DNA of 45,264 bases from an uncultured Candidatus Saccharibacteria bacterium (GCA_964654145.1 CAZZHI010000003.1:15312-60575), one strand, 5' to 3'. Positions 1 to 45,264 are shown, counted from the stretch's first letter. Notes: generated by a model from the letters alone, not told the origin. Translations and numbers: made by a program.

Positions 1-1240
1 GTACGAGCGCAGGTGCGTACATTGCTACGAGTGTTTTTATTGAATCGATAGTTGTTTTACGGGTTCTTTCTTTGTATATGCGATACCCTTCGTATACTAA
101 AGAGCAGGCACCTAGGAGTGCCGCAAGTACAAAGCCTTCTTGGCGAGTCATGGCGCTATACCCGAGCGTTATACCAAAAAGCGGTAATTGCCAAAGTATT
201 CTTTTTTCATGCGAGCGCAAAAAAAGAAATACGGACAGTAAGAGTAAAAACGTGAATATACTGTATGGTTCTGGTCGAAGCGATGTTGCAAAATAGTCTT
301 TTTGAAAAGCAATAATAATTCCCGTAAGAAATGCAACTGGCCAAGAGAGGTGTAGTGATCGGGCAATCATGACAATAAGTACGATGCCTCCTATGCTTGC
401 AAGCGATTGCACGTACCTCATAACTTGTTGGTCATCAAAGAGTCCAGAACCGTAAAAGGGCGCCAAAATAAGTGGATATCCAGGAAGGCGTTTTGTGTTT
501 GCGAAAGGATTTTTACCCTCCATGATTGCGTCTGAAATTGAAAGATAGTTATATGCGTCCCCTCCGCTCACTCCGCCAAATTGCGGAATGACAATTACCC
601 GAAGAATAAAGGATGTGCCTATGAATAATCCGAGAATAATCCACCAGCCTTTTTTATTGTATGAGGTAAGAAGGGCTGCAAGGCCACCTAATAAGGATAG
701 TGCCACGGCCGTTAATACATATGGCAAGGTATTACCTTTCTGCGAGGCGATTGTTTGAATAAACTTCCATGCGGGGACTTTTTCTGTAATAGATAGTGCA
801 AGGGCTCCGTCTTTGGGATTAAAGCGTACCCCAAGAAGGTTTTTGTTTGTGGCATTGGGCGCAGAAAATACAATTCGAATATCTGTTTGGGCTGGGATGG
901 GGCGATCCGGAAAAGAGGTATATGCAAAGGAGTCGTCTTTAATAGATGATGCTGGGATGGTTTGAGATATTAGAGTGGCCCCTGTTGCATCATTGATAAT
1001 TTCAACATGAGAATCCGCAAACTCTTTAGGCTTTTGTAAATTAACTATAATCGCACCTATCCCCGTTGTTTGGTGCTCTGTTGTAATGGTTTGAGAAATT
1101 GTCTTTTCTCTATATATGGGCTTATGTGCTGCATATGTATCTACCCCGTAAGATAATACTCTTTTCTGGGCAACGGGGAGCACAAGGGCTATGCCAAGTA
1201 TAAGAATTGCGCCTGTCAGAAAATACGCCCTACGATTCAT
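1..1240 (-). CDS. GT-C-type polytopic glycosyltransferase (ArnT/PMT-like). Only the N-terminal 413 codons are present; the gene continues past the left window edge.
   Basis: Absent from the supplied ORF track because it has no stop inside the window. Hand translation of the minus strand from ATG 1240-1238 stays open to base 1. It gives MNRRAYFLTGAILILGIALV (TM anchor), a ~150-aa non-hydrophobic segment, then repeated helices. These contain GGDAYNYLSISDAIMEGKNPFANTKRLPGYPLILAPF and MTRQEGFVLAALL. Both are mirrored in the 29899-31506 protein (AGDVFNFQSIARNI..KRLPGFPIAILIG, FTRYEGGPTAVLLL). Confidence 0.7.
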   Translation of the reverse strand, partial: MNRRAYFLTGAILILGIALVLPVAQKRVLSYGVDTYAAHKPIYREKTISQTITTEHQTTGIGAIIVNLQKPKEFADSHVEIINDATGATLISQTIPASSIKDDSFAYTSFPDRPIPAQTDIRIVFSAPNATNKNLLGVRFNPKDGALALSITEKVPAWKFIQTIASQKGNTLPYVLTAVALSLLGGLAALLTSYNKKGWWIILGLFIGTSFILRVIVIPQFGGVSGGDAYNYLSISDAIMEGKNPFANTKRLPGYPLILAPFYGSGLFDDQQVMRYVQSLASIGGIVLIVMIARSLHLSWPVAFLTGIIIAFQKDYFATSLRPEPYSIFTFLLLLSVFLFLRSHEKRILWQLPLFGITLGYSAMTRQEGFVLAALLGACSLVYEGYRIYKERTRKTTIDSIKTLVAMYAPALV

Positions 1241-1275
1241 TTCTCGAGTATACCAGTTTTTGGTATGGTTGCAGT
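1241..1275. promoter_or_regulatory. Back-to-back divergent extended -10 promoters
   Basis: The gap between the divergent starts is only 35 bp. Minus strand: TGGTATACT (1255-1247), then 6 nt, then ATG 1240. Plus strand: TGGTATGGT (1261-1269), then 6 nt, then ATG 1276. Together the two boxes form the inverted repeat ATACCA-N5-TGGTAT. Confidence 0.4.
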
Positions 1276-3159
1276 ATGTGTGGAATCGCAGGAATATGGG
1301 ATAGGTCAAACGCGCCTCTTTCTGATGGGGCGATATTGCGCATGAGGGACTCCCTTGCCCATAGGGGGCCTGATGCGATGTCTGAATATGTACAAGGGCC
1401 TGTTGCATTTGCTCATACGCGCCTTTCCATTATCGATCTTTCGAGCGGAGGGGCTCAGCCTTTTGTTTCGCCAGATGGCAGATATGTATTGGTGTTTAAT
1501 GGAGAAATTTATAATTACCAAGAGCTTCGAGAAAAATATTTTTCCCATGAAGTTTTCGTATCTGATTCCGATACGGAGGTATTGCTTAAAATGCTTGTGA
1601 AGTTCCAAGAAAAAGCATTACCGTTTTTGCGAGGAATGTTTGCGTTTGCCTTTTATGATACCCAAGAGCAAACAATGTTGCTTTCAACGGATCCGTTTGG
1701 GAAAAAGCCACTTTTTTATTCATGGGTAGATGGAGTGTTTTTATTTGCATCAGAGCCTAAAGCTCTTTTTGCTTCTGGATATATAGTTCCCGCCCTTGCC
1801 GACTTGGTAGTGGGGAAATATCTTCTTCATGAATATGTTCCCGCGCCAGAAAGCGGCTTTCGAGGAGTGTATACTTTGGGCGCCGGGCAATATATGTATA
1901 TTTCTTCCGGGTCTGAAAAAATTACTACATGGTGGAGGCCAAATAGCGAAGTACACACCAGTATTTCTTTTGATGATGCAAAGAATCGTTTTGATGAACT
2001 GTTGGGTAGAGCGGTCGAGAGAAGGATGGTTGCTGACGTGCCGGTAGGGCTATTCTTAAGCGGAGGATTGGATTCCAGCACTATTGCTTGGTATATGCGA
2101 AGCGTGCGGAAAGAAGGAGAAATATATTCCTGTTCCGTTTCTTTTGCGGAACATAGTTTTAATGAAGAGCCAATTGCAGCAAAGGTTGCATCGATGTTAT
2201 CTCTTTCTCATAAATCTATTCAGTTTACAAAAGAGGAATTTCTTCATTCTTTACGAGATGTAGTTCCCCTTATGGATGTTCCGCTTGCAGATATTTCTCT
2301 GTTACCTACCTATGCAGTAAGTGCATTAGCTAGAAAGTATATGAAAGTTGTATTAGATGGGGATGGTAGTGATGAGTTGTTAGGTGGGTATGGGACATTC
2401 CCCGCATATGAGCTTGCAGATAAGCTTTCTGCGGTCCCTTCCTTTTTATGGGAAGTGCTCGAGAAGGCGTTACACGGATTGCTCCCAGTCTCTTACTCGT
2501 ATTTTTCTCTTGATTTTAAAGTAAAGGCTTTTTTGCGAGGAATTGCATATCCTTCTGATCGAAATCTCCAAATCTGGCTTGGCTCCTTTACTGAAAAAGA
2601 AACTGACTTATTATTGCTTCCTAGCTACAAGAAAATGCACGCTCAATTTTTTGATGCTGTAGATTCTGCGGTTCCTCGTGCAGTAACGAACCTCTTTGAC
2701 CGTGCGTCGTTGTATCACATAGCAACGTATTTGCATCGAGATATTCTTGTAAAGCTTGATAGGGCAACTATGGCGGTTGGCTTAGAGGCTCGCACGCCAT
2801 TTCTAGATGCTGATCTTGCTGAGTTTATATCAACGCTTCCTCCAAAATATAAAAAAAACAAGAGACTTTTGCGCGAATTAATGAAGGGAAGATTACCAGA
2901 CGAGGTAATTGATCGAAAAAAGCAGGGTTTTGGGATTCCGAGCGCATCATGGTTTGCCAATGATTTATTACCGCTTGTCTCTGCAGTGCTTTCGCAGGAT
3001 CGTATACGGGAGGTCGGGGTTTTTGATTATTCTTATGTCGAAAAGCTTATTTCAGAGCATGCATATAAAAAATATGATCACCGAAAAAAAATATGGACAT
3101 TAATTGTATTTCAGTTGTGGTATGAGTACTGGATTTTGGGAAAGCGCGATATAGTATGA
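1276..3159 (+). CDS. asnB: Asparagine synthase family (glutamine-hydrolysing) amidotransferase, AsnB-like
   Basis: The track ORF is 1207..3159 with a TTG start. I moved the start to ATG 1276 so the protein begins MCGIAGIW, because class-II glutamine amidotransferases use Cys2 as the N-terminal nucleophile. GATase blocks: HRGPD, RLSIIDL, GAQP, NGEIYNY. Synthetase PP-loop: LFLSGGLDSS. The stop overlaps the next start (ATGA at 3156-3159). Confidence 0.9.
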   Translation: MCGIAGIWDRSNAPLSDGAILRMRDSLAHRGPDAMSEYVQGPVAFAHTRLSIIDLSSGGAQPFVSPDGRYVLVFNGEIYNYQELREKYFSHEVFVSDSDTEVLLKMLVKFQEKALPFLRGMFAFAFYDTQEQTMLLSTDPFGKKPLFYSWVDGVFLFASEPKALFASGYIVPALADLVVGKYLLHEYVPAPESGFRGVYTLGAGQYMYISSGSEKITTWWRPNSEVHTSISFDDAKNRFDELLGRAVERRMVADVPVGLFLSGGLDSSTIAWYMRSVRKEGEIYSCSVSFAEHSFNEEPIAAKVASMLSLSHKSIQFTKEEFLHSLRDVVPLMDVPLADISLLPTYAVSALARKYMKVVLDGDGSDELLGGYGTFPAYELADKLSAVPSFLWEVLEKALHGLLPVSYSYFSLDFKVKAFLRGIAYPSDRNLQIWLGSFTEKETDLLLLPSYKKMHAQFFDAVDSAVPRAVTNLFDRASLYHIATYLHRDILVKLDRATMAVGLEARTPFLDADLAEFISTLPPKYKKNKRLLRELMKGRLPDEVIDRKKQGFGIPSASWFANDLLPLVSAVLSQDRIREVGVFDYSYVEKLISEHAYKKYDHRKKIWTLIVFQLWYEYWILGKRDIV

Positions 3160-4595
3160 GTATTATGAAGCGACCTTGGTTCTTGGCCCTACCATCTTTA
3201 TTGCTTTTTATCCTTTTTATCGCTGTAAACGGAGCGTATCTTCATAGAGTGCCAGGGCTTTTGGGCGATGAAGGTTCTGAAGGGGAAAACGTATTTCAAC
3301 TACTACAAAAAGATACGATTACTATTGTCGGGGAACGGTCATATATTGGGCCAATAATCGACTATGTTCGAGTGCCGTATATTGCTGTATTCGGATACAC
3401 TCCGCTTGCGCTTCGCATGCTTATGTTAACTGCTAGCATTGCGACGTTTATTCTTGCGGGATCAGTATTGCGAAAATGGTTTGGGGAAGAAGTTGGGATG
3501 ATTGCGCTTACGTTTTTTTCCTTCTCTCCTGTATTTGTATTGCAGCAACGAATTGGGTGGGCAATTACGTTAAATGTAGTATTCGCATGGCTTTTAATGT
3601 ATGCACTGATGAGCAATTGGAAGCAAAAGTGGCTTCTTTCTGGATTAATTGCTGGATTGGGACTTTCTAACGATATTATATTTTTCCCTATATTTATTGC
3701 TATTATCGTATGTTTTAGCGTTGTGTATCTTTGGTCTTCACATATTCGAACAAGGATTATCGAGGCCTTGTCTTGGTTCTGGATTTTCTGTGTGGGGTTA
3801 ATTGCTGGGTTCGGGACCCAGTTTGCAGTTCTTCTTCTGTTGACGGAGGACCAGGGAAGCAGGGCCGAGGTGGTTGCCGGGTTTAGCAGTCGTCTTCAAG
3901 ATTTTTTACCATCGTTGCCGTTGTACGTTTCTGGGTCCTCTTACGTTGCTCGATATACTGGGTTTGAGTTTTCTCCGAGTGCGATAGTAGCAATTACCAG
4001 CATATTGGGAATTTTTGCCGTTTTAGGATTATTCCATAAAAAAAGACTGTATGTGCTTGCTATTGTTGCGGGGGTGGTTATGCAAAGCTACATCCTTCTG
4101 TATATGGTTGATCGCTTTACGCTTAGGTATTTTGCAGTTATTTCCATGAGTGCTTGGCTGTTAGCCGGGGTAGGTGCAGGGGTTATTATTAAAAAATTTA
4201 TTCCTGCACGTATAGGGGCATATGTACCTCTTGTATTGGCATTTATATTAAGTGTGTGGATTGGATACAGTGCTTTTATTCCTTTTTTACAAACAGGGGG
4301 TAGTTTGAAAGAATTTTCCCTTGGTAATCGAAATGATAAATCCTCTGCGTTTGTGGATATTCGCCCACTAGTATCTTGCGTACGAGGGATAGGGGTTGTG
4401 TATTCTCCGACTCAAGATATTTTTGATCGTTTACAGTACCTAAGTCATGAATATGAAGATCTTCTTGTTGTGGATGGAGAGCGCAAATCATCTGCTGCAT
4501 GGACTGTTGTGTATAGGAAGGTGGATGATCCGATTATTCGTGACCCGTCCTCACCTTGCCCAGAAGTACCATTCTTTAGGGTTGTAAAAAGATAG
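3156..4595 (+). CDS. Polytopic membrane protein, probable GT-C glycosyltransferase (no subfamily recognised)
   Basis: 479 aa with about 11-12 hydrophobic helices by eye. The first loop carries an acidic motif (HRVPGLLGDEGSEGENVF). There is a soluble ~90-aa C-terminal tail. It is translationally coupled to asnB through an ATGA overlap. The assignment rests on topology and motif only. Confidence 0.5.
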   Translation: MSIMKRPWFLALPSLLLFILFIAVNGAYLHRVPGLLGDEGSEGENVFQLLQKDTITIVGERSYIGPIIDYVRVPYIAVFGYTPLALRMLMLTASIATFILAGSVLRKWFGEEVGMIALTFFSFSPVFVLQQRIGWAITLNVVFAWLLMYALMSNWKQKWLLSGLIAGLGLSNDIIFFPIFIAIIVCFSVVYLWSSHIRTRIIEALSWFWIFCVGLIAGFGTQFAVLLLLTEDQGSRAEVVAGFSSRLQDFLPSLPLYVSGSSYVARYTGFEFSPSAIVAITSILGIFAVLGLFHKKRLYVLAIVAGVVMQSYILLYMVDRFTLRYFAVISMSAWLLAGVGAGVIIKKFIPARIGAYVPLVLAFILSVWIGYSAFIPFLQTGGSLKEFSLGNRNDKSSAFVDIRPLVSCVRGIGVVYSPTQDIFDRLQYLSHEYEDLLVVDGERKSSAAWTVVYRKVDDPIIRDPSSPCPEVPFFRVVKR

Positions 4596-4663
4596 ATGTA
4601 CAATAATTTGCTTTTATAAAGCGATAAATATTGTTTTCCATAGCGGATATGTAGTAGGGGATA

Positions 4664-4669
4664 TACAAT
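4664..4669 (+). promoter_or_regulatory. Candidate -10 box (TACAAT) 7 nt upstream of ATG 4677
   Basis: TACAAT-acgttgt-ATG lies in the 81-bp gap after 3156-4595. It has the same geometry as the other operon-first genes in this window. No Shine-Dalgarno sequence sits at the usual distance. Confidence 0.25.
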
Positions 4670-4676
4670 ACGTTGT

Positions 4677-6698
4677 ATGAATATTGCTTGGGTAAAGCGT
4701 CACTATAAGGATATTGCTTGTATGGCAATTATTTTTGCCGTAGCGCTTATTCCTCGGGTCACGAATCTTGGAACCTTTTTGACTACGGACGAAAAAACAT
4801 GGATAACGCGTTCTTATGAGTTTGCCCGAGCGTTTCAGGATTTTCGTTTTAACGACATGATTCAGACCACTCATCCTGGCGTTACTACGCTTTGGGCGGT
4901 AGGAACTACGGTTCTGGCTAAAGTTGCTACTTCCGATATACCGTTTGAAATAAAAAATCTGTTCCATTTTGTAAAATCGACACAGTTTGTGATCGCTTTT
5001 TTAAATGCGGCGAGTATTCCTTTTATATATCTGCTTCTCTATATAGCTCTGCGTGCTCGGGGAGTTGCTTTCTTTGCCGCAACACTTCTTGCACTTGACC
5101 CTTTCATAATTGGGTACTCTCGCGTTGTTCATGTTGATGCTCTGCTTGGCAGCTTTCTTACCTTGTCGGTACTTTCAACTATTATATATGCTCGTACGCG
5201 TACGCGCGGATGGTTGATTGCAAGCGCTGCTTTGGCCGCTCTGGCGCTGCTTACAAAATTTCCAGCGGTGTTTATTTTTCCGTTTATCATATGTGCAATT
5301 ATCGTATTTTACGGTAAAGAGATTTTGCAGAGAGATGTTCTTATGCAAAAATCCAAAGACGCTATTGTGTGGCTTTTAATTATAATTCTGATGATCCTTA
5401 TTATATGGCCCGCGCTTCTTTGGGTTCCAAACCCAGTGGGTAATGTGCTTCAGGTAAAGCGAGATGTTTCTGTTGCTGCGAGTACTCCGCATGACATGAA
5501 TGAGGATTATACGCTTAATGCAATGCATTACCCTGCTGCGTTACTTGCTCGATCTAACCCCGTTGCGCTTTTTGGGGCTGTTGTAGGGATTATCGCAGTA
5601 GCTATAGGAATCTATAAAAAGAAACCATCAAAAGAAATGGGGCTTATTGTGGTGTATCTCGTGGCGTTTGTAATCATGATGACGCTCGGGGCAAAAAAGG
5701 GTGATCGATACATTATCCCTGCATTCTTCGCTCTTCATATTGTTGCCGCGTACGGAATTATTTGGGTTGTGACTAACTTCTCTCCTTCGCGTCTTCGCGA
5801 TAAGGCTGTTTGGGGCGTGTGCGGAGTGGCTTCTTTATACCTTATGTGGGTTGTTGCTTCGTACCACCCCTATGAAATTGCATACAGTAACCCAATGTTT
5901 CCAGACAATATTAGTCAGGAGCTCGGGTGGGGCGAAGGGCTAGATATCGTTGCGAAGTGGCTTAACGAAAACCATCCAAATGCAATTGTTGCATCCTGGT
6001 ACCCGGGCGAGCTTGGGGCGTTTACCACGGCTCGTGTGGTGCACATAAATGCCCACGAACAGAATCAAGTACAATTTATTGTTGTGTATAGGAATATGTT
6101 TGGTCGAGAGCCGGCTCATTATGCAAACGATTTTATCGATGAGTATTATAAAAAGCGAGAACCCGTGTTTGTTGCGCATGTGGCAGGTAAGGAATTTGCG
6201 TGGGTGTATGAGAAGCCGAGCTACCCTAAAACGATAGGAGATTTGGATGCAAGTATGATTGTTGTGCAAGAGGCTACTGTACAATATGAAAATCTTGCTG
6301 GAATACGCATTTTCCCCGCAACGAGATTTGGCAAGGCTAATACTGGCAAGCTTTCTATTGATGTTTCTAGGGCGCTTGGGGATGCTCCATTTTTTTCAAC
6401 TCAAATTCCGATGACCGAGGTAAAAGATGCGGCATGGCAGCCAATTGATTTTCCTCAAGGCGTTTCGATTCCAAAGGGGGAGCGTGTCTTTATTAGTATT
6501 CGATCTGTCGGGTCGAGTGCTCCATACGCGTCTATGAGGTATTCTTCGGTACCATTTCGTGATACTCCTATCTATATTTCTCGTACGGGGAATATTAAAG
6601 ACGCAGTAGAGAAGCCGGGCTCTATAAGCGTACAGCTAACGTATATTGGAACAGACGGAAAGCTGAGAACCGAGCTAGAAACAAAACTGCTTCGTTAG
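4677..6698 (+). CDS. GT39/PMT_2-like GT-C glycosyltransferase (group 1) with a C-terminal beta-rich extension
   Basis: 673 aa. The loop-1 signature PRVTNLGTFLTTDEKTWITRSYEF...THPGVTTLW is shared with the 14453-15922, 19043-20500 and 32296-33843 proteins. Other shared blocks are LDPFIIGYSRVVHVDALL, KKGDRYIIPAF and a post-membrane GWGEGLDIVAKWLNENHP domain. An extra ~180 non-hydrophobic residues follow at the C-terminus. Confidence 0.8.
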   Translation: MNIAWVKRHYKDIACMAIIFAVALIPRVTNLGTFLTTDEKTWITRSYEFARAFQDFRFNDMIQTTHPGVTTLWAVGTTVLAKVATSDIPFEIKNLFHFVKSTQFVIAFLNAASIPFIYLLLYIALRARGVAFFAATLLALDPFIIGYSRVVHVDALLGSFLTLSVLSTIIYARTRTRGWLIASAALAALALLTKFPAVFIFPFIICAIIVFYGKEILQRDVLMQKSKDAIVWLLIIILMILIIWPALLWVPNPVGNVLQVKRDVSVAASTPHDMNEDYTLNAMHYPAALLARSNPVALFGAVVGIIAVAIGIYKKKPSKEMGLIVVYLVAFVIMMTLGAKKGDRYIIPAFFALHIVAAYGIIWVVTNFSPSRLRDKAVWGVCGVASLYLMWVVASYHPYEIAYSNPMFPDNISQELGWGEGLDIVAKWLNENHPNAIVASWYPGELGAFTTARVVHINAHEQNQVQFIVVYRNMFGREPAHYANDFIDEYYKKREPVFVAHVAGKEFAWVYEKPSYPKTIGDLDASMIVVQEATVQYENLAGIRIFPATRFGKANTGKLSIDVSRALGDAPFFSTQIPMTEVKDAAWQPIDFPQGVSIPKGERVFISIRSVGSSAPYASMRYSSVPFRDTPIYISRTGNIKDAVEKPGSISVQLTYIGTDGKLRTELETKLLR

Positions 6699-9487
6699 GA
6701 TTTTCGTATTCGTTTTTGTATAGGCTCAAAAGCGTATCCCGCAAGCGTTATAACGATGCCCAGGATGGTCAGGTTTTTGGAAAGTTCTATTGCGGGTGAT
6801 TTATATTGAAATGAAACTATATGCGTTCCTGGGGGCACGAGAGCTGCCTTAAAGAGAGAGTTTGCTCGCAGTTGTAATGTTGGCTTGCCATCAATAAATG
6901 CGTGCCATTCAGGCGTTGTGCTGTCGTTTAGTATGAGCAGCGCTTCTTTATTTGTAGTAACTTCAATATCTACTTGTGTATTTGTATAGCGCGTTATGTT
7001 TGCGGAGGATGACAAAGTTTCATTATTGGTATTTGGGGCAAGTGGCGGGGGAACCGGGCCTGTTACGTAGGCGAGCTCTTTTGGATTAAAGAGGGGATCA
7101 CGGAGCTTGAATCGAATTTCGTCGTCCGCAGGGACAAATTCCCATTTTGGCACTATGAATGCTTTAGGGTATGCCGCTTTGTTTTCGTAGAGCCGAATAA
7201 TCGAATCCCCGGTATTTGCCTCTTTTACGAGATTGTATCCAGCCGTGATCATTGCATCGTTTGTTTGGCCATATTCGAGTGCTTGAGCAAAGTGAGTTAT
7301 TCCAACCATATCTACAAGCTTTTTATTTCGAGTAAGAGCGTGAGTGCCGTCTCCGTCAAAAGGATCCGAGTCATTTGCGAAAAATGAGTCGATGAATTCT
7401 CTGTATGGCCTAATGGAAAGTGCTCCAATCCATCTTGCGCTTGAAGCTCCTGCTACCGCTTGAATATGGCGCATCATAAGCGCCGTTTCGCTATCACTCA
7501 CTTTTGGAGACTGCGCAGTATATTGAACTGAAAGAGGTTTTTTGGAGCGCTCTAATTGGTCCGCATTTGGATTTTTTACTCGAACGAATGAAAGGTTTGC
7601 ATTATCACCCTTGCTGGGTGTTACGAATACCTGCATGTTTGTTTGCTCGTCGCTGGAAAAAGAGAGTAAGAGGTTTTCACGTATTTCTTTGGGTATTTCC
7701 GGAAAACAAATACGTTGATTTGTAGTAGTGAAAGCATCGCCTAATGAGATTTCTTGTTTATGCCAAATCTTCCCGGCAAGACCCTCGCTAATAGTAACGC
7801 TCATAACGCTCTCCTCTGGCGCATCTGATTGGATTGGTATTATAAGGCAGTTTACGTTATCTCGCGCTATGGTAAGCGGCTGAAGGACGGTAAAGAGGGG
7901 GGATATTCTATCGGATAGTGAAACTTCTACTCGTGGGTTTCCGGTTACTGGAAGGCGATCAGCTGCATAAATTCGCGCTGGTAGTCCTGTTGTTTCTCTG
8001 TATTGTGCTAATTCTTCTGCAAAGGGGGAGGATGTAAATGCGCGTTCGGATGGCACTACTGGGTTATATCCCCAGCCATAGACAAGGAGTGTTCCTGCAG
8101 TAAGGGTGGGTAGTATCCACGGAATTATTTTTTTGTATTGAGGGGCGTATAGCTGACCTAATAGAATTGCTGCAGGGGAGATAGCCCCAATAACAATTAC
8201 CCACCAAGAGAGTGTTTGGGTATTAAATAAAAGCGATAGTCTTTGCTGTGCTTCTGGATTTTGAGAAGCATATAATCCAAACGGAATTACAATAAGAAGA
8301 ATAGGGAATAGATATCCGGGTATAAGACGGAGGTAGTTTTTAGCAGTATTTTTTTGTGTTAGAAGAATGTCGTGTAATCCAATTGCTGCAAGAAGAACAA
8401 TCCCTACGTCAAAGAAGAAAACAAATCTCCCAACTACGCCAATGCTTGTAATAAAGTGATGATCTACAAGATATGTGTATACGGGGGAGTATTTTCCAAG
8501 GGCAAGAATAGCGCCTACAAACACGAGTATAATTCCCGCAATTCGCTCCCCTTTATGTGATTTCCAGGAGAATAATGCAATTCCTGTTAGGATGATGGGG
8601 ATTATGCCAACGTATGCAGCAAGTTCTTGAAATCCTTTCGGGCCAAAGTAGTTAGCATGATCTCCAAAAAAATACGGAAGAATAAGAGTAATTGTTTCAA
8701 AAGGCGGATAGCTAAATTCAAAGAGCTCCGTCATTGGGAGGCCTCCTGCTCGTTCTGTTGAAGGGAGGAATTCTTGAAGTGGAAGAAGTGCAAATGAAGA
8801 TAGAAGGAATGCAACTATGATTGCATATCCAATGCCAAGAAGGGAACGTATTTTTAATCTTTTTACAAAAATTCCCAAAGAGATAATTGCCGCTATGCTA
8901 AATGTGTAAAAAATAACTTGAGGTTGCCCTGATACCGTGATTGCAGAAGCGATAAGAGCAAGAGTTGTCGCTCGTTTAATAGTGCTTGATTGTATGAGTG
9001 AGTCGACCGCAAGAAGCAGCCATGGTAATAGCATGGTGCTGGTGTAAAAGTTCACATGATTTAAGTGCCCTACATTAAATCCGCAGTATGCAAAAACGAG
9101 AGCTCCTAACGTTGCGGCAGCTATGTGCAGGTTGCGACGAACCAGGAAGAAATACATTCCAATGCTTCCGATTAAAAAATATGAAACAACGGATACCTGG
9201 AGAAGTGCAAGGGGTGGGACAAAGAGTGCGCGTAACAGTATGTGAATTGGCGTAAAGAACCCTAATTGCCCCCATGCTAATAACGGCTGTCCAAAACCAA
9301 GTTCATTTGACCATAGAGGGAGTTGCCAGGAGTGCTGCGCCTTTGCGTATAATGTTTCTATTGGGTAGTAAATTATTTTTAAATCATCCAAATAATACGT
9401 GTAGGCGCCAGAGATAATAGGAATAAAAAATATAGCCCATGTAATAACGATGAGTGAAAGACTTAGAATGTGTTCTTTTTTGTTCAT
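6695..9487 (-). CDS. YfhO-family GT-C membrane glycosyltransferase
   Basis: The track ORF is 6695..9520 (941 aa). I prefer ATG 9487 (MNKKEHILS) because it makes an ATGA overlap with the upstream epimerase stop. YfhO-like blocks are YYLDDLKIIYYPIETLY and LPLWSNELGFGQPLLAWGQLGFFTP. There are about 13 helices and a large outside domain. The C-terminal block NDSTTPEWHAFIDGKPTLQLRANSLFKAALVPPGTHIVSFQYKSP is followed by a final TM. Confidence 0.8.
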   Translation of the reverse strand: MNKKEHILSLSLIVITWAIFFIPIISGAYTYYLDDLKIIYYPIETLYAKAQHSWQLPLWSNELGFGQPLLAWGQLGFFTPIHILLRALFVPPLALLQVSVVSYFLIGSIGMYFFLVRRNLHIAAATLGALVFAYCGFNVGHLNHVNFYTSTMLLPWLLLAVDSLIQSSTIKRATTLALIASAITVSGQPQVIFYTFSIAAIISLGIFVKRLKIRSLLGIGYAIIVAFLLSSFALLPLQEFLPSTERAGGLPMTELFEFSYPPFETITLILPYFFGDHANYFGPKGFQELAAYVGIIPIILTGIALFSWKSHKGERIAGIILVFVGAILALGKYSPVYTYLVDHHFITSIGVVGRFVFFFDVGIVLLAAIGLHDILLTQKNTAKNYLRLIPGYLFPILLIVIPFGLYASQNPEAQQRLSLLFNTQTLSWWVIVIGAISPAAILLGQLYAPQYKKIIPWILPTLTAGTLLVYGWGYNPVVPSERAFTSSPFAEELAQYRETTGLPARIYAADRLPVTGNPRVEVSLSDRISPLFTVLQPLTIARDNVNCLIIPIQSDAPEESVMSVTISEGLAGKIWHKQEISLGDAFTTTNQRICFPEIPKEIRENLLLSFSSDEQTNMQVFVTPSKGDNANLSFVRVKNPNADQLERSKKPLSVQYTAQSPKVSDSETALMMRHIQAVAGASSARWIGALSIRPYREFIDSFFANDSDPFDGDGTHALTRNKKLVDMVGITHFAQALEYGQTNDAMITAGYNLVKEANTGDSIIRLYENKAAYPKAFIVPKWEFVPADDEIRFKLRDPLFNPKELAYVTGPVPPPLAPNTNNETLSSSANITRYTNTQVDIEVTTNKEALLILNDSTTPEWHAFIDGKPTLQLRANSLFKAALVPPGTHIVSFQYKSPAIELSKNLTILGIVITLAGYAFEPIQKRIRKS

Positions 9488-10455
9488 ATAAATATTTGGT
9501 CGTGCCATTCTTTGTACCATTCAACAAATTTCTTTGCGCCTTCTTCAATAGAAGTTGTTGGCTTGTATCCCAGGTCTGTTTGAGCGAGAGAAATGTCCGC
9601 GAGTGTAACGGCGAGTTCTCCTGGGAGCAGTGGAGTTATTTTTACAATTGCTTTTTTCCCTAGGGCTTGTTCGAATGCGGCTATCATACGAGGGAGTGGT
9701 ACTCCGTCAGCTTCTCCTAAATTATACACGTGATATTTGTCGGCAGTATCAAGGGATGCGATAACCCCCTGAACAATATCATCTATGTATGTAAAGTCTC
9801 GAGAGGTACTCTCTCCTCGTAAGAGGATTTCCTTTTCAGTATCTATTGCTCTCGTGAAGGCGAATGGCGCCATTTCGGGGCGTCCCCAAGGCCCGTACAC
9901 GGTAAAGAACCGAAGGCATGTGGTTGGGATGCCGTATAGGTGGTGCCAAGTATATGCGAGCGCTTCCGTGGCAACTTTTGTTGCCGCATACGGTGAAATT
10001 GGTCGCATAATATTCATGTCCTCCTTGAAGGGAAGGTCTGTAATACCCCCATATACTGACGAGCTTGATGCAATAACTATTTTTTGAACCCCATTTTTAC
10101 GGGCAGCCTCTAGCACAGAAGCTGTCCCTGTAACATTTGCATGAGTATACGTGAGAGGACTTTCTATGCTTCTTGGAATTGCTGCCCATGCAGCAAGGTG
10201 AATAATGGATTCAACAGAATGTTCCTGTATCGTTTGTTCTAGGAGCTCTTGGTTTGTGATATCTCCTCGCACGAGTACGGGTTGCCCGGGGCTATCTGTA
10301 AACATATGAGTAACTCGAGCTTCTTTGAGGCGAGGGTCGTATCGATCATTAAAATCGTCGATAATAACGACACTGTCGCCACGGGAAAGAAGGGTTTTTG
10401 AAACATGCGAACCGATAAACCCAGCACCGCCCGTAACGAGAATATTCATATTCAA
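9484..10455 (-). CDS. NAD-dependent epimerase, UDP-glucuronate 4-epimerase-like (extended SDR)
   Basis: 323 aa. Rossmann motif TGGAGFIGSH, then DDFNDRYDPRLKEARV and catalytic YAATK. The block GIPTTCLRFFTVYGPWGRPEMAPFAF is one I recognise from Cap1J/GlaKP-type UDP-GlcA 4-epimerases. Confidence 0.8.
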   Translation of the reverse strand: MNMNILVTGGAGFIGSHVSKTLLSRGDSVVIIDDFNDRYDPRLKEARVTHMFTDSPGQPVLVRGDITNQELLEQTIQEHSVESIIHLAAWAAIPRSIESPLTYTHANVTGTASVLEAARKNGVQKIVIASSSSVYGGITDLPFKEDMNIMRPISPYAATKVATEALAYTWHHLYGIPTTCLRFFTVYGPWGRPEMAPFAFTRAIDTEKEILLRGESTSRDFTYIDDIVQGVIASLDTADKYHVYNLGEADGVPLPRMIAAFEQALGKKAIVKITPLLPGELAVTLADISLAQTDLGYKPTTSIEEGAKKFVEWYKEWHDQIFI

Positions 10456-10458
10456 ATA

Positions 10459-11496
10459 CTAAAACAAATATTTTATGACTCCCAGAGCACCTTGCTTCCA
10501 CGGGACTCGATGGCTTACTCCGCTCGCGTTTTGGAATGATGCGAGGTTTTTTATATACCACTCATAATTCCGTACGAGTGCTTGTTTATTTGAATGTTTT
10601 GGTGAATAGCCAATATTTTTTTCTGCTTTTTCTATAGAAACAAACGAATCCACAGCCGCGGTTTCATATACCCATTTATAGAGCGGCGATATTTGTAATG
10701 CTTCTAGCAGCCTCAAGGTCCATATCATCGGCGCTGCCGGAAACCCAATAATTCTTTTCTTATGCCCCGCAGTATCCAGAACTATTTGATAATCTTCTTT
10801 CATGGTGGTGTATTCTTTTGCTCCAATATTAAAGGTGTCACTTACTTTGGCCTCTTCTTTTGTTAGGCATAGGAATATTGCTTCGCACAGGTCTTCTACA
10901 TCGAGTAATTGATATCTATTATTTCCCATGCCGATCATTGGGAAATTATGGCCTGTGTAGGCCCAATCATAGAGAAGCGCAAATACTCCTAATCGCTCAG
11001 GGCCAATAAATGATTTTGGTCGAAGAATTGAAACGCATTTCCCCTTTTCTCTCCATTCTTCACATACTTTTTCTGCAAGAATTTTCGCCTCTCCGTATGC
11101 GCCTACTCCAACAAGTGTATCGTTTTCATAAATAGGGTGATGATCTGGTATGCCGTAGACTGCAGTAGATGATATGTGAACGACTCGTTTTACCCCATGT
11201 TCAAACGCAGAAGATAGTATATTTCTTGTCCCGTCTACGTCTGTTGTGTAAATATCTTCTTTTGAGTATAGGGGGAGTGCTGCAGCGCAATGAACGACAA
11301 AGTCTACTCCTTCCATCGCCTTGTCTACATCAGCCTTGTCTCTGATATCTTTCGTTATAACGGTAATTTTGTCCTTTTCTGGGTAGTCAAATGGAGCAAA
11401 GTCATATGAGATAACTTCATATCCTTTTTCCAGTAAGTATCGTACTAGGTTAATTCCTAAAAACCCGGCACCGCCTGTAATGAGAACTTTATTCAT
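10459..11496 (-). CDS. NAD-dependent epimerase/dehydratase family protein (extended SDR) with a ~70-aa C-terminal extension
   Basis: The track ORF runs to 11514. ATG 11496 gives MNKVLITGGAGFLG, with the Rossmann loop at the N-terminus, and sits 2 nt after the upstream stop. The catalytic YGEAKILAE motif (YxxxK) is present. Substrate is not inferable. Confidence 0.75.
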   Translation of the reverse strand: MNKVLITGGAGFLGINLVRYLLEKGYEVISYDFAPFDYPEKDKITVITKDIRDKADVDKAMEGVDFVVHCAAALPLYSKEDIYTTDVDGTRNILSSAFEHGVKRVVHISSTAVYGIPDHHPIYENDTLVGVGAYGEAKILAEKVCEEWREKGKCVSILRPKSFIGPERLGVFALLYDWAYTGHNFPMIGMGNNRYQLLDVEDLCEAIFLCLTKEEAKVSDTFNIGAKEYTTMKEDYQIVLDTAGHKKRIIGFPAAPMIWTLRLLEALQISPLYKWVYETAAVDSFVSIEKAEKNIGYSPKHSNKQALVRNYEWYIKNLASFQNASGVSHRVPWKQGALGVIKYLF

Positions 11497-11498
11497 AG

Positions 11499-12017
11499 TT
11501 ATGGTTGTTGGCATTGAAGCTCCTCACCTCCGCAAACGCGGTAGAGGCGCTTTCCCTGCTCTAATAATACAAGATAATTAAACTTTCTTTTTTCATCTTC
11601 ATCAAAGAATACACCAGTCGCCTCATTGCCTTCTAGGGACGCTTGGAGATAAAAACCAGTTGCGCGATTGTTGGAAATACTCGTAACGCAGTACGTATAC
11701 GTGAACCCTCGAGACTCTCGAACGTCGTGGGGAATTGCATCTATAAAATGTTCTTGTAAGAGAGGGGAAGAGTCGCTAAAGAACCAGCTTTCCTGAGTAT
11801 TTGTTGTACAATCAGGCGCTTTTGTTGGAGGCAATACGTATGATTCGTGGGCATTATAGTATTGTTCGAGTGCTCGTTTGATGTTCGTAATATCCTGTTT
11901 TCGTAAATCGTCTCGAACTGCCTGTCTCGCGTAGCTAACGCTATAAATAGCGATAATTAAAAAGGGTATTAAGCCAATTGCTATAATAAGCAATTCACGC
12001 TTTGCGGGGGGTATCAT
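11499..12017 (-). CDS. Pilin-like / GspG-like pseudopilin-fold protein with a non-canonical N-terminus (membrane-anchored)
   Basis: 172 aa. RELLIIAIGLIPFLIIAIYSVSYARQAVRDDLRKQDITNIKRALEQYYNAHESY resembles the conserved hydrophobic helix plus the ARDA..R..DL..I..ALE.YY block of type IV pilin/T2SS pseudopilins. The G|F(T)L cleavage motif before the Glu is missing. The protein has four Cys and a Thr/Ser-rich patch (CTTNTQES..SDSSP). It is the first gene of the 12017 to 6695 operon. Confidence 0.5.
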   Translation of the reverse strand: MIPPAKRELLIIAIGLIPFLIIAIYSVSYARQAVRDDLRKQDITNIKRALEQYYNAHESYVLPPTKAPDCTTNTQESWFFSDSSPLLQEHFIDAIPHDVRESRGFTYTYCVTSISNNRATGFYLQASLEGNEATGVFFDEDEKRKFNYLVLLEQGKRLYRVCGGEELQCQQP

Positions 12018-12086
12018 ACAAGGGGTAGTATAAACATCTTTTTGTCTTGGGGCAAAGCGTGTGTTACAAGATAATAGACGCCTTCT
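12018..12086. promoter_or_regulatory. Divergent sigma70-like promoter pair
   Basis: Minus strand: TTGCCC (12055-12050), N17, TATACT (12032-12027), then 9 nt to ATG 12017. Plus strand: TTGGGG (12047-12052), N17, GATAAT (12070-12075), then 11 nt to ATG 12087. The two -35 boxes overlap. Confidence 0.4.
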
Positions 12087-14456
12087 ATGGGTATTATTTA
12101 TCGATTAACTAGCAATATTGGCAAGTACCCATTCTTACTGCTCTTTGGGATATTTGTTGTATGGGCAGGCGTCTCTCTTTTGGTTCCGGTTGAGTATAAG
12201 CGGGATATATTGGCGCCTCAGGGCGAAGGTGATCGTGCTTACTTTGGGGGGAATACTGTTGTGTCACAAGAATTTATTCCACATTCCGGTATTTCTGAAC
12301 TTAATATCCCTCTTGGGAGCACTATAAATCCCAATGGTCCATTAATTTTGCATCTTCGAGAAACCCATGATTCTGAAGATATTCTTACGGTTCCACCTTT
12401 CTCTTTTTCTGAAGAGGTTGCTAGCTTCCATTTCGCTCCTATTTGGCTCGCCCCTGAAAAGCTTGTTTGGATTATAGAAGCGCCGCATGCTCCGGCAAAA
12501 TCTTTCTGGACGTATCGCGAGCAAGACCCGAACGCTTTTACTGAAGGAAGGGCGTATCAGAATAAGCGAATATTAAGAGGGAATATGGGTTTTACAGAAG
12601 TGTGGCGGTATCCTCGCGCTGCCGAATTTCTTACTCGAATTTCTGTTTCTTCCTCAGTTTTTGCCCCATGGGAATATGCAAGTGTGATAGCGGGGGTTAT
12701 TGGTTTTGCTCTGTATATGATAGTAAAGCGCTTTTCCGTACAAGAACGATTACTGGTATGGATTTTTATTATGGTTGGAGCGGGGCTTCATGTTTGGCTA
12801 GGGCTTACTACTCCGGTCATCATTGATGAGGGGGCATATATCCAAGATGTTTTACAGTCCTCTCTGGACTTGTTGCCATTTCGAGACTTTTTAACAAAGG
12901 GCCCACTCTATTTATTTATTTTATGGCTATGGAGTTTCATTGCTCCTAATACTGTTATTGCATGGAGGTTATTTTCCGCGATCTTTTGGATAGCGGGAGG
13001 TTGGTTTTTCTGGAAGTTGCTTATTGAATTGAATTTGCGGAAGCGATCACGGCTTCTTGCTGTTTTTGCGTTCAGTCTTATTCCTGCTGTCGTAGCCCTT
13101 ACCACGCCATTGCTACTTCAAACTGCGAGCGTGGCTATTTCTATGCTCGGGTTACTTTTTGCGCTACGGGCAGCAAAACGAGCTAGCTTACAATTGGCAG
13201 CGTTGGCAGCTATTGTATTTGCCTTTGCGTTCTTTGTGCGTGTAACAGTTGCTATTCCTGCGCTTGTTGCCTTTTGCTTTTACTTTTTGTTTGCCGATAG
13301 GGGGATAAAAATAAAGCTTGCCGCAGTATACGTCGGGGTTGGACTAGTGTTGTTCGGACTGATATTTGCAGGAGCGCTTACGACGACCGGATTGCCAAAG
13401 GCAGCCATATTTACAAACATGGAGGCCTTTCTTATTTCTCAAAATAGGCAAGAAGTGATTCGCGCGGATGCGCCTGATGATCCAATAATTAGAATGATCA
13501 TAATTGAGGCTAGGCTCTTGTGGGGGGCCGGGGTATTGCTACTTGCCCCAATTCTTGTGTTTCCTGCAATGTTTATCTATAAAAGTAGGCTCGTGCAGGC
13601 AATGGTAATTATAGTGGGAATATTGTTAACGGCCTCTACGATAGCGTTTCACCTGCATGACACCAACTTTCTTTTACCTAAGACGCTTTACTCTACTATA
13701 TTCCTTACTGTTTCGTTATTTTTCGTAGTTCCTTTTATTACCGCGGTTGCGGCCTTGTTGTACGGAGAGAAGGGGGCCATAAAAAAATATTGGAATCAGT
13801 GGCAAACGCCCCTTTTAGTTTTTGTTTGGCTTGGCATGACAGTGCTCGCGTATTCTCAGTGGGGAAGATTCCGCCAAAGTTATATTACCGAGTTTATTCC
13901 GCAGCTTGCCATTATATTCGGTGTCGGGTTTGATTTTGTTCTTGGGTTATGGAAAAAGATTGAGCCCAAATGGCTTTCCCGTTCATTTGTAGGACTATTA
14001 GTTATCATGGGTAGTATGTCCGTTTATCAGGGGTATGCAATTGCTCAGCTATATCCTCATACGGGAACAATTAGCCAGGCGAGTCTTGTGAAGATTGTTG
14101 GACTTATTTCTCGCAATGTTCCAAGGCGAGAAATGATTTTTACGGCTCAGCCAGTTGCTACTGCTTTCTCGAATAGACCGATTATCTTTGGGTATGCGCA
14201 CCCTGGGTGGTACAGAGAGGCTCGTTTTGGGACAATTTCAGAGAGTCTTCGAGATTTGCTGTTTAAAAAACCAGAAGCTATAACGGAATATCTTCGCAAT
14301 GAAGCAAATTTTGTTTTGACGGAGAGTCGGACAAATGAAATCTATTTTGATGGATATCCGGAACGAGTAGAAATTTTACAGAAAAACTTTACGGTAATAG
14401 AGTCTCTTCAAAACGAAACAGTTGGTGATACATATACGCTGTATAAGCGTAATTAA
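12087..14456 (+). CDS. GT-C-type polytopic glycosyltransferase (group 2) with an N-terminal anchor plus a beta-rich outside module
   Basis: 789 aa. It is a paralogue of the 16721-18265 protein. VIIDEGAYIQDVLQSSLDLLPFRDFLTKGPLYLFILW matches NIIEDESAYMQDAAQITPSFLPFRDFGGTKGPLWLFIFHAW. FTAQPVATAFSNRPIIFGYAHPGWY matches FTAQPSYVYLAGLPLYGGYTHPGWY. It carries about 195 extra N-terminal residues (one TM plus a non-hydrophobic domain). Confidence 0.75.
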   Translation: MGIIYRLTSNIGKYPFLLLFGIFVVWAGVSLLVPVEYKRDILAPQGEGDRAYFGGNTVVSQEFIPHSGISELNIPLGSTINPNGPLILHLRETHDSEDILTVPPFSFSEEVASFHFAPIWLAPEKLVWIIEAPHAPAKSFWTYREQDPNAFTEGRAYQNKRILRGNMGFTEVWRYPRAAEFLTRISVSSSVFAPWEYASVIAGVIGFALYMIVKRFSVQERLLVWIFIMVGAGLHVWLGLTTPVIIDEGAYIQDVLQSSLDLLPFRDFLTKGPLYLFILWLWSFIAPNTVIAWRLFSAIFWIAGGWFFWKLLIELNLRKRSRLLAVFAFSLIPAVVALTTPLLLQTASVAISMLGLLFALRAAKRASLQLAALAAIVFAFAFFVRVTVAIPALVAFCFYFLFADRGIKIKLAAVYVGVGLVLFGLIFAGALTTTGLPKAAIFTNMEAFLISQNRQEVIRADAPDDPIIRMIIIEARLLWGAGVLLLAPILVFPAMFIYKSRLVQAMVIIVGILLTASTIAFHLHDTNFLLPKTLYSTIFLTVSLFFVVPFITAVAALLYGEKGAIKKYWNQWQTPLLVFVWLGMTVLAYSQWGRFRQSYITEFIPQLAIIFGVGFDFVLGLWKKIEPKWLSRSFVGLLVIMGSMSVYQGYAIAQLYPHTGTISQASLVKIVGLISRNVPRREMIFTAQPVATAFSNRPIIFGYAHPGWYREARFGTISESLRDLLFKKPEAITEYLRNEANFVLTESRTNEIYFDGYPERVEILQKNFTVIESLQNETVGDTYTLYKRN

Positions 14457-15922
14457 AGTTCATATATCCATACGTACGGCAGGCCGTTGATTGTGATAGT
14501 GCGGACTAGCTTCTTTGTTTTATCGTTTATAAACTCAGAAACAATATCGCTTTCAGGGGTTCCATCGCCACGTTCGAACATGGATCGATAAAGTACAGCG
14601 TAGTCTCCTTGTGCGTCGTTGATATGGGTTACGGTTTCAACTTCTCCTTTATAAAAATAGCTAAAGACTCGAGGGTAATAAGAAAGGACTTTTGATCCCG
14701 GGTGATTGTTTTCTATCCAAAGAGCCGCTTGCTCTAAGCCTTCTCCCCAACCAAGCTTGTGAGTTTCTTCTATTGGATAGAGTCTATTAAAATGCGCTAG
14801 ATAGTAGGGGTGTATTCGTATTGCGTCTACTGCTAAAAAAAGAATAGGAATAACAATAATAAGGCTCGCCCAAGGGTTTTGATTTGATCGTTTTTTAAGC
14901 GTTTGCACAATGCCTCGTAGCCCAAGAGGGGCTACTGTTGCGACTGTGAGATGGGTTAAGAGAGCGTATCGATCACTTTTATCTGATCCTGTATTTAGTG
15001 CAACTATAAAGAATAATCCTGTGCCAAGTATGTAGAGCGCAGCAATAGCGTGCTTTGATTTATTTTTCTTTGCGAGCTGCCAAATTGCAAACGGAGAAAG
15101 AAGTGCAACGGGCAAGGACAGTCGAAAGAATGTTTCTCGGGCGTAATACCATGAGGCAGATGTGGTTTCTTCTGATCGAGTGCCTTCTCCGTGGAGCTCT
15201 GCGCGAGAAAAGAGGTAATCAAATACTTTATCGGCATTGCTCCATAGTGCTGGCCATGCAGCAAATGTTGTGATGAGAAATATTGATATCCAAAGACCAA
15301 CCATTCGTGCGATGCGTGCCCAATCATCTTTTTTGTGCCAACGCGCAATAATGATAATAAGTACTGCTGTTGGAATAAGAATGAGGCCAAAAATTTTTGT
15401 AAGAAGTGCGGCTCCTGCCAATATCGCACTCATGATAACGTATCGTTGGTGTAATGTTTTTGGGATTACGGCACAAAGCAGACTTGTAATTGATGCAAGG
15501 TAAAATAAGGAGAGTAATGCATCGGTATGAACGATTCTGCTGTGGGCAATCAGGAATGGGTCGAGTGCAAGAAAAAACCCAGTTATAAGCCCCCATTTTT
15601 TACCGATAAGAATTCTTAGGAAGTAGGTGATAATAAGCACGAGAACGCCAGAGGTGGTCGCAATTGCAATTTGCCCTGCAGTAAGAGATGCCCAAGGGGC
15701 AGATAGCCCAACGAGCCAGGCCGTTGTGACTCCTGGTTGGCCAGCAACTAATGTTTTTTCGAAGTTTCCGACAGAAAACCCTTGTATAAAAGTTTGTCCG
15801 CGAGAAAGCCAAAGTGGCTCATCTACCGTAAGGACTGTGCCTAAATCTATGAGGCGAGGAAGAAAAACCGCGACTAAAAATCCCAACGGTAGAACGTATT
15901 TTTGTAGGGTATTTATATTCAT
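14453..15922 (-). CDS. GT39/PMT_2-like GT-C glycosyltransferase (group 1)
   Basis: 489 aa. Group-1 blocks: LTVDEPLWLSRGQTF...GQPGVTTAW, LDPFLIAHSRIVHTDALL, DKSDRYALL and KLGWGEGLEQAALWIENNHPGSKV. It lies 13 bp downstream of the methyltransferase gene 15936-16706. Confidence 0.8.
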   Translation of the reverse strand: MNINTLQKYVLPLGFLVAVFLPRLIDLGTVLTVDEPLWLSRGQTFIQGFSVGNFEKTLVAGQPGVTTAWLVGLSAPWASLTAGQIAIATTSGVLVLIITYFLRILIGKKWGLITGFFLALDPFLIAHSRIVHTDALLSLFYLASITSLLCAVIPKTLHQRYVIMSAILAGAALLTKIFGLILIPTAVLIIIIARWHKKDDWARIARMVGLWISIFLITTFAAWPALWSNADKVFDYLFSRAELHGEGTRSEETTSASWYYARETFFRLSLPVALLSPFAIWQLAKKNKSKHAIAALYILGTGLFFIVALNTGSDKSDRYALLTHLTVATVAPLGLRGIVQTLKKRSNQNPWASLIIVIPILFLAVDAIRIHPYYLAHFNRLYPIEETHKLGWGEGLEQAALWIENNHPGSKVLSYYPRVFSYFYKGEVETVTHINDAQGDYAVLYRSMFERGDGTPESDIVSEFINDKTKKLVRTITINGLPYVWIYEL

Positions 15923-15935
15923 ATAAAGCGAAGGT

Positions 15936-16706
15936 TTATTTTCGGGCTACTGCAATAAAGTGGAGGGCAAAGATTTTCTTTTTATCTGTGTGGTTGTCTA
16001 GCCAAATACTTATTTTTCCGGTTAGGCGGCTTAATTCAAATATAATCGGCCAAATAATTGGTATATGGTATGTCATTCCAACTACTGTGGTGGCGATGAT
16101 TCCTTGGAGAAAAGAGAAAAGACTTCCAGAAGGCTGTAAGTATTCGATCGTAAAGCCTACGCGTTCAAGGAGTGTCCTGAGTCCGTATTTTGTGTATCTG
16201 TAAAAATCGTTCGGTTCATTATGCAGATACATAAGATGAGGAATGGAAATCACCAATCTTCCTCCGGGTTTTAGGATTCGATAGATCTCTCGTAATGCTT
16301 TTTCTGGATCAGGAACATGTTCTAGTACTTCTGCGGAAAGTACTGTATCGAAAGATTCATTTTCAAGCGGCATTTCTTGGATATCTGACTGATAATCAAG
16401 CTCGGGGTGAGTTTTGTTAAAGTCCATGCTTTTGTATTCCGTGCATAATGGCCGTACTAAGTGCCTATACGAAAGCTTTCCGGCGCCAGCGTCAAGTAGG
16501 CGGCCATGAATGTTCTTGGGCGTTAATACCTTTTTAAAGTCTACTAATAGGGAGTATCCCAATGCGCTGCGTTCCCAAAATGCATCTGATCCGGACAGTT
16601 CGTCTGATGATTTGCTCCAATTTTCCTTAATCTTGTCATACATGGGGTGAAGCATATCACGCGATTTTTGTAAAAAAAAGCCCGGGCGGGAGCTGTATTT
16701 ATACAA
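15936..16706 (-). CDS. Class I SAM-dependent methyltransferase with a hydrophobic C-terminal tail
   Basis: 256 aa. Motif I is LLDAGAGKLSY, followed by VLEHVPDPEKALREIYRILKPGGRLVISIP. The tail is LFSFLQGIIATTVVGMTYHIPIIWPIIF. The track start is TTG 16706. TAGTAT sits 9 nt upstream of it on the minus strand. An in-frame ATG at 16655 is an alternative start. Confidence 0.8.
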   Translation of the reverse strand: MYKYSSRPGFFLQKSRDMLHPMYDKIKENWSKSSDELSGSDAFWERSALGYSLLVDFKKVLTPKNIHGRLLDAGAGKLSYRHLVRPLCTEYKSMDFNKTHPELDYQSDIQEMPLENESFDTVLSAEVLEHVPDPEKALREIYRILKPGGRLVISIPHLMYLHNEPNDFYRYTKYGLRTLLERVGFTIEYLQPSGSLFSFLQGIIATTVVGMTYHIPIIWPIIFELSRLTGKISIWLDNHTDKKKIFALHFIAVARK

Positions 16707-16729
16707 AGCCGTTTGATACTATGTTGTGT
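16707..16729. promoter_or_regulatory. Overlapping divergent -10 boxes
   Basis: Plus strand: GATACT (16715-16720), immediately before ATG 16721 and 9 nt before ATG 16730. Minus strand: TAGTAT (16721-16716), 9 nt before TTG 16706. With the track starts, only 14 bp separate the two genes. Confidence 0.3.
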
Positions 16730-18265
16730 ATGAATCGCATTATGGATTTCTTCCGGAGGCCAGAAACTATTTTTTTATGCGCTGTAGCCGGTATCGCAAT
16801 AGTGCTTCACCTGTTTCTGTTGCCACAACTTAATATCATTGAAGATGAAAGTGCGTATATGCAGGATGCGGCGCAAATAACGCCAAGTTTTTTACCATTT
16901 CGGGATTTTGGAGGAACAAAAGGACCGCTTTGGCTCTTTATATTTCATGCTTGGCAAAAAGTGTTTGGATATTCATTGCTTGCCACACGTCTTTTTTCTT
17001 CGCTTGCGCACGTTGGGTCGATATTTTTATTTTGGCATCTTGTGCGATCGTTTCCTATTTCTCGAGGGGCTGTATATATATCCACGGCATTATGGGGGTT
17101 ATCAGCTGTAGTAATAAGTCTCACAACCAATATTACGCATATTCCTCTTGAGCTCGTTTGTATTTTTGCTGGATTTTTATTATTGCGAAGCCCTCGTTCA
17201 CATGCACCCACACTTGCCGCACTTTTTTTATTTGCCGCGCTTTTAATGCGGGCGAGCGCAATTGCGTTTGTGCCAGCTGCCCTTGTGCTTATTTTTATAC
17301 GAAACGATAGATGGAAGGCGCTTCTTCGCATATCTATAGCATTTTTTGCTGTTTTATTGATAACAATCGCAATTGTATACCCGCTCTACGGATGGCCAAA
17401 AACTGCCTTCTTCTTTAATGCAGACGCTACCTTAATTGCAAATAAGCAACGCGCAGCATATGCAACGGTAGAACCTGTTTCACCGTTCCAGATGTTGTAT
17501 AACGCCGCGCTTCCTCTACGTCTTGATGGGAAAAGTATATTATTTCCCGCACTATTTTTCCCTTTGGTTATTATTTTTCAAATTGTATGGAAAAAGGATT
17601 GGTCGAAACAGCTCGTACTTTTGCTCTTAGTTTGGGTCGGGAGCTTTATTCTTTTCTACAAGGGGTGGGGGAGGAGTCCAACACCGTTTTACCCGCTAGA
17701 ATCTATCCCTGCGCTTTCTGTGGCGGCTGCTCTTACTTTGGATGCCTTGTGGTCTTGGGGAAAGAAAGTGAAATTAGGAAATGCATGTATTATTGCGTTT
17801 TTGTTACTTTTTTTAGCTGATAGCCTAGCATCATATCAAGATATTCCGGTGAAGCAGTATCGAGGGACTGTAGAGGTACAGGCGGCTCAGGGCGTAGCGG
17901 ATATTTTAAAGCAACAAGTGCGACCCGGGGAACACGTATTTACTGCGCAGCCTTCGTATGTGTATTTGGCCGGGTTGCCGTTGTATGGCGGATATACGCA
18001 CCCAGGCTGGTACTTATCTGAGCGAGCGGGGTATTTGCCTACCGAAATACGGCGTGTATTTTTACCCGATTTTGAAACATTAGCAGGTAGTGTGGAAAAA
18101 GATATTACCTGGATCGTCGCTGATTGGCGTACAAATGACGTGTATTTTAATGAAGGGGCTCCTGTTACCGCTGACTTGCGAGCTGTACTTTTAAATAGTT
18201 TTGAAAAGTTTGCTACGGTAGAAAACCCGGCATCTCGAGATATCGTAATTTACAAACGTAAATAA
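16721..18265 (+). CDS. GT-C-type polytopic glycosyltransferase (group 2, short form)
   Basis: 514 aa and a paralogue of 12087-14456 (motifs listed there). The start could instead be ATG 16730 (MNRIMDFF), which fits the -10-N9-ATG geometry seen elsewhere in the window. Confidence 0.75.
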   Translation: MLCMNRIMDFFRRPETIFLCAVAGIAIVLHLFLLPQLNIIEDESAYMQDAAQITPSFLPFRDFGGTKGPLWLFIFHAWQKVFGYSLLATRLFSSLAHVGSIFLFWHLVRSFPISRGAVYISTALWGLSAVVISLTTNITHIPLELVCIFAGFLLLRSPRSHAPTLAALFLFAALLMRASAIAFVPAALVLIFIRNDRWKALLRISIAFFAVLLITIAIVYPLYGWPKTAFFFNADATLIANKQRAAYATVEPVSPFQMLYNAALPLRLDGKSILFPALFFPLVIIFQIVWKKDWSKQLVLLLLVWVGSFILFYKGWGRSPTPFYPLESIPALSVAAALTLDALWSWGKKVKLGNACIIAFLLLFLADSLASYQDIPVKQYRGTVEVQAAQGVADILKQQVRPGEHVFTAQPSYVYLAGLPLYGGYTHPGWYLSERAGYLPTEIRRVFLPDFETLAGSVEKDITWIVADWRTNDVYFNEGAPVTADLRAVLLNSFEKFATVENPASRDIVIYKRK

Positions 18266-18267
18266 AA

Positions 18268-18298
18268 ATCGACTGCTTCTATAGTGGAAGCAGTCGAT
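18268..18298 (-). terminator. Intrinsic terminator hairpin between convergent genes
   Basis: Perfect 12-bp stem, ATCGACTGCTTC (18268-18279) with GAAGCAGTCGAT (18287-18298), and a 7-nt loop. On the minus strand TTTTATTT follows it, so it fits termination of 18310-18966. On the plus strand no T-run follows. Confidence 0.7.
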
Positions 18299-18309
18299 GG
18301 AAGAGGGTA

Positions 18310-18966
18310 CTAAGCACCCATTGCCAAGTATTCTTCAAGTTGTGCAAATGTTGCGAGAAAGCCAGCTTCTTGCTGAGCTAAAACTTTTTCAATCTCGATT
18401 CTTGCATGCTCGCTTCGGGGGAGAAGGTGTTCTCCTTGGGATCCGTATACGTGCTTATTCCAGTTCATTTTTTCCGGGCAAAGAAAACGTATGTGTAGGT
18501 GGTGGTGCTGTTCCTTGAATGACTTAAGCATTGCGAGGGCTGTGCGAAGTACTTGGTGTTTCTGCATAATAACTGCAACCGTAAACCAGTTTCTTTGTTT
18601 GCATAGTGCAACAAAGCCGTCACTTTCTCCTCTGGTGTGTATGGCGGTCGGAGTAATAGTACCAACGTTGTCGGGAGGTACTCCTAGGTTTTGCAAGTTG
18701 GTAATCCATGCCTCTGGGCCAGGATACATTGTCGGAACAACTGCGCCAGAGAAGGTGAGCCCCGCCATTGTGTCTGGAATATAGATCTCTCCGCTTTTGC
18801 CATCCCTATAGAATTGGGCCGCTGTTTCTAGGATTCCGGAGTCACCTTCTGTGGCCTCCCAGTCTCCTTGAGCTCTTCCAAAAATGAACGTAGCGCTAAC
18901 TTTCGTTTGGGGGGTGCGTTGTACGAGTGATGTAGCGAGCTCTCCGATTGATAGGGGGGTAGCCAT
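18310..18966 (-). CDS. DUF218 / YdcF-ElyC-like protein (tentative)
   Basis: 218 aa and soluble. The pattern ATFIFG...ETAAQFYRDGKSGEIYIP...GPEAWITNLQNLGVPPDNV...HTRGESDGFVALCKQRNWFTVAVIMQKHQVLRTALAM resembles the DUF218 layout (VLG, a short G-containing loop, EA..M..L...GVP, NT.EN....vvVTs..H..RA). An AAGGA box lies 6 nt upstream of the ATG. Confidence 0.4.
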   Translation of the reverse strand: MATPLSIGELATSLVQRTPQTKVSATFIFGRAQGDWEATEGDSGILETAAQFYRDGKSGEIYIPDTMAGLTFSGAVVPTMYPGPEAWITNLQNLGVPPDNVGTITPTAIHTRGESDGFVALCKQRNWFTVAVIMQKHQVLRTALAMLKSFKEQHHHLHIRFLCPEKMNWNKHVYGSQGEHLLPRSEHARIEIEKVLAQQEAGFLATFAQLEEYLAMGA

Positions 18967-19042
18967 GTGTAATCCTTTGTATTGAGAGTTTTAAAGTGCT
19001 AGGGTGCAGAACGAATAACCTATAATCTTAGCACTAATTATA

Positions 19043-20500
19043 CTATTTGTCAATTTTATCTATCTTGTATATCCAAACGTATTCCTCGTTGTTAAGGCTA
19101 ATAATTTTTTCTGGAATTTTATTTTTATATTCTACCAGCACTTTCGTTTCCCAGCGCTCTTGGGCACGGCCTTCCATTGTTCTATAGAGAACTACATAGT
19201 CAGCTCCAATTTCTTGGGCGGACTCTTTTCCTAGGCGCTCTGCAGATGTGAACTTACCTTTGAAGTGATAGGCAAAAGAACTCTCGTAATACGCAGCTAC
19301 GAGCAAATCTTCGGCGTTTGGTTTTTCGTTTAGGTATGCAGCGGCTACATCTAGTCCTTCACCCCAGCCCATTGTTCGTCCTTTTGCGATGGATACAAAG
19401 AGAGGATTTCGATAGGCGAGTTCGTGTGGATGAAGTCGCACTATTTCGTATGCTTGCCATGAAATTCCAATAACGCACAGCGCAATTACTACTTTTATAT
19501 ATTTTTTAAACAGGCTTACAAGTACAAGCGCGCTTATAACATCGAATGCTAAAAAGACGGGGAGCATGTAGCGGTCACCTTTTTTAATAGAGTATTGGAT
19601 TTCAAGGAAGAATATAATGCAAAAAAGCGACAGCATAATTATCGGCCAGCGGTACGGATTCTTTTTTGTGAGAATAAAGGCAATAGATAGAAGCCCAATA
19701 AGTTGAAGTGGAGTTGTCCAAATAAGAAATGCTTCCGGATACCACCAAGGCCCTAGTGCATGCACGTGCTGCTGGAAGTGTTCTGTGGTAAAAAATGTAA
19801 CACTACCTTCCCATACATAGGAAAAATTTGTAAGAAGCGTGGGAAAAACGATAACAGCAGTTAAAAGCCCAGCCCCTATTCCCGTTCCTATTCCCCGTAA
19901 GGCTTTATTCCAAGAAACTTTTTTTGCGAGTACTACGATAATTGTCCCTATAATAACGTATATAACGAGACCAAAAGCAGATAGTTTTGATAGCATTGCA
20001 AGTGCGGAAAATACACCAACGAGCGCGATATCATACTTTTTTTTATGTTCGATCCAAAGAATGTGGTGAATAATTGTTGCAATAGAAAACATGCCTAATA
20101 GCGCATCCATTGCGAGCACTCGGGAGTGTGCTATAAGAAGCGGATTTAATGCTAAGAGGAAACCAGTTATAAGCGCGGCGGTATCGCCCCAGCCTCGCCT
20201 AACAATGTAGGTAATATACAAAACAGAAATACTCAAAAAGAGAGCGAGTGGGAGGCGCTTTTCTCCCCAAGTAGGAGCGGCGATGCTTGCTGCAGCAAGC
20301 CATTGGGCTGTAATTCCTGGGTGGGGTTGTTGATATAAGCTTTTTAGATCTCCCTGTGTGAGTCCTTTAACAAAGTTTTGGGTGTTCCTTTCCCACTGTG
20401 GTTCGTCGGGGGAGGTGAATGCATCTAATAGGAAAACCCTCGGAGCAAAAGTGACGACAGCGAGGAGGATATAGGCAAAAATGACCCATTCTTTCTTCAT
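19043..20500 (-). CDS. GT39/PMT_2-like GT-C glycosyltransferase (group 1)
   Basis: 485 aa. Group-1 blocks: FTSPDEPQWERNTQNF...PHPGITAQW, LNPLLIAHSRVLAMDALL, KKGDRYMLPVF and TMGWGEGLDVAAAYLNEKPN. Confidence 0.8.
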   Translation of the reverse strand: MKKEWVIFAYILLAVVTFAPRVFLLDAFTSPDEPQWERNTQNFVKGLTQGDLKSLYQQPHPGITAQWLAAASIAAPTWGEKRLPLALFLSISVLYITYIVRRGWGDTAALITGFLLALNPLLIAHSRVLAMDALLGMFSIATIIHHILWIEHKKKYDIALVGVFSALAMLSKLSAFGLVIYVIIGTIIVVLAKKVSWNKALRGIGTGIGAGLLTAVIVFPTLLTNFSYVWEGSVTFFTTEHFQQHVHALGPWWYPEAFLIWTTPLQLIGLLSIAFILTKKNPYRWPIIMLSLFCIIFFLEIQYSIKKGDRYMLPVFLAFDVISALVLVSLFKKYIKVVIALCVIGISWQAYEIVRLHPHELAYRNPLFVSIAKGRTMGWGEGLDVAAAYLNEKPNAEDLLVAAYYESSFAYHFKGKFTSAERLGKESAQEIGADYVVLYRTMEGRAQERWETKVLVEYKNKIPEKIISLNNEEYVWIYKIDKIDK

Positions 20501-20560
20501 GTTTTAGTAGTATATCATGGCACTCGACAAGTAAACCTTCCTTGAGGCATACTATCTTTT
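20501..20560. promoter_or_regulatory. Divergent promoter pair
   Basis: Minus strand: extended -10 TGATATACT (20517-20509), then 8 nt to ATG 20500. Plus strand: TCGACA (20524-20529), N18, CATACT (20548-20553), then 7 nt to ATG 20561. Confidence 0.4.
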
Positions 20561-21283
20561 ATGGATGTACGAGAAGCTTACGCGCACTACTTATCTACTC
20601 ACTTTGGCCGAGCGGGGCGTCAAGATGACGACAACTTTTTATTTCAAGAGCGGTACTTTAGGAAGAACTATCTTCCATTTTTACCAAAAGATAAAAAAGC
20701 TCGAATTATTGATTTAGGTACCGGTTTAGGGCATGTGCTTTTCTTTCTAAAGCGCGCTGGCTATAACGATATTCTCGGAGTTGATGTTGGGCATGAAGTT
20801 ATTGAGTTTTGTCGTTCTCATAAATTCCCAGTAGTCGAAGAGGAAATTGTTACTTGGCTTAAGCAGAACAAAGAGTCCGCAGATGCGCTTGTGCTCAATG
20901 ACGTATTGGAGCATCAAACGAAACCGGAAATGTGGGCAATGCTTGAGGCAATGCGCGACGCATTAAAGCCGGGAGGAGTTGTACTTATTAAGGTGCCTAA
21001 TATGGGGAACCCATTACTTGGAAACGATAGTAGGTATCTTGATATTACTCATCAGAACGGGTTTAACGAAAATAGCCTACGTCAGGCCTTGTTTATGGCA
21101 AAGTATTCAAAAGTGCACGTTATTGGGCCCGATATTTACGTAACAAAAAATCCAATAGTAAATGGTATATGTCGAGTATTAGCTAGTATTCTTGATGGAA
21201 TCTTTTATGCTATTTTCCGATTTTATGGGCGTACGGAAACAAAGATATTTCGTAAAAACATTCTTGCTATCGCACAAAAATGA
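20561..21283 (+). CDS. Class I SAM-dependent methyltransferase with a hydrophobic C-terminal segment
   Basis: 240 aa. Motif I is IIDLGTGLGHVLFFL, followed by VLEHQTKPEMWAMLEAMRDALKPGGVVLIKVPN. The tail is NGICRVLASILDGIFYAIFRFY. Confidence 0.8.
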   Translation: MDVREAYAHYLSTHFGRAGRQDDDNFLFQERYFRKNYLPFLPKDKKARIIDLGTGLGHVLFFLKRAGYNDILGVDVGHEVIEFCRSHKFPVVEEEIVTWLKQNKESADALVLNDVLEHQTKPEMWAMLEAMRDALKPGGVVLIKVPNMGNPLLGNDSRYLDITHQNGFNENSLRQALFMAKYSKVHVIGPDIYVTKNPIVNGICRVLASILDGIFYAIFRFYGRTETKIFRKNILAIAQK

Positions 21284-21302
21284 CCCAAGAGGGTCATTTT
21301 TT
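21276..21302. terminator. Compact bidirectional intrinsic terminator that contains both stop codons
   Basis: The hairpin is TGACCC (21281-21286), loop AAGA, GGGTCA (21291-21296). TTTTTT follows on the plus strand and TTTTT on the minus strand. The left arm contains the TGA stop of 20561-21283. The right arm is the reverse-complemented TGA stop of 21294-22484. Confidence 0.55.
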
Positions 21303-22484
21303 GATAGCGGCTTCGTAGGCTCGAGTAATTCGCTCTGCCACTGCGTCCCATGAGTAGTCTTTTACCGCTTTTTCTCTCACGCTGTTTGCAAGCTCTTTTC
21401 TTCGAGAGTCGTTATTTAAAAGCTCTATCATTGCCTTTGCGAGGCCTTGGGGATTATTAAAGTCATATACATATACCCCTAAATTACCGAGCACTTCTCT
21501 GTTCATGATAGTATCGAATGCTATGGTGGGTAGCCCTGTTGCCATGTAGTTATAAATTTTTCCATTCGCTTCGGTCTGAGATCGTTTTGGAGCTACTGCA
21601 ATATCCCCCAGGCGAAGGTACGCAGGAGCGTCTTCGTACATAACTCTTCCAGTAACTTTTACAGAAGATGTAAGCCCCATATCTTCTACTCGCATGCGGT
21701 AATGCTCTTCGTTCGGGTAGCCCATAAGAAGGAGAAAGGCATCAGAGACTTCTCGCAGTACAAGTGGGAAGGCCTCTAGGAGAATATCCACGCCTTTATG
21801 GGGTGATAGGCCACCTAAATATACAATTACTTTTTTGTTGTCAGGCACACCGAGTTTATGGGCAAGTGCGCTATCCCGCTCTCCTGGAGTAAACATTTGC
21901 GTGCTTACGCCATCGTATGCCATGAATATTTTTTCTACTGGAATTGAAAATTTATGTTCAGATTCTTCGCGCATTTCAGTTGATTGTACGAGTACTGCAT
22001 CCGCCATGTGGTCAATATATGTTTCGATGGCATACCACATGTTTGTAAGCCACGTTGTTTTTACGAGCGGAAAGTTATGTGCAATAAGTTCACCAGTTAG
22101 GCTTCCTTGCATGTCGAATACGAGGGGGATATTGAGAAGCTTTTTTAGGATCCACCCCAGCACCGCCCCTTCATGAAGATGGGCATGAATGATATCGGGT
22201 TTAAATTGTAGCGCTGTTTTCCATGCAGTAATGAGGAGGAGGGGGTCAACATAAAACTTATGCCATGAAGGCCCAGGGCCTAGTTTTTTATACCATGGTA
22301 CCCGAACGCTGCGCGTAATATGGAGGCCTGGCAAGTCCCTTCCGAGGTGATAGGTGACTATCTGGACTTTATACCCCTTACGCTCAAGGGCGTATGCTTG
22401 TTCGGCAATATGCATATGGCATCCTCGATCTGCGAAGAAGGGGGTAGGCGCTAACACGAGAATTTTACGAATAGGCTTGTTCAT
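21294..22484 (-). CDS. GT4-family (GT-B) glycosyltransferase
   Basis: 396 aa. N-terminus KILVLAPTPFFADRGCHMHIAEQAYAL. The C-terminal Glycos_transf_1-type region has KKVIVYLGGLSPHKGVDILLEAFP and QTEANGKIYNYMATGLPTIAFD. It lies 10 bp downstream of the GT-C gene 22495-24117. Confidence 0.8.
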   Translation of the reverse strand: MNKPIRKILVLAPTPFFADRGCHMHIAEQAYALERKGYKVQIVTYHLGRDLPGLHITRSVRVPWYKKLGPGPSWHKFYVDPLLLITAWKTALQFKPDIIHAHLHEGAVLGWILKKLLNIPLVFDMQGSLTGELIAHNFPLVKTTWLTNMWYAIETYIDHMADAVLVQSTEMREESEHKFSIPVEKIFMAYDGVSTQMFTPGERDSALAHKLGVPDNKKVIVYLGGLSPHKGVDILLEAFPLVLREVSDAFLLLMGYPNEEHYRMRVEDMGLTSSVKVTGRVMYEDAPAYLRLGDIAVAPKRSQTEANGKIYNYMATGLPTIAFDTIMNREVLGNLGVYVYDFNNPQGLAKAMIELLNNDSRRKELANSVREKAVKDYSWDAVAERITRAYEAAIKK

Positions 22485-22494
22485 TTCTTATACG

Positions 22495-24117
22495 TTACTC
22501 TATATGGCTCACATCGTATATTTCTACTCGAGGGCCTGCAATATGCCAAAGCTTAGGATCGATTCGGTATACAAGATGTCCGCGAGATCGGATTTCTTCA
22601 TAGAATGCTCGGTATGAAGCTGTCGCTTCTGGGTATAGGCGAGAAGATGTTGGGTCAAAATAGCGATCAACAATGCGACTATCCATTGCGATATATTGAA
22701 CATTTTTTTCTTTTACCCAATAGGATATGTCTTTCGCTCTATCGTGGGAAACTTCGGGGTCTGATGCGTTTAGATTTGCGTATACTTCATCAATTCGTAC
22801 TGTGTTGTAATTAGTATCATTCCAGTCAATAAGTTTGATGGGCGTGTGCTGGAGAATAGTGCTTCCGTGGGGTATGTGTTCCTTTGCAAAAGCGACTGCA
22901 TTGCTATGAGTTGATCCTCCGGCGTATGCCATATCAAAGCCAATTGCTAAAATAATGTTTTGCAGTGTTACAAAAGAGACCCCAGCAACAAGGAGGTAAT
23001 GAACGATAAGATTGTTTGGCTTTTTCCATTTTGATATATGAAATACTGCCCATGCCGCAAGAATTGATACGAGAGGAGTTAGCGGTAGTAAGCGTTTAAC
23101 CGCATAGAGGGGCAGTCTGCCGATGATTGCAATGTACATAATGATGATTGCGGCTCCTATAATAGTGATAAACAGCCAATCTTTTTTGTATAGAGCAATA
23201 CATACCCCTAGAATTGCCAATGCTACGATCAAAGGACTAAATTCCCACCAGACGCCAGAAACAGTAAACGGCAGGCCCCAATCAGGAGAAGCTGTTGTGA
23301 GCGGCCAAAAAAAGTCAGGGCGAGTATATCCTAAATCTCCACCAGCTCCACGAAGTTGTAACTGTTTATATATTTCAGTGCTTTCTTTTAATTTAATGAC
23401 GGTGTAGGGGGTTGCTGCTATAAAGGCGAGCGGAATAACAAGGAGCCCCAATAGTATCTTGCGTGAAAATATTTCTCGCAATAAAAATGCCTTGTGTTGT
23501 GCGATGATCGCAATATGGGCAAGAATCAGGACAATGCCAACAGTAAGGCCAGTATAATGAGTCGCGCCGGAAAGCCCGGTAAATATCCCCGTCAGAATGT
23601 ACCATTTTAATCTTCCTGTTTGTGCTAAGCGTATTGCTGCCCAAACCGCTAATGTTGTTGCAAGGGTTAGAGGGATGTCTACGTGGGCATAGTGGGAATA
23701 TTTTACATGAAGAGGCAAGAAGGCGAGAAAAAGCGCAGCAATAAGGCCAAGTGTTGGATTGCGCAACTCTTTTCCAATTCGATATACAACATATATTGTT
23801 GCTGTGCCAAAGAGTGCTGTTACTATTCGCGCAATACGTGTATATACATCTACTGATGTGTCGGGGCTGGGGTATGGTGCCCCAAGAAGCGCTGCGGGAA
23901 TAAATGCCGCCCCTAAAACGTAATGATAGAAATGAGGGTAGTACGACCCTTTTGGGTACAGAAGCGGTTCTTGTTTTCCTTGCGCAAGGCGAACCGATGG
24001 GGTTATTACCTTGTTTTCATCGGTGTAGATTTGGTGGTTAATGCTCCATAGTCTCACAGCGAGCGCTACTCCCAGGAGGGCGAGGAGGCTATAGCTTATA
24101 AGGGGTCGATGCTTCAC
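22495..24117 (-). CDS. GT-C-type polytopic glycosyltransferase (ArnT-like, singleton group)
   Basis: 540 aa with a GTG start and about 13 helices. Loop 1 is RLWSINHQIYTDENKVITPSVRL. Also present are LPLHVKYSHYAHVDIPLTL and a soluble ~130-aa C-terminal domain. Confidence 0.65.
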   Translation of the reverse strand: MKHRPLISYSLLALLGVALAVRLWSINHQIYTDENKVITPSVRLAQGKQEPLLYPKGSYYPHFYHYVLGAAFIPAALLGAPYPSPDTSVDVYTRIARIVTALFGTATIYVVYRIGKELRNPTLGLIAALFLAFLPLHVKYSHYAHVDIPLTLATTLAVWAAIRLAQTGRLKWYILTGIFTGLSGATHYTGLTVGIVLILAHIAIIAQHKAFLLREIFSRKILLGLLVIPLAFIAATPYTVIKLKESTEIYKQLQLRGAGGDLGYTRPDFFWPLTTASPDWGLPFTVSGVWWEFSPLIVALAILGVCIALYKKDWLFITIIGAAIIIMYIAIIGRLPLYAVKRLLPLTPLVSILAAWAVFHISKWKKPNNLIVHYLLVAGVSFVTLQNIILAIGFDMAYAGGSTHSNAVAFAKEHIPHGSTILQHTPIKLIDWNDTNYNTVRIDEVYANLNASDPEVSHDRAKDISYWVKEKNVQYIAMDSRIVDRYFDPTSSRLYPEATASYRAFYEEIRSRGHLVYRIDPKLWHIAGPRVEIYDVSHIE

Positions 24118-24195
24118 TGCTCAACTATATCAAATAGTGAGACTTGGTGGTATTTCCTTTTTGGGTCTGCCATACTTCTATATAAGACGCTTTTT
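24118..24195. promoter_or_regulatory. Divergent promoter pair
   Basis: Minus strand: extended -10 TGATATAGT (24132-24124), then 6 nt to GTG 24117. Plus strand: TATAAG (24181-24186), then 9 nt to ATG 24196. Confidence 0.35.
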
Positions 24196-24912
24196 ATGAT
24201 CACACCAGAGAAAACCATTATTTTAATCCCAACATATAACGAGGCTGATAACATACGAATCACGCTTCAAAAGATTCATGATATCGACCCCGCTTTTCAT
24301 GTTCTCGTATTAGACGATAATTCTCCTGATGGCACGGCTGCAGTTGTTCGAGATGCTAAGAAAAATTACCCTAACGCCTCTGTACTTGTTCGTACGAGTA
24401 ACCGAGGGTTTGCGCAATCCTATATAGATGGATTTAATCTTGTAATTGCCGGGGCAGAGTACGAAGCAGTAATTACTATGGATGCTGACTTTTCTCATGA
24501 ACCAAAAGAGTTACCAGCTTTATTGCAGCTGCTTAATAATGGAGCGGATATTGCTATTGGTTCTCGATATGCAAGGAAGCAATCGTTCCCTCATATATCT
24601 TTATGGCGTCGAATTATGAGTCGATTTGCAAACTTTTATGTACGTACGGTATTGGGGTTGCCAATTACTGATTGTACGGCTGGTTTTATTGCTATGCGAA
24701 CAGACGCATTGCGAAGATTGAGTATGGAGCGTGTGCGTACGGAAGGGTACGGGTTTTTGTTCCAGTTAAAATATCGCGCATATAAAAGCGGATTTCGTAT
24801 GGCTGAACATCCCGTTGCATGGCCAGAGCGCCATCAAGGAAGCTCCAAGATGAACCTGAGGCGTATATTTGAATCTTTCTTATTGCCCTGGAAGATTAAG
24901 TTTGGTTCGTAG
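24196..24912 (+). CDS. Polyprenol-phosphate mannose (or other hexose) synthase, Ppm1/DPM1-like GT2
   Basis: The track ORF starts at 24109. I moved the start to ATG 24196 (MITPEKTIILIPTYNE) because the upstream 29 codons overlap the divergent gene and promoter and are absent from this family. Family blocks: IILIPTYNEADNI, VLVLDDNSPDGT, ITMDADFSHEPKELP, IAIGSRY and DCTAGF. There are no TM segments. Confidence 0.85.
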   Translation: MITPEKTIILIPTYNEADNIRITLQKIHDIDPAFHVLVLDDNSPDGTAAVVRDAKKNYPNASVLVRTSNRGFAQSYIDGFNLVIAGAEYEAVITMDADFSHEPKELPALLQLLNNGADIAIGSRYARKQSFPHISLWRRIMSRFANFYVRTVLGLPITDCTAGFIAMRTDALRRLSMERVRTEGYGFLFQLKYRAYKSGFRMAEHPVAWPERHQGSSKMNLRRIFESFLLPWKIKFGS

Positions 24913-24914
24913 GT

Positions 24915-26222
24915 TTATCCTTCTACGATTTCGAAACGGGGAAGGGGAACGATGAATTTACCGCCAGATGTAAGGTAATCTTGTTCTCGGTTTTTAAACT
25001 CTGGTAAGAAATGCCAAGGCAGTACTAGGAAGTAGTCTGGTTTTGCAGCGCGTGCGTCTTCTTCTGAGACAATAGGGATAAGTGTTCCAACTGTTTTCTT
25101 ACCCCATTTATCCGGGTTTCGTTCAGCCGCTGCGGTGATGATATTGTGGTCAAGTCCAAAGTATTGAAGTAGGGTATTGCCTTTGGTTGAGGCTCCATAT
25201 ACGTATACGGTTTTTCCGTTTTCAACTTCTTTTTTGATAAATGAAGTTACCTTTTCTTTAATTGTTTCAACCTCTTTTGCAAAATCCAGGTAGGGAGTCA
25301 GGGTATCGAGCTCCATAGTTTTCTCTTGGTTTCGTAGGCCTTCTATGCGCCCTGCTGCGCCTTCGAATGGAACAACGGACGTATTATCTGCATGAGTAAT
25401 GTAGGTTCTGTAGCTTCCACCGTTTACATCATTAAGCTCAACGTCAATAATTTTAAGCCCATGGCGGCTAAGTAGGTTTTCCAGAGAAAGAAGAGAGTAA
25501 TACTCGAGGTGTTCGTGGCAGATATTATCAAAAATATTATCGAGCAACATACTTGGCAAATACGCCATCTGAATAATCCAAAGCCCATCTTTTGCAATAC
25601 AAGAAGCTGCATCGGCAGTGAATTTGTTTGGGTCTTCTAGGTCGTAAAACATGGCAATGCTTGTCATAATCTTTGCCTTTGCCCCGTTTGATTTTTCTAA
25701 AAATGGCTGTGCAGAAAAGAAATCGTTAATAACGGTAATTTCTGGGTCTTGCGCATACGGCATCAGGTTAGTTGCCGGCTCGAATCCGATTCGGTGCACA
25801 TTCGGTACTTTGTAAGATTTTAAAAGCGTATTATCATTGCTTCCGGTATCGATAATAAAATCACCAGATTGAAGATTTGCAAGTTTGGAAGCTTTTTCTG
25901 TTATATCCGCAAGCGCATCACGCATGGTTTGATTAATTCCTGATCGATACCAGTAGTTGCGATACAGTGCCGGTTGGTCGGCAGTATGCTTGAGTTGAAG
26001 TAATCCGCATCCATTTTCTGATGCGTTGCAAATTACCAGCTCTAGAGGAGCGCTGGCGTTTTCTGTCATTTCGTCTACGAAGTCGGATATGTATTGTTCT
26101 CCGAGTGAAAGTACGTGATCGAGTGTTGTGTTGCCGCATACTCGACACGCAGTCACTATTCGGGCCTGGGCTGGGGACTCTGATGTTATCCGTGCATCCG
26201 TATTGTTCTTTTCAGTAGGCAT
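24915..26222 (-). CDS. Zinc-ribbon SAM-dependent methyltransferase, NDP-hexose C-methyltransferase-like (TylCIII/EvaC architecture)
   Basis: 435 aa. The N-terminus has a Cys4 ribbon (CRVCGNTTL ... VICNASENGCG). The SAM core is IIDTGSNDNTLL. The C-terminal domain has VYVYGASTKGNTLLQYF and DYFLVLPWHF. It is a paralogue of 27750-28982. Confidence 0.7.
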   Translation of the reverse strand: MPTEKNNTDARITSESPAQARIVTACRVCGNTTLDHVLSLGEQYISDFVDEMTENASAPLELVICNASENGCGLLQLKHTADQPALYRNYWYRSGINQTMRDALADITEKASKLANLQSGDFIIDTGSNDNTLLKSYKVPNVHRIGFEPATNLMPYAQDPEITVINDFFSAQPFLEKSNGAKAKIMTSIAMFYDLEDPNKFTADAASCIAKDGLWIIQMAYLPSMLLDNIFDNICHEHLEYYSLLSLENLLSRHGLKIIDVELNDVNGGSYRTYITHADNTSVVPFEGAAGRIEGLRNQEKTMELDTLTPYLDFAKEVETIKEKVTSFIKKEVENGKTVYVYGASTKGNTLLQYFGLDHNIITAAAERNPDKWGKKTVGTLIPIVSEEDARAAKPDYFLVLPWHFLPEFKNREQDYLTSGGKFIVPLPRFEIVEG

Positions 26223-26245
26223 TGTATATTGCTGTTAAGTATTTC

Positions 26246-26917
26246 ATGAATATTAAAACAGAGCAAATTTGGGATGAAGTGTGGCAAACGGGAGCTTCCG
26301 GCAGCTTTATAACGCGCCTTCGGCTTATCTATAATAGAATGCTCGGTAAGCTTATTTTGCCCCACGTAGATATCCAAGGGCGTTCATTGGAGTTAGGCTG
26401 CGGAACGGCACAGCTTACACTTATGGTAGCGCCTCATATTAAGGAAGCGGTGGGACTGGATATTTCTTCTGAGGGGCTAGCTATTGCCGCTCGAGAGCAA
26501 AGTCGACTTCATGTTGTAAATACACACTTTATAAAAGCTGATGTAAACGATGTCCCATTTAAAAATGAGTTTGATGTGGTTTGGAGCGCAGGATTGATCG
26601 AACATTTTTTCGATAGGGATATTGAAATAGTTCAGCAGCATATTAAAGCAGCTAAACCTGGCGGCGTTGTGGTCATGAGCGTGCCGTACGCATATAGTTT
26701 GCACAGTTTGCACTATGCAATAACGCGCCCAGCTATCATGAGGCGGTTTTGGCCCTGGAGCCAAGAGAGGAATTTTCAGAAGTTTTATTCAAAGCGGGCA
26801 TTACGATTGCTAGCGCGAAAAATAGGCCTTCCTTATAAAGTATATTTTTTGCCTCCATGGCCTATTGGGCTATTGCTTGGAATTGTTGTTATTCAGATTT
26901 TGAAAAACAAAGACTAG
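26246..26917 (+). CDS. Class I SAM-dependent methyltransferase with a hydrophobic C-terminal segment
   Basis: The track start is TTG 26222, which overlaps the divergent ATG. I prefer ATG 26246 (MNIKTEQIW). Motif I is SLELGCGTAQLTLMV, followed by LIEHFFDRDIEIVQQHIKAAKPGGVVVMSVP. The tail is PPWPIGLLLGIVVIQIL. Confidence 0.75.
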   Translation: MNIKTEQIWDEVWQTGASGSFITRLRLIYNRMLGKLILPHVDIQGRSLELGCGTAQLTLMVAPHIKEAVGLDISSEGLAIAAREQSRLHVVNTHFIKADVNDVPFKNEFDVVWSAGLIEHFFDRDIEIVQQHIKAAKPGGVVVMSVPYAYSLHSLHYAITRPAIMRRFWPWSQERNFQKFYSKRALRLLARKIGLPYKVYFLPPWPIGLLLGIVVIQILKNKD

Positions 26918-26978
26918 GCGAGAGCTGTTGGGGCACTCCTCTTTACTGTGTTCTTGCTCATACGGTACTGTTAGGTTT

Positions 26979-27683
26979 ATGAGTGATCGTGAAGTACAGC
27001 CTCGAGTTGTTATATTGATGCCTTCGTATCGTGCGGGAAAGCGGGTAGTTGATACGTATAATAGAATCCCGAAGGATGCGGTTTCTGAAGTGATTATTGT
27101 AGATGATGCATCCCCAGACGATACCTTTGAGTATGCAAAGACGTTGCCAGCAAAAGTGTTTCGCAATGAAAAAAATAAGGGATACGGGGGGAATATGAAA
27201 TTTTTACTTCAAAAGGGTCTTGAGACTGATGGGGATATTTTTATTGAATTACATGCAGACGGTCAGTATGACCCGGCTGTTATTCCCCAAGCAGTTGCGG
27301 CGCTCCGCGCAAGTGATGGAATGCTGTTAGGTTCTCGGGTTATGACTTCTAAAAATGCGCTGAATAATGGAATGCCATTTATTAAGTACATCATGAATAG
27401 GATTCTTACTATGATTGCTAATATGGCGCTCGGAAGTAATCTTACGGAATTTCATTCAGGCTTTCGTGTATATACGCGACCTTTTTTAGAAAAAGTTGAT
27501 GTAATGAAGAATTCTAACGATCACTTATTTAGTTTTGAAACAATTGTGCAGGCGTTGCGCAATGGATTTACTGTACGAGAAATACCTGTTGTTTGTACAT
27601 ATGAGCCAGGCGTGACGCAGATGAATTTGAAAAAAGGGATCAAATATACGATCGAAATGCTGACAGCTTTGACTCGATTATAG
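26979..27683 (+). CDS. GT2 glycosyltransferase, soluble DPM1/GtrB-core-like (second candidate polyprenyl-phosphate-sugar synthase)
   Basis: I moved the start to ATG 26979 (MSDREVQPRVVILMPSY). GT2 blocks are VVILMPSYRAGKRV, VIIVDDASPDDT, NKGYGGN and ELHADGQYDP. The protein is about 234 aa with no TM helices. Confidence 0.65.
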   Translation: MSDREVQPRVVILMPSYRAGKRVVDTYNRIPKDAVSEVIIVDDASPDDTFEYAKTLPAKVFRNEKNKGYGGNMKFLLQKGLETDGDIFIELHADGQYDPAVIPQAVAALRASDGMLLGSRVMTSKNALNNGMPFIKYIMNRILTMIANMALGSNLTEFHSGFRVYTRPFLEKVDVMKNSNDHLFSFETIVQALRNGFTVREIPVVCTYEPGVTQMNLKKGIKYTIEMLTALTRL

Positions 27684-27749
27684 GCAGCTTTTCAACTGTA
27701 CGCTTTTTGTGTAGTGTCTATATATACTACTAACCAATGTTCTAAAACT

Positions 27750-28982
27750 ATGCGTATAACAGCTTGTAGGATATGTAATGGGCGAAATATTGTTTCTGTG
27801 TTGGATTTGGGGATGATGCCTGCGCCGAACCGATTTCCTGAGAGTGTCAAAGACTTTCAGTCTGAAGAAATGTTCCCACTCCGGTTTTGTCGCTGCGAGG
27901 ACTGTGGGCTGGCGATGATTGACGAGGTGGTTGCACCAGAAAAGCTATTTTCTACGTATCACTATTTAACTGCAGCATCGAGCCCCCTAGTAACTCACTT
28001 TCGAGCATTAGCGGAGGAGGTTCAGGAAAAATTTCGTTTAACAAAAAAGTCAAAAGTGCTTGATATAGGTGCAAACGATGGCACGCTCTTACTTGAGTTT
28101 CAAAAGCATGGCACTAAAACGCTTGGTATCGATCCGGCAAAAAATGTTGCCTTAATTGCTGAAACTAAAGGCGTGCACGTATTGCCAGAGTTTTTCTCCC
28201 ACGCATTGGCAAAAAAAGTAAAGAAAAAAGAGGGCGAGTTTGATGTTATTACGGCTACAAATGTATTTGCTCATACGCATGACATTCATGATTTTACCAA
28301 TGGGGTTAAAGAATTACTCGCTCCAAATGGGGTTTTTATCGTAGAGTTTGCTCATTTGCTAGAAATGTTTGAGCATAAATTCTTTGACGTAATTTATCAT
28401 GAACATTTGTCATTTTATGCTCTCCAGCCCCTGGTTCAATTCTTTGAGGGGCATGGAATGAAAATATTCGATGCAAAGAAGATTTTAACTCAAGGCGGTT
28501 CATTACGAATTTACGTAACTCATGAAAAAAGTAAGAAGCATGACATTTCTCCGGCGATAGCTAAGATTTTAAAAGAGGAGAAAAAACACGGATTAGATAC
28601 AAGGGAATCTTTTGAGAAATTTGCTGATTATGTCAGGGGGTATCAATCCTCGCTACGGACTTTGTTGCAGAAACTTAAAATGAAAGGAAAAACAATTGTA
28701 GGCGTAGGTGCACCAGCAAAAGGAGTTATATTGCTTAACTATTGCAGAATTGATGGAGATATTATTGATTATTTGGTAGACAGTACCCCTTTAAAGCAGC
28801 ATAGGTTTCTTCCCGGGGTGCATATTCCAGTATTTTCCGAAGAGAAATTAGCTGAAGAAAAAATAGACTACTTTATAATCCTGGCGCATAATTTTCAGGA
28901 CGAAATTATTCAAAAGCTTTCTCCGTATCGAGATCGAGGAGCAAAAATTATCTTGCCATTTCCGAAGATTCATACAATATGA
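27750..28982 (+). CDS. Zinc-ribbon SAM-dependent methyltransferase, NDP-hexose C-methyltransferase-like
   Basis: The track start is GTG 27714. ATG 27750 gives MRITACRICNG, with the ribbon at the N-terminus as in the paralogue. Blocks: CRICNGRNIV...CRCEDCGLAMI, VLDIGANDGTLLLEF, IVGVGAPAKGVILLNY and DYFIILAHNF. Confidence 0.7.
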   Translation: MRITACRICNGRNIVSVLDLGMMPAPNRFPESVKDFQSEEMFPLRFCRCEDCGLAMIDEVVAPEKLFSTYHYLTAASSPLVTHFRALAEEVQEKFRLTKKSKVLDIGANDGTLLLEFQKHGTKTLGIDPAKNVALIAETKGVHVLPEFFSHALAKKVKKKEGEFDVITATNVFAHTHDIHDFTNGVKELLAPNGVFIVEFAHLLEMFEHKFFDVIYHEHLSFYALQPLVQFFEGHGMKIFDAKKILTQGGSLRIYVTHEKSKKHDISPAIAKILKEEKKHGLDTRESFEKFADYVRGYQSSLRTLLQKLKMKGKTIVGVGAPAKGVILLNYCRIDGDIIDYLVDSTPLKQHRFLPGVHIPVFSEEKLAEEKIDYFIILAHNFQDEIIQKLSPYRDRGAKIILPFPKIHTI

Positions 28983-29902
28983 ATCTTCCGTACTCCCGAG
29001 TTCTCATAACTGGTTGCACGGGATTTGTTGGATCTAGATTAGCTTCTACGCTTATTGAAAAGGGAATAGATGTTCATGGGCTAGGATTGCCTGATAGCCA
29101 TGATGATTCTCCTGTAGAGAAGCAGAACATGCATGAAGGCACTATTGCAGACAAGGATTTTATTACTTCTCTTATGAAGCAAGTAAAACCACAAGCGGTA
29201 TTTCATTTAGCTGCGTATGGTACGTTTGGGCACGAGAGGGATGTAGAGCGAATGATAGAAGTAAATATTGCTGGGACTAAAAATATACTTGATGCCAGTG
29301 TGGATACGGGAGTTACTTCATTTATTATGGCCGCTTCTGCAAAAGAGTACGCAACTGGCCGTGTTCCTCATGTGGAAGAAGAGATGCTTTCTCCTTGGGA
29401 TGATTACGCCGCAACTAAAGCGGCCGCAGAATTCTTTTGTCAGTTATTTGCATTACGAAACCGCATTTCAACAACTGCTCTCCGCCTTTCTCCTGTATAT
29501 GGCCCAGGGGATTCGCTTTCTCGCTTTGTTCCCGTAGCTATTGCCTCCGCGCTATCTGGAAAGCCATTTACTATTTCTTCTGGGTCGTTAGTGAGAAACT
29601 TTACTTATATTGATGATGTTGTTGATGCTTTTATACAGGCTTCGCTCCGTACAGGCGGACAATATGAGGCTTGTAATATAGCATCTCCAGAAGTGCATTC
29701 TTTTGAGGATGTACTGGCTGCAGTAGAGAGCGCCACTGGTAAACCTATTACCCGAATACAGTCCATAGAGCAATCTTCGACAGACGATTCCTGGCTACTT
29801 CAATCAGATAAGGCGAAAAATATACTAGGCTGGGAAGCAAAAGTATCTTTACGCGAAGGAGTAGATCGAACGGTCAAGTGGTATACTGAAACACAATTAT
29901 GA
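28979..29902 (+). CDS. NAD-dependent epimerase/dehydratase/reductase (extended SDR)
   Basis: 307 aa with ITGCTGFVGSRL and catalytic YAATKAAAE. ATGA overlaps occur at both ends (28979-28982 and 29899-29902). Confidence 0.75.
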   Translation: MNLPYSRVLITGCTGFVGSRLASTLIEKGIDVHGLGLPDSHDDSPVEKQNMHEGTIADKDFITSLMKQVKPQAVFHLAAYGTFGHERDVERMIEVNIAGTKNILDASVDTGVTSFIMAASAKEYATGRVPHVEEEMLSPWDDYAATKAAAEFFCQLFALRNRISTTALRLSPVYGPGDSLSRFVPVAIASALSGKPFTISSGSLVRNFTYIDDVVDAFIQASLRTGGQYEACNIASPEVHSFEDVLAAVESATGKPITRIQSIEQSSTDDSWLLQSDKAKNILGWEAKVSLREGVDRTVKWYTETQL

Positions 29903-31506
29903 CGGAAGTTTTATTACAGTCTGCTAAAAAAAGAATTTTTTCTTTGGGTCAGATACTTATGAGGCCAAAGGTGGCACATATTATTCTAGAGGTTTGCGTT
30001 ATAGTATCTCTCGTTGCTGCTGTGGCGGGCGAGAGGACTATTATTGCAACGCAGCGACGAATTATGCCGGCTGGGGATGTGTTTAATTTTCAAAGCATCG
30101 CTCGCAATATCCGTTACTTGGATTACCCAATGCAAGAAAAGCGCTTGCCTGGGTTCCCGATTGCAATTTTAATTGGTACAGAGCTCGGATTCGATCCAAC
30201 GCTCACGGGTATTGCTATTAGTATTATTGCATCTGCAGGGACTACGGTAATTTTATATTTATTAGGCAGGCATTTTAAGTGGCCCATTTTCCCTTTAGCT
30301 ACCGTACTTCTTCTTACGAGCGTTGCGCCACTTCTTACTATTAATGGGGTTCGCCCACTTTCTGACAGCTATTTCCTATTTTTGATCGTCCTCTCGGTAT
30401 ATATGGTAACGGTAGCCCGTCCTACAAAAGCTTGGGCATTATGGACGGGCTTTGTATTGGCTTTTATGGTGTTTACTCGGTATGAAGGAGGGCCAACCGC
30501 CGTATTATTATTGCTGCTTCTTCGCCTTAGAATGTCTTGGAGGCTCGTATTATATGCTTGCTTGCCGTTAGGGGTGGGAACTTTGCTATGGATACCAGTA
30601 CTTAACCATATTAATGGATCATTAAGTGAGTTCGGGTATGCGAGGGATGCAAAAGAGGTTGCGAGCCTTGAAACCTTACCCCAGGATTATCTTCGCATTG
30701 TCGCAAGTTCAGGTTTTGGGAATGCTTGGGTAATTGCAGATGCTTGGTCTGAAGATAAACAAATACGCGAAGAGGCGAAGCAGCTACCAGAATCCTTGGG
30801 ATGGTGGTTGAGCGCATTGGGATCTTTTGGGTTTATTTGGATTATTGTTTCTTTGCGCAAGGAAGCAGCGCCGTTGTTTGTCGCGTTTATTTTGTATCCA
30901 GTCCTGCCTGCGTGGTGGTTTACTTATAGTAGGTACGTAGCCCCGATGAGCGCCTTTTATTTCTTTTGTATTGCAGGGGGCGCTGTCGGTATTTGGCAGA
31001 TAATTCAATTTTTATTTAAAAGAGCCCCGGCGTTTACGAGGGGGATAGCGGCGGTATTGTTAGGTGTCCTGCTAATTCTCGCAATATTTGATGTTGCGCC
31101 TCTTTTGTATAAAGAAGGAGTTTCTCGAGGGCTAGAGAATAACGGAAGAGGATATTCTCTTTACGCTGCTCTGCAGTCATTGCGCCATAAATCAAATCGC
31201 GTCGCAGTATCCGCGGATTACCTTATGGCATATATGATGTTTGGAAGTGTGGATAGCCCTAAAGATGGCTTAAATGCTGGCAGGGGTATTTATTTTTCAG
31301 CAAAACCAGACGCTACCCCAGAAGAGCTTGCGAGGTATATGGAAGATAAAAAGATAGATGTTTTAGTTGATAGCGGGGAAAAGGAAGTAAAGGGTCTCGT
31401 GGCGTATCTTAAAGCACGTGATGGAATTACTGAATCGGAAGTATTTACGTGGCCACGTCAGGATGGGGATATTGATACGACGTATATTCATCATATTAAG
31501 AAGTAG
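29899..31506 (+). CDS. GT-C-type polytopic glycosyltransferase (group 3, short form)
   Basis: 535 aa and a paralogue of the truncated 1-1240 gene. Shared blocks are AGDVFNFQSIARNIRYLDYPMQEKRLPGFPIAILIG and FTRYEGGPTAVLLL. It has about 12 helices and a soluble ~120-aa C-terminal domain. Confidence 0.7.
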   Translation: MTEVLLQSAKKRIFSLGQILMRPKVAHIILEVCVIVSLVAAVAGERTIIATQRRIMPAGDVFNFQSIARNIRYLDYPMQEKRLPGFPIAILIGTELGFDPTLTGIAISIIASAGTTVILYLLGRHFKWPIFPLATVLLLTSVAPLLTINGVRPLSDSYFLFLIVLSVYMVTVARPTKAWALWTGFVLAFMVFTRYEGGPTAVLLLLLLRLRMSWRLVLYACLPLGVGTLLWIPVLNHINGSLSEFGYARDAKEVASLETLPQDYLRIVASSGFGNAWVIADAWSEDKQIREEAKQLPESLGWWLSALGSFGFIWIIVSLRKEAAPLFVAFILYPVLPAWWFTYSRYVAPMSAFYFFCIAGGAVGIWQIIQFLFKRAPAFTRGIAAVLLGVLLILAIFDVAPLLYKEGVSRGLENNGRGYSLYAALQSLRHKSNRVAVSADYLMAYMMFGSVDSPKDGLNAGRGIYFSAKPDATPEELARYMEDKKIDVLVDSGEKEVKGLVAYLKARDGITESEVFTWPRQDGDIDTTYIHHIKK

Positions 31507-31513
31507 GAAAACT

Positions 31514-32299
31514 ATGTATAGCGGGGAAAGAATATTGCCAAAAAAGATTTTTAACGTTACCTATCAACAGAGTTTGGTGGCATACGAATTTGCTTCAAGG
31601 TATGCCGAAGGTAAAACAGTTCTCGATGTGGCTTCGGGGGAAGGATACGGAACCTCTTTGCTTGGGAAGAAAGCATCTCGTGCCGTAGGGCTTGATTATG
31701 ACAAAGATGCTATTTTGCAAGCTAGAAAAAATTACAAAAATGCTAATACGACTTTTGTGCGAGGCAATCTTTTACGTGCACCAGAAGTATTGAAGGAGGA
31801 AAAATTTGATGTAGTTTGCTGTTTTCAAACAATCGAACATGTTCAGGATCATGACGCATTTTTACGCTCATTAATGCGCGTTACAAAGCCGGGAGGGGTA
31901 ATTTTAGTTAGTACTCCAAATACGGTAGTCTTTCCGAGTTTTAATCCCTATCATGTTCATGAGGTTGATTATAGGGAGATAAAGGAACTATTTCACAGAA
32001 ATTTTAAAGATTTTACTATATACGGGGTTTTTGGAGATGGGGCAGTTATGCAGTATCGCGCGAGTAAACAGAAAATATCAGATACTATTTTACGTCTTGA
32101 TGTACTGCAGGCGCGCACATGGCTCCCTCGGCGAATCCTTATGGGAATATATGCCTTTGTGTCATACTTTATGATTAAAAAAATAAGTTTTTGGAAGCAC
32201 TCTAAAGAAGTTAGCACTATTACTACGAAAAACTTTTACGTTGAGGAGAATAATGCAGAAAAAGCATTGGATTTTATTGTTATTGCAAAGAATGTATGA
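31514..32299 (+). CDS. Class I SAM-dependent methyltransferase with a hydrophobic/amphipathic C-terminal segment
   Basis: The track ORF starts at 31418 inside the upstream gene. ATG 31514 (MYSGERILP) has AGGA 5 nt upstream. Motif I is VLDVASGEGYGTSLL, followed by FQTIEHVQDHDAFLRSLMRVTKPGGVILVSTPN. The tail is RRILMGIYAFVSYFMIKKISFW. The stop overlaps the next start (ATGA at 32296-32299). Confidence 0.8.
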   Translation: MYSGERILPKKIFNVTYQQSLVAYEFASRYAEGKTVLDVASGEGYGTSLLGKKASRAVGLDYDKDAILQARKNYKNANTTFVRGNLLRAPEVLKEEKFDVVCCFQTIEHVQDHDAFLRSLMRVTKPGGVILVSTPNTVVFPSFNPYHVHEVDYREIKELFHRNFKDFTIYGVFGDGAVMQYRASKQKISDTILRLDVLQARTWLPRRILMGIYAFVSYFMIKKISFWKHSKEVSTITTKNFYVEENNAEKALDFIVIAKNV

Positions 32300-33843
32300 A
32301 GAATAGCTGGTTACTAAAAGTGGTTTTTGTGGGGGCGATATTTCTTCCCAGGCTTATACTTGCTGATGATTTTTTTATCCAAGATGAACAGCCTTGGATT
32401 GATAGGTCTCAGGCATATGTTGATTCTTTGTTTGCTGGAGATTTTGCGGGAGCAGTTCGATACCCCCTCTCAAATCATCCTGCAATCACTCTTATGACTA
32501 CAGTAGGTCCTGTTATGAATTTTTACGGAGCGTATCATGATCTTTCGGGCACGTACGAAGGGTGGTCGACTGATCATAAGCGCGAAGCTGCAGTTTGGGC
32601 ACGATATGTTTGGGGTATTGTATGTAGCTGCGCCCTAATCATTTTGGGTATAGTGGTTTCTAAAATAAAGTTTTTTCATGATAGGCAATGGGCAGCTGGA
32701 TTGACAGTGGTTCTGCTTGGATTAGAGCCCTGGGTATGGGGAATTTCAAGATCGGTAAGTGTTGATGTTCTTATGGCAATTGGAGTTGTGGGAATGCTTT
32801 GTTCCGCAATAGTTGCCTATGAGCAAAAGAGTGCGAAGTGGGCAATATATTCTGGAGCATGGTTTGCTATTGCATTTATTTCTAAATCGCCAGCACTTAT
32901 TACGGCTCCTCTCGCGATTGTTTTGGCCAGCTATATTCCTCGCGGAACAATAAAAGATCAAAGTATGCGCCTTCTTCTTTGGTTTTTTGGGGCGTTTATT
33001 ACTGCATGCATAGTATGGCCTCCGTTTGTATTACATCCTGTTGCTAGGCTTACGGACGTGCTTGCTCGGGCGGAATTACATTCAACTGTTCAGGAGATAT
33101 ATAATTGGCCAGGCGCGCATCCTCCATTATTTATTTTTACTCTATCGGCATTTGCTACAGTTGGCTGCATTTTATATATCCTAAATCGCATACGAGATAT
33201 TCGCGCGCAAGGATGGAAAATATTTGCACCCGATATATTGTTTATTGCGGGAATTTGGCATGGAGCATTATTACTTTATTTAAACGGTGACCATGCTCGA
33301 AAAAATTTACCTGTATTGGCACTATTGGCTTTTGTGGGTGCCTTTGGATGGATTTGGTCTATCGGCCATAGAAAAGTTTCAAAAATTACAATAGCTGTTG
33401 GACTTTTAGTATTGCAGGGTATTTTTGTTTGGCCATATTTCCCCCATGTGATTACTTCTTATAATGTTTTGTTCCCGTCTTCTGATGGGAAGAGGTTACT
33501 CGTTGATGTCGGAAACGGTTCACGACTTATCGCTAATTATATTAATGATCACGCCGAGGGTTCTGTATATGCAATTCCAATGGATAGTTTAGTCGCACCC
33601 TATTTGGATGGCAATAAGAGAGATTCTATAAGGGGATTTCCCCCAGAGGGGAAACTTGCGAATATTGATAAAGATGTAACGGATATTGTGATTCCAGCTA
33701 GTCTTCCGGCACGCATTTCGTTCGATGTGGAAGGGAAAAATCTTCTTGAGGAGGTATCTCGAAAGAATCCAAAGGCAATACTTTCTATACGGGATGTTCC
33801 TATGTTTTTGATATATAGTATAGATGATGAAGACAGCATATAA
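32296..33843 (+). CDS. GT39/PMT_2-like GT-C glycosyltransferase (group 1, divergent member)
   Basis: 515 aa. Group-1 blocks: FFIQDEQPWIDRSQAYVDSLF...SNHPAITLM and LEPWVWGISRSVSVDVLM. The outside domain has DVGNGSRLIANYINDHAEGSV at the position of GWGEGL...YLNE in the other group-1 proteins. Confidence 0.7.
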   Translation: MKNSWLLKVVFVGAIFLPRLILADDFFIQDEQPWIDRSQAYVDSLFAGDFAGAVRYPLSNHPAITLMTTVGPVMNFYGAYHDLSGTYEGWSTDHKREAAVWARYVWGIVCSCALIILGIVVSKIKFFHDRQWAAGLTVVLLGLEPWVWGISRSVSVDVLMAIGVVGMLCSAIVAYEQKSAKWAIYSGAWFAIAFISKSPALITAPLAIVLASYIPRGTIKDQSMRLLLWFFGAFITACIVWPPFVLHPVARLTDVLARAELHSTVQEIYNWPGAHPPLFIFTLSAFATVGCILYILNRIRDIRAQGWKIFAPDILFIAGIWHGALLLYLNGDHARKNLPVLALLAFVGAFGWIWSIGHRKVSKITIAVGLLVLQGIFVWPYFPHVITSYNVLFPSSDGKRLLVDVGNGSRLIANYINDHAEGSVYAIPMDSLVAPYLDGNKRDSIRGFPPEGKLANIDKDVTDIVIPASLPARISFDVEGKNLLEEVSRKNPKAILSIRDVPMFLIYSIDDEDSI

Positions 33844-35872
33844 GCAGCACGTTGCGGCGATAGTTTTCTTTTCTTTACTCGCGCTCTTGATGACGTATCC
33901 AGTTGTACGTTTTTTAGGGACACGTGTTGCAGGGTCTGGCGGAGATCCATGGCAAACTATGTGGCGAATGGAAGTAAAGTCTTCTGGAGGATTTTCGGCA
34001 TTTGTCCGGGACGTGTTAGGGGTAGGGGAGCCTCAGCTTGCAAATCTCTCTGCGTGGCCCTGGGCACCACTTCATACTGCTCTTGGGCAACCATATACGT
34101 ATAATATAGTTTGGTTATTATCTTTTATTCTTGCCGGATATGGTATGGCCTTTTTTGTGCAAACGTTAACAAGGGAAAAGAGCATATGGAGTTTTGCGCC
34201 CGTATTGGCTGGAATAGCCTATATGTTTACCCCATATCATGTTGCGCATGCCCTGGGGCATTTTGGTGCAATGCAGGGTCAGTGGATTCCTTTTATCGCC
34301 TCCGCGGCTCTCGTCTTTGTACGCACTTGGAAGATTCGTACAGCAATTGTTCTTGGCGGTTTATTAACATTGCAGGCTTGGACTGAGCATCATTATATTC
34401 TATGGCTATTTTTATTTGGCCTTATTGCTATGTTTGTATATAGAAAAGAGCTATACATTTCGGCAAAAGGGCATAAGCGTGCCGTGTGCACACTTGGTAT
34501 AATAGCGGGGTTAGGTGTTCTGCTCCCTTTTGTTCCAACGATTCGTTTGGCCACCGAAAAAAGTGAGGCACTAAACTTAGGGGTTATACAGACTATTCGG
34601 TTTTCTGCGGATCTATTTTCTTTTATAACTCCTGCACCATTTCACCCTGTGTGGGGGAGCGCTTCTTATGAACTTTTTGGGCAATACTTTACGGGAAATA
34701 TCGCAGAATCCGTACAGTACTTAGGAATTGTGGTGTTGCTGCCTGTTCTCTTTTTTTCTCGGCATATTCCTATAAAGCAAAAAAGGCTTTGGATAACCTC
34801 CGCATTATTTTTTGGAATTATGAGCCTTGGTCCCGTTTTGCATGTGTTTGGTAATGAACTAAATGTACCGCTTCCGTATGCGCTTCTTGTACATGCGCCT
34901 GTTTTTTCTGCTATTCGAGTTATAGCGCGTTCTGGCGTTATGGTGGGTTTTGCAACCGCGGTGTTATTTGGTTGGGTCATCACAACAAACAAATTGCCTT
35001 TTAAAGCTGCATTGTTCATAGGAGTATTATTGCTTGTAGAGTTTGCTTTCTTTCCTTTTCCTATGCAGCAAACAACGTTATCGTCGGCATATGGCGCACT
35101 TCAGGATGTGCGAGAGTCTAAAATTATAGAGTTGCCAGCTGCTACAAATTACACTGCAGCTTCACGATCCTTGTATGCGAGCGCATTTCACAATAAGGAA
35201 GTTTTTGGAAATATTGCCCTAGAGAGGGGTAAGGCTCCAGACGAGTTTGATCTTGAGAAATCTGTCCCTGCTATTCGCCAATTATTATTTCTTCGTACAA
35301 CGGATTTATCAGAAATGCGCAAAGAGTTTTTTGGGCAAGATATATCAGAAACCCTTCCTGATGCTATGGAATGGTTAGATATTGGAGCTATTATTGTGCA
35401 CACCGACTCTCTTTCTGAATTACAAAATGTTTCTATTGAGGAATTCCTTGGGAATGTCCAGGTTTTTGCAAAGCAATCATTCGGGGATACGGATATATAT
35501 ATAAAGCGGGGCGATGAAGTAGTAAAAAAGTCTGATGGAATGTTCTTGGTTCGAGGCGATGGATGGGAAAATGTTGGGTTTGATCCCAAACGAGAAAGTG
35601 TTTTTGCGGAAATTCCTTCAATGGCATCGGTAAAAATTGTAAATACGCTTTCGGCTTCGCGTGTAGTTACCCTTTCCTTAAATACGTTAGACGAATCACA
35701 GCGTGATACGCTCATTGTAAAAGATCAAAACGGAAGCACTGTGAAACCAGAACTACGGGGGGATCGCCTGATGTATACCTTCCCTGTTCCGCCAGGAGAA
35801 TTCGAGATTTCTTTCTCTAATACTGGTTCCCGGAGTATTATTATTCAAAATCCGCTTCTGGGCGGCATATAG
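33824..35872 (+). CDS. Large polytopic membrane protein, GT-C/YfhO-like (uncharacterised family) with a ~250-aa C-terminal outside domain
   Basis: 682 aa. The N-terminus LMTYPVVRFLGTRVAGSGGDPWQTMWRM resembles a widespread uncharacterised membrane-protein family (..YP....L......G..GD..Q..W..). It has about 12 helices. There is a 20-nt out-of-frame overlap with the upstream gene. Confidence 0.45.
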   Translation: MMKTAYKQHVAAIVFFSLLALLMTYPVVRFLGTRVAGSGGDPWQTMWRMEVKSSGGFSAFVRDVLGVGEPQLANLSAWPWAPLHTALGQPYTYNIVWLLSFILAGYGMAFFVQTLTREKSIWSFAPVLAGIAYMFTPYHVAHALGHFGAMQGQWIPFIASAALVFVRTWKIRTAIVLGGLLTLQAWTEHHYILWLFLFGLIAMFVYRKELYISAKGHKRAVCTLGIIAGLGVLLPFVPTIRLATEKSEALNLGVIQTIRFSADLFSFITPAPFHPVWGSASYELFGQYFTGNIAESVQYLGIVVLLPVLFFSRHIPIKQKRLWITSALFFGIMSLGPVLHVFGNELNVPLPYALLVHAPVFSAIRVIARSGVMVGFATAVLFGWVITTNKLPFKAALFIGVLLLVEFAFFPFPMQQTTLSSAYGALQDVRESKIIELPAATNYTAASRSLYASAFHNKEVFGNIALERGKAPDEFDLEKSVPAIRQLLFLRTTDLSEMRKEFFGQDISETLPDAMEWLDIGAIIVHTDSLSELQNVSIEEFLGNVQVFAKQSFGDTDIYIKRGDEVVKKSDGMFLVRGDGWENVGFDPKRESVFAEIPSMASVKIVNTLSASRVVTLSLNTLDESQRDTLIVKDQNGSTVKPELRGDRLMYTFPVPPGEFEISFSNTGSRSIIIQNPLLGGI

Positions 35873-35882
35873 GCCAATTACT

Positions 35883-37043
35883 ATGAATATTTTGATTATT
35901 AATTTTGAATATCCTCCATTGGGTGGAGGGGGTGGGGTAGCAACTGCGGATATTGCGGGTGAATTGGCAAAACGTCACACTGTCCATGTTTTGACCACAG
36001 CTTTTCCAACACTGCCCCGCTTTGAGGTTGTTGATGGTGTGCATATTCATCGAGTTCCAGTGCTTGGGAGATTTGCCCTACCTACCGCATCTTTCCTTTC
36101 CTTGATTACTTTTGCTCCGGTCGCATTTTTTGCAGGGATATTCATGATGAGAAAAGTATCCTTCGATATTATATATACACAATTTGTTATTCCTTCCGGA
36201 TTGCCTGCGGCATTATTATCGAAACTATTTTCTATTCCATTTGTCCTCACATTTATTGGAGGGGACATATATGATCCATCAAAAGGAATTTCTCCTCATC
36301 GGCATGCTCTTTTTCGAATGATTATTCGATGGATTGCTACCCGAGCGGCTGTTCGTACAGCTATTTCTCATGATACAAAGACGCGAACAATTGAGCTGCA
36401 TGGAGTAACTAAGGATATTCAAGTAGTCCCTATTGGCTTAAAAAAATTCATCGCGAAAGAAGCTACTCGTAGCGAACTTGGCTTCTCTGATAAAGATATT
36501 ATTTGCGTATCTATTGGGAGGCTTGTGCCTCGAAAGGGATATGATGTGTTACTTGCTGCATGGAAGGATATACCTGAAGCAAAGCTTATTATTATCGGAA
36601 ATGGGCCATTGAGGGCAGATCTTTCGCATACGATTAAAAAATACGGCCTTTCCAATAGAGTGCAATTACTTGGGCAAGTTGAAGAAGAAAAAAAGGCTCA
36701 ATTATTGCGCATAGCGGATATGTATGTTTCCGCTGCTCAGCATGAAGGTTTTGGAATTGTCTTTTTGGAAGCAATGAATGCTGGGCTGGCAATCGTGGCC
36801 GCAAACGATGGGGGGCAGCGAGATTTTTTGGAGAATGGAGAAAATGCGATTTTAATTGCTCCGCATGATGTCCGTGCTCTTGTCCGGGCTGTGCAAACGC
36901 TTATTAAAGATATTCATTTGCGGCACACAATGGGAACAAAAAATAAGAAGGCTGTAGAGAATTATTATATTGACCGTACGGCTGCTCGAATTGAGGATAT
37001 TTTGATTCAAGCACGTAAGAAGTCCTATGAACGTAATAATTGA
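35883..37043 (+). CDS. GT4-family (GT-B) glycosyltransferase
   Basis: 386 aa with MNILIINFEYPPLGGGGGVATADIAGELAK and SAAQHEGFGIVFLEAMNAGLAIVAANDGG (EX7E-type motif). Confidence 0.85.
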   Translation: MNILIINFEYPPLGGGGGVATADIAGELAKRHTVHVLTTAFPTLPRFEVVDGVHIHRVPVLGRFALPTASFLSLITFAPVAFFAGIFMMRKVSFDIIYTQFVIPSGLPAALLSKLFSIPFVLTFIGGDIYDPSKGISPHRHALFRMIIRWIATRAAVRTAISHDTKTRTIELHGVTKDIQVVPIGLKKFIAKEATRSELGFSDKDIICVSIGRLVPRKGYDVLLAAWKDIPEAKLIIIGNGPLRADLSHTIKKYGLSNRVQLLGQVEEEKKAQLLRIADMYVSAAQHEGFGIVFLEAMNAGLAIVAANDGGQRDFLENGENAILIAPHDVRALVRAVQTLIKDIHLRHTMGTKNKKAVENYYIDRTAARIEDILIQARKKSYERNN

Positions 37044-38148
37044 AGCAAGGGCACTCTCTGCTACGAGCGGTGGCGTAAAATCGTATACTCATGAGCTTAT
37101 TACTCATCTGCTTGCCTTACGTTCTCAAGATTCTTTTGAGGTAATCTATGGCTCCGAAAATATTACCGGACTATTCCCTTCAGTAAAAGAAACTGTGCTC
37201 CCGCTATCTTCTGAACTATTATTACCCTATTGGTTATCTGCTCGAGTTGGACAATATGTAAAAATGCAAAAGCCTACTGTAGTTCATTATACAAAAGCAG
37301 CTATTCCTTTGCGTAGCACCGGCATCCCAACAGTAGTCACGATTTACGATATTATTCCCGAATTTCTCCCTGAAACCCAATCTTTTTTACGGAGAATGTA
37401 TTGGCCAGCTGTTCTACGGCACGCATCTAATCATGCGGACCACATTATAACTATTTCCGAACAGAGTAAGAAGGATATTATTCAGCAGTATCAAATTTCT
37501 GAGGATAAAATAACTGTTACTCCTCTTGCTGTTAATGCTTCTCATTTTTACCCTCGTCCTAAGAGCAATACGGCAAAGCCATACATTCTATTTGTTGGAA
37601 CAAGGGATCAGCGGAAGAACATTTCGTCACTTATTCGATCATTTGCTGCGCTTTCGAAAGAAATTCCTCATCAGCTAGTGATCGCTGGTAAATCTGCGCA
37701 TAAGAATGACGAATCAAAACAAATAGTGCAGGAGCTTAGTATTCAAAATCGTGTAGAATTTCGAGAATATATTCCATACGAAGATTTGCCACAACTTTAC
37801 TCTGATGCGGACCTTTTTGTATGGCCATCTGTTTATGAGGGGTGGGGATTCCCTCCGCAGGAGGCTATGGCTTGCGGAACACCTGTTATTGTAAGCGATG
37901 GCGGGTCGCTTCCAGAAGTTGTCGGCGACGCGGGTATTGTTGTTCCGTTTTCTACATCAAATTTGCATATGCGCATGAATGACACTTCTTTTATTGAGTT
38001 GCTTACGGCGCGTATGCGAGAGGTTTTAGAGGACACTGCTCTTGCTGAAAAACTTCGCTCTAGGGGATTATTGCAATCAAAAAAGTTTTCATGGCAAGGT
38101 GTCGCAGAAAAAACTCGAGATGTGTATAGGCATATAAGCGATTTATGA
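37027..38148 (+). CDS. GT4-family glycosyltransferase (mannosyltransferase-like), tandem paralogue 1
   Basis: 373 aa with VYEGWGFPPQEAMACGTPVIVSDGGSLPEVVGDAG and HADHIITISEQSKKDI. It has the same length as the next gene and collinear motifs. It overlaps the upstream gene by 17 nt. Confidence 0.85.
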   Translation: MNVIIEARALSATSGGVKSYTHELITHLLALRSQDSFEVIYGSENITGLFPSVKETVLPLSSELLLPYWLSARVGQYVKMQKPTVVHYTKAAIPLRSTGIPTVVTIYDIIPEFLPETQSFLRRMYWPAVLRHASNHADHIITISEQSKKDIIQQYQISEDKITVTPLAVNASHFYPRPKSNTAKPYILFVGTRDQRKNISSLIRSFAALSKEIPHQLVIAGKSAHKNDESKQIVQELSIQNRVEFREYIPYEDLPQLYSDADLFVWPSVYEGWGFPPQEAMACGTPVIVSDGGSLPEVVGDAGIVVPFSTSNLHMRMNDTSFIELLTARMREVLEDTALAEKLRSRGLLQSKKFSWQGVAEKTRDVYRHISDL

Positions 38149-39266
38149 AAGCGCATATAGGGATTATTACAAACGCTGTTCCTCATTCTGGCGTTGGAGT
38201 GCGTGCGTATGAGATTGCGCGTCGCATAGAAAAATCGGGTGATATTTCCGCTCCGCTTATTGTGCTAGACGGCGAAAAGAATTCTTTGGAGATATCTGGG
38301 AATACGGTGAAAAAAATTTCACCATGGCCTGGGATATTTGGATCCAAAAGTATTTCCTGGATCCGTCTTGCGCGGCATTTGCCAGACTTTGATGTGTACG
38401 ATATTTCAAATCAAACACTTTCTTTTATTGCTAAAAAAAAGCGACCTTCTATTGTTACGGTGCACGATATTATCGAGTTAACAAACCCACAGGATCCCAA
38501 TGCGCGTCCTCTTAATGCGTATCTTCTTGGGGGTATTACGAATGCTAGTCGAATTATTGCGGTTTCAGAATATACGAAACGATCACTCATGAGTTATTTT
38601 CGTGTTTCAGAAGACTCTATTACGGTTATCCCTAATGGTGTGGGGGTTGAATATAAGAAAATTCCAAATTTTCGCTCTACAATCGGCTATCGTCAACTTA
38701 TTCGGGAGCTCGGGATAGGGGATGATAGGCCTGTTATTGTTTCTGTTGGTTCGGAGCATCCTCGAAAAAATATGAAGACAGTTCTGCGTGTTCTCGCTTC
38801 GTTGAAAAAAGAATTTCCGAATATTCTCCTTATAAAAGTCGGTAATCCTGGAATTCTTTCAGGAAGAAGGGAAGTGCTTAGTCTTATTGATGAGTTGAGG
38901 CTCCAGGATAATGTGAAGCTTGTTGGCAATATTTCAACAGAAAGAATCAATGACCTGTATAATATCGCGACCTGCTTATTGTTCCCTTCTCGGCATGAAG
39001 GGTTTGGATTGCCTCCCCTTGAGGCAATGGCGTCTGGATGCCCCGTCGTCTGCTCAAATGCTACATCTCTTCCTGAAATTGTAGGAGATGCTGCAATACT
39101 GCATGATCCGGACGATGTAGCAGGCTTTACTGCTAGTATATCTAAGCTTGTACATAACGATGTGCGTGCAAGGGAATATAGCGATAAAGGAATACAGCAA
39201 TCAAAGAAATTTTCATGGGACGCAGCCGCGAGAGCTATGGAGGCTGTGTATCGGGACTTACTGTAA
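38145..39266 (+). CDS. GT4-family glycosyltransferase (mannosyltransferase-like), tandem paralogue 2
   Basis: 373 aa with RHEGFGLPPLEAMASGCPVVCSNATSLPEIVGDAA and NASRIIAVSEYTKRSL. An ATGA overlap with the upstream gene lies at 38145-38148. Confidence 0.85.
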   Translation: MKAHIGIITNAVPHSGVGVRAYEIARRIEKSGDISAPLIVLDGEKNSLEISGNTVKKISPWPGIFGSKSISWIRLARHLPDFDVYDISNQTLSFIAKKKRPSIVTVHDIIELTNPQDPNARPLNAYLLGGITNASRIIAVSEYTKRSLMSYFRVSEDSITVIPNGVGVEYKKIPNFRSTIGYRQLIRELGIGDDRPVIVSVGSEHPRKNMKTVLRVLASLKKEFPNILLIKVGNPGILSGRREVLSLIDELRLQDNVKLVGNISTERINDLYNIATCLLFPSRHEGFGLPPLEAMASGCPVVCSNATSLPEIVGDAAILHDPDDVAGFTASISKLVHNDVRAREYSDKGIQQSKKFSWDAAARAMEAVYRDLL

Positions 39267-41552
39267 TATCAATTTCCTTTTTAGGAAAAAAATAGTAGCA
39301 AAAACAAGTGTTGAGGCACTTATAAGCACGCCCACAATGAGCCCAGGGGGCGAATAGCTAACTGAAACCTCTTTGTGAGTTGCAGGCGGTAGTTCTATGC
39401 TCACAAGACCAGTATTTTGTTTCACTGTGCCATAATCTGAATACCAACCTTTTGCGTAATTTGTGTTTAGGGTAACGGTTGTGTCCTTCTCTGAGGAGTA
39501 CGAAAACCGTATAGTATTAGGGGACCAATGCAGGAGCTTAACTATAGTGTCTTTTGTAGACGATAGGTATGCAGGGGATGTTTTTCCGGCAGAAGTTGTA
39601 ATTACACTATTTTTAGGGCCTAACACTGCGCAAAAAGATGAAGTGCCATACCCCTTTAAGATAGCTCCGTAAGAACGAGGGACATCTCGACCTTGATGTC
39701 TAAATTCATACATTTCAGATAAATGGGAAATTGGCACTGTTGTTTGCGGGATATTTTCGGTAATTGGAGGAATAACAAAGCCTTGTTTGGCGATAGGGTA
39801 TGCAAGGCTTATAAGGTCAATAGAAATAAATCCCAACAAAATTAATAAAGCGTTTATATGATAGGAATATTGTAAGGAGAGCACTCTTTTTATTCCAAAG
39901 CCAGCCAATATCCCCCCGCAAAGAACAGAAAATATAACAAGTCTCGAAATATTTGATCGAGGAATGAAGGGAATATAAGCAAGTATTGGTTCAAGTAATG
40001 GCCCAATTGAGGATATGGCGAGAGTTATTATCATGCCAAATATAAGAACGCGAACGATTTTATGTTCTTTCACATAAGAAATACCGAGAAGGATACATGC
40101 CAATGTTCCGTATCCGATATATGCCCCGTATTCGTGCCATAGGCTCAATTGATCTTTAAGAACAAATACTCCTTGTGTGTACCGACCGAAAAATATATCC
40201 CATAACTTTGTGTATGTATAGGTAGATCCAACAAATGCTTGATCAGGAAATTGCTTTAGCCAAAATAGTGTAGGAATTAGTTGAAAGCTCCCAAGACCGA
40301 GCATCCAAATTCCTGCAAAAGCAGATATCGAGCATGCTTTTTTCTTGTTATTTGCAAGTACTATAAAGGCCGCAAATGCGAGAGCGGTATAACTTAAAAT
40401 ATAAATTCCGCCTTGAAGAAGTGCCAAAGTAAGGAATATTCCGCAAAGGAATGTCCATGCAACGTGAGCAGGGGTTAGTGCTCTGTAGGCTTTTAGCCAA
40501 GCAAAAAATACCCATGGTATCCACATGAACGCAAAAATAATTGTTGTGTGGCCTTCAGCTGTTTTAAGCAGTAACGCGCTACTAAAAAGAACAATAATTG
40601 CTGATAACAAGGCGGCGAGAGGAGGAAGTTGCAATGTTTTTGCAAGCCGCACAGCTCCGAGGCCAGTGATGATAAAACACAAAACAATTGATATTCCCGT
40701 TCCCACTTCTTCTCCTAGGAGAAACTGAAAGAGGAAATAGGGTGTAATGAGTGAGAATTCCGGATCACCCAACCCTGCAGCTCCGCCGCAAATGTAGGGA
40801 TTCCAAAACGGCACCTGATGATACTCCCTAATCGTTGCACTATAAATGTGCCCGAGAGAATAGCGATAGTCCCAATCATTAATCCCCCATAGGCCTCCAT
40901 GAGAAAGATATGGATATAACGTTGCTATAGAGCACGCAAGAACAATAATGTGTACAAGGATCCACTTTAAAGATGTGCGAATTGGAACATAGTGAAGTAA
41001 TACGAAAGATATTCCAAGAAAAGTCCCAATTATTATCCCTATGGTTGCATTTAGGCTAATTGGTTCTTTGTATATAATCGAAAGCACTATAGGCGCCTGA
41101 ATAGAATCTTCTGGCATTGCATTAGAGAGAAGCGCCATTTTCTCTTTATGTGAGGGGGAAATTACAAGCTCAAAGGATTCGTTTTTAGGGAAAATCCCGG
41201 GAGTGAACAGTATTTGAATTGCTGGTGCGCCGGATTGGGGGAAGTACGTATGTTGCCAATATTTTTTTGCAACAATAACTCCCTTAGAGGTACGTATGTG
41301 CGCATTAATGAGTGTTTCCGCATCTGTTTCATCCGCCACGTATACAATAATGCCTTTTGGCTGTTTTTCTGGGCGAGGGAATTTTATTACCAGTGGAGCA
41401 TCTTTTGATATTGAAAGAGGTGCCGTTGGCGCATGAAGCTCCTGAAATGTTTGAGGGTCATACTCTCCGAGAGTGAGATAAAATACCCACCCTATTGCAA
41501 GTATGGCGGCACTTACAAGGGTTGCGGAAATAATGGTATTTCGAGGCTTCAT
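39258..41552 (-). CDS. YfhO-like GT-C membrane protein with an N-terminal anchor plus a beta-rich outside module
   Basis: 764 aa. FWNPYICGGAAGLGDPEFSLITPYFLFQFLLG parallels LWSNELGFGQPLLAWGQLGFFTP of 6695-9487. The C-terminal TLNTNYAKGWYSDYGTVKQNTGLVSIELPPATHKEVSVSYSPPG plus a final TM parallels the YfhO C-terminus. One TM and ~140 non-hydrophobic residues precede the membrane core. Confidence 0.65.
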   Translation of the reverse strand: MKPRNTIISATLVSAAILAIGWVFYLTLGEYDPQTFQELHAPTAPLSISKDAPLVIKFPRPEKQPKGIIVYVADETDAETLINAHIRTSKGVIVAKKYWQHTYFPQSGAPAIQILFTPGIFPKNESFELVISPSHKEKMALLSNAMPEDSIQAPIVLSIIYKEPISLNATIGIIIGTFLGISFVLLHYVPIRTSLKWILVHIIVLACSIATLYPYLSHGGLWGINDWDYRYSLGHIYSATIREYHQVPFWNPYICGGAAGLGDPEFSLITPYFLFQFLLGEEVGTGISIVLCFIITGLGAVRLAKTLQLPPLAALLSAIIVLFSSALLLKTAEGHTTIIFAFMWIPWVFFAWLKAYRALTPAHVAWTFLCGIFLTLALLQGGIYILSYTALAFAAFIVLANNKKKACSISAFAGIWMLGLGSFQLIPTLFWLKQFPDQAFVGSTYTYTKLWDIFFGRYTQGVFVLKDQLSLWHEYGAYIGYGTLACILLGISYVKEHKIVRVLIFGMIITLAISSIGPLLEPILAYIPFIPRSNISRLVIFSVLCGGILAGFGIKRVLSLQYSYHINALLILLGFISIDLISLAYPIAKQGFVIPPITENIPQTTVPISHLSEMYEFRHQGRDVPRSYGAILKGYGTSSFCAVLGPKNSVITTSAGKTSPAYLSSTKDTIVKLLHWSPNTIRFSYSSEKDTTVTLNTNYAKGWYSDYGTVKQNTGLVSIELPPATHKEVSVSYSPPGLIVGVLISASTLVFATIFFLKRKLILQ

Positions 41553-41623
41553 ATGCTTAAAAGTATACCTGAATATATAGGGAGTTTTTCATAAATCTGC
41601 TACGCTTTATAAGTACTCATCTT
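41553..41623. promoter_or_regulatory. Divergent promoter pair
   Basis: Minus strand: TATACT (41567-41562), then 9 nt to ATG 41552. Plus strand: TTTTCA (41586-41591), N16, TATAAG (41608-41613), then 10 nt to ATG 41624. Confidence 0.35.
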
Positions 41624-42844
41624 ATGGCAAAAATTCTGTTTTTATCAGCCCAATATCCTCCCGAGTCTAAGGGTGGAGGGGAAATATCTACCCATATTAT
41701 TGCGCAGGGGTTAACAAAGCTTGGTCATACTATTGATGTTATTACGGATGGGTCGGTCGATGCTTTTCGCGAGGTGGGTGGTATTCATGTGCGCACATTA
41801 CCGCTTGGATTAAAATTAAAGCCTCTCTTTGAGCGATTCCATAGCATTCGATCATCTATGCTGTTATCTCGAAAAATTCAGGATATTTCTTCATACGATA
41901 TTGTGCATGCTCATGATTTCCGTAGCGCTCTCATGCTTTCTCACCTCCATCTTCCTAGTGCAGTAGTAACTGCTCGCGATTACGCACAAATAGCTGGATG
42001 TACGAACAATATTCAGGCTAACGGAAATATCGACCCTGGCTGCCAAGGTATACATGAATTATTTCATTGTCACCGTATTGCAGAAGCATCGATTATTCGA
42101 AAGCCATTTCGTATGTGGCAATACATGTACAATAAGGAGTACCGCAAGCAAGCGTTTGCATCTTTCCCGAAGCAGATATTTATTTCCGGGGCGCAGAAAG
42201 ATAGTATTGCGAAGCACCAAGATATTTCTGCGCAACGTACTGCCGTTATCTATAACCCTATTTCAGAAGATTATTTATCAGAGCCGCTAAAAAAGGGTGT
42301 AAGTGGCAATGTGTTATATGCCGGTAGAGTAGAGATGTATAAAGGAGTGCTTCTTTTATTGCGAGCATGGCGAAAGGTCGCTGCGAGCTCTCGACAAGCT
42401 CATTTGTATATTGCGGGTAATGGAGCGCAAAGAGAGGAATATGAACGCTTGGTGGCAACCTGGGGGCTTCAATATCGAGTCACATTTATTCCTCATGTCC
42501 CGTATCATCGGCTACAGGCAATGATTAATGAATGCGAAATATTTGTTGCGCCACATCTCTGGGTGGAGCCATTTGGGCGTACTGTTATAGAGGGGATGGC
42601 TCGAGGTAAGCTCGTAGTATCCGCAAACGTAGGCGGCCCAGCAGAAATTATTACCCACGGAAAAACAGGGCTGTTATTTGAACGTAATTCGCTTTCAGGC
42701 CTAGAAGAGGCTCTTAAGACGGCACTCGCAATGGGTCACTATGATAAAAAAGAAATAGGAATCGCTGCTCGGGACTTTGTACGCGATACATTACGTCCAG
42801 AGCAAATTGCTCAGCAGCACATAGAGTTTTACGAGGGTATTTGA
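41624..42844 (+). CDS. GT4-family (GT-B) glycosyltransferase
   Basis: 406 aa with KILFLSAQYPPESKGGGEISTHIIAQGL and APHLWVEPFGRTVIEGMARGKLVVSANVGGPAEII. The N-terminal domain has a Cys/His-containing insertion (residues ~126-150). Confidence 0.85.
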   Translation: MAKILFLSAQYPPESKGGGEISTHIIAQGLTKLGHTIDVITDGSVDAFREVGGIHVRTLPLGLKLKPLFERFHSIRSSMLLSRKIQDISSYDIVHAHDFRSALMLSHLHLPSAVVTARDYAQIAGCTNNIQANGNIDPGCQGIHELFHCHRIAEASIIRKPFRMWQYMYNKEYRKQAFASFPKQIFISGAQKDSIAKHQDISAQRTAVIYNPISEDYLSEPLKKGVSGNVLYAGRVEMYKGVLLLLRAWRKVAASSRQAHLYIAGNGAQREEYERLVATWGLQYRVTFIPHVPYHRLQAMINECEIFVAPHLWVEPFGRTVIEGMARGKLVVSANVGGPAEIITHGKTGLLFERNSLSGLEEALKTALAMGHYDKKEIGIAARDFVRDTLRPEQIAQQHIEFYEGI

Positions 42845-43884
42845 CTCAGTACCATTTGGGGAGTGATTGCTAGCATCGTTTCGTGAGAAGTCGTTCCTAT
42901 GTTGGGCGCAAGTTCGGTGTTGTATACGGGTGATGTGCCCGGAGCGCGTACTACTATGCTGCTTTTCCCACGCGGGCCAGTTTGAACTTCGCTGGTTGGG
43001 CCAAAGAGACTGATAACTTGCGTACCCGAAGCTGCCGCAATATGCATAAGGCCGCTGTCGTTTGAAATAAGAAGCTTGCAATGTGTAAGAAGGGCGGCCG
43101 TGGTCATAAGAGAGGTTGAAACGATATGCGCTGCACCAGGAAATTTCTTATTGATGGCTTTTTGAATGCTTTTATTTTGTACCAGTTCATCTTTCCCCCC
43201 AAAAAGAAGTATGCGCGTGCTAGCATCCTTTTCGAGCAATTTATTCGCTACCTCCGCAAATCGCTCTAGCGGCCAGCGCTTCCAGGCAAAGCTTGGAGCT
43301 GATCCTGCATGTACGCCCACAGTAGAAGTGTTTTGCTCAAAATTATATGTTTGCAGTATTTTCTGGGCTTCTTGCTTATTCACATCTGGAATTTCGATAG
43401 AGTAAAAAGGCACAGGATCATACGTAATATTGAGAGGTTTAAGTAGGCGAAGATTTTGTTCGATGTCATGGAGAGTTTCATCTTCGGGGATTGCATGAGT
43501 AAGGAGTAACGAAGAATGTGTATTCCCTCTAAATGGGTATGAATTGCCAATGCGCACCGGAATTCCGGCTACATACAGATATGCCGCGCTTTTTATAAGC
43601 TGGCCGGGGGAGAGTACGATTCCTGTATCGTAGGATGCGGCCCGAAGCTCAGAAATTGTTTTTAGGTGCCCTATAAAAGAATTTCGGATTGGCATTTCAA
43701 TCACTTCATCAATGCAGCTCTGAGTCTCTGCGAGCGCCTTAGTGCCTCTTGGGGCTACCCATACCGTTATGTGCCAGTCAGGGCGCGCCCTTTTGAGCGC
43801 AGAAATGGCAGGTAATTGCATAACTAGATTACCAATACCAGATAGCGCAAGAAAGAGTACTTTATTAGGATTTGAGCTCTTCAT
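42829..43884 (-). CDS. GT9-family glycosyltransferase (ADP-heptose:LPS heptosyltransferase-like)
   Basis: 351 aa with KVLFLALSGIGNLVMQLPAISALK, WKRWPLERFAEV and LISNDSGLMHIAAASGTQVISLFGPT, the classic GT9 blocks. Confidence 0.85.
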   Translation of the reverse strand: MKSSNPNKVLFLALSGIGNLVMQLPAISALKRARPDWHITVWVAPRGTKALAETQSCIDEVIEMPIRNSFIGHLKTISELRAASYDTGIVLSPGQLIKSAAYLYVAGIPVRIGNSYPFRGNTHSSLLLTHAIPEDETLHDIEQNLRLLKPLNITYDPVPFYSIEIPDVNKQEAQKILQTYNFEQNTSTVGVHAGSAPSFAWKRWPLERFAEVANKLLEKDASTRILLFGGKDELVQNKSIQKAINKKFPGAAHIVSTSLMTTAALLTHCKLLISNDSGLMHIAAASGTQVISLFGPTSEVQTGPRGKSSIVVRAPGTSPVYNTELAPNIGTTSHETMLAITPQMVLSQIPS

Positions 43885-45010
43885 AGAGTGCTAGCAGCTT
43901 TTTAATAGATGTATCCCATGTAAAATTCTGATAAACGTATTGTTTTCCATATGCGCCAAATCGTTTTTTAAGACCATCTGTTGTGTGTAGAGTAATAATA
44001 GATTGTACTAGTTCATCGTGAGTTAAAAATAGAAGTCCTGCTTGGTCGTGCGGGACAACGTAAGGGATAGCAGATGTGTTGCGAGCAACAACGGGAAGCC
44101 CTGCAGCCATAGCCTCTGCAAGTACAATTCCAAATGCTTCATAGTAGGAGGTATGAACGAATATATCTGCATGTTGATATGCGCCCACTAGCTCTCTGTC
44201 TGATAGTTTTCCTATAATTCGCACACGACTTTCAACTCCAAGTTGGCGGGCAATAGCAAGTAAGCTATGGGCATATCCGAAGTCTTCTCCTGCTACTACG
44301 AGTGCAACATCCGGAATTTTTTTTGCAATATCAGGAAGTGCTCGGACAATATCTTGTAGCCCCTTTGCTCGAGATATTCGAGAGACTGTAAGTAGGATAG
44401 TTCCAGAAATAGATCGCTCCTTAAATGGATTTTCTGCTAATGTTTCAAACGTTGTCACGTCTATTCCTGGAGGGATCAGCTCAAATCTTTTTACCGGCAT
44501 GTGGGACTCTTCTATTAATTTTTGCTCAAAAGGCGAAATTACAACTACCGCATCTGCGGCTGCAAAAGTTAGTCGCCCTATTGTGTTTTTATACAATTGC
44601 CATATTGGCTTTTGGCGTACTCTGTTTTCGTAATAGATGGGGTGAAATATAAATGGAATATGATTCTTTTTCGCATACCGCGCAGATGTGTCTGCTGGCT
44701 GATACCAAAAACCATAGCTTTCTATAATATCTGGCTTGTGGTGGCCAATATAATACGATAATGCTTGAAGGCGAGGATATGAAATAAAGGGCGTAGGGGA
44801 TACAAAAAGGCGTTGTAGGTATATTGGGTCATCGAGTCGTTCTTCTGGCGACAAGAGAGTAATAGGCCCGTGGGTCCTCATTGGGCTCGATAAAACTCTG
44901 ACATCTCGCCCAGCCTCTACATTACGAGTACGAGTTACTAGATTTTTTACATATACTTCCGCACCCCCGCTTGCAGGAGGATAGCGCAGTGTAGTGTGAA
45001 GAATTCTCAT
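43865..45010 (-). CDS. GT4-family (GT-B) glycosyltransferase
   Basis: 381 aa with MRILHTTLRYPPASGGAEVYVKNL and HTSYYEAFGIVLAEAMAAGLPVVARNTSAIPYVV. An ATGA overlap with the upstream gene lies at 45007-45010. Confidence 0.85.
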   Translation of the reverse strand: MRILHTTLRYPPASGGAEVYVKNLVTRTRNVEAGRDVRVLSSPMRTHGPITLLSPEERLDDPIYLQRLFVSPTPFISYPRLQALSYYIGHHKPDIIESYGFWYQPADTSARYAKKNHIPFIFHPIYYENRVRQKPIWQLYKNTIGRLTFAAADAVVVISPFEQKLIEESHMPVKRFELIPPGIDVTTFETLAENPFKERSISGTILLTVSRISRAKGLQDIVRALPDIAKKIPDVALVVAGEDFGYAHSLLAIARQLGVESRVRIIGKLSDRELVGAYQHADIFVHTSYYEAFGIVLAEAMAAGLPVVARNTSAIPYVVPHDQAGLLFLTHDELVQSIITLHTTDGLKKRFGAYGKQYVYQNFTWDTSIKKLLALYEELKS

Positions 45011-45264
45011 AGAGCAAGATATTTTTTTGCCATTTCATATTCATAGTACGCCGAAAGAGCGCTCCATATAATACCCTGCGCACCATCTAGAATACCTTTC
45101 CTGTATATAAGAAGCTTGATAAATTGTCTGCATGCAAGCGTATATGGAAGGAGTGGCGACTTTTTTATGGGCCTACCAGAGCGGTGCAGAGAGCTTCGTT
45201 TCATGTCCTGAGCGTCAAGTGTGGTATAGCGGTGCATCTTTTTTAAATAAGATGCTATTGTTTG
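45007..45264 (-). CDS. GT2 glycosyltransferase, C-terminal fragment (KdtX/WaaE-like tail). The gene starts beyond the right window edge.
   Basis: The track lists 45007..45237, but the frame stays open to base 45264 by hand translation (..QTIASYLKKMHRYTTLDAQ..). The tail KKMHRYTTLDAQDM...FIKLLIYRKGILDGAQGIIWSALSAYYEYEMAKKYLAL matches the K.NRYT...A ... GFLDG..G ... Y.F.KY.KL ending of KdtX-type family-2 transferases. Confidence 0.6.
   Translation of the reverse strand, partial: QTIASYLKKMHRYTTLDAQDMKRSSLHRSGRPIKKSPLLPYTLACRQFIKLLIYRKGILDGAQGIIWSALSAYYEYEMAKKYLAL

Follow-up and report, generated by a model that had tools for sequence, protein, structure and literature searches.

The 45,264-nucleotide stretch analysed here (the window) probably makes up the larger part of a cell-envelope glycan locus that spans 55 kb or more, in which a multi-component transmembrane glycosylation or lipoglycan-type system has been multiplied. 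The window contains 35 ORFs with a coding share of 98.8% and 15 strand switches, and its longest intergenic gap, 81 bp, is too short to hide a further gene. Named homologues with 40–58% identity place it in or near Candidatus Andersenbacteria, among the uncultivated, ultra-small Patescibacteria (CPR), an assignment based on the names of these homologues. The window is colinear with a sister-strain contig, from which it differs at 130 positions, with amino-acid changes at 17; judging from these mostly synonymous substitutions, its genes are functional and under purifying selection.

Thirteen genes encode polytopic proteins of the GT-C type and have a combined length of 23,493 bp (51.9% of the window), in agreement with the first-pass annotation, which had put them at about 23.5 kb and half the window; all coordinates given below for these genes correspond to true ORFs. 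Hydropathy prediction, on which their transmembrane topology is based, gave 7–12 helices in the 12 complete proteins and five in the truncated g01. The acidic D/E motif claimed for the family follows the first core helix in 13 of 13 proteins, and in no case do the scores point to a transporter, O-antigen ligase or polymerase. The Pfam gathering scores of PMT_2 (26.1 bits) and/or PMT are exceeded by g01, g04, g10, g14 and g17, and that of YfhO (28.5 bits) by g05. Four others, g03, g09, g12 and g26, reach 20–26 bits with PMT_2, slightly under its cut-off, whereas g24, g27 and g31 have no Pfam match. Overall, the profile, motif and homology evidence confirmed all 13 as predicted GT-C-type glycosyltransferases, with g03, g09, g12 and g26 assigned through sub-threshold Pfam scores and indirect links. 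They form approximately seven sequence groups, where at least five had been proposed, and no two of them are more than about 30% identical, so they do not stem from a recent tandem amplification.

Among these proteins, g17 (22495..24117, minus strand; PMT_2 62.1 and PMT 47.3 bits; TDE motif) gives the best Pfam match. The g01 gene (1..1240, minus strand) is cut by the window end, so that its N-terminal 413 aa are inside and its C-terminus is lost, and its orthologues in relatives are 548–715 aa long; it exceeds both cut-offs (PMT_2 34.8 and PMT 27.3 bits) and carries a beta-rich domain between TM1 and the core, with a GGD motif at residues 226–228. The g04 protein (4677..6698, plus strand; PMT_2/PMT over cut-off; TDE motif) is predicted to end in an extracytoplasmic domain of about 270 aa; it has orthologues in loci L087, L110, L113 and L115 and two paralogues in the window, g10 (14453..15922, minus strand; PMT_2/PMT over the Pfam cut-off; VDE motif) and g14 (19043..20500, minus strand; PMT_2 42.2 bits; PDE motif). 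These three are linked by blastp (1e-11 to 1e-15) to g26 (32296..33843, plus strand; PMT_2 24 bits, under the cut-off; QDE motif). The g09 protein (12087..14456, plus strand; PMT_2 26.0 vs 26.1 bits; IDE motif), which has an extra N-terminal domain, and the PMT_2-like g12 (16721..18265, plus strand; 26.0 bits; EDE motif), which has an orthologue in L096, share homologous C-terminal halves (4e-42). The g03 protein (3156..4595, plus strand; 9 TM) scores 20 bits with PMT_2 and belongs to a small PMT_2-related family, in which 37 of 40 homologues match PMT_2 and residue D38 is invariant. The 930-aa g05 protein (6695..9487, minus strand), called at the same length in sister contigs, belongs to the YfhO family (53.3 vs 28.5 bits) and has a large C-terminal domain. 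For g24 (29899..31506, plus strand; 8 TM; AGD motif), a GT-C-like nature is suggested by its one paralogue link, a phmmer match to the PMT_2 region of g01 (2e-12).

For two of the 13 proteins, g27 and g31, AlphaFold2 models were obtained, and both are predicted GT-C enzymes by fold, since every top Foldseek match in the PDB is a GT-C enzyme with a probability of 1.00. The g27 protein (33824..35872, plus strand; pLDDT 90.6) is the first gene of the conserved core, represents an undescribed GT-C family and ends in a beta-sandwich domain; its model matches AftD, PglB, STT3 and EmbB at 4e-7 to 1e-5. In loop 1 of this family, for which more than 150 orthologous proteins and 31 loci were counted, GGDPWQ is almost invariant and D41 is invariant. 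The YfhO-like g31 protein (39258..41552, minus strand; pLDDT 87.4), found in the closest relatives only, has beta domains at both termini, and its model matches AftD, AftA, EmbB, STT3 and ArnT; PF09586 is present in some of its homologues, and hhalign relates it to the g27 family with a probability of 96.9%. It is very improbable that far fewer than 13 of the proteins are active and that some are flippase-associated (Agl23-like) proteins, polymerases, ligases or inactive scaffolds. Such a reading could draw on the absence of a dedicated flippase, the sub-threshold Pfam scores of several members and the matches of g04, g10, g14 and g17 to the Agl23 model of a "flippase activity-associated protein" (5e-11 to 4e-7), but the Agl23 scores are 30–42 bits against a cut-off of 126, 13 of 13 retain the acidic loop-1 motif that an active GT-C enzyme should have, and the substitutions between strains are mainly synonymous.

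Two soluble GT2 enzymes of the polyprenyl-phosphate sugar synthase type accompany the GT-C proteins, and their assignment as Ppm1/DPM1-like was upheld. The g18 protein (24196..24912, plus strand; DPM1/ArnC/AglJ-like; no TM) matches the Dol-P-Man synthase 5mlz best in the PDB (1.5e-25), followed by ArnC, and the NCBIfam models AglJ, ArnC and PpgS. The g21 protein (26979..27683, plus strand; PpgS/DPM1-like) matches 5mlz at 9e-15, and its top NCBIfam model is PpgS (4.2e-16). The nearest solved relatives of the donor synthases are Dol-P-Man synthase and ArnC, with PpgS, AglJ and Dol-P-hexose transferase as the top NCBIfam models.

The remaining enzymes fall into the classes and numbers that had been reported (six GT4, one GT9, six methyltransferases, three SDR enzymes and one AsnB) according to Pfam and NCBIfam. 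Five of the GT4 genes are in the conserved core, namely g28 (35883..37043, plus strand; Glycos_transf_1 4.2e-43), whose L086 orthologue is 69% identical, g29 (37027..38148, plus strand; 1.4e-33), which is syntenic in relatives, g30 (38145..39266, plus strand; 9.5e-34), g32 (41624..42844, plus strand; 1.9e-33) and g34 (43865..45010, minus strand; 4.3e-35), and the sixth is g16 (21294..22484, minus strand; 3.1e-26). The GT9 enzyme g33 (42829..43884, minus strand; Glyco_transf_9 8.9e-38) belongs to the heptosyltransferase family and scores 126.7 bits with the NCBIfam heptosyltransferase II model against a cut-off of 134.6. At the right end, g35 (45007..45264, minus strand) is represented by the last 85 aa of a 257-aa GT2 that runs past the window and is entire in L004 (9231-10004; Glycos_transf_2 1.4e-21); it had been described as KdtX-like and proved to be a generic GT2, with no specific support for KdtX. 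Three NDP-sugar SDR enzymes match Epimerase: g06 (9484..10455, minus strand; 8.5e-58), an epimerase/dehydratase with sub-threshold NCBIfam matches to GalE and dTDP-glucose dehydratase, g07 (10459..11514, minus strand; 1.9e-43) and g23 (28979..29902, plus strand; 7e-44). Four SAM methyltransferases are encoded by g11 (15936..16706, minus strand; Methyltransf_11 5.9e-18), whose L096 orthologue adjoins g27, g15 (20561..21283, plus strand; Methyltransf_23 2.1e-16), g20 (26222..26917, plus strand; Methyltransf_25 6.3e-17) and g25 (31418..32299, plus strand; Methyltransf_31 1.4e-20), and two enzymes are of the NDP-hexose C-methyltransferase type, each with Methyltransf_13 in addition to Methyltransf_14: g19 (24915..26222, minus strand; 3.6e-46) and g22 (27714..28982, plus strand; 1.9e-52). 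The AsnB-type glutamine amidotransferase g02 (1276..3159, plus strand; Asn_synthase 4e-86; NCBIfam asn_synth_AEB 435 bits) is divergent from g01, and their pairing is kept in L087 and L089. Pfam and NCBIfam searches gave no match for g08 (11499..12017, minus strand; 172 aa), which has a single N-terminal helix and is conserved in sister strains, or for the soluble g13 (18310..18966, minus strand; 218 aa).

This complement bears on the possibility that PMT_2/PMT-type GT-C proteins O-glycosylate secreted or surface proteins (pilins, S-layer, adhesins) with polyprenyl-phosphate sugars, as in actinobacterial Pmt (GT39), the paralogues differing in protein substrate or sugar. Like the GT39 enzymes, including eukaryotic PMT, the window proteins match PMT_2/PMT over their N-terminal helices, have a DE motif in loop 1 and are accompanied by DPM1-like GT2 enzymes for a donor of the polyprenyl/dolichyl-P-Man type. 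The PMT model PF02366 itself is passed by g01, g04, g10 and g17, weak NCBIfam matches to archaeal STT3 and Agl23 were obtained, and such a pathway has no need of a priming transferase or a polymer exporter, in keeping with the genes that are absent. Patescibacteria also depend on surface appendages. Nevertheless, we regard this explanation as unlikely: Pfam searches of the window detected no MIR domain or other Pmt-specific feature, the PMT_2/PMT matches span about 130–220 residues with scores near the cut-offs, the number and diversity of paralogues go far beyond those of GT39 systems, and the locus encodes no protein that would be a candidate substrate. Moreover, unlike in GT39 systems, the GT-C genes are accompanied by a large set of enzymes for glycan building (six GT4, one GT9, one GT2 and those for NDP-sugar tailoring), which implies a sizeable glycan built in the cytoplasm, and the modelled outside domains resemble carbohydrate-binding beta-sandwiches.

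Together with 10 kb of right flank, 55 kb of the locus were seen. The locus extends over at least these 10 kb, with a fourteenth GT-C gene, a third donor synthase and then a full-length MurJ approximately 8 kb from the window, and the conserved part of this flank includes a TagB/F-like enzyme and a deacetylase; a YfhO-like flank protein has a weak GT-C_AftD match. In relatives, two modules corresponding to the two ends of the window are conserved and the remainder varies: the core from g27 to g35 and onwards is retained, and the remaining modules, with GT-C, methyltransferase and donor genes, are additions that vary between lineages. The end modules are located between cell-wall housekeeping genes, MreB-MurA (in relatives) and MurJ. 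As regards its origin, the locus is not an island of foreign DNA, since the G+C content is flat (0.40–0.45), no tRNA or mobility genes were found in the window and the ends are conserved.

Profile searches of the window gave no match to flippase, Wzy, Wzz, ABC exporter, priming transferase or nucleotidyltransferase families. The reported lack of an export toolkit thus stands for the window, but partly reflects its boundaries, given the MurJ gene, and its lineage. In the same neighbourhood, two relatives have a PMT_2::GtrA fusion, so that a flippase-type domain occurs in the lineage, and relatives also carry an NTP_transferase and an HldE-like gene. In nine related loci, a DUF2304 protein adjoins a g21-like GT2, followed by a GT4 and a large polytopic protein, this set and the g27 orthologue being divergently arranged. 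Members of DUF2304, the family of GacJ and Rv3632, stimulate GacI and PpgS (bioRxiv 10.1101/180810). Within the 55 kb, we found no GtrA, Wzx, Wzy, ABC exporter or priming transferase (phosphoglycosyltransferase), no DUF2304 partner, no LCP ligase or lipid-anchor synthase, and no ArnE/F-type or other candidate flippase except MurJ. The acceptor pathway is thus incomplete as observed. The MurJ protein passes the NCBIfam equivalog cut-off and is probably the housekeeping lipid II flippase.

An ordinary Wzx/Wzy- or ABC-dependent polysaccharide or teichoic-acid locus, with its missing parts beyond the 55 kb and the GT-C genes serving as side-chain decorating enzymes of the Gtr/YfhO kind, is an improbable alternative. 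The flank data cover the right side, relatives carry SDR-GT4-GT2-NTP_transferase genes beyond MreB-MurA, the flank encodes the TagB/F-like domain and the deacetylase, and a MurJ-family gene is near the cluster both here and, differently arranged, in the distant relatives L113 and L118, all of which would suit such a locus. On the other hand, the 10 kb of right flank contain no Wzx/Wzy, ABC or priming transferase genes, and Wzy_C, Bac_transf, MraY/WecA-type and ABC families are absent from this flank and, among the 25 commonest of 74 families, from about 20 related loci. The MurJ protein scores over the equivalog cut-off of the peptidoglycan flippase, and there would still be no precedent for a single polymer decorated by 13–14 GT-C enzymes. 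Lipopolysaccharide inner-core and O-antigen loci (WaaC/WaaF GT9, GtrABC) share with this locus a GT9 near the heptosyltransferase II threshold, Gtr-like GT2 and GT-C genes and, in one relative, an HldE-like gene, whereas WaaA, lipid A, Wzx, Wzy, Wzz and WaaL genes are absent from the region. The inferred host lineage is not known to produce LPS.

The first-pass annotation took the actinobacterial split pathway as the nearest parallel. The PIM/LM/LAM and arabinogalactan routes (GT4 PimA/PimB; Ppm1; GT-C PimE, MptA-C, Emb and Aft) and the PpgS/Rv3632/Rv3779 route, which puts GalN on arabinan, are indeed similar in their GT4 steps on a lipid anchor, soluble Ppm1/PpgS donors and many outside GT-C steps, and they likewise have no assigned flippase; in addition, the g27 and g31 models match AftD, AftA and EmbB best, and PpgS is the top NCBIfam model of g21. 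Unlike in mycobacteria, where the genes are dispersed, those described here are clustered, no window protein matches GT87/DUF2029 or arabinosyltransferase Pfam models, phosphatidylinositol synthase and decaprenyl-P-arabinose genes are absent, and a GT9 and C-methyltransferases are present. A closer precedent is provided by multi-component transmembrane glycosylation in monoderm bacteria, whose gene arrangement the locus fits: GacI/GacJ/GacK/GacL of Streptococcus pyogenes, CsdAB/CD/EF and CflA of Lactococcus, CsbB/GtcA/YfhO and GtlA/GtcA/GtlB of Bacillus, Staphylococcus and Listeria, and PpgS/Rv3632/Rv3779 (PMC8035078; bioRxiv 10.1101/180810). In these systems, a GT-A (GT2) enzyme makes a C55-P-sugar, from which a GT-C of the PMT_2 or YfhO type passes the sugar on outside the membrane, the donor synthase is separable from a small membrane partner (DUF2304/GacJ in the relatives studied here), and a single flippase encoded at another site can serve several GT-C enzymes. 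The present locus differs in combining 13–14 GT-C enzymes and three donor synthases, compared with one to three pairs per genome, in having no GtrA/Wzx-type flippase or DUF2304 in 55 kb, in its methyltransferase genes interleaved with GT-C genes and in its CPR host.

The combination of GT-C enzymes, polyprenyl-phosphate-sugar synthases and cytoplasmic Leloir transferases recognized at the outset was upheld, and from it we infer a possible order of steps for the multiplied transmembrane system that we favour. In the cytoplasm, the six GT4, the GT9 and one or two GT2 enzymes would build a membrane-anchored glycan from NDP-sugars tailored by the three SDR enzymes, two C-methyltransferases, four small SAM methyltransferases and the AsnB-type amidotransferase, while the two soluble DPM1/PpgS/GacI-type GT2 enzymes and the third in the flank would load single sugars onto polyprenyl phosphate. 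A flippase would then move the lipid-linked sugars and the nascent glycan across the membrane, and on its outer face the 13 GT-C enzymes (14 with the flank) of about seven families would add the lipid-borne sugars to the glycan, with linkage or acceptor specificities that differ from enzyme to enzyme. The beta-sandwich, CBM-like outside domains of the modelled proteins, as in AftD and Emb, suggest a glycan acceptor, and the position of the locus among cell-wall genes and the TagB/F-like enzyme and deacetylase of its conserved right flank hint in the same direction; the most likely acceptor is a lipoglycan or wall-associated polymer. No such system was described for CPR bacteria in the literature searched, and the locus points to an unusually elaborate, uncharacterised surface glycan in this group, whose cell surface is scarcely known.

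Thirteen of the 35 ORFs in the window (g01–g35, numbered in order) encode GT-C membrane glycosyltransferases, as the first-pass annotation had proposed: every one of them is polytopic, possesses the acidic motif of the superfamily, and is tied to it through a family, a paralogue or a fold. These genes total 23,493 bp, which corresponds to 51.9% of the window. Hydropathy analysis predicted five helices in the truncated g01 and 7–12 in each complete protein (12 in number), and g27 and g31 are multi-helix bundles in their AlphaFold models. In each of the thirteen proteins, the acidic D/E motif immediately follows the first core helix, as TDE (g04 and g17), VDE (g10), PDE (g14), QDE (g26), EDE (g12), IDE (g09), GDE (g03), GGD (g01), AGD (g24), GGDPWQ (g27), DWD (g31) and LDD (g05); the positive N-termini of these proteins suggest that the loop carrying it, loop 1, faces outward. 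The loop-1 aspartate is invariant in alignments of the g03, g27 and g31 families. A rival explanation, in which some of the GT-C paralogues have non-catalytic roles, has to be weighed against the occurrence of this motif in all thirteen proteins; on its side stands the uneven recognition of these proteins by Pfam. Scores above the gathering threshold were obtained for g01, g04, g10, g14 and g17 with PMT_2 and/or PMT, and for g05 with YfhO. Another four proteins, g03, g09, g12 and g26, reached 20–26 bits with PMT_2 (cut-off 26.1), and g24, g27 and g31 have no Pfam match.

The sub-threshold and unmatched proteins were linked to the superfamily via their homologue families or paralogues. Among 1.84 billion proteins, 181 represent the g03 family; 37 of the 40 members of its alignment match PMT_2 (best 9e-17), the invariant aspartate being D38. 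Of the others, g26 is clearly paralogous to g04, g10 and g14, the C-terminal halves of g09 and g12 are homologous (4e-42), and g24 aligns to g01 over the PMT_2 region of the latter (2e-12). For g27 and g31, structures were predicted from homologue alignments (pLDDT 90.6 and 87.4, pTM 0.86 and 0.88, respectively), the remaining eleven GT-C proteins being known by sequence alone. In Foldseek searches against the PDB, the top 16–23 matches of each model are GT-C enzymes with a probability of 0.99–1.00, including AftD, AftA, EmbB, PglB, STT3, AglB and ArnT (E-values down to 4e-7). The fold search succeeded for two proteins whose sequences retrieved no PDB chain at E ≤ 1; the g03-family profile had no match among PDB chains either. 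Both models bear CBM-like beta-sandwich domains. The g31 family is distantly homologous to the g27 family (hhalign probability 96.9%, E-value 1.5e-10), with DWDY of g31 superimposed on GGDPWQ of g27, and some g31 homologues carry the YfhO domain (PF09586). The comparison of the g03 family with the g27 family and with g24 by hhalign gave no significant result, and a local profile of the g04/g10/g14/g17/g26 group reached g12 only. By blastp and phmmer, the GT-C proteins form about seven sets, {g04, g10, g14, g26, g17}, {g01, g24}, {g09, g12}, g03, g05, g27 and g31, and no pair exceeds about 30% identity. This divergence excludes a recent tandem amplification of the GT-C genes, in agreement with the earlier annotation.

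Two soluble Ppm1/DPM1-like GT2 enzymes, g18 and g21, had also been proposed, and this assignment was borne out. Neither has a transmembrane helix by hydropathy, and the best solved relative of both by phmmer against the PDB is the Pyrococcus Dol-P-Man synthase 5mlz (1.5e-25 for g18 and 9e-15 for g21), followed by ArnC. In NCBIfam they score best with AglJ, ArnC, Dol-P-hexose transferase and PpgS, which is the polyprenyl-P-GalNAc synthase of mycobacteria; since all scores are below the equivalog cut-offs, these matches identify the family and not a specific enzyme. The g18 gene is adjacent to and divergent from the GT-C gene g17, and g21 lies inside the g17–g24 block. To the right of the window, 10 kb taken from locus L004 encode nine proteins. 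The first is the rest of the GT2 protein g35, followed outwards by a polysaccharide deacetylase, a protein of the TagB/F-like or 'surface carbohydrate biosynthesis' type, a fourteenth GT-C protein of 687 aa that is YfhO-like, a DPM1/PpgS-like GT2 of 234 aa, a GT9-like protein, a 373-aa protein, a full-length MurJ, and an 8-helix protein of 275 aa. This GT2 is the third of the DPM1/PpgS-like type and adjoins the YfhO-like gene. The co-location of the GT-C genes with three DPM1/PpgS-like GT2 genes suggests that the GT-C proteins use polyprenyl-phosphate-linked sugar donors.

This gene content fits the scheme of multi-component transmembrane glycosylation, in which a C55-P-sugar is made by a GT-A enzyme, sometimes a cytoplasmic one assisted by a small partner in the membrane. 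A flippase of the GtrA or Wzx type then carries it across the membrane, and a PMT_2, YfhO or unclassified GT-C enzyme attaches the sugar to a cell-envelope polymer (PMC8035078). As in the Gtr, CsbB-YfhO and GacIJKL systems, the locus encodes donor synthases of the GT-A type together with GT-C enzymes; unlike these systems, the window and its right flank have no GtrA- or Wzx-type flippase. Neither GtrA nor DUF2304 was found in the window or the 10-kb flank even by tblastn, and no window protein matches the Pfam families GtrA_DPMS_TM or Polysacc_synt. However, in known multi-component systems the flippase may be encoded elsewhere (PMC8035078), so its absence nearby does not exclude the mechanism. 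Polyprenyl-phosphate glycosyltransferases of the DPM1/Ppm1/GtrB/ArnC/PpgS/GacI branch of GT2 associate with the membrane by transmembrane helices of their own or by a small partner (GacJ/Rv3632 of the DUF2304 family, or Ppm2), whereas g18 and g21 are devoid of such helices and no DUF2304 gene is present in the window and flank. GacJ and Rv3632 belong to the DUF2304 family and stimulate GacI, which synthesizes C55-P-GlcNAc, and PpgS, which synthesizes polyprenyl-P-GalNAc, respectively (bioRxiv 10.1101/180810). In nine related loci, the g27 orthologue is preceded by divergent genes for a DPM1/PpgS-like GT2 resembling g21 and a 3-helix DUF2304 protein (L086:8942-10002, with equivalent positions in L090, L092, L095, L101, L102, L105 and L106), along with genes for a GT4 and a 660–750-aa protein with 11–13 helices. 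At this position, the window instead carries the methyltransferase gene g25 and the GT-C gene g26. Two relatives possess a PMT_2-type GT-C protein with a fused C-terminal GtrA/DPMS transmembrane domain (Pfam 2.4e-13; L086:9-1484 and L092:111-1580, both on the minus strand), combining a transferase and a flippase-type module within a single polypeptide. Four proteins were assigned to no family by Pfam or NCBIfam and count as candidate partners or flippases: g08 (11499-12017, minus strand, 172 aa, one helix), g13 (18310-18966, minus strand, 218 aa, soluble), and the flank proteins of 275 aa (L004:1-828, eight helices) and 373 aa (L004:2369-3490, soluble). Both g08 and g13 are called at equal lengths on sister-strain contigs.

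Profile searches upheld the earlier statement that the classical export toolkit is missing. Compared with a Wzx/Wzy or ABC locus, the 35 window and nine right-flank proteins include no priming phosphoglycosyltransferase, Wzx, ABC exporter, Wzy or chain-length regulator. The sole MOP-family gene of the flank, located about 7.6–9.2 kb past the right end of the window (L004:825-2372), is a MurJ equivalog (256 bits against the NCBIfam cut-off of 235.55). Its proximity may be due to chance, or may link the cluster to the flipping of lipid-linked precursors. A more distant MurJ-family gene lies near a g04/g27-like cluster in loci L113 and L118, in a different arrangement. The rival view of an ordinary pathway whose missing parts are encoded off-window has to reckon with a right flank that supplies neither an initiating nor an exporting component. 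The absence of a priming transferase, an exporter and a ligase from the DNA seen would best match a lipid-anchored glycan (lipoglycan) as the product.

The acceptor is the point on which protein O-glycosylation, another rival, differs. In favor of this rival, the PMT domain of the GT39 protein O-mannosyltransferases is matched in g01, g04, g10 and g17; the MIR domain, in comparison, is matched in no window protein. The beta-sandwich domains of the modelled GT-C proteins and the location of the locus among cell-wall genes would favor a glycan rather than a protein as the acceptor. In relatives, a GT-C paralogue of g31 comes after the g01 orthologue, and then genes for MreB, MurA, a PEGA/beta-propeller protein and CsrA, with an SDR-GT4-GT2-NTP_transferase group beyond CsrA. 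The actinobacterial (mycobacterial) split pathway invoked in the first-pass annotation, itself a case of the multi-component logic above, agrees with the gene content in outline but not in its parts: the window proteins have no Pfam match to PimE/Mpt (GT87) or Emb/Aft, no phosphatidylinositol synthase is encoded in the region, and the likeness of g27 and g31 to AftD, AftA and EmbB is confined to the fold level.

Profile searches also reproduced the earlier counts of the accompanying enzymes, namely six GT4, one GT9, three NDP-sugar SDR enzymes, one AsnB-type amidotransferase and six methyltransferases, the last comprising two C-methyltransferases (Methyltransf_13/14) and four small SAM methyltransferases. 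The label 'KdtX-like' for the GT2 at the right end found no specific support, this protein being a generic GT2. The large cytoplasmic set of GT4, GT9 and GT2 enzymes and sugar-tailoring enzymes would build a substantial glycan inside the cell. The GT9 domain of g33 is clear (8.9e-38), and its score with the heptosyltransferase II model is below the cut-off (126.7 versus 134.6 bits); unlike in a WaaC/WaaF LPS core locus, no Kdo or lipid A genes are present in the region. A diderm LPS/O-antigen locus was rejected as a reading, given the lack of Kdo, lipid A and Wzy genes in the region and the very probable CPR affiliation of the host. An HldE-like bifunctional gene (CTP_transf_like and PfkB) runs off the edge of the related locus L086 (1-28) and would supply ADP-heptose for the GT9. 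We know of no LPS production in the host lineage, and such a gene is thus unexpected there.

The small SAM methyltransferase genes directly adjoin GT-C genes in the arrangements g10-g11-g12, g14-g15 and g25-g26 (14453-18265, 19043-21283 and 31418-33843 in the window). Such neighbors are kept in the related locus L096 (459-7636), an arrangement suggesting that sugars or lipid-linked donors are methylated. The divergent pair of g01 and the AsnB-type amidotransferase gene g02 (1-3159 in the window) is likewise kept in relatives (L087:8080-15788 and L089:2636-10783), two genes from MreB and MurA. AsnB homologues from genome contigs are 30–39% identical and belong to many phyla, and AsnB itself was located on a 3-kb contig only; the target of the amidotransferase could be peptidoglycan or a uronic acid of the glycan.

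The window has a flat G+C content of 0.40–0.45 and is 98.8% coding over its 45,264 bp, with the 35 ORFs arranged in 15 same-strand runs or strand switches. Intergenic gaps are 10–81 bp and many genes overlap by 4–35 bp; many divergent or convergent pairs have almost no non-coding DNA between them. We detected no tRNA genes and only one trivial tandem repeat in the window, and no Rfam matches in the window or in four related loci. The g01 ORF (1-1240, minus strand) has its N-terminus in the window and its C-terminus cut off at the edge, and no identical full-length protein is on record for this fragment. By its coordinates, one sister contig should extend about 1.9 kb beyond the left end. The starts chosen in the first-pass annotation for g05 (9487), g18 (24196) and g21 (26979) coincide with those called on sister contigs. 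Its term 'island', in the sense of horizontal acquisition, is contradicted by the flat G+C content, the absence of mobility genes and the conserved synteny, which together rule out a horizontally acquired element.

Homologues of g01, g27 and g31 at 40–58% identity belong to organisms named Candidatus Andersenbacteria or Patescibacteria group, names that make a CPR bacterium of this lineage the very probable source. The right module (g27–g35 onwards) is syntenic in L086 at 51–71% amino-acid identity and, with some losses, in about 15 metagenome loci, where the g27 orthologue is 28–58% identical. The left module (g01–g05) is kept in L087 and L089. Part of the middle block (ordered g16, g26, g15, g14, g12, g25 and g11) recurs compactly beside g27 in L096, indicating that GT-C and methyltransferase genes travel together. 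Only L086 and L090, the closest relatives, have the GT-C gene g31 (39258-41552, minus strand) between the GT4 genes g30 and g32; it is absent from this position in L092, L094–L096 and L100–L106; a g31 paralogue (596–601 aa) adjoins the g01 orthologue in L087 and L089. The window is colinear with sister contigs recovered from several aquatic metagenomes, with 99.9% identity over 33865-45264; samples of this population are PRJNA377521 (ERZ964736-9) and ERZ27268712-25. Over 9043-30500, the window is 99.4% identical to the sister-strain contig L121 without indels. The 130 mismatches yield only 17 amino-acid changes, which points to functional genes under purifying selection. These mismatches cluster in g06, g07, g10, g11 and g17, and g20–g24 are identical. 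The nucleotide comparison suggests purifying selection combined with patchy recombination at the locus.

All component classes of the locus have been described before; the system is therefore not new in kind, and its mechanism is conventional in outline. It is unusual in assembling, within a stretch of at least 55 kb, three donor synthases along with 13–14 GT-C genes that represent about seven families, in a lineage whose genomes are probably of roughly 1 Mb, judging from relatives' contigs of 0.4–0.85 Mb. Also unusual are the absence of both a flippase and a membrane partner from the 55 kb seen and the interleaving of methyltransferase genes. In the searchable literature, we found no paper on surface-glycan loci or an expansion of GT-C genes in Patescibacteria, an absence that is not proof, and the recent overviews and the one genetic study consulted do not discuss glycosyltransferases or GT-C enzymes. 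A possible, still rather doubtful reading is that Andersenbacteria-like CPR bacteria might devote at least 5% of their genome to a modular, GT-C-based surface-glycan factory using no known flippase, priming transferase or exporter. Cassettes of GT-C, methyltransferase and donor-synthase genes might be swapped around a conserved core, giving lineage-specific methylated surface glycans that serve host attachment or phage evasion. Within the same tentative reading, flipping might fall to the GT-C proteins themselves, to GT-C::GtrA fusions such as those seen in relatives, or to a new family, for which g08, g13 and the 8-helix 275-aa flank protein would be candidates.

Patescibacteria constitute a large share of bacterial diversity and live attached to other cells with a minimal metabolism; to our knowledge, their surface chemistry is essentially unknown. 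Half of the DNA described here encodes outside-acting glycosyltransferases, under purifying selection and arranged as a conserved core with variable modules. The many diverse and compact GT-C enzymes and donor synthases are offered for biochemical and structural work, and the locus provides a natural case for how polyprenyl-P-sugars flip when a known flippase is not encoded nearby. For the organism itself, the locus predicts a surface glycan that is complex, lineage-specific and probably methylated, and gives named gene targets for its study.
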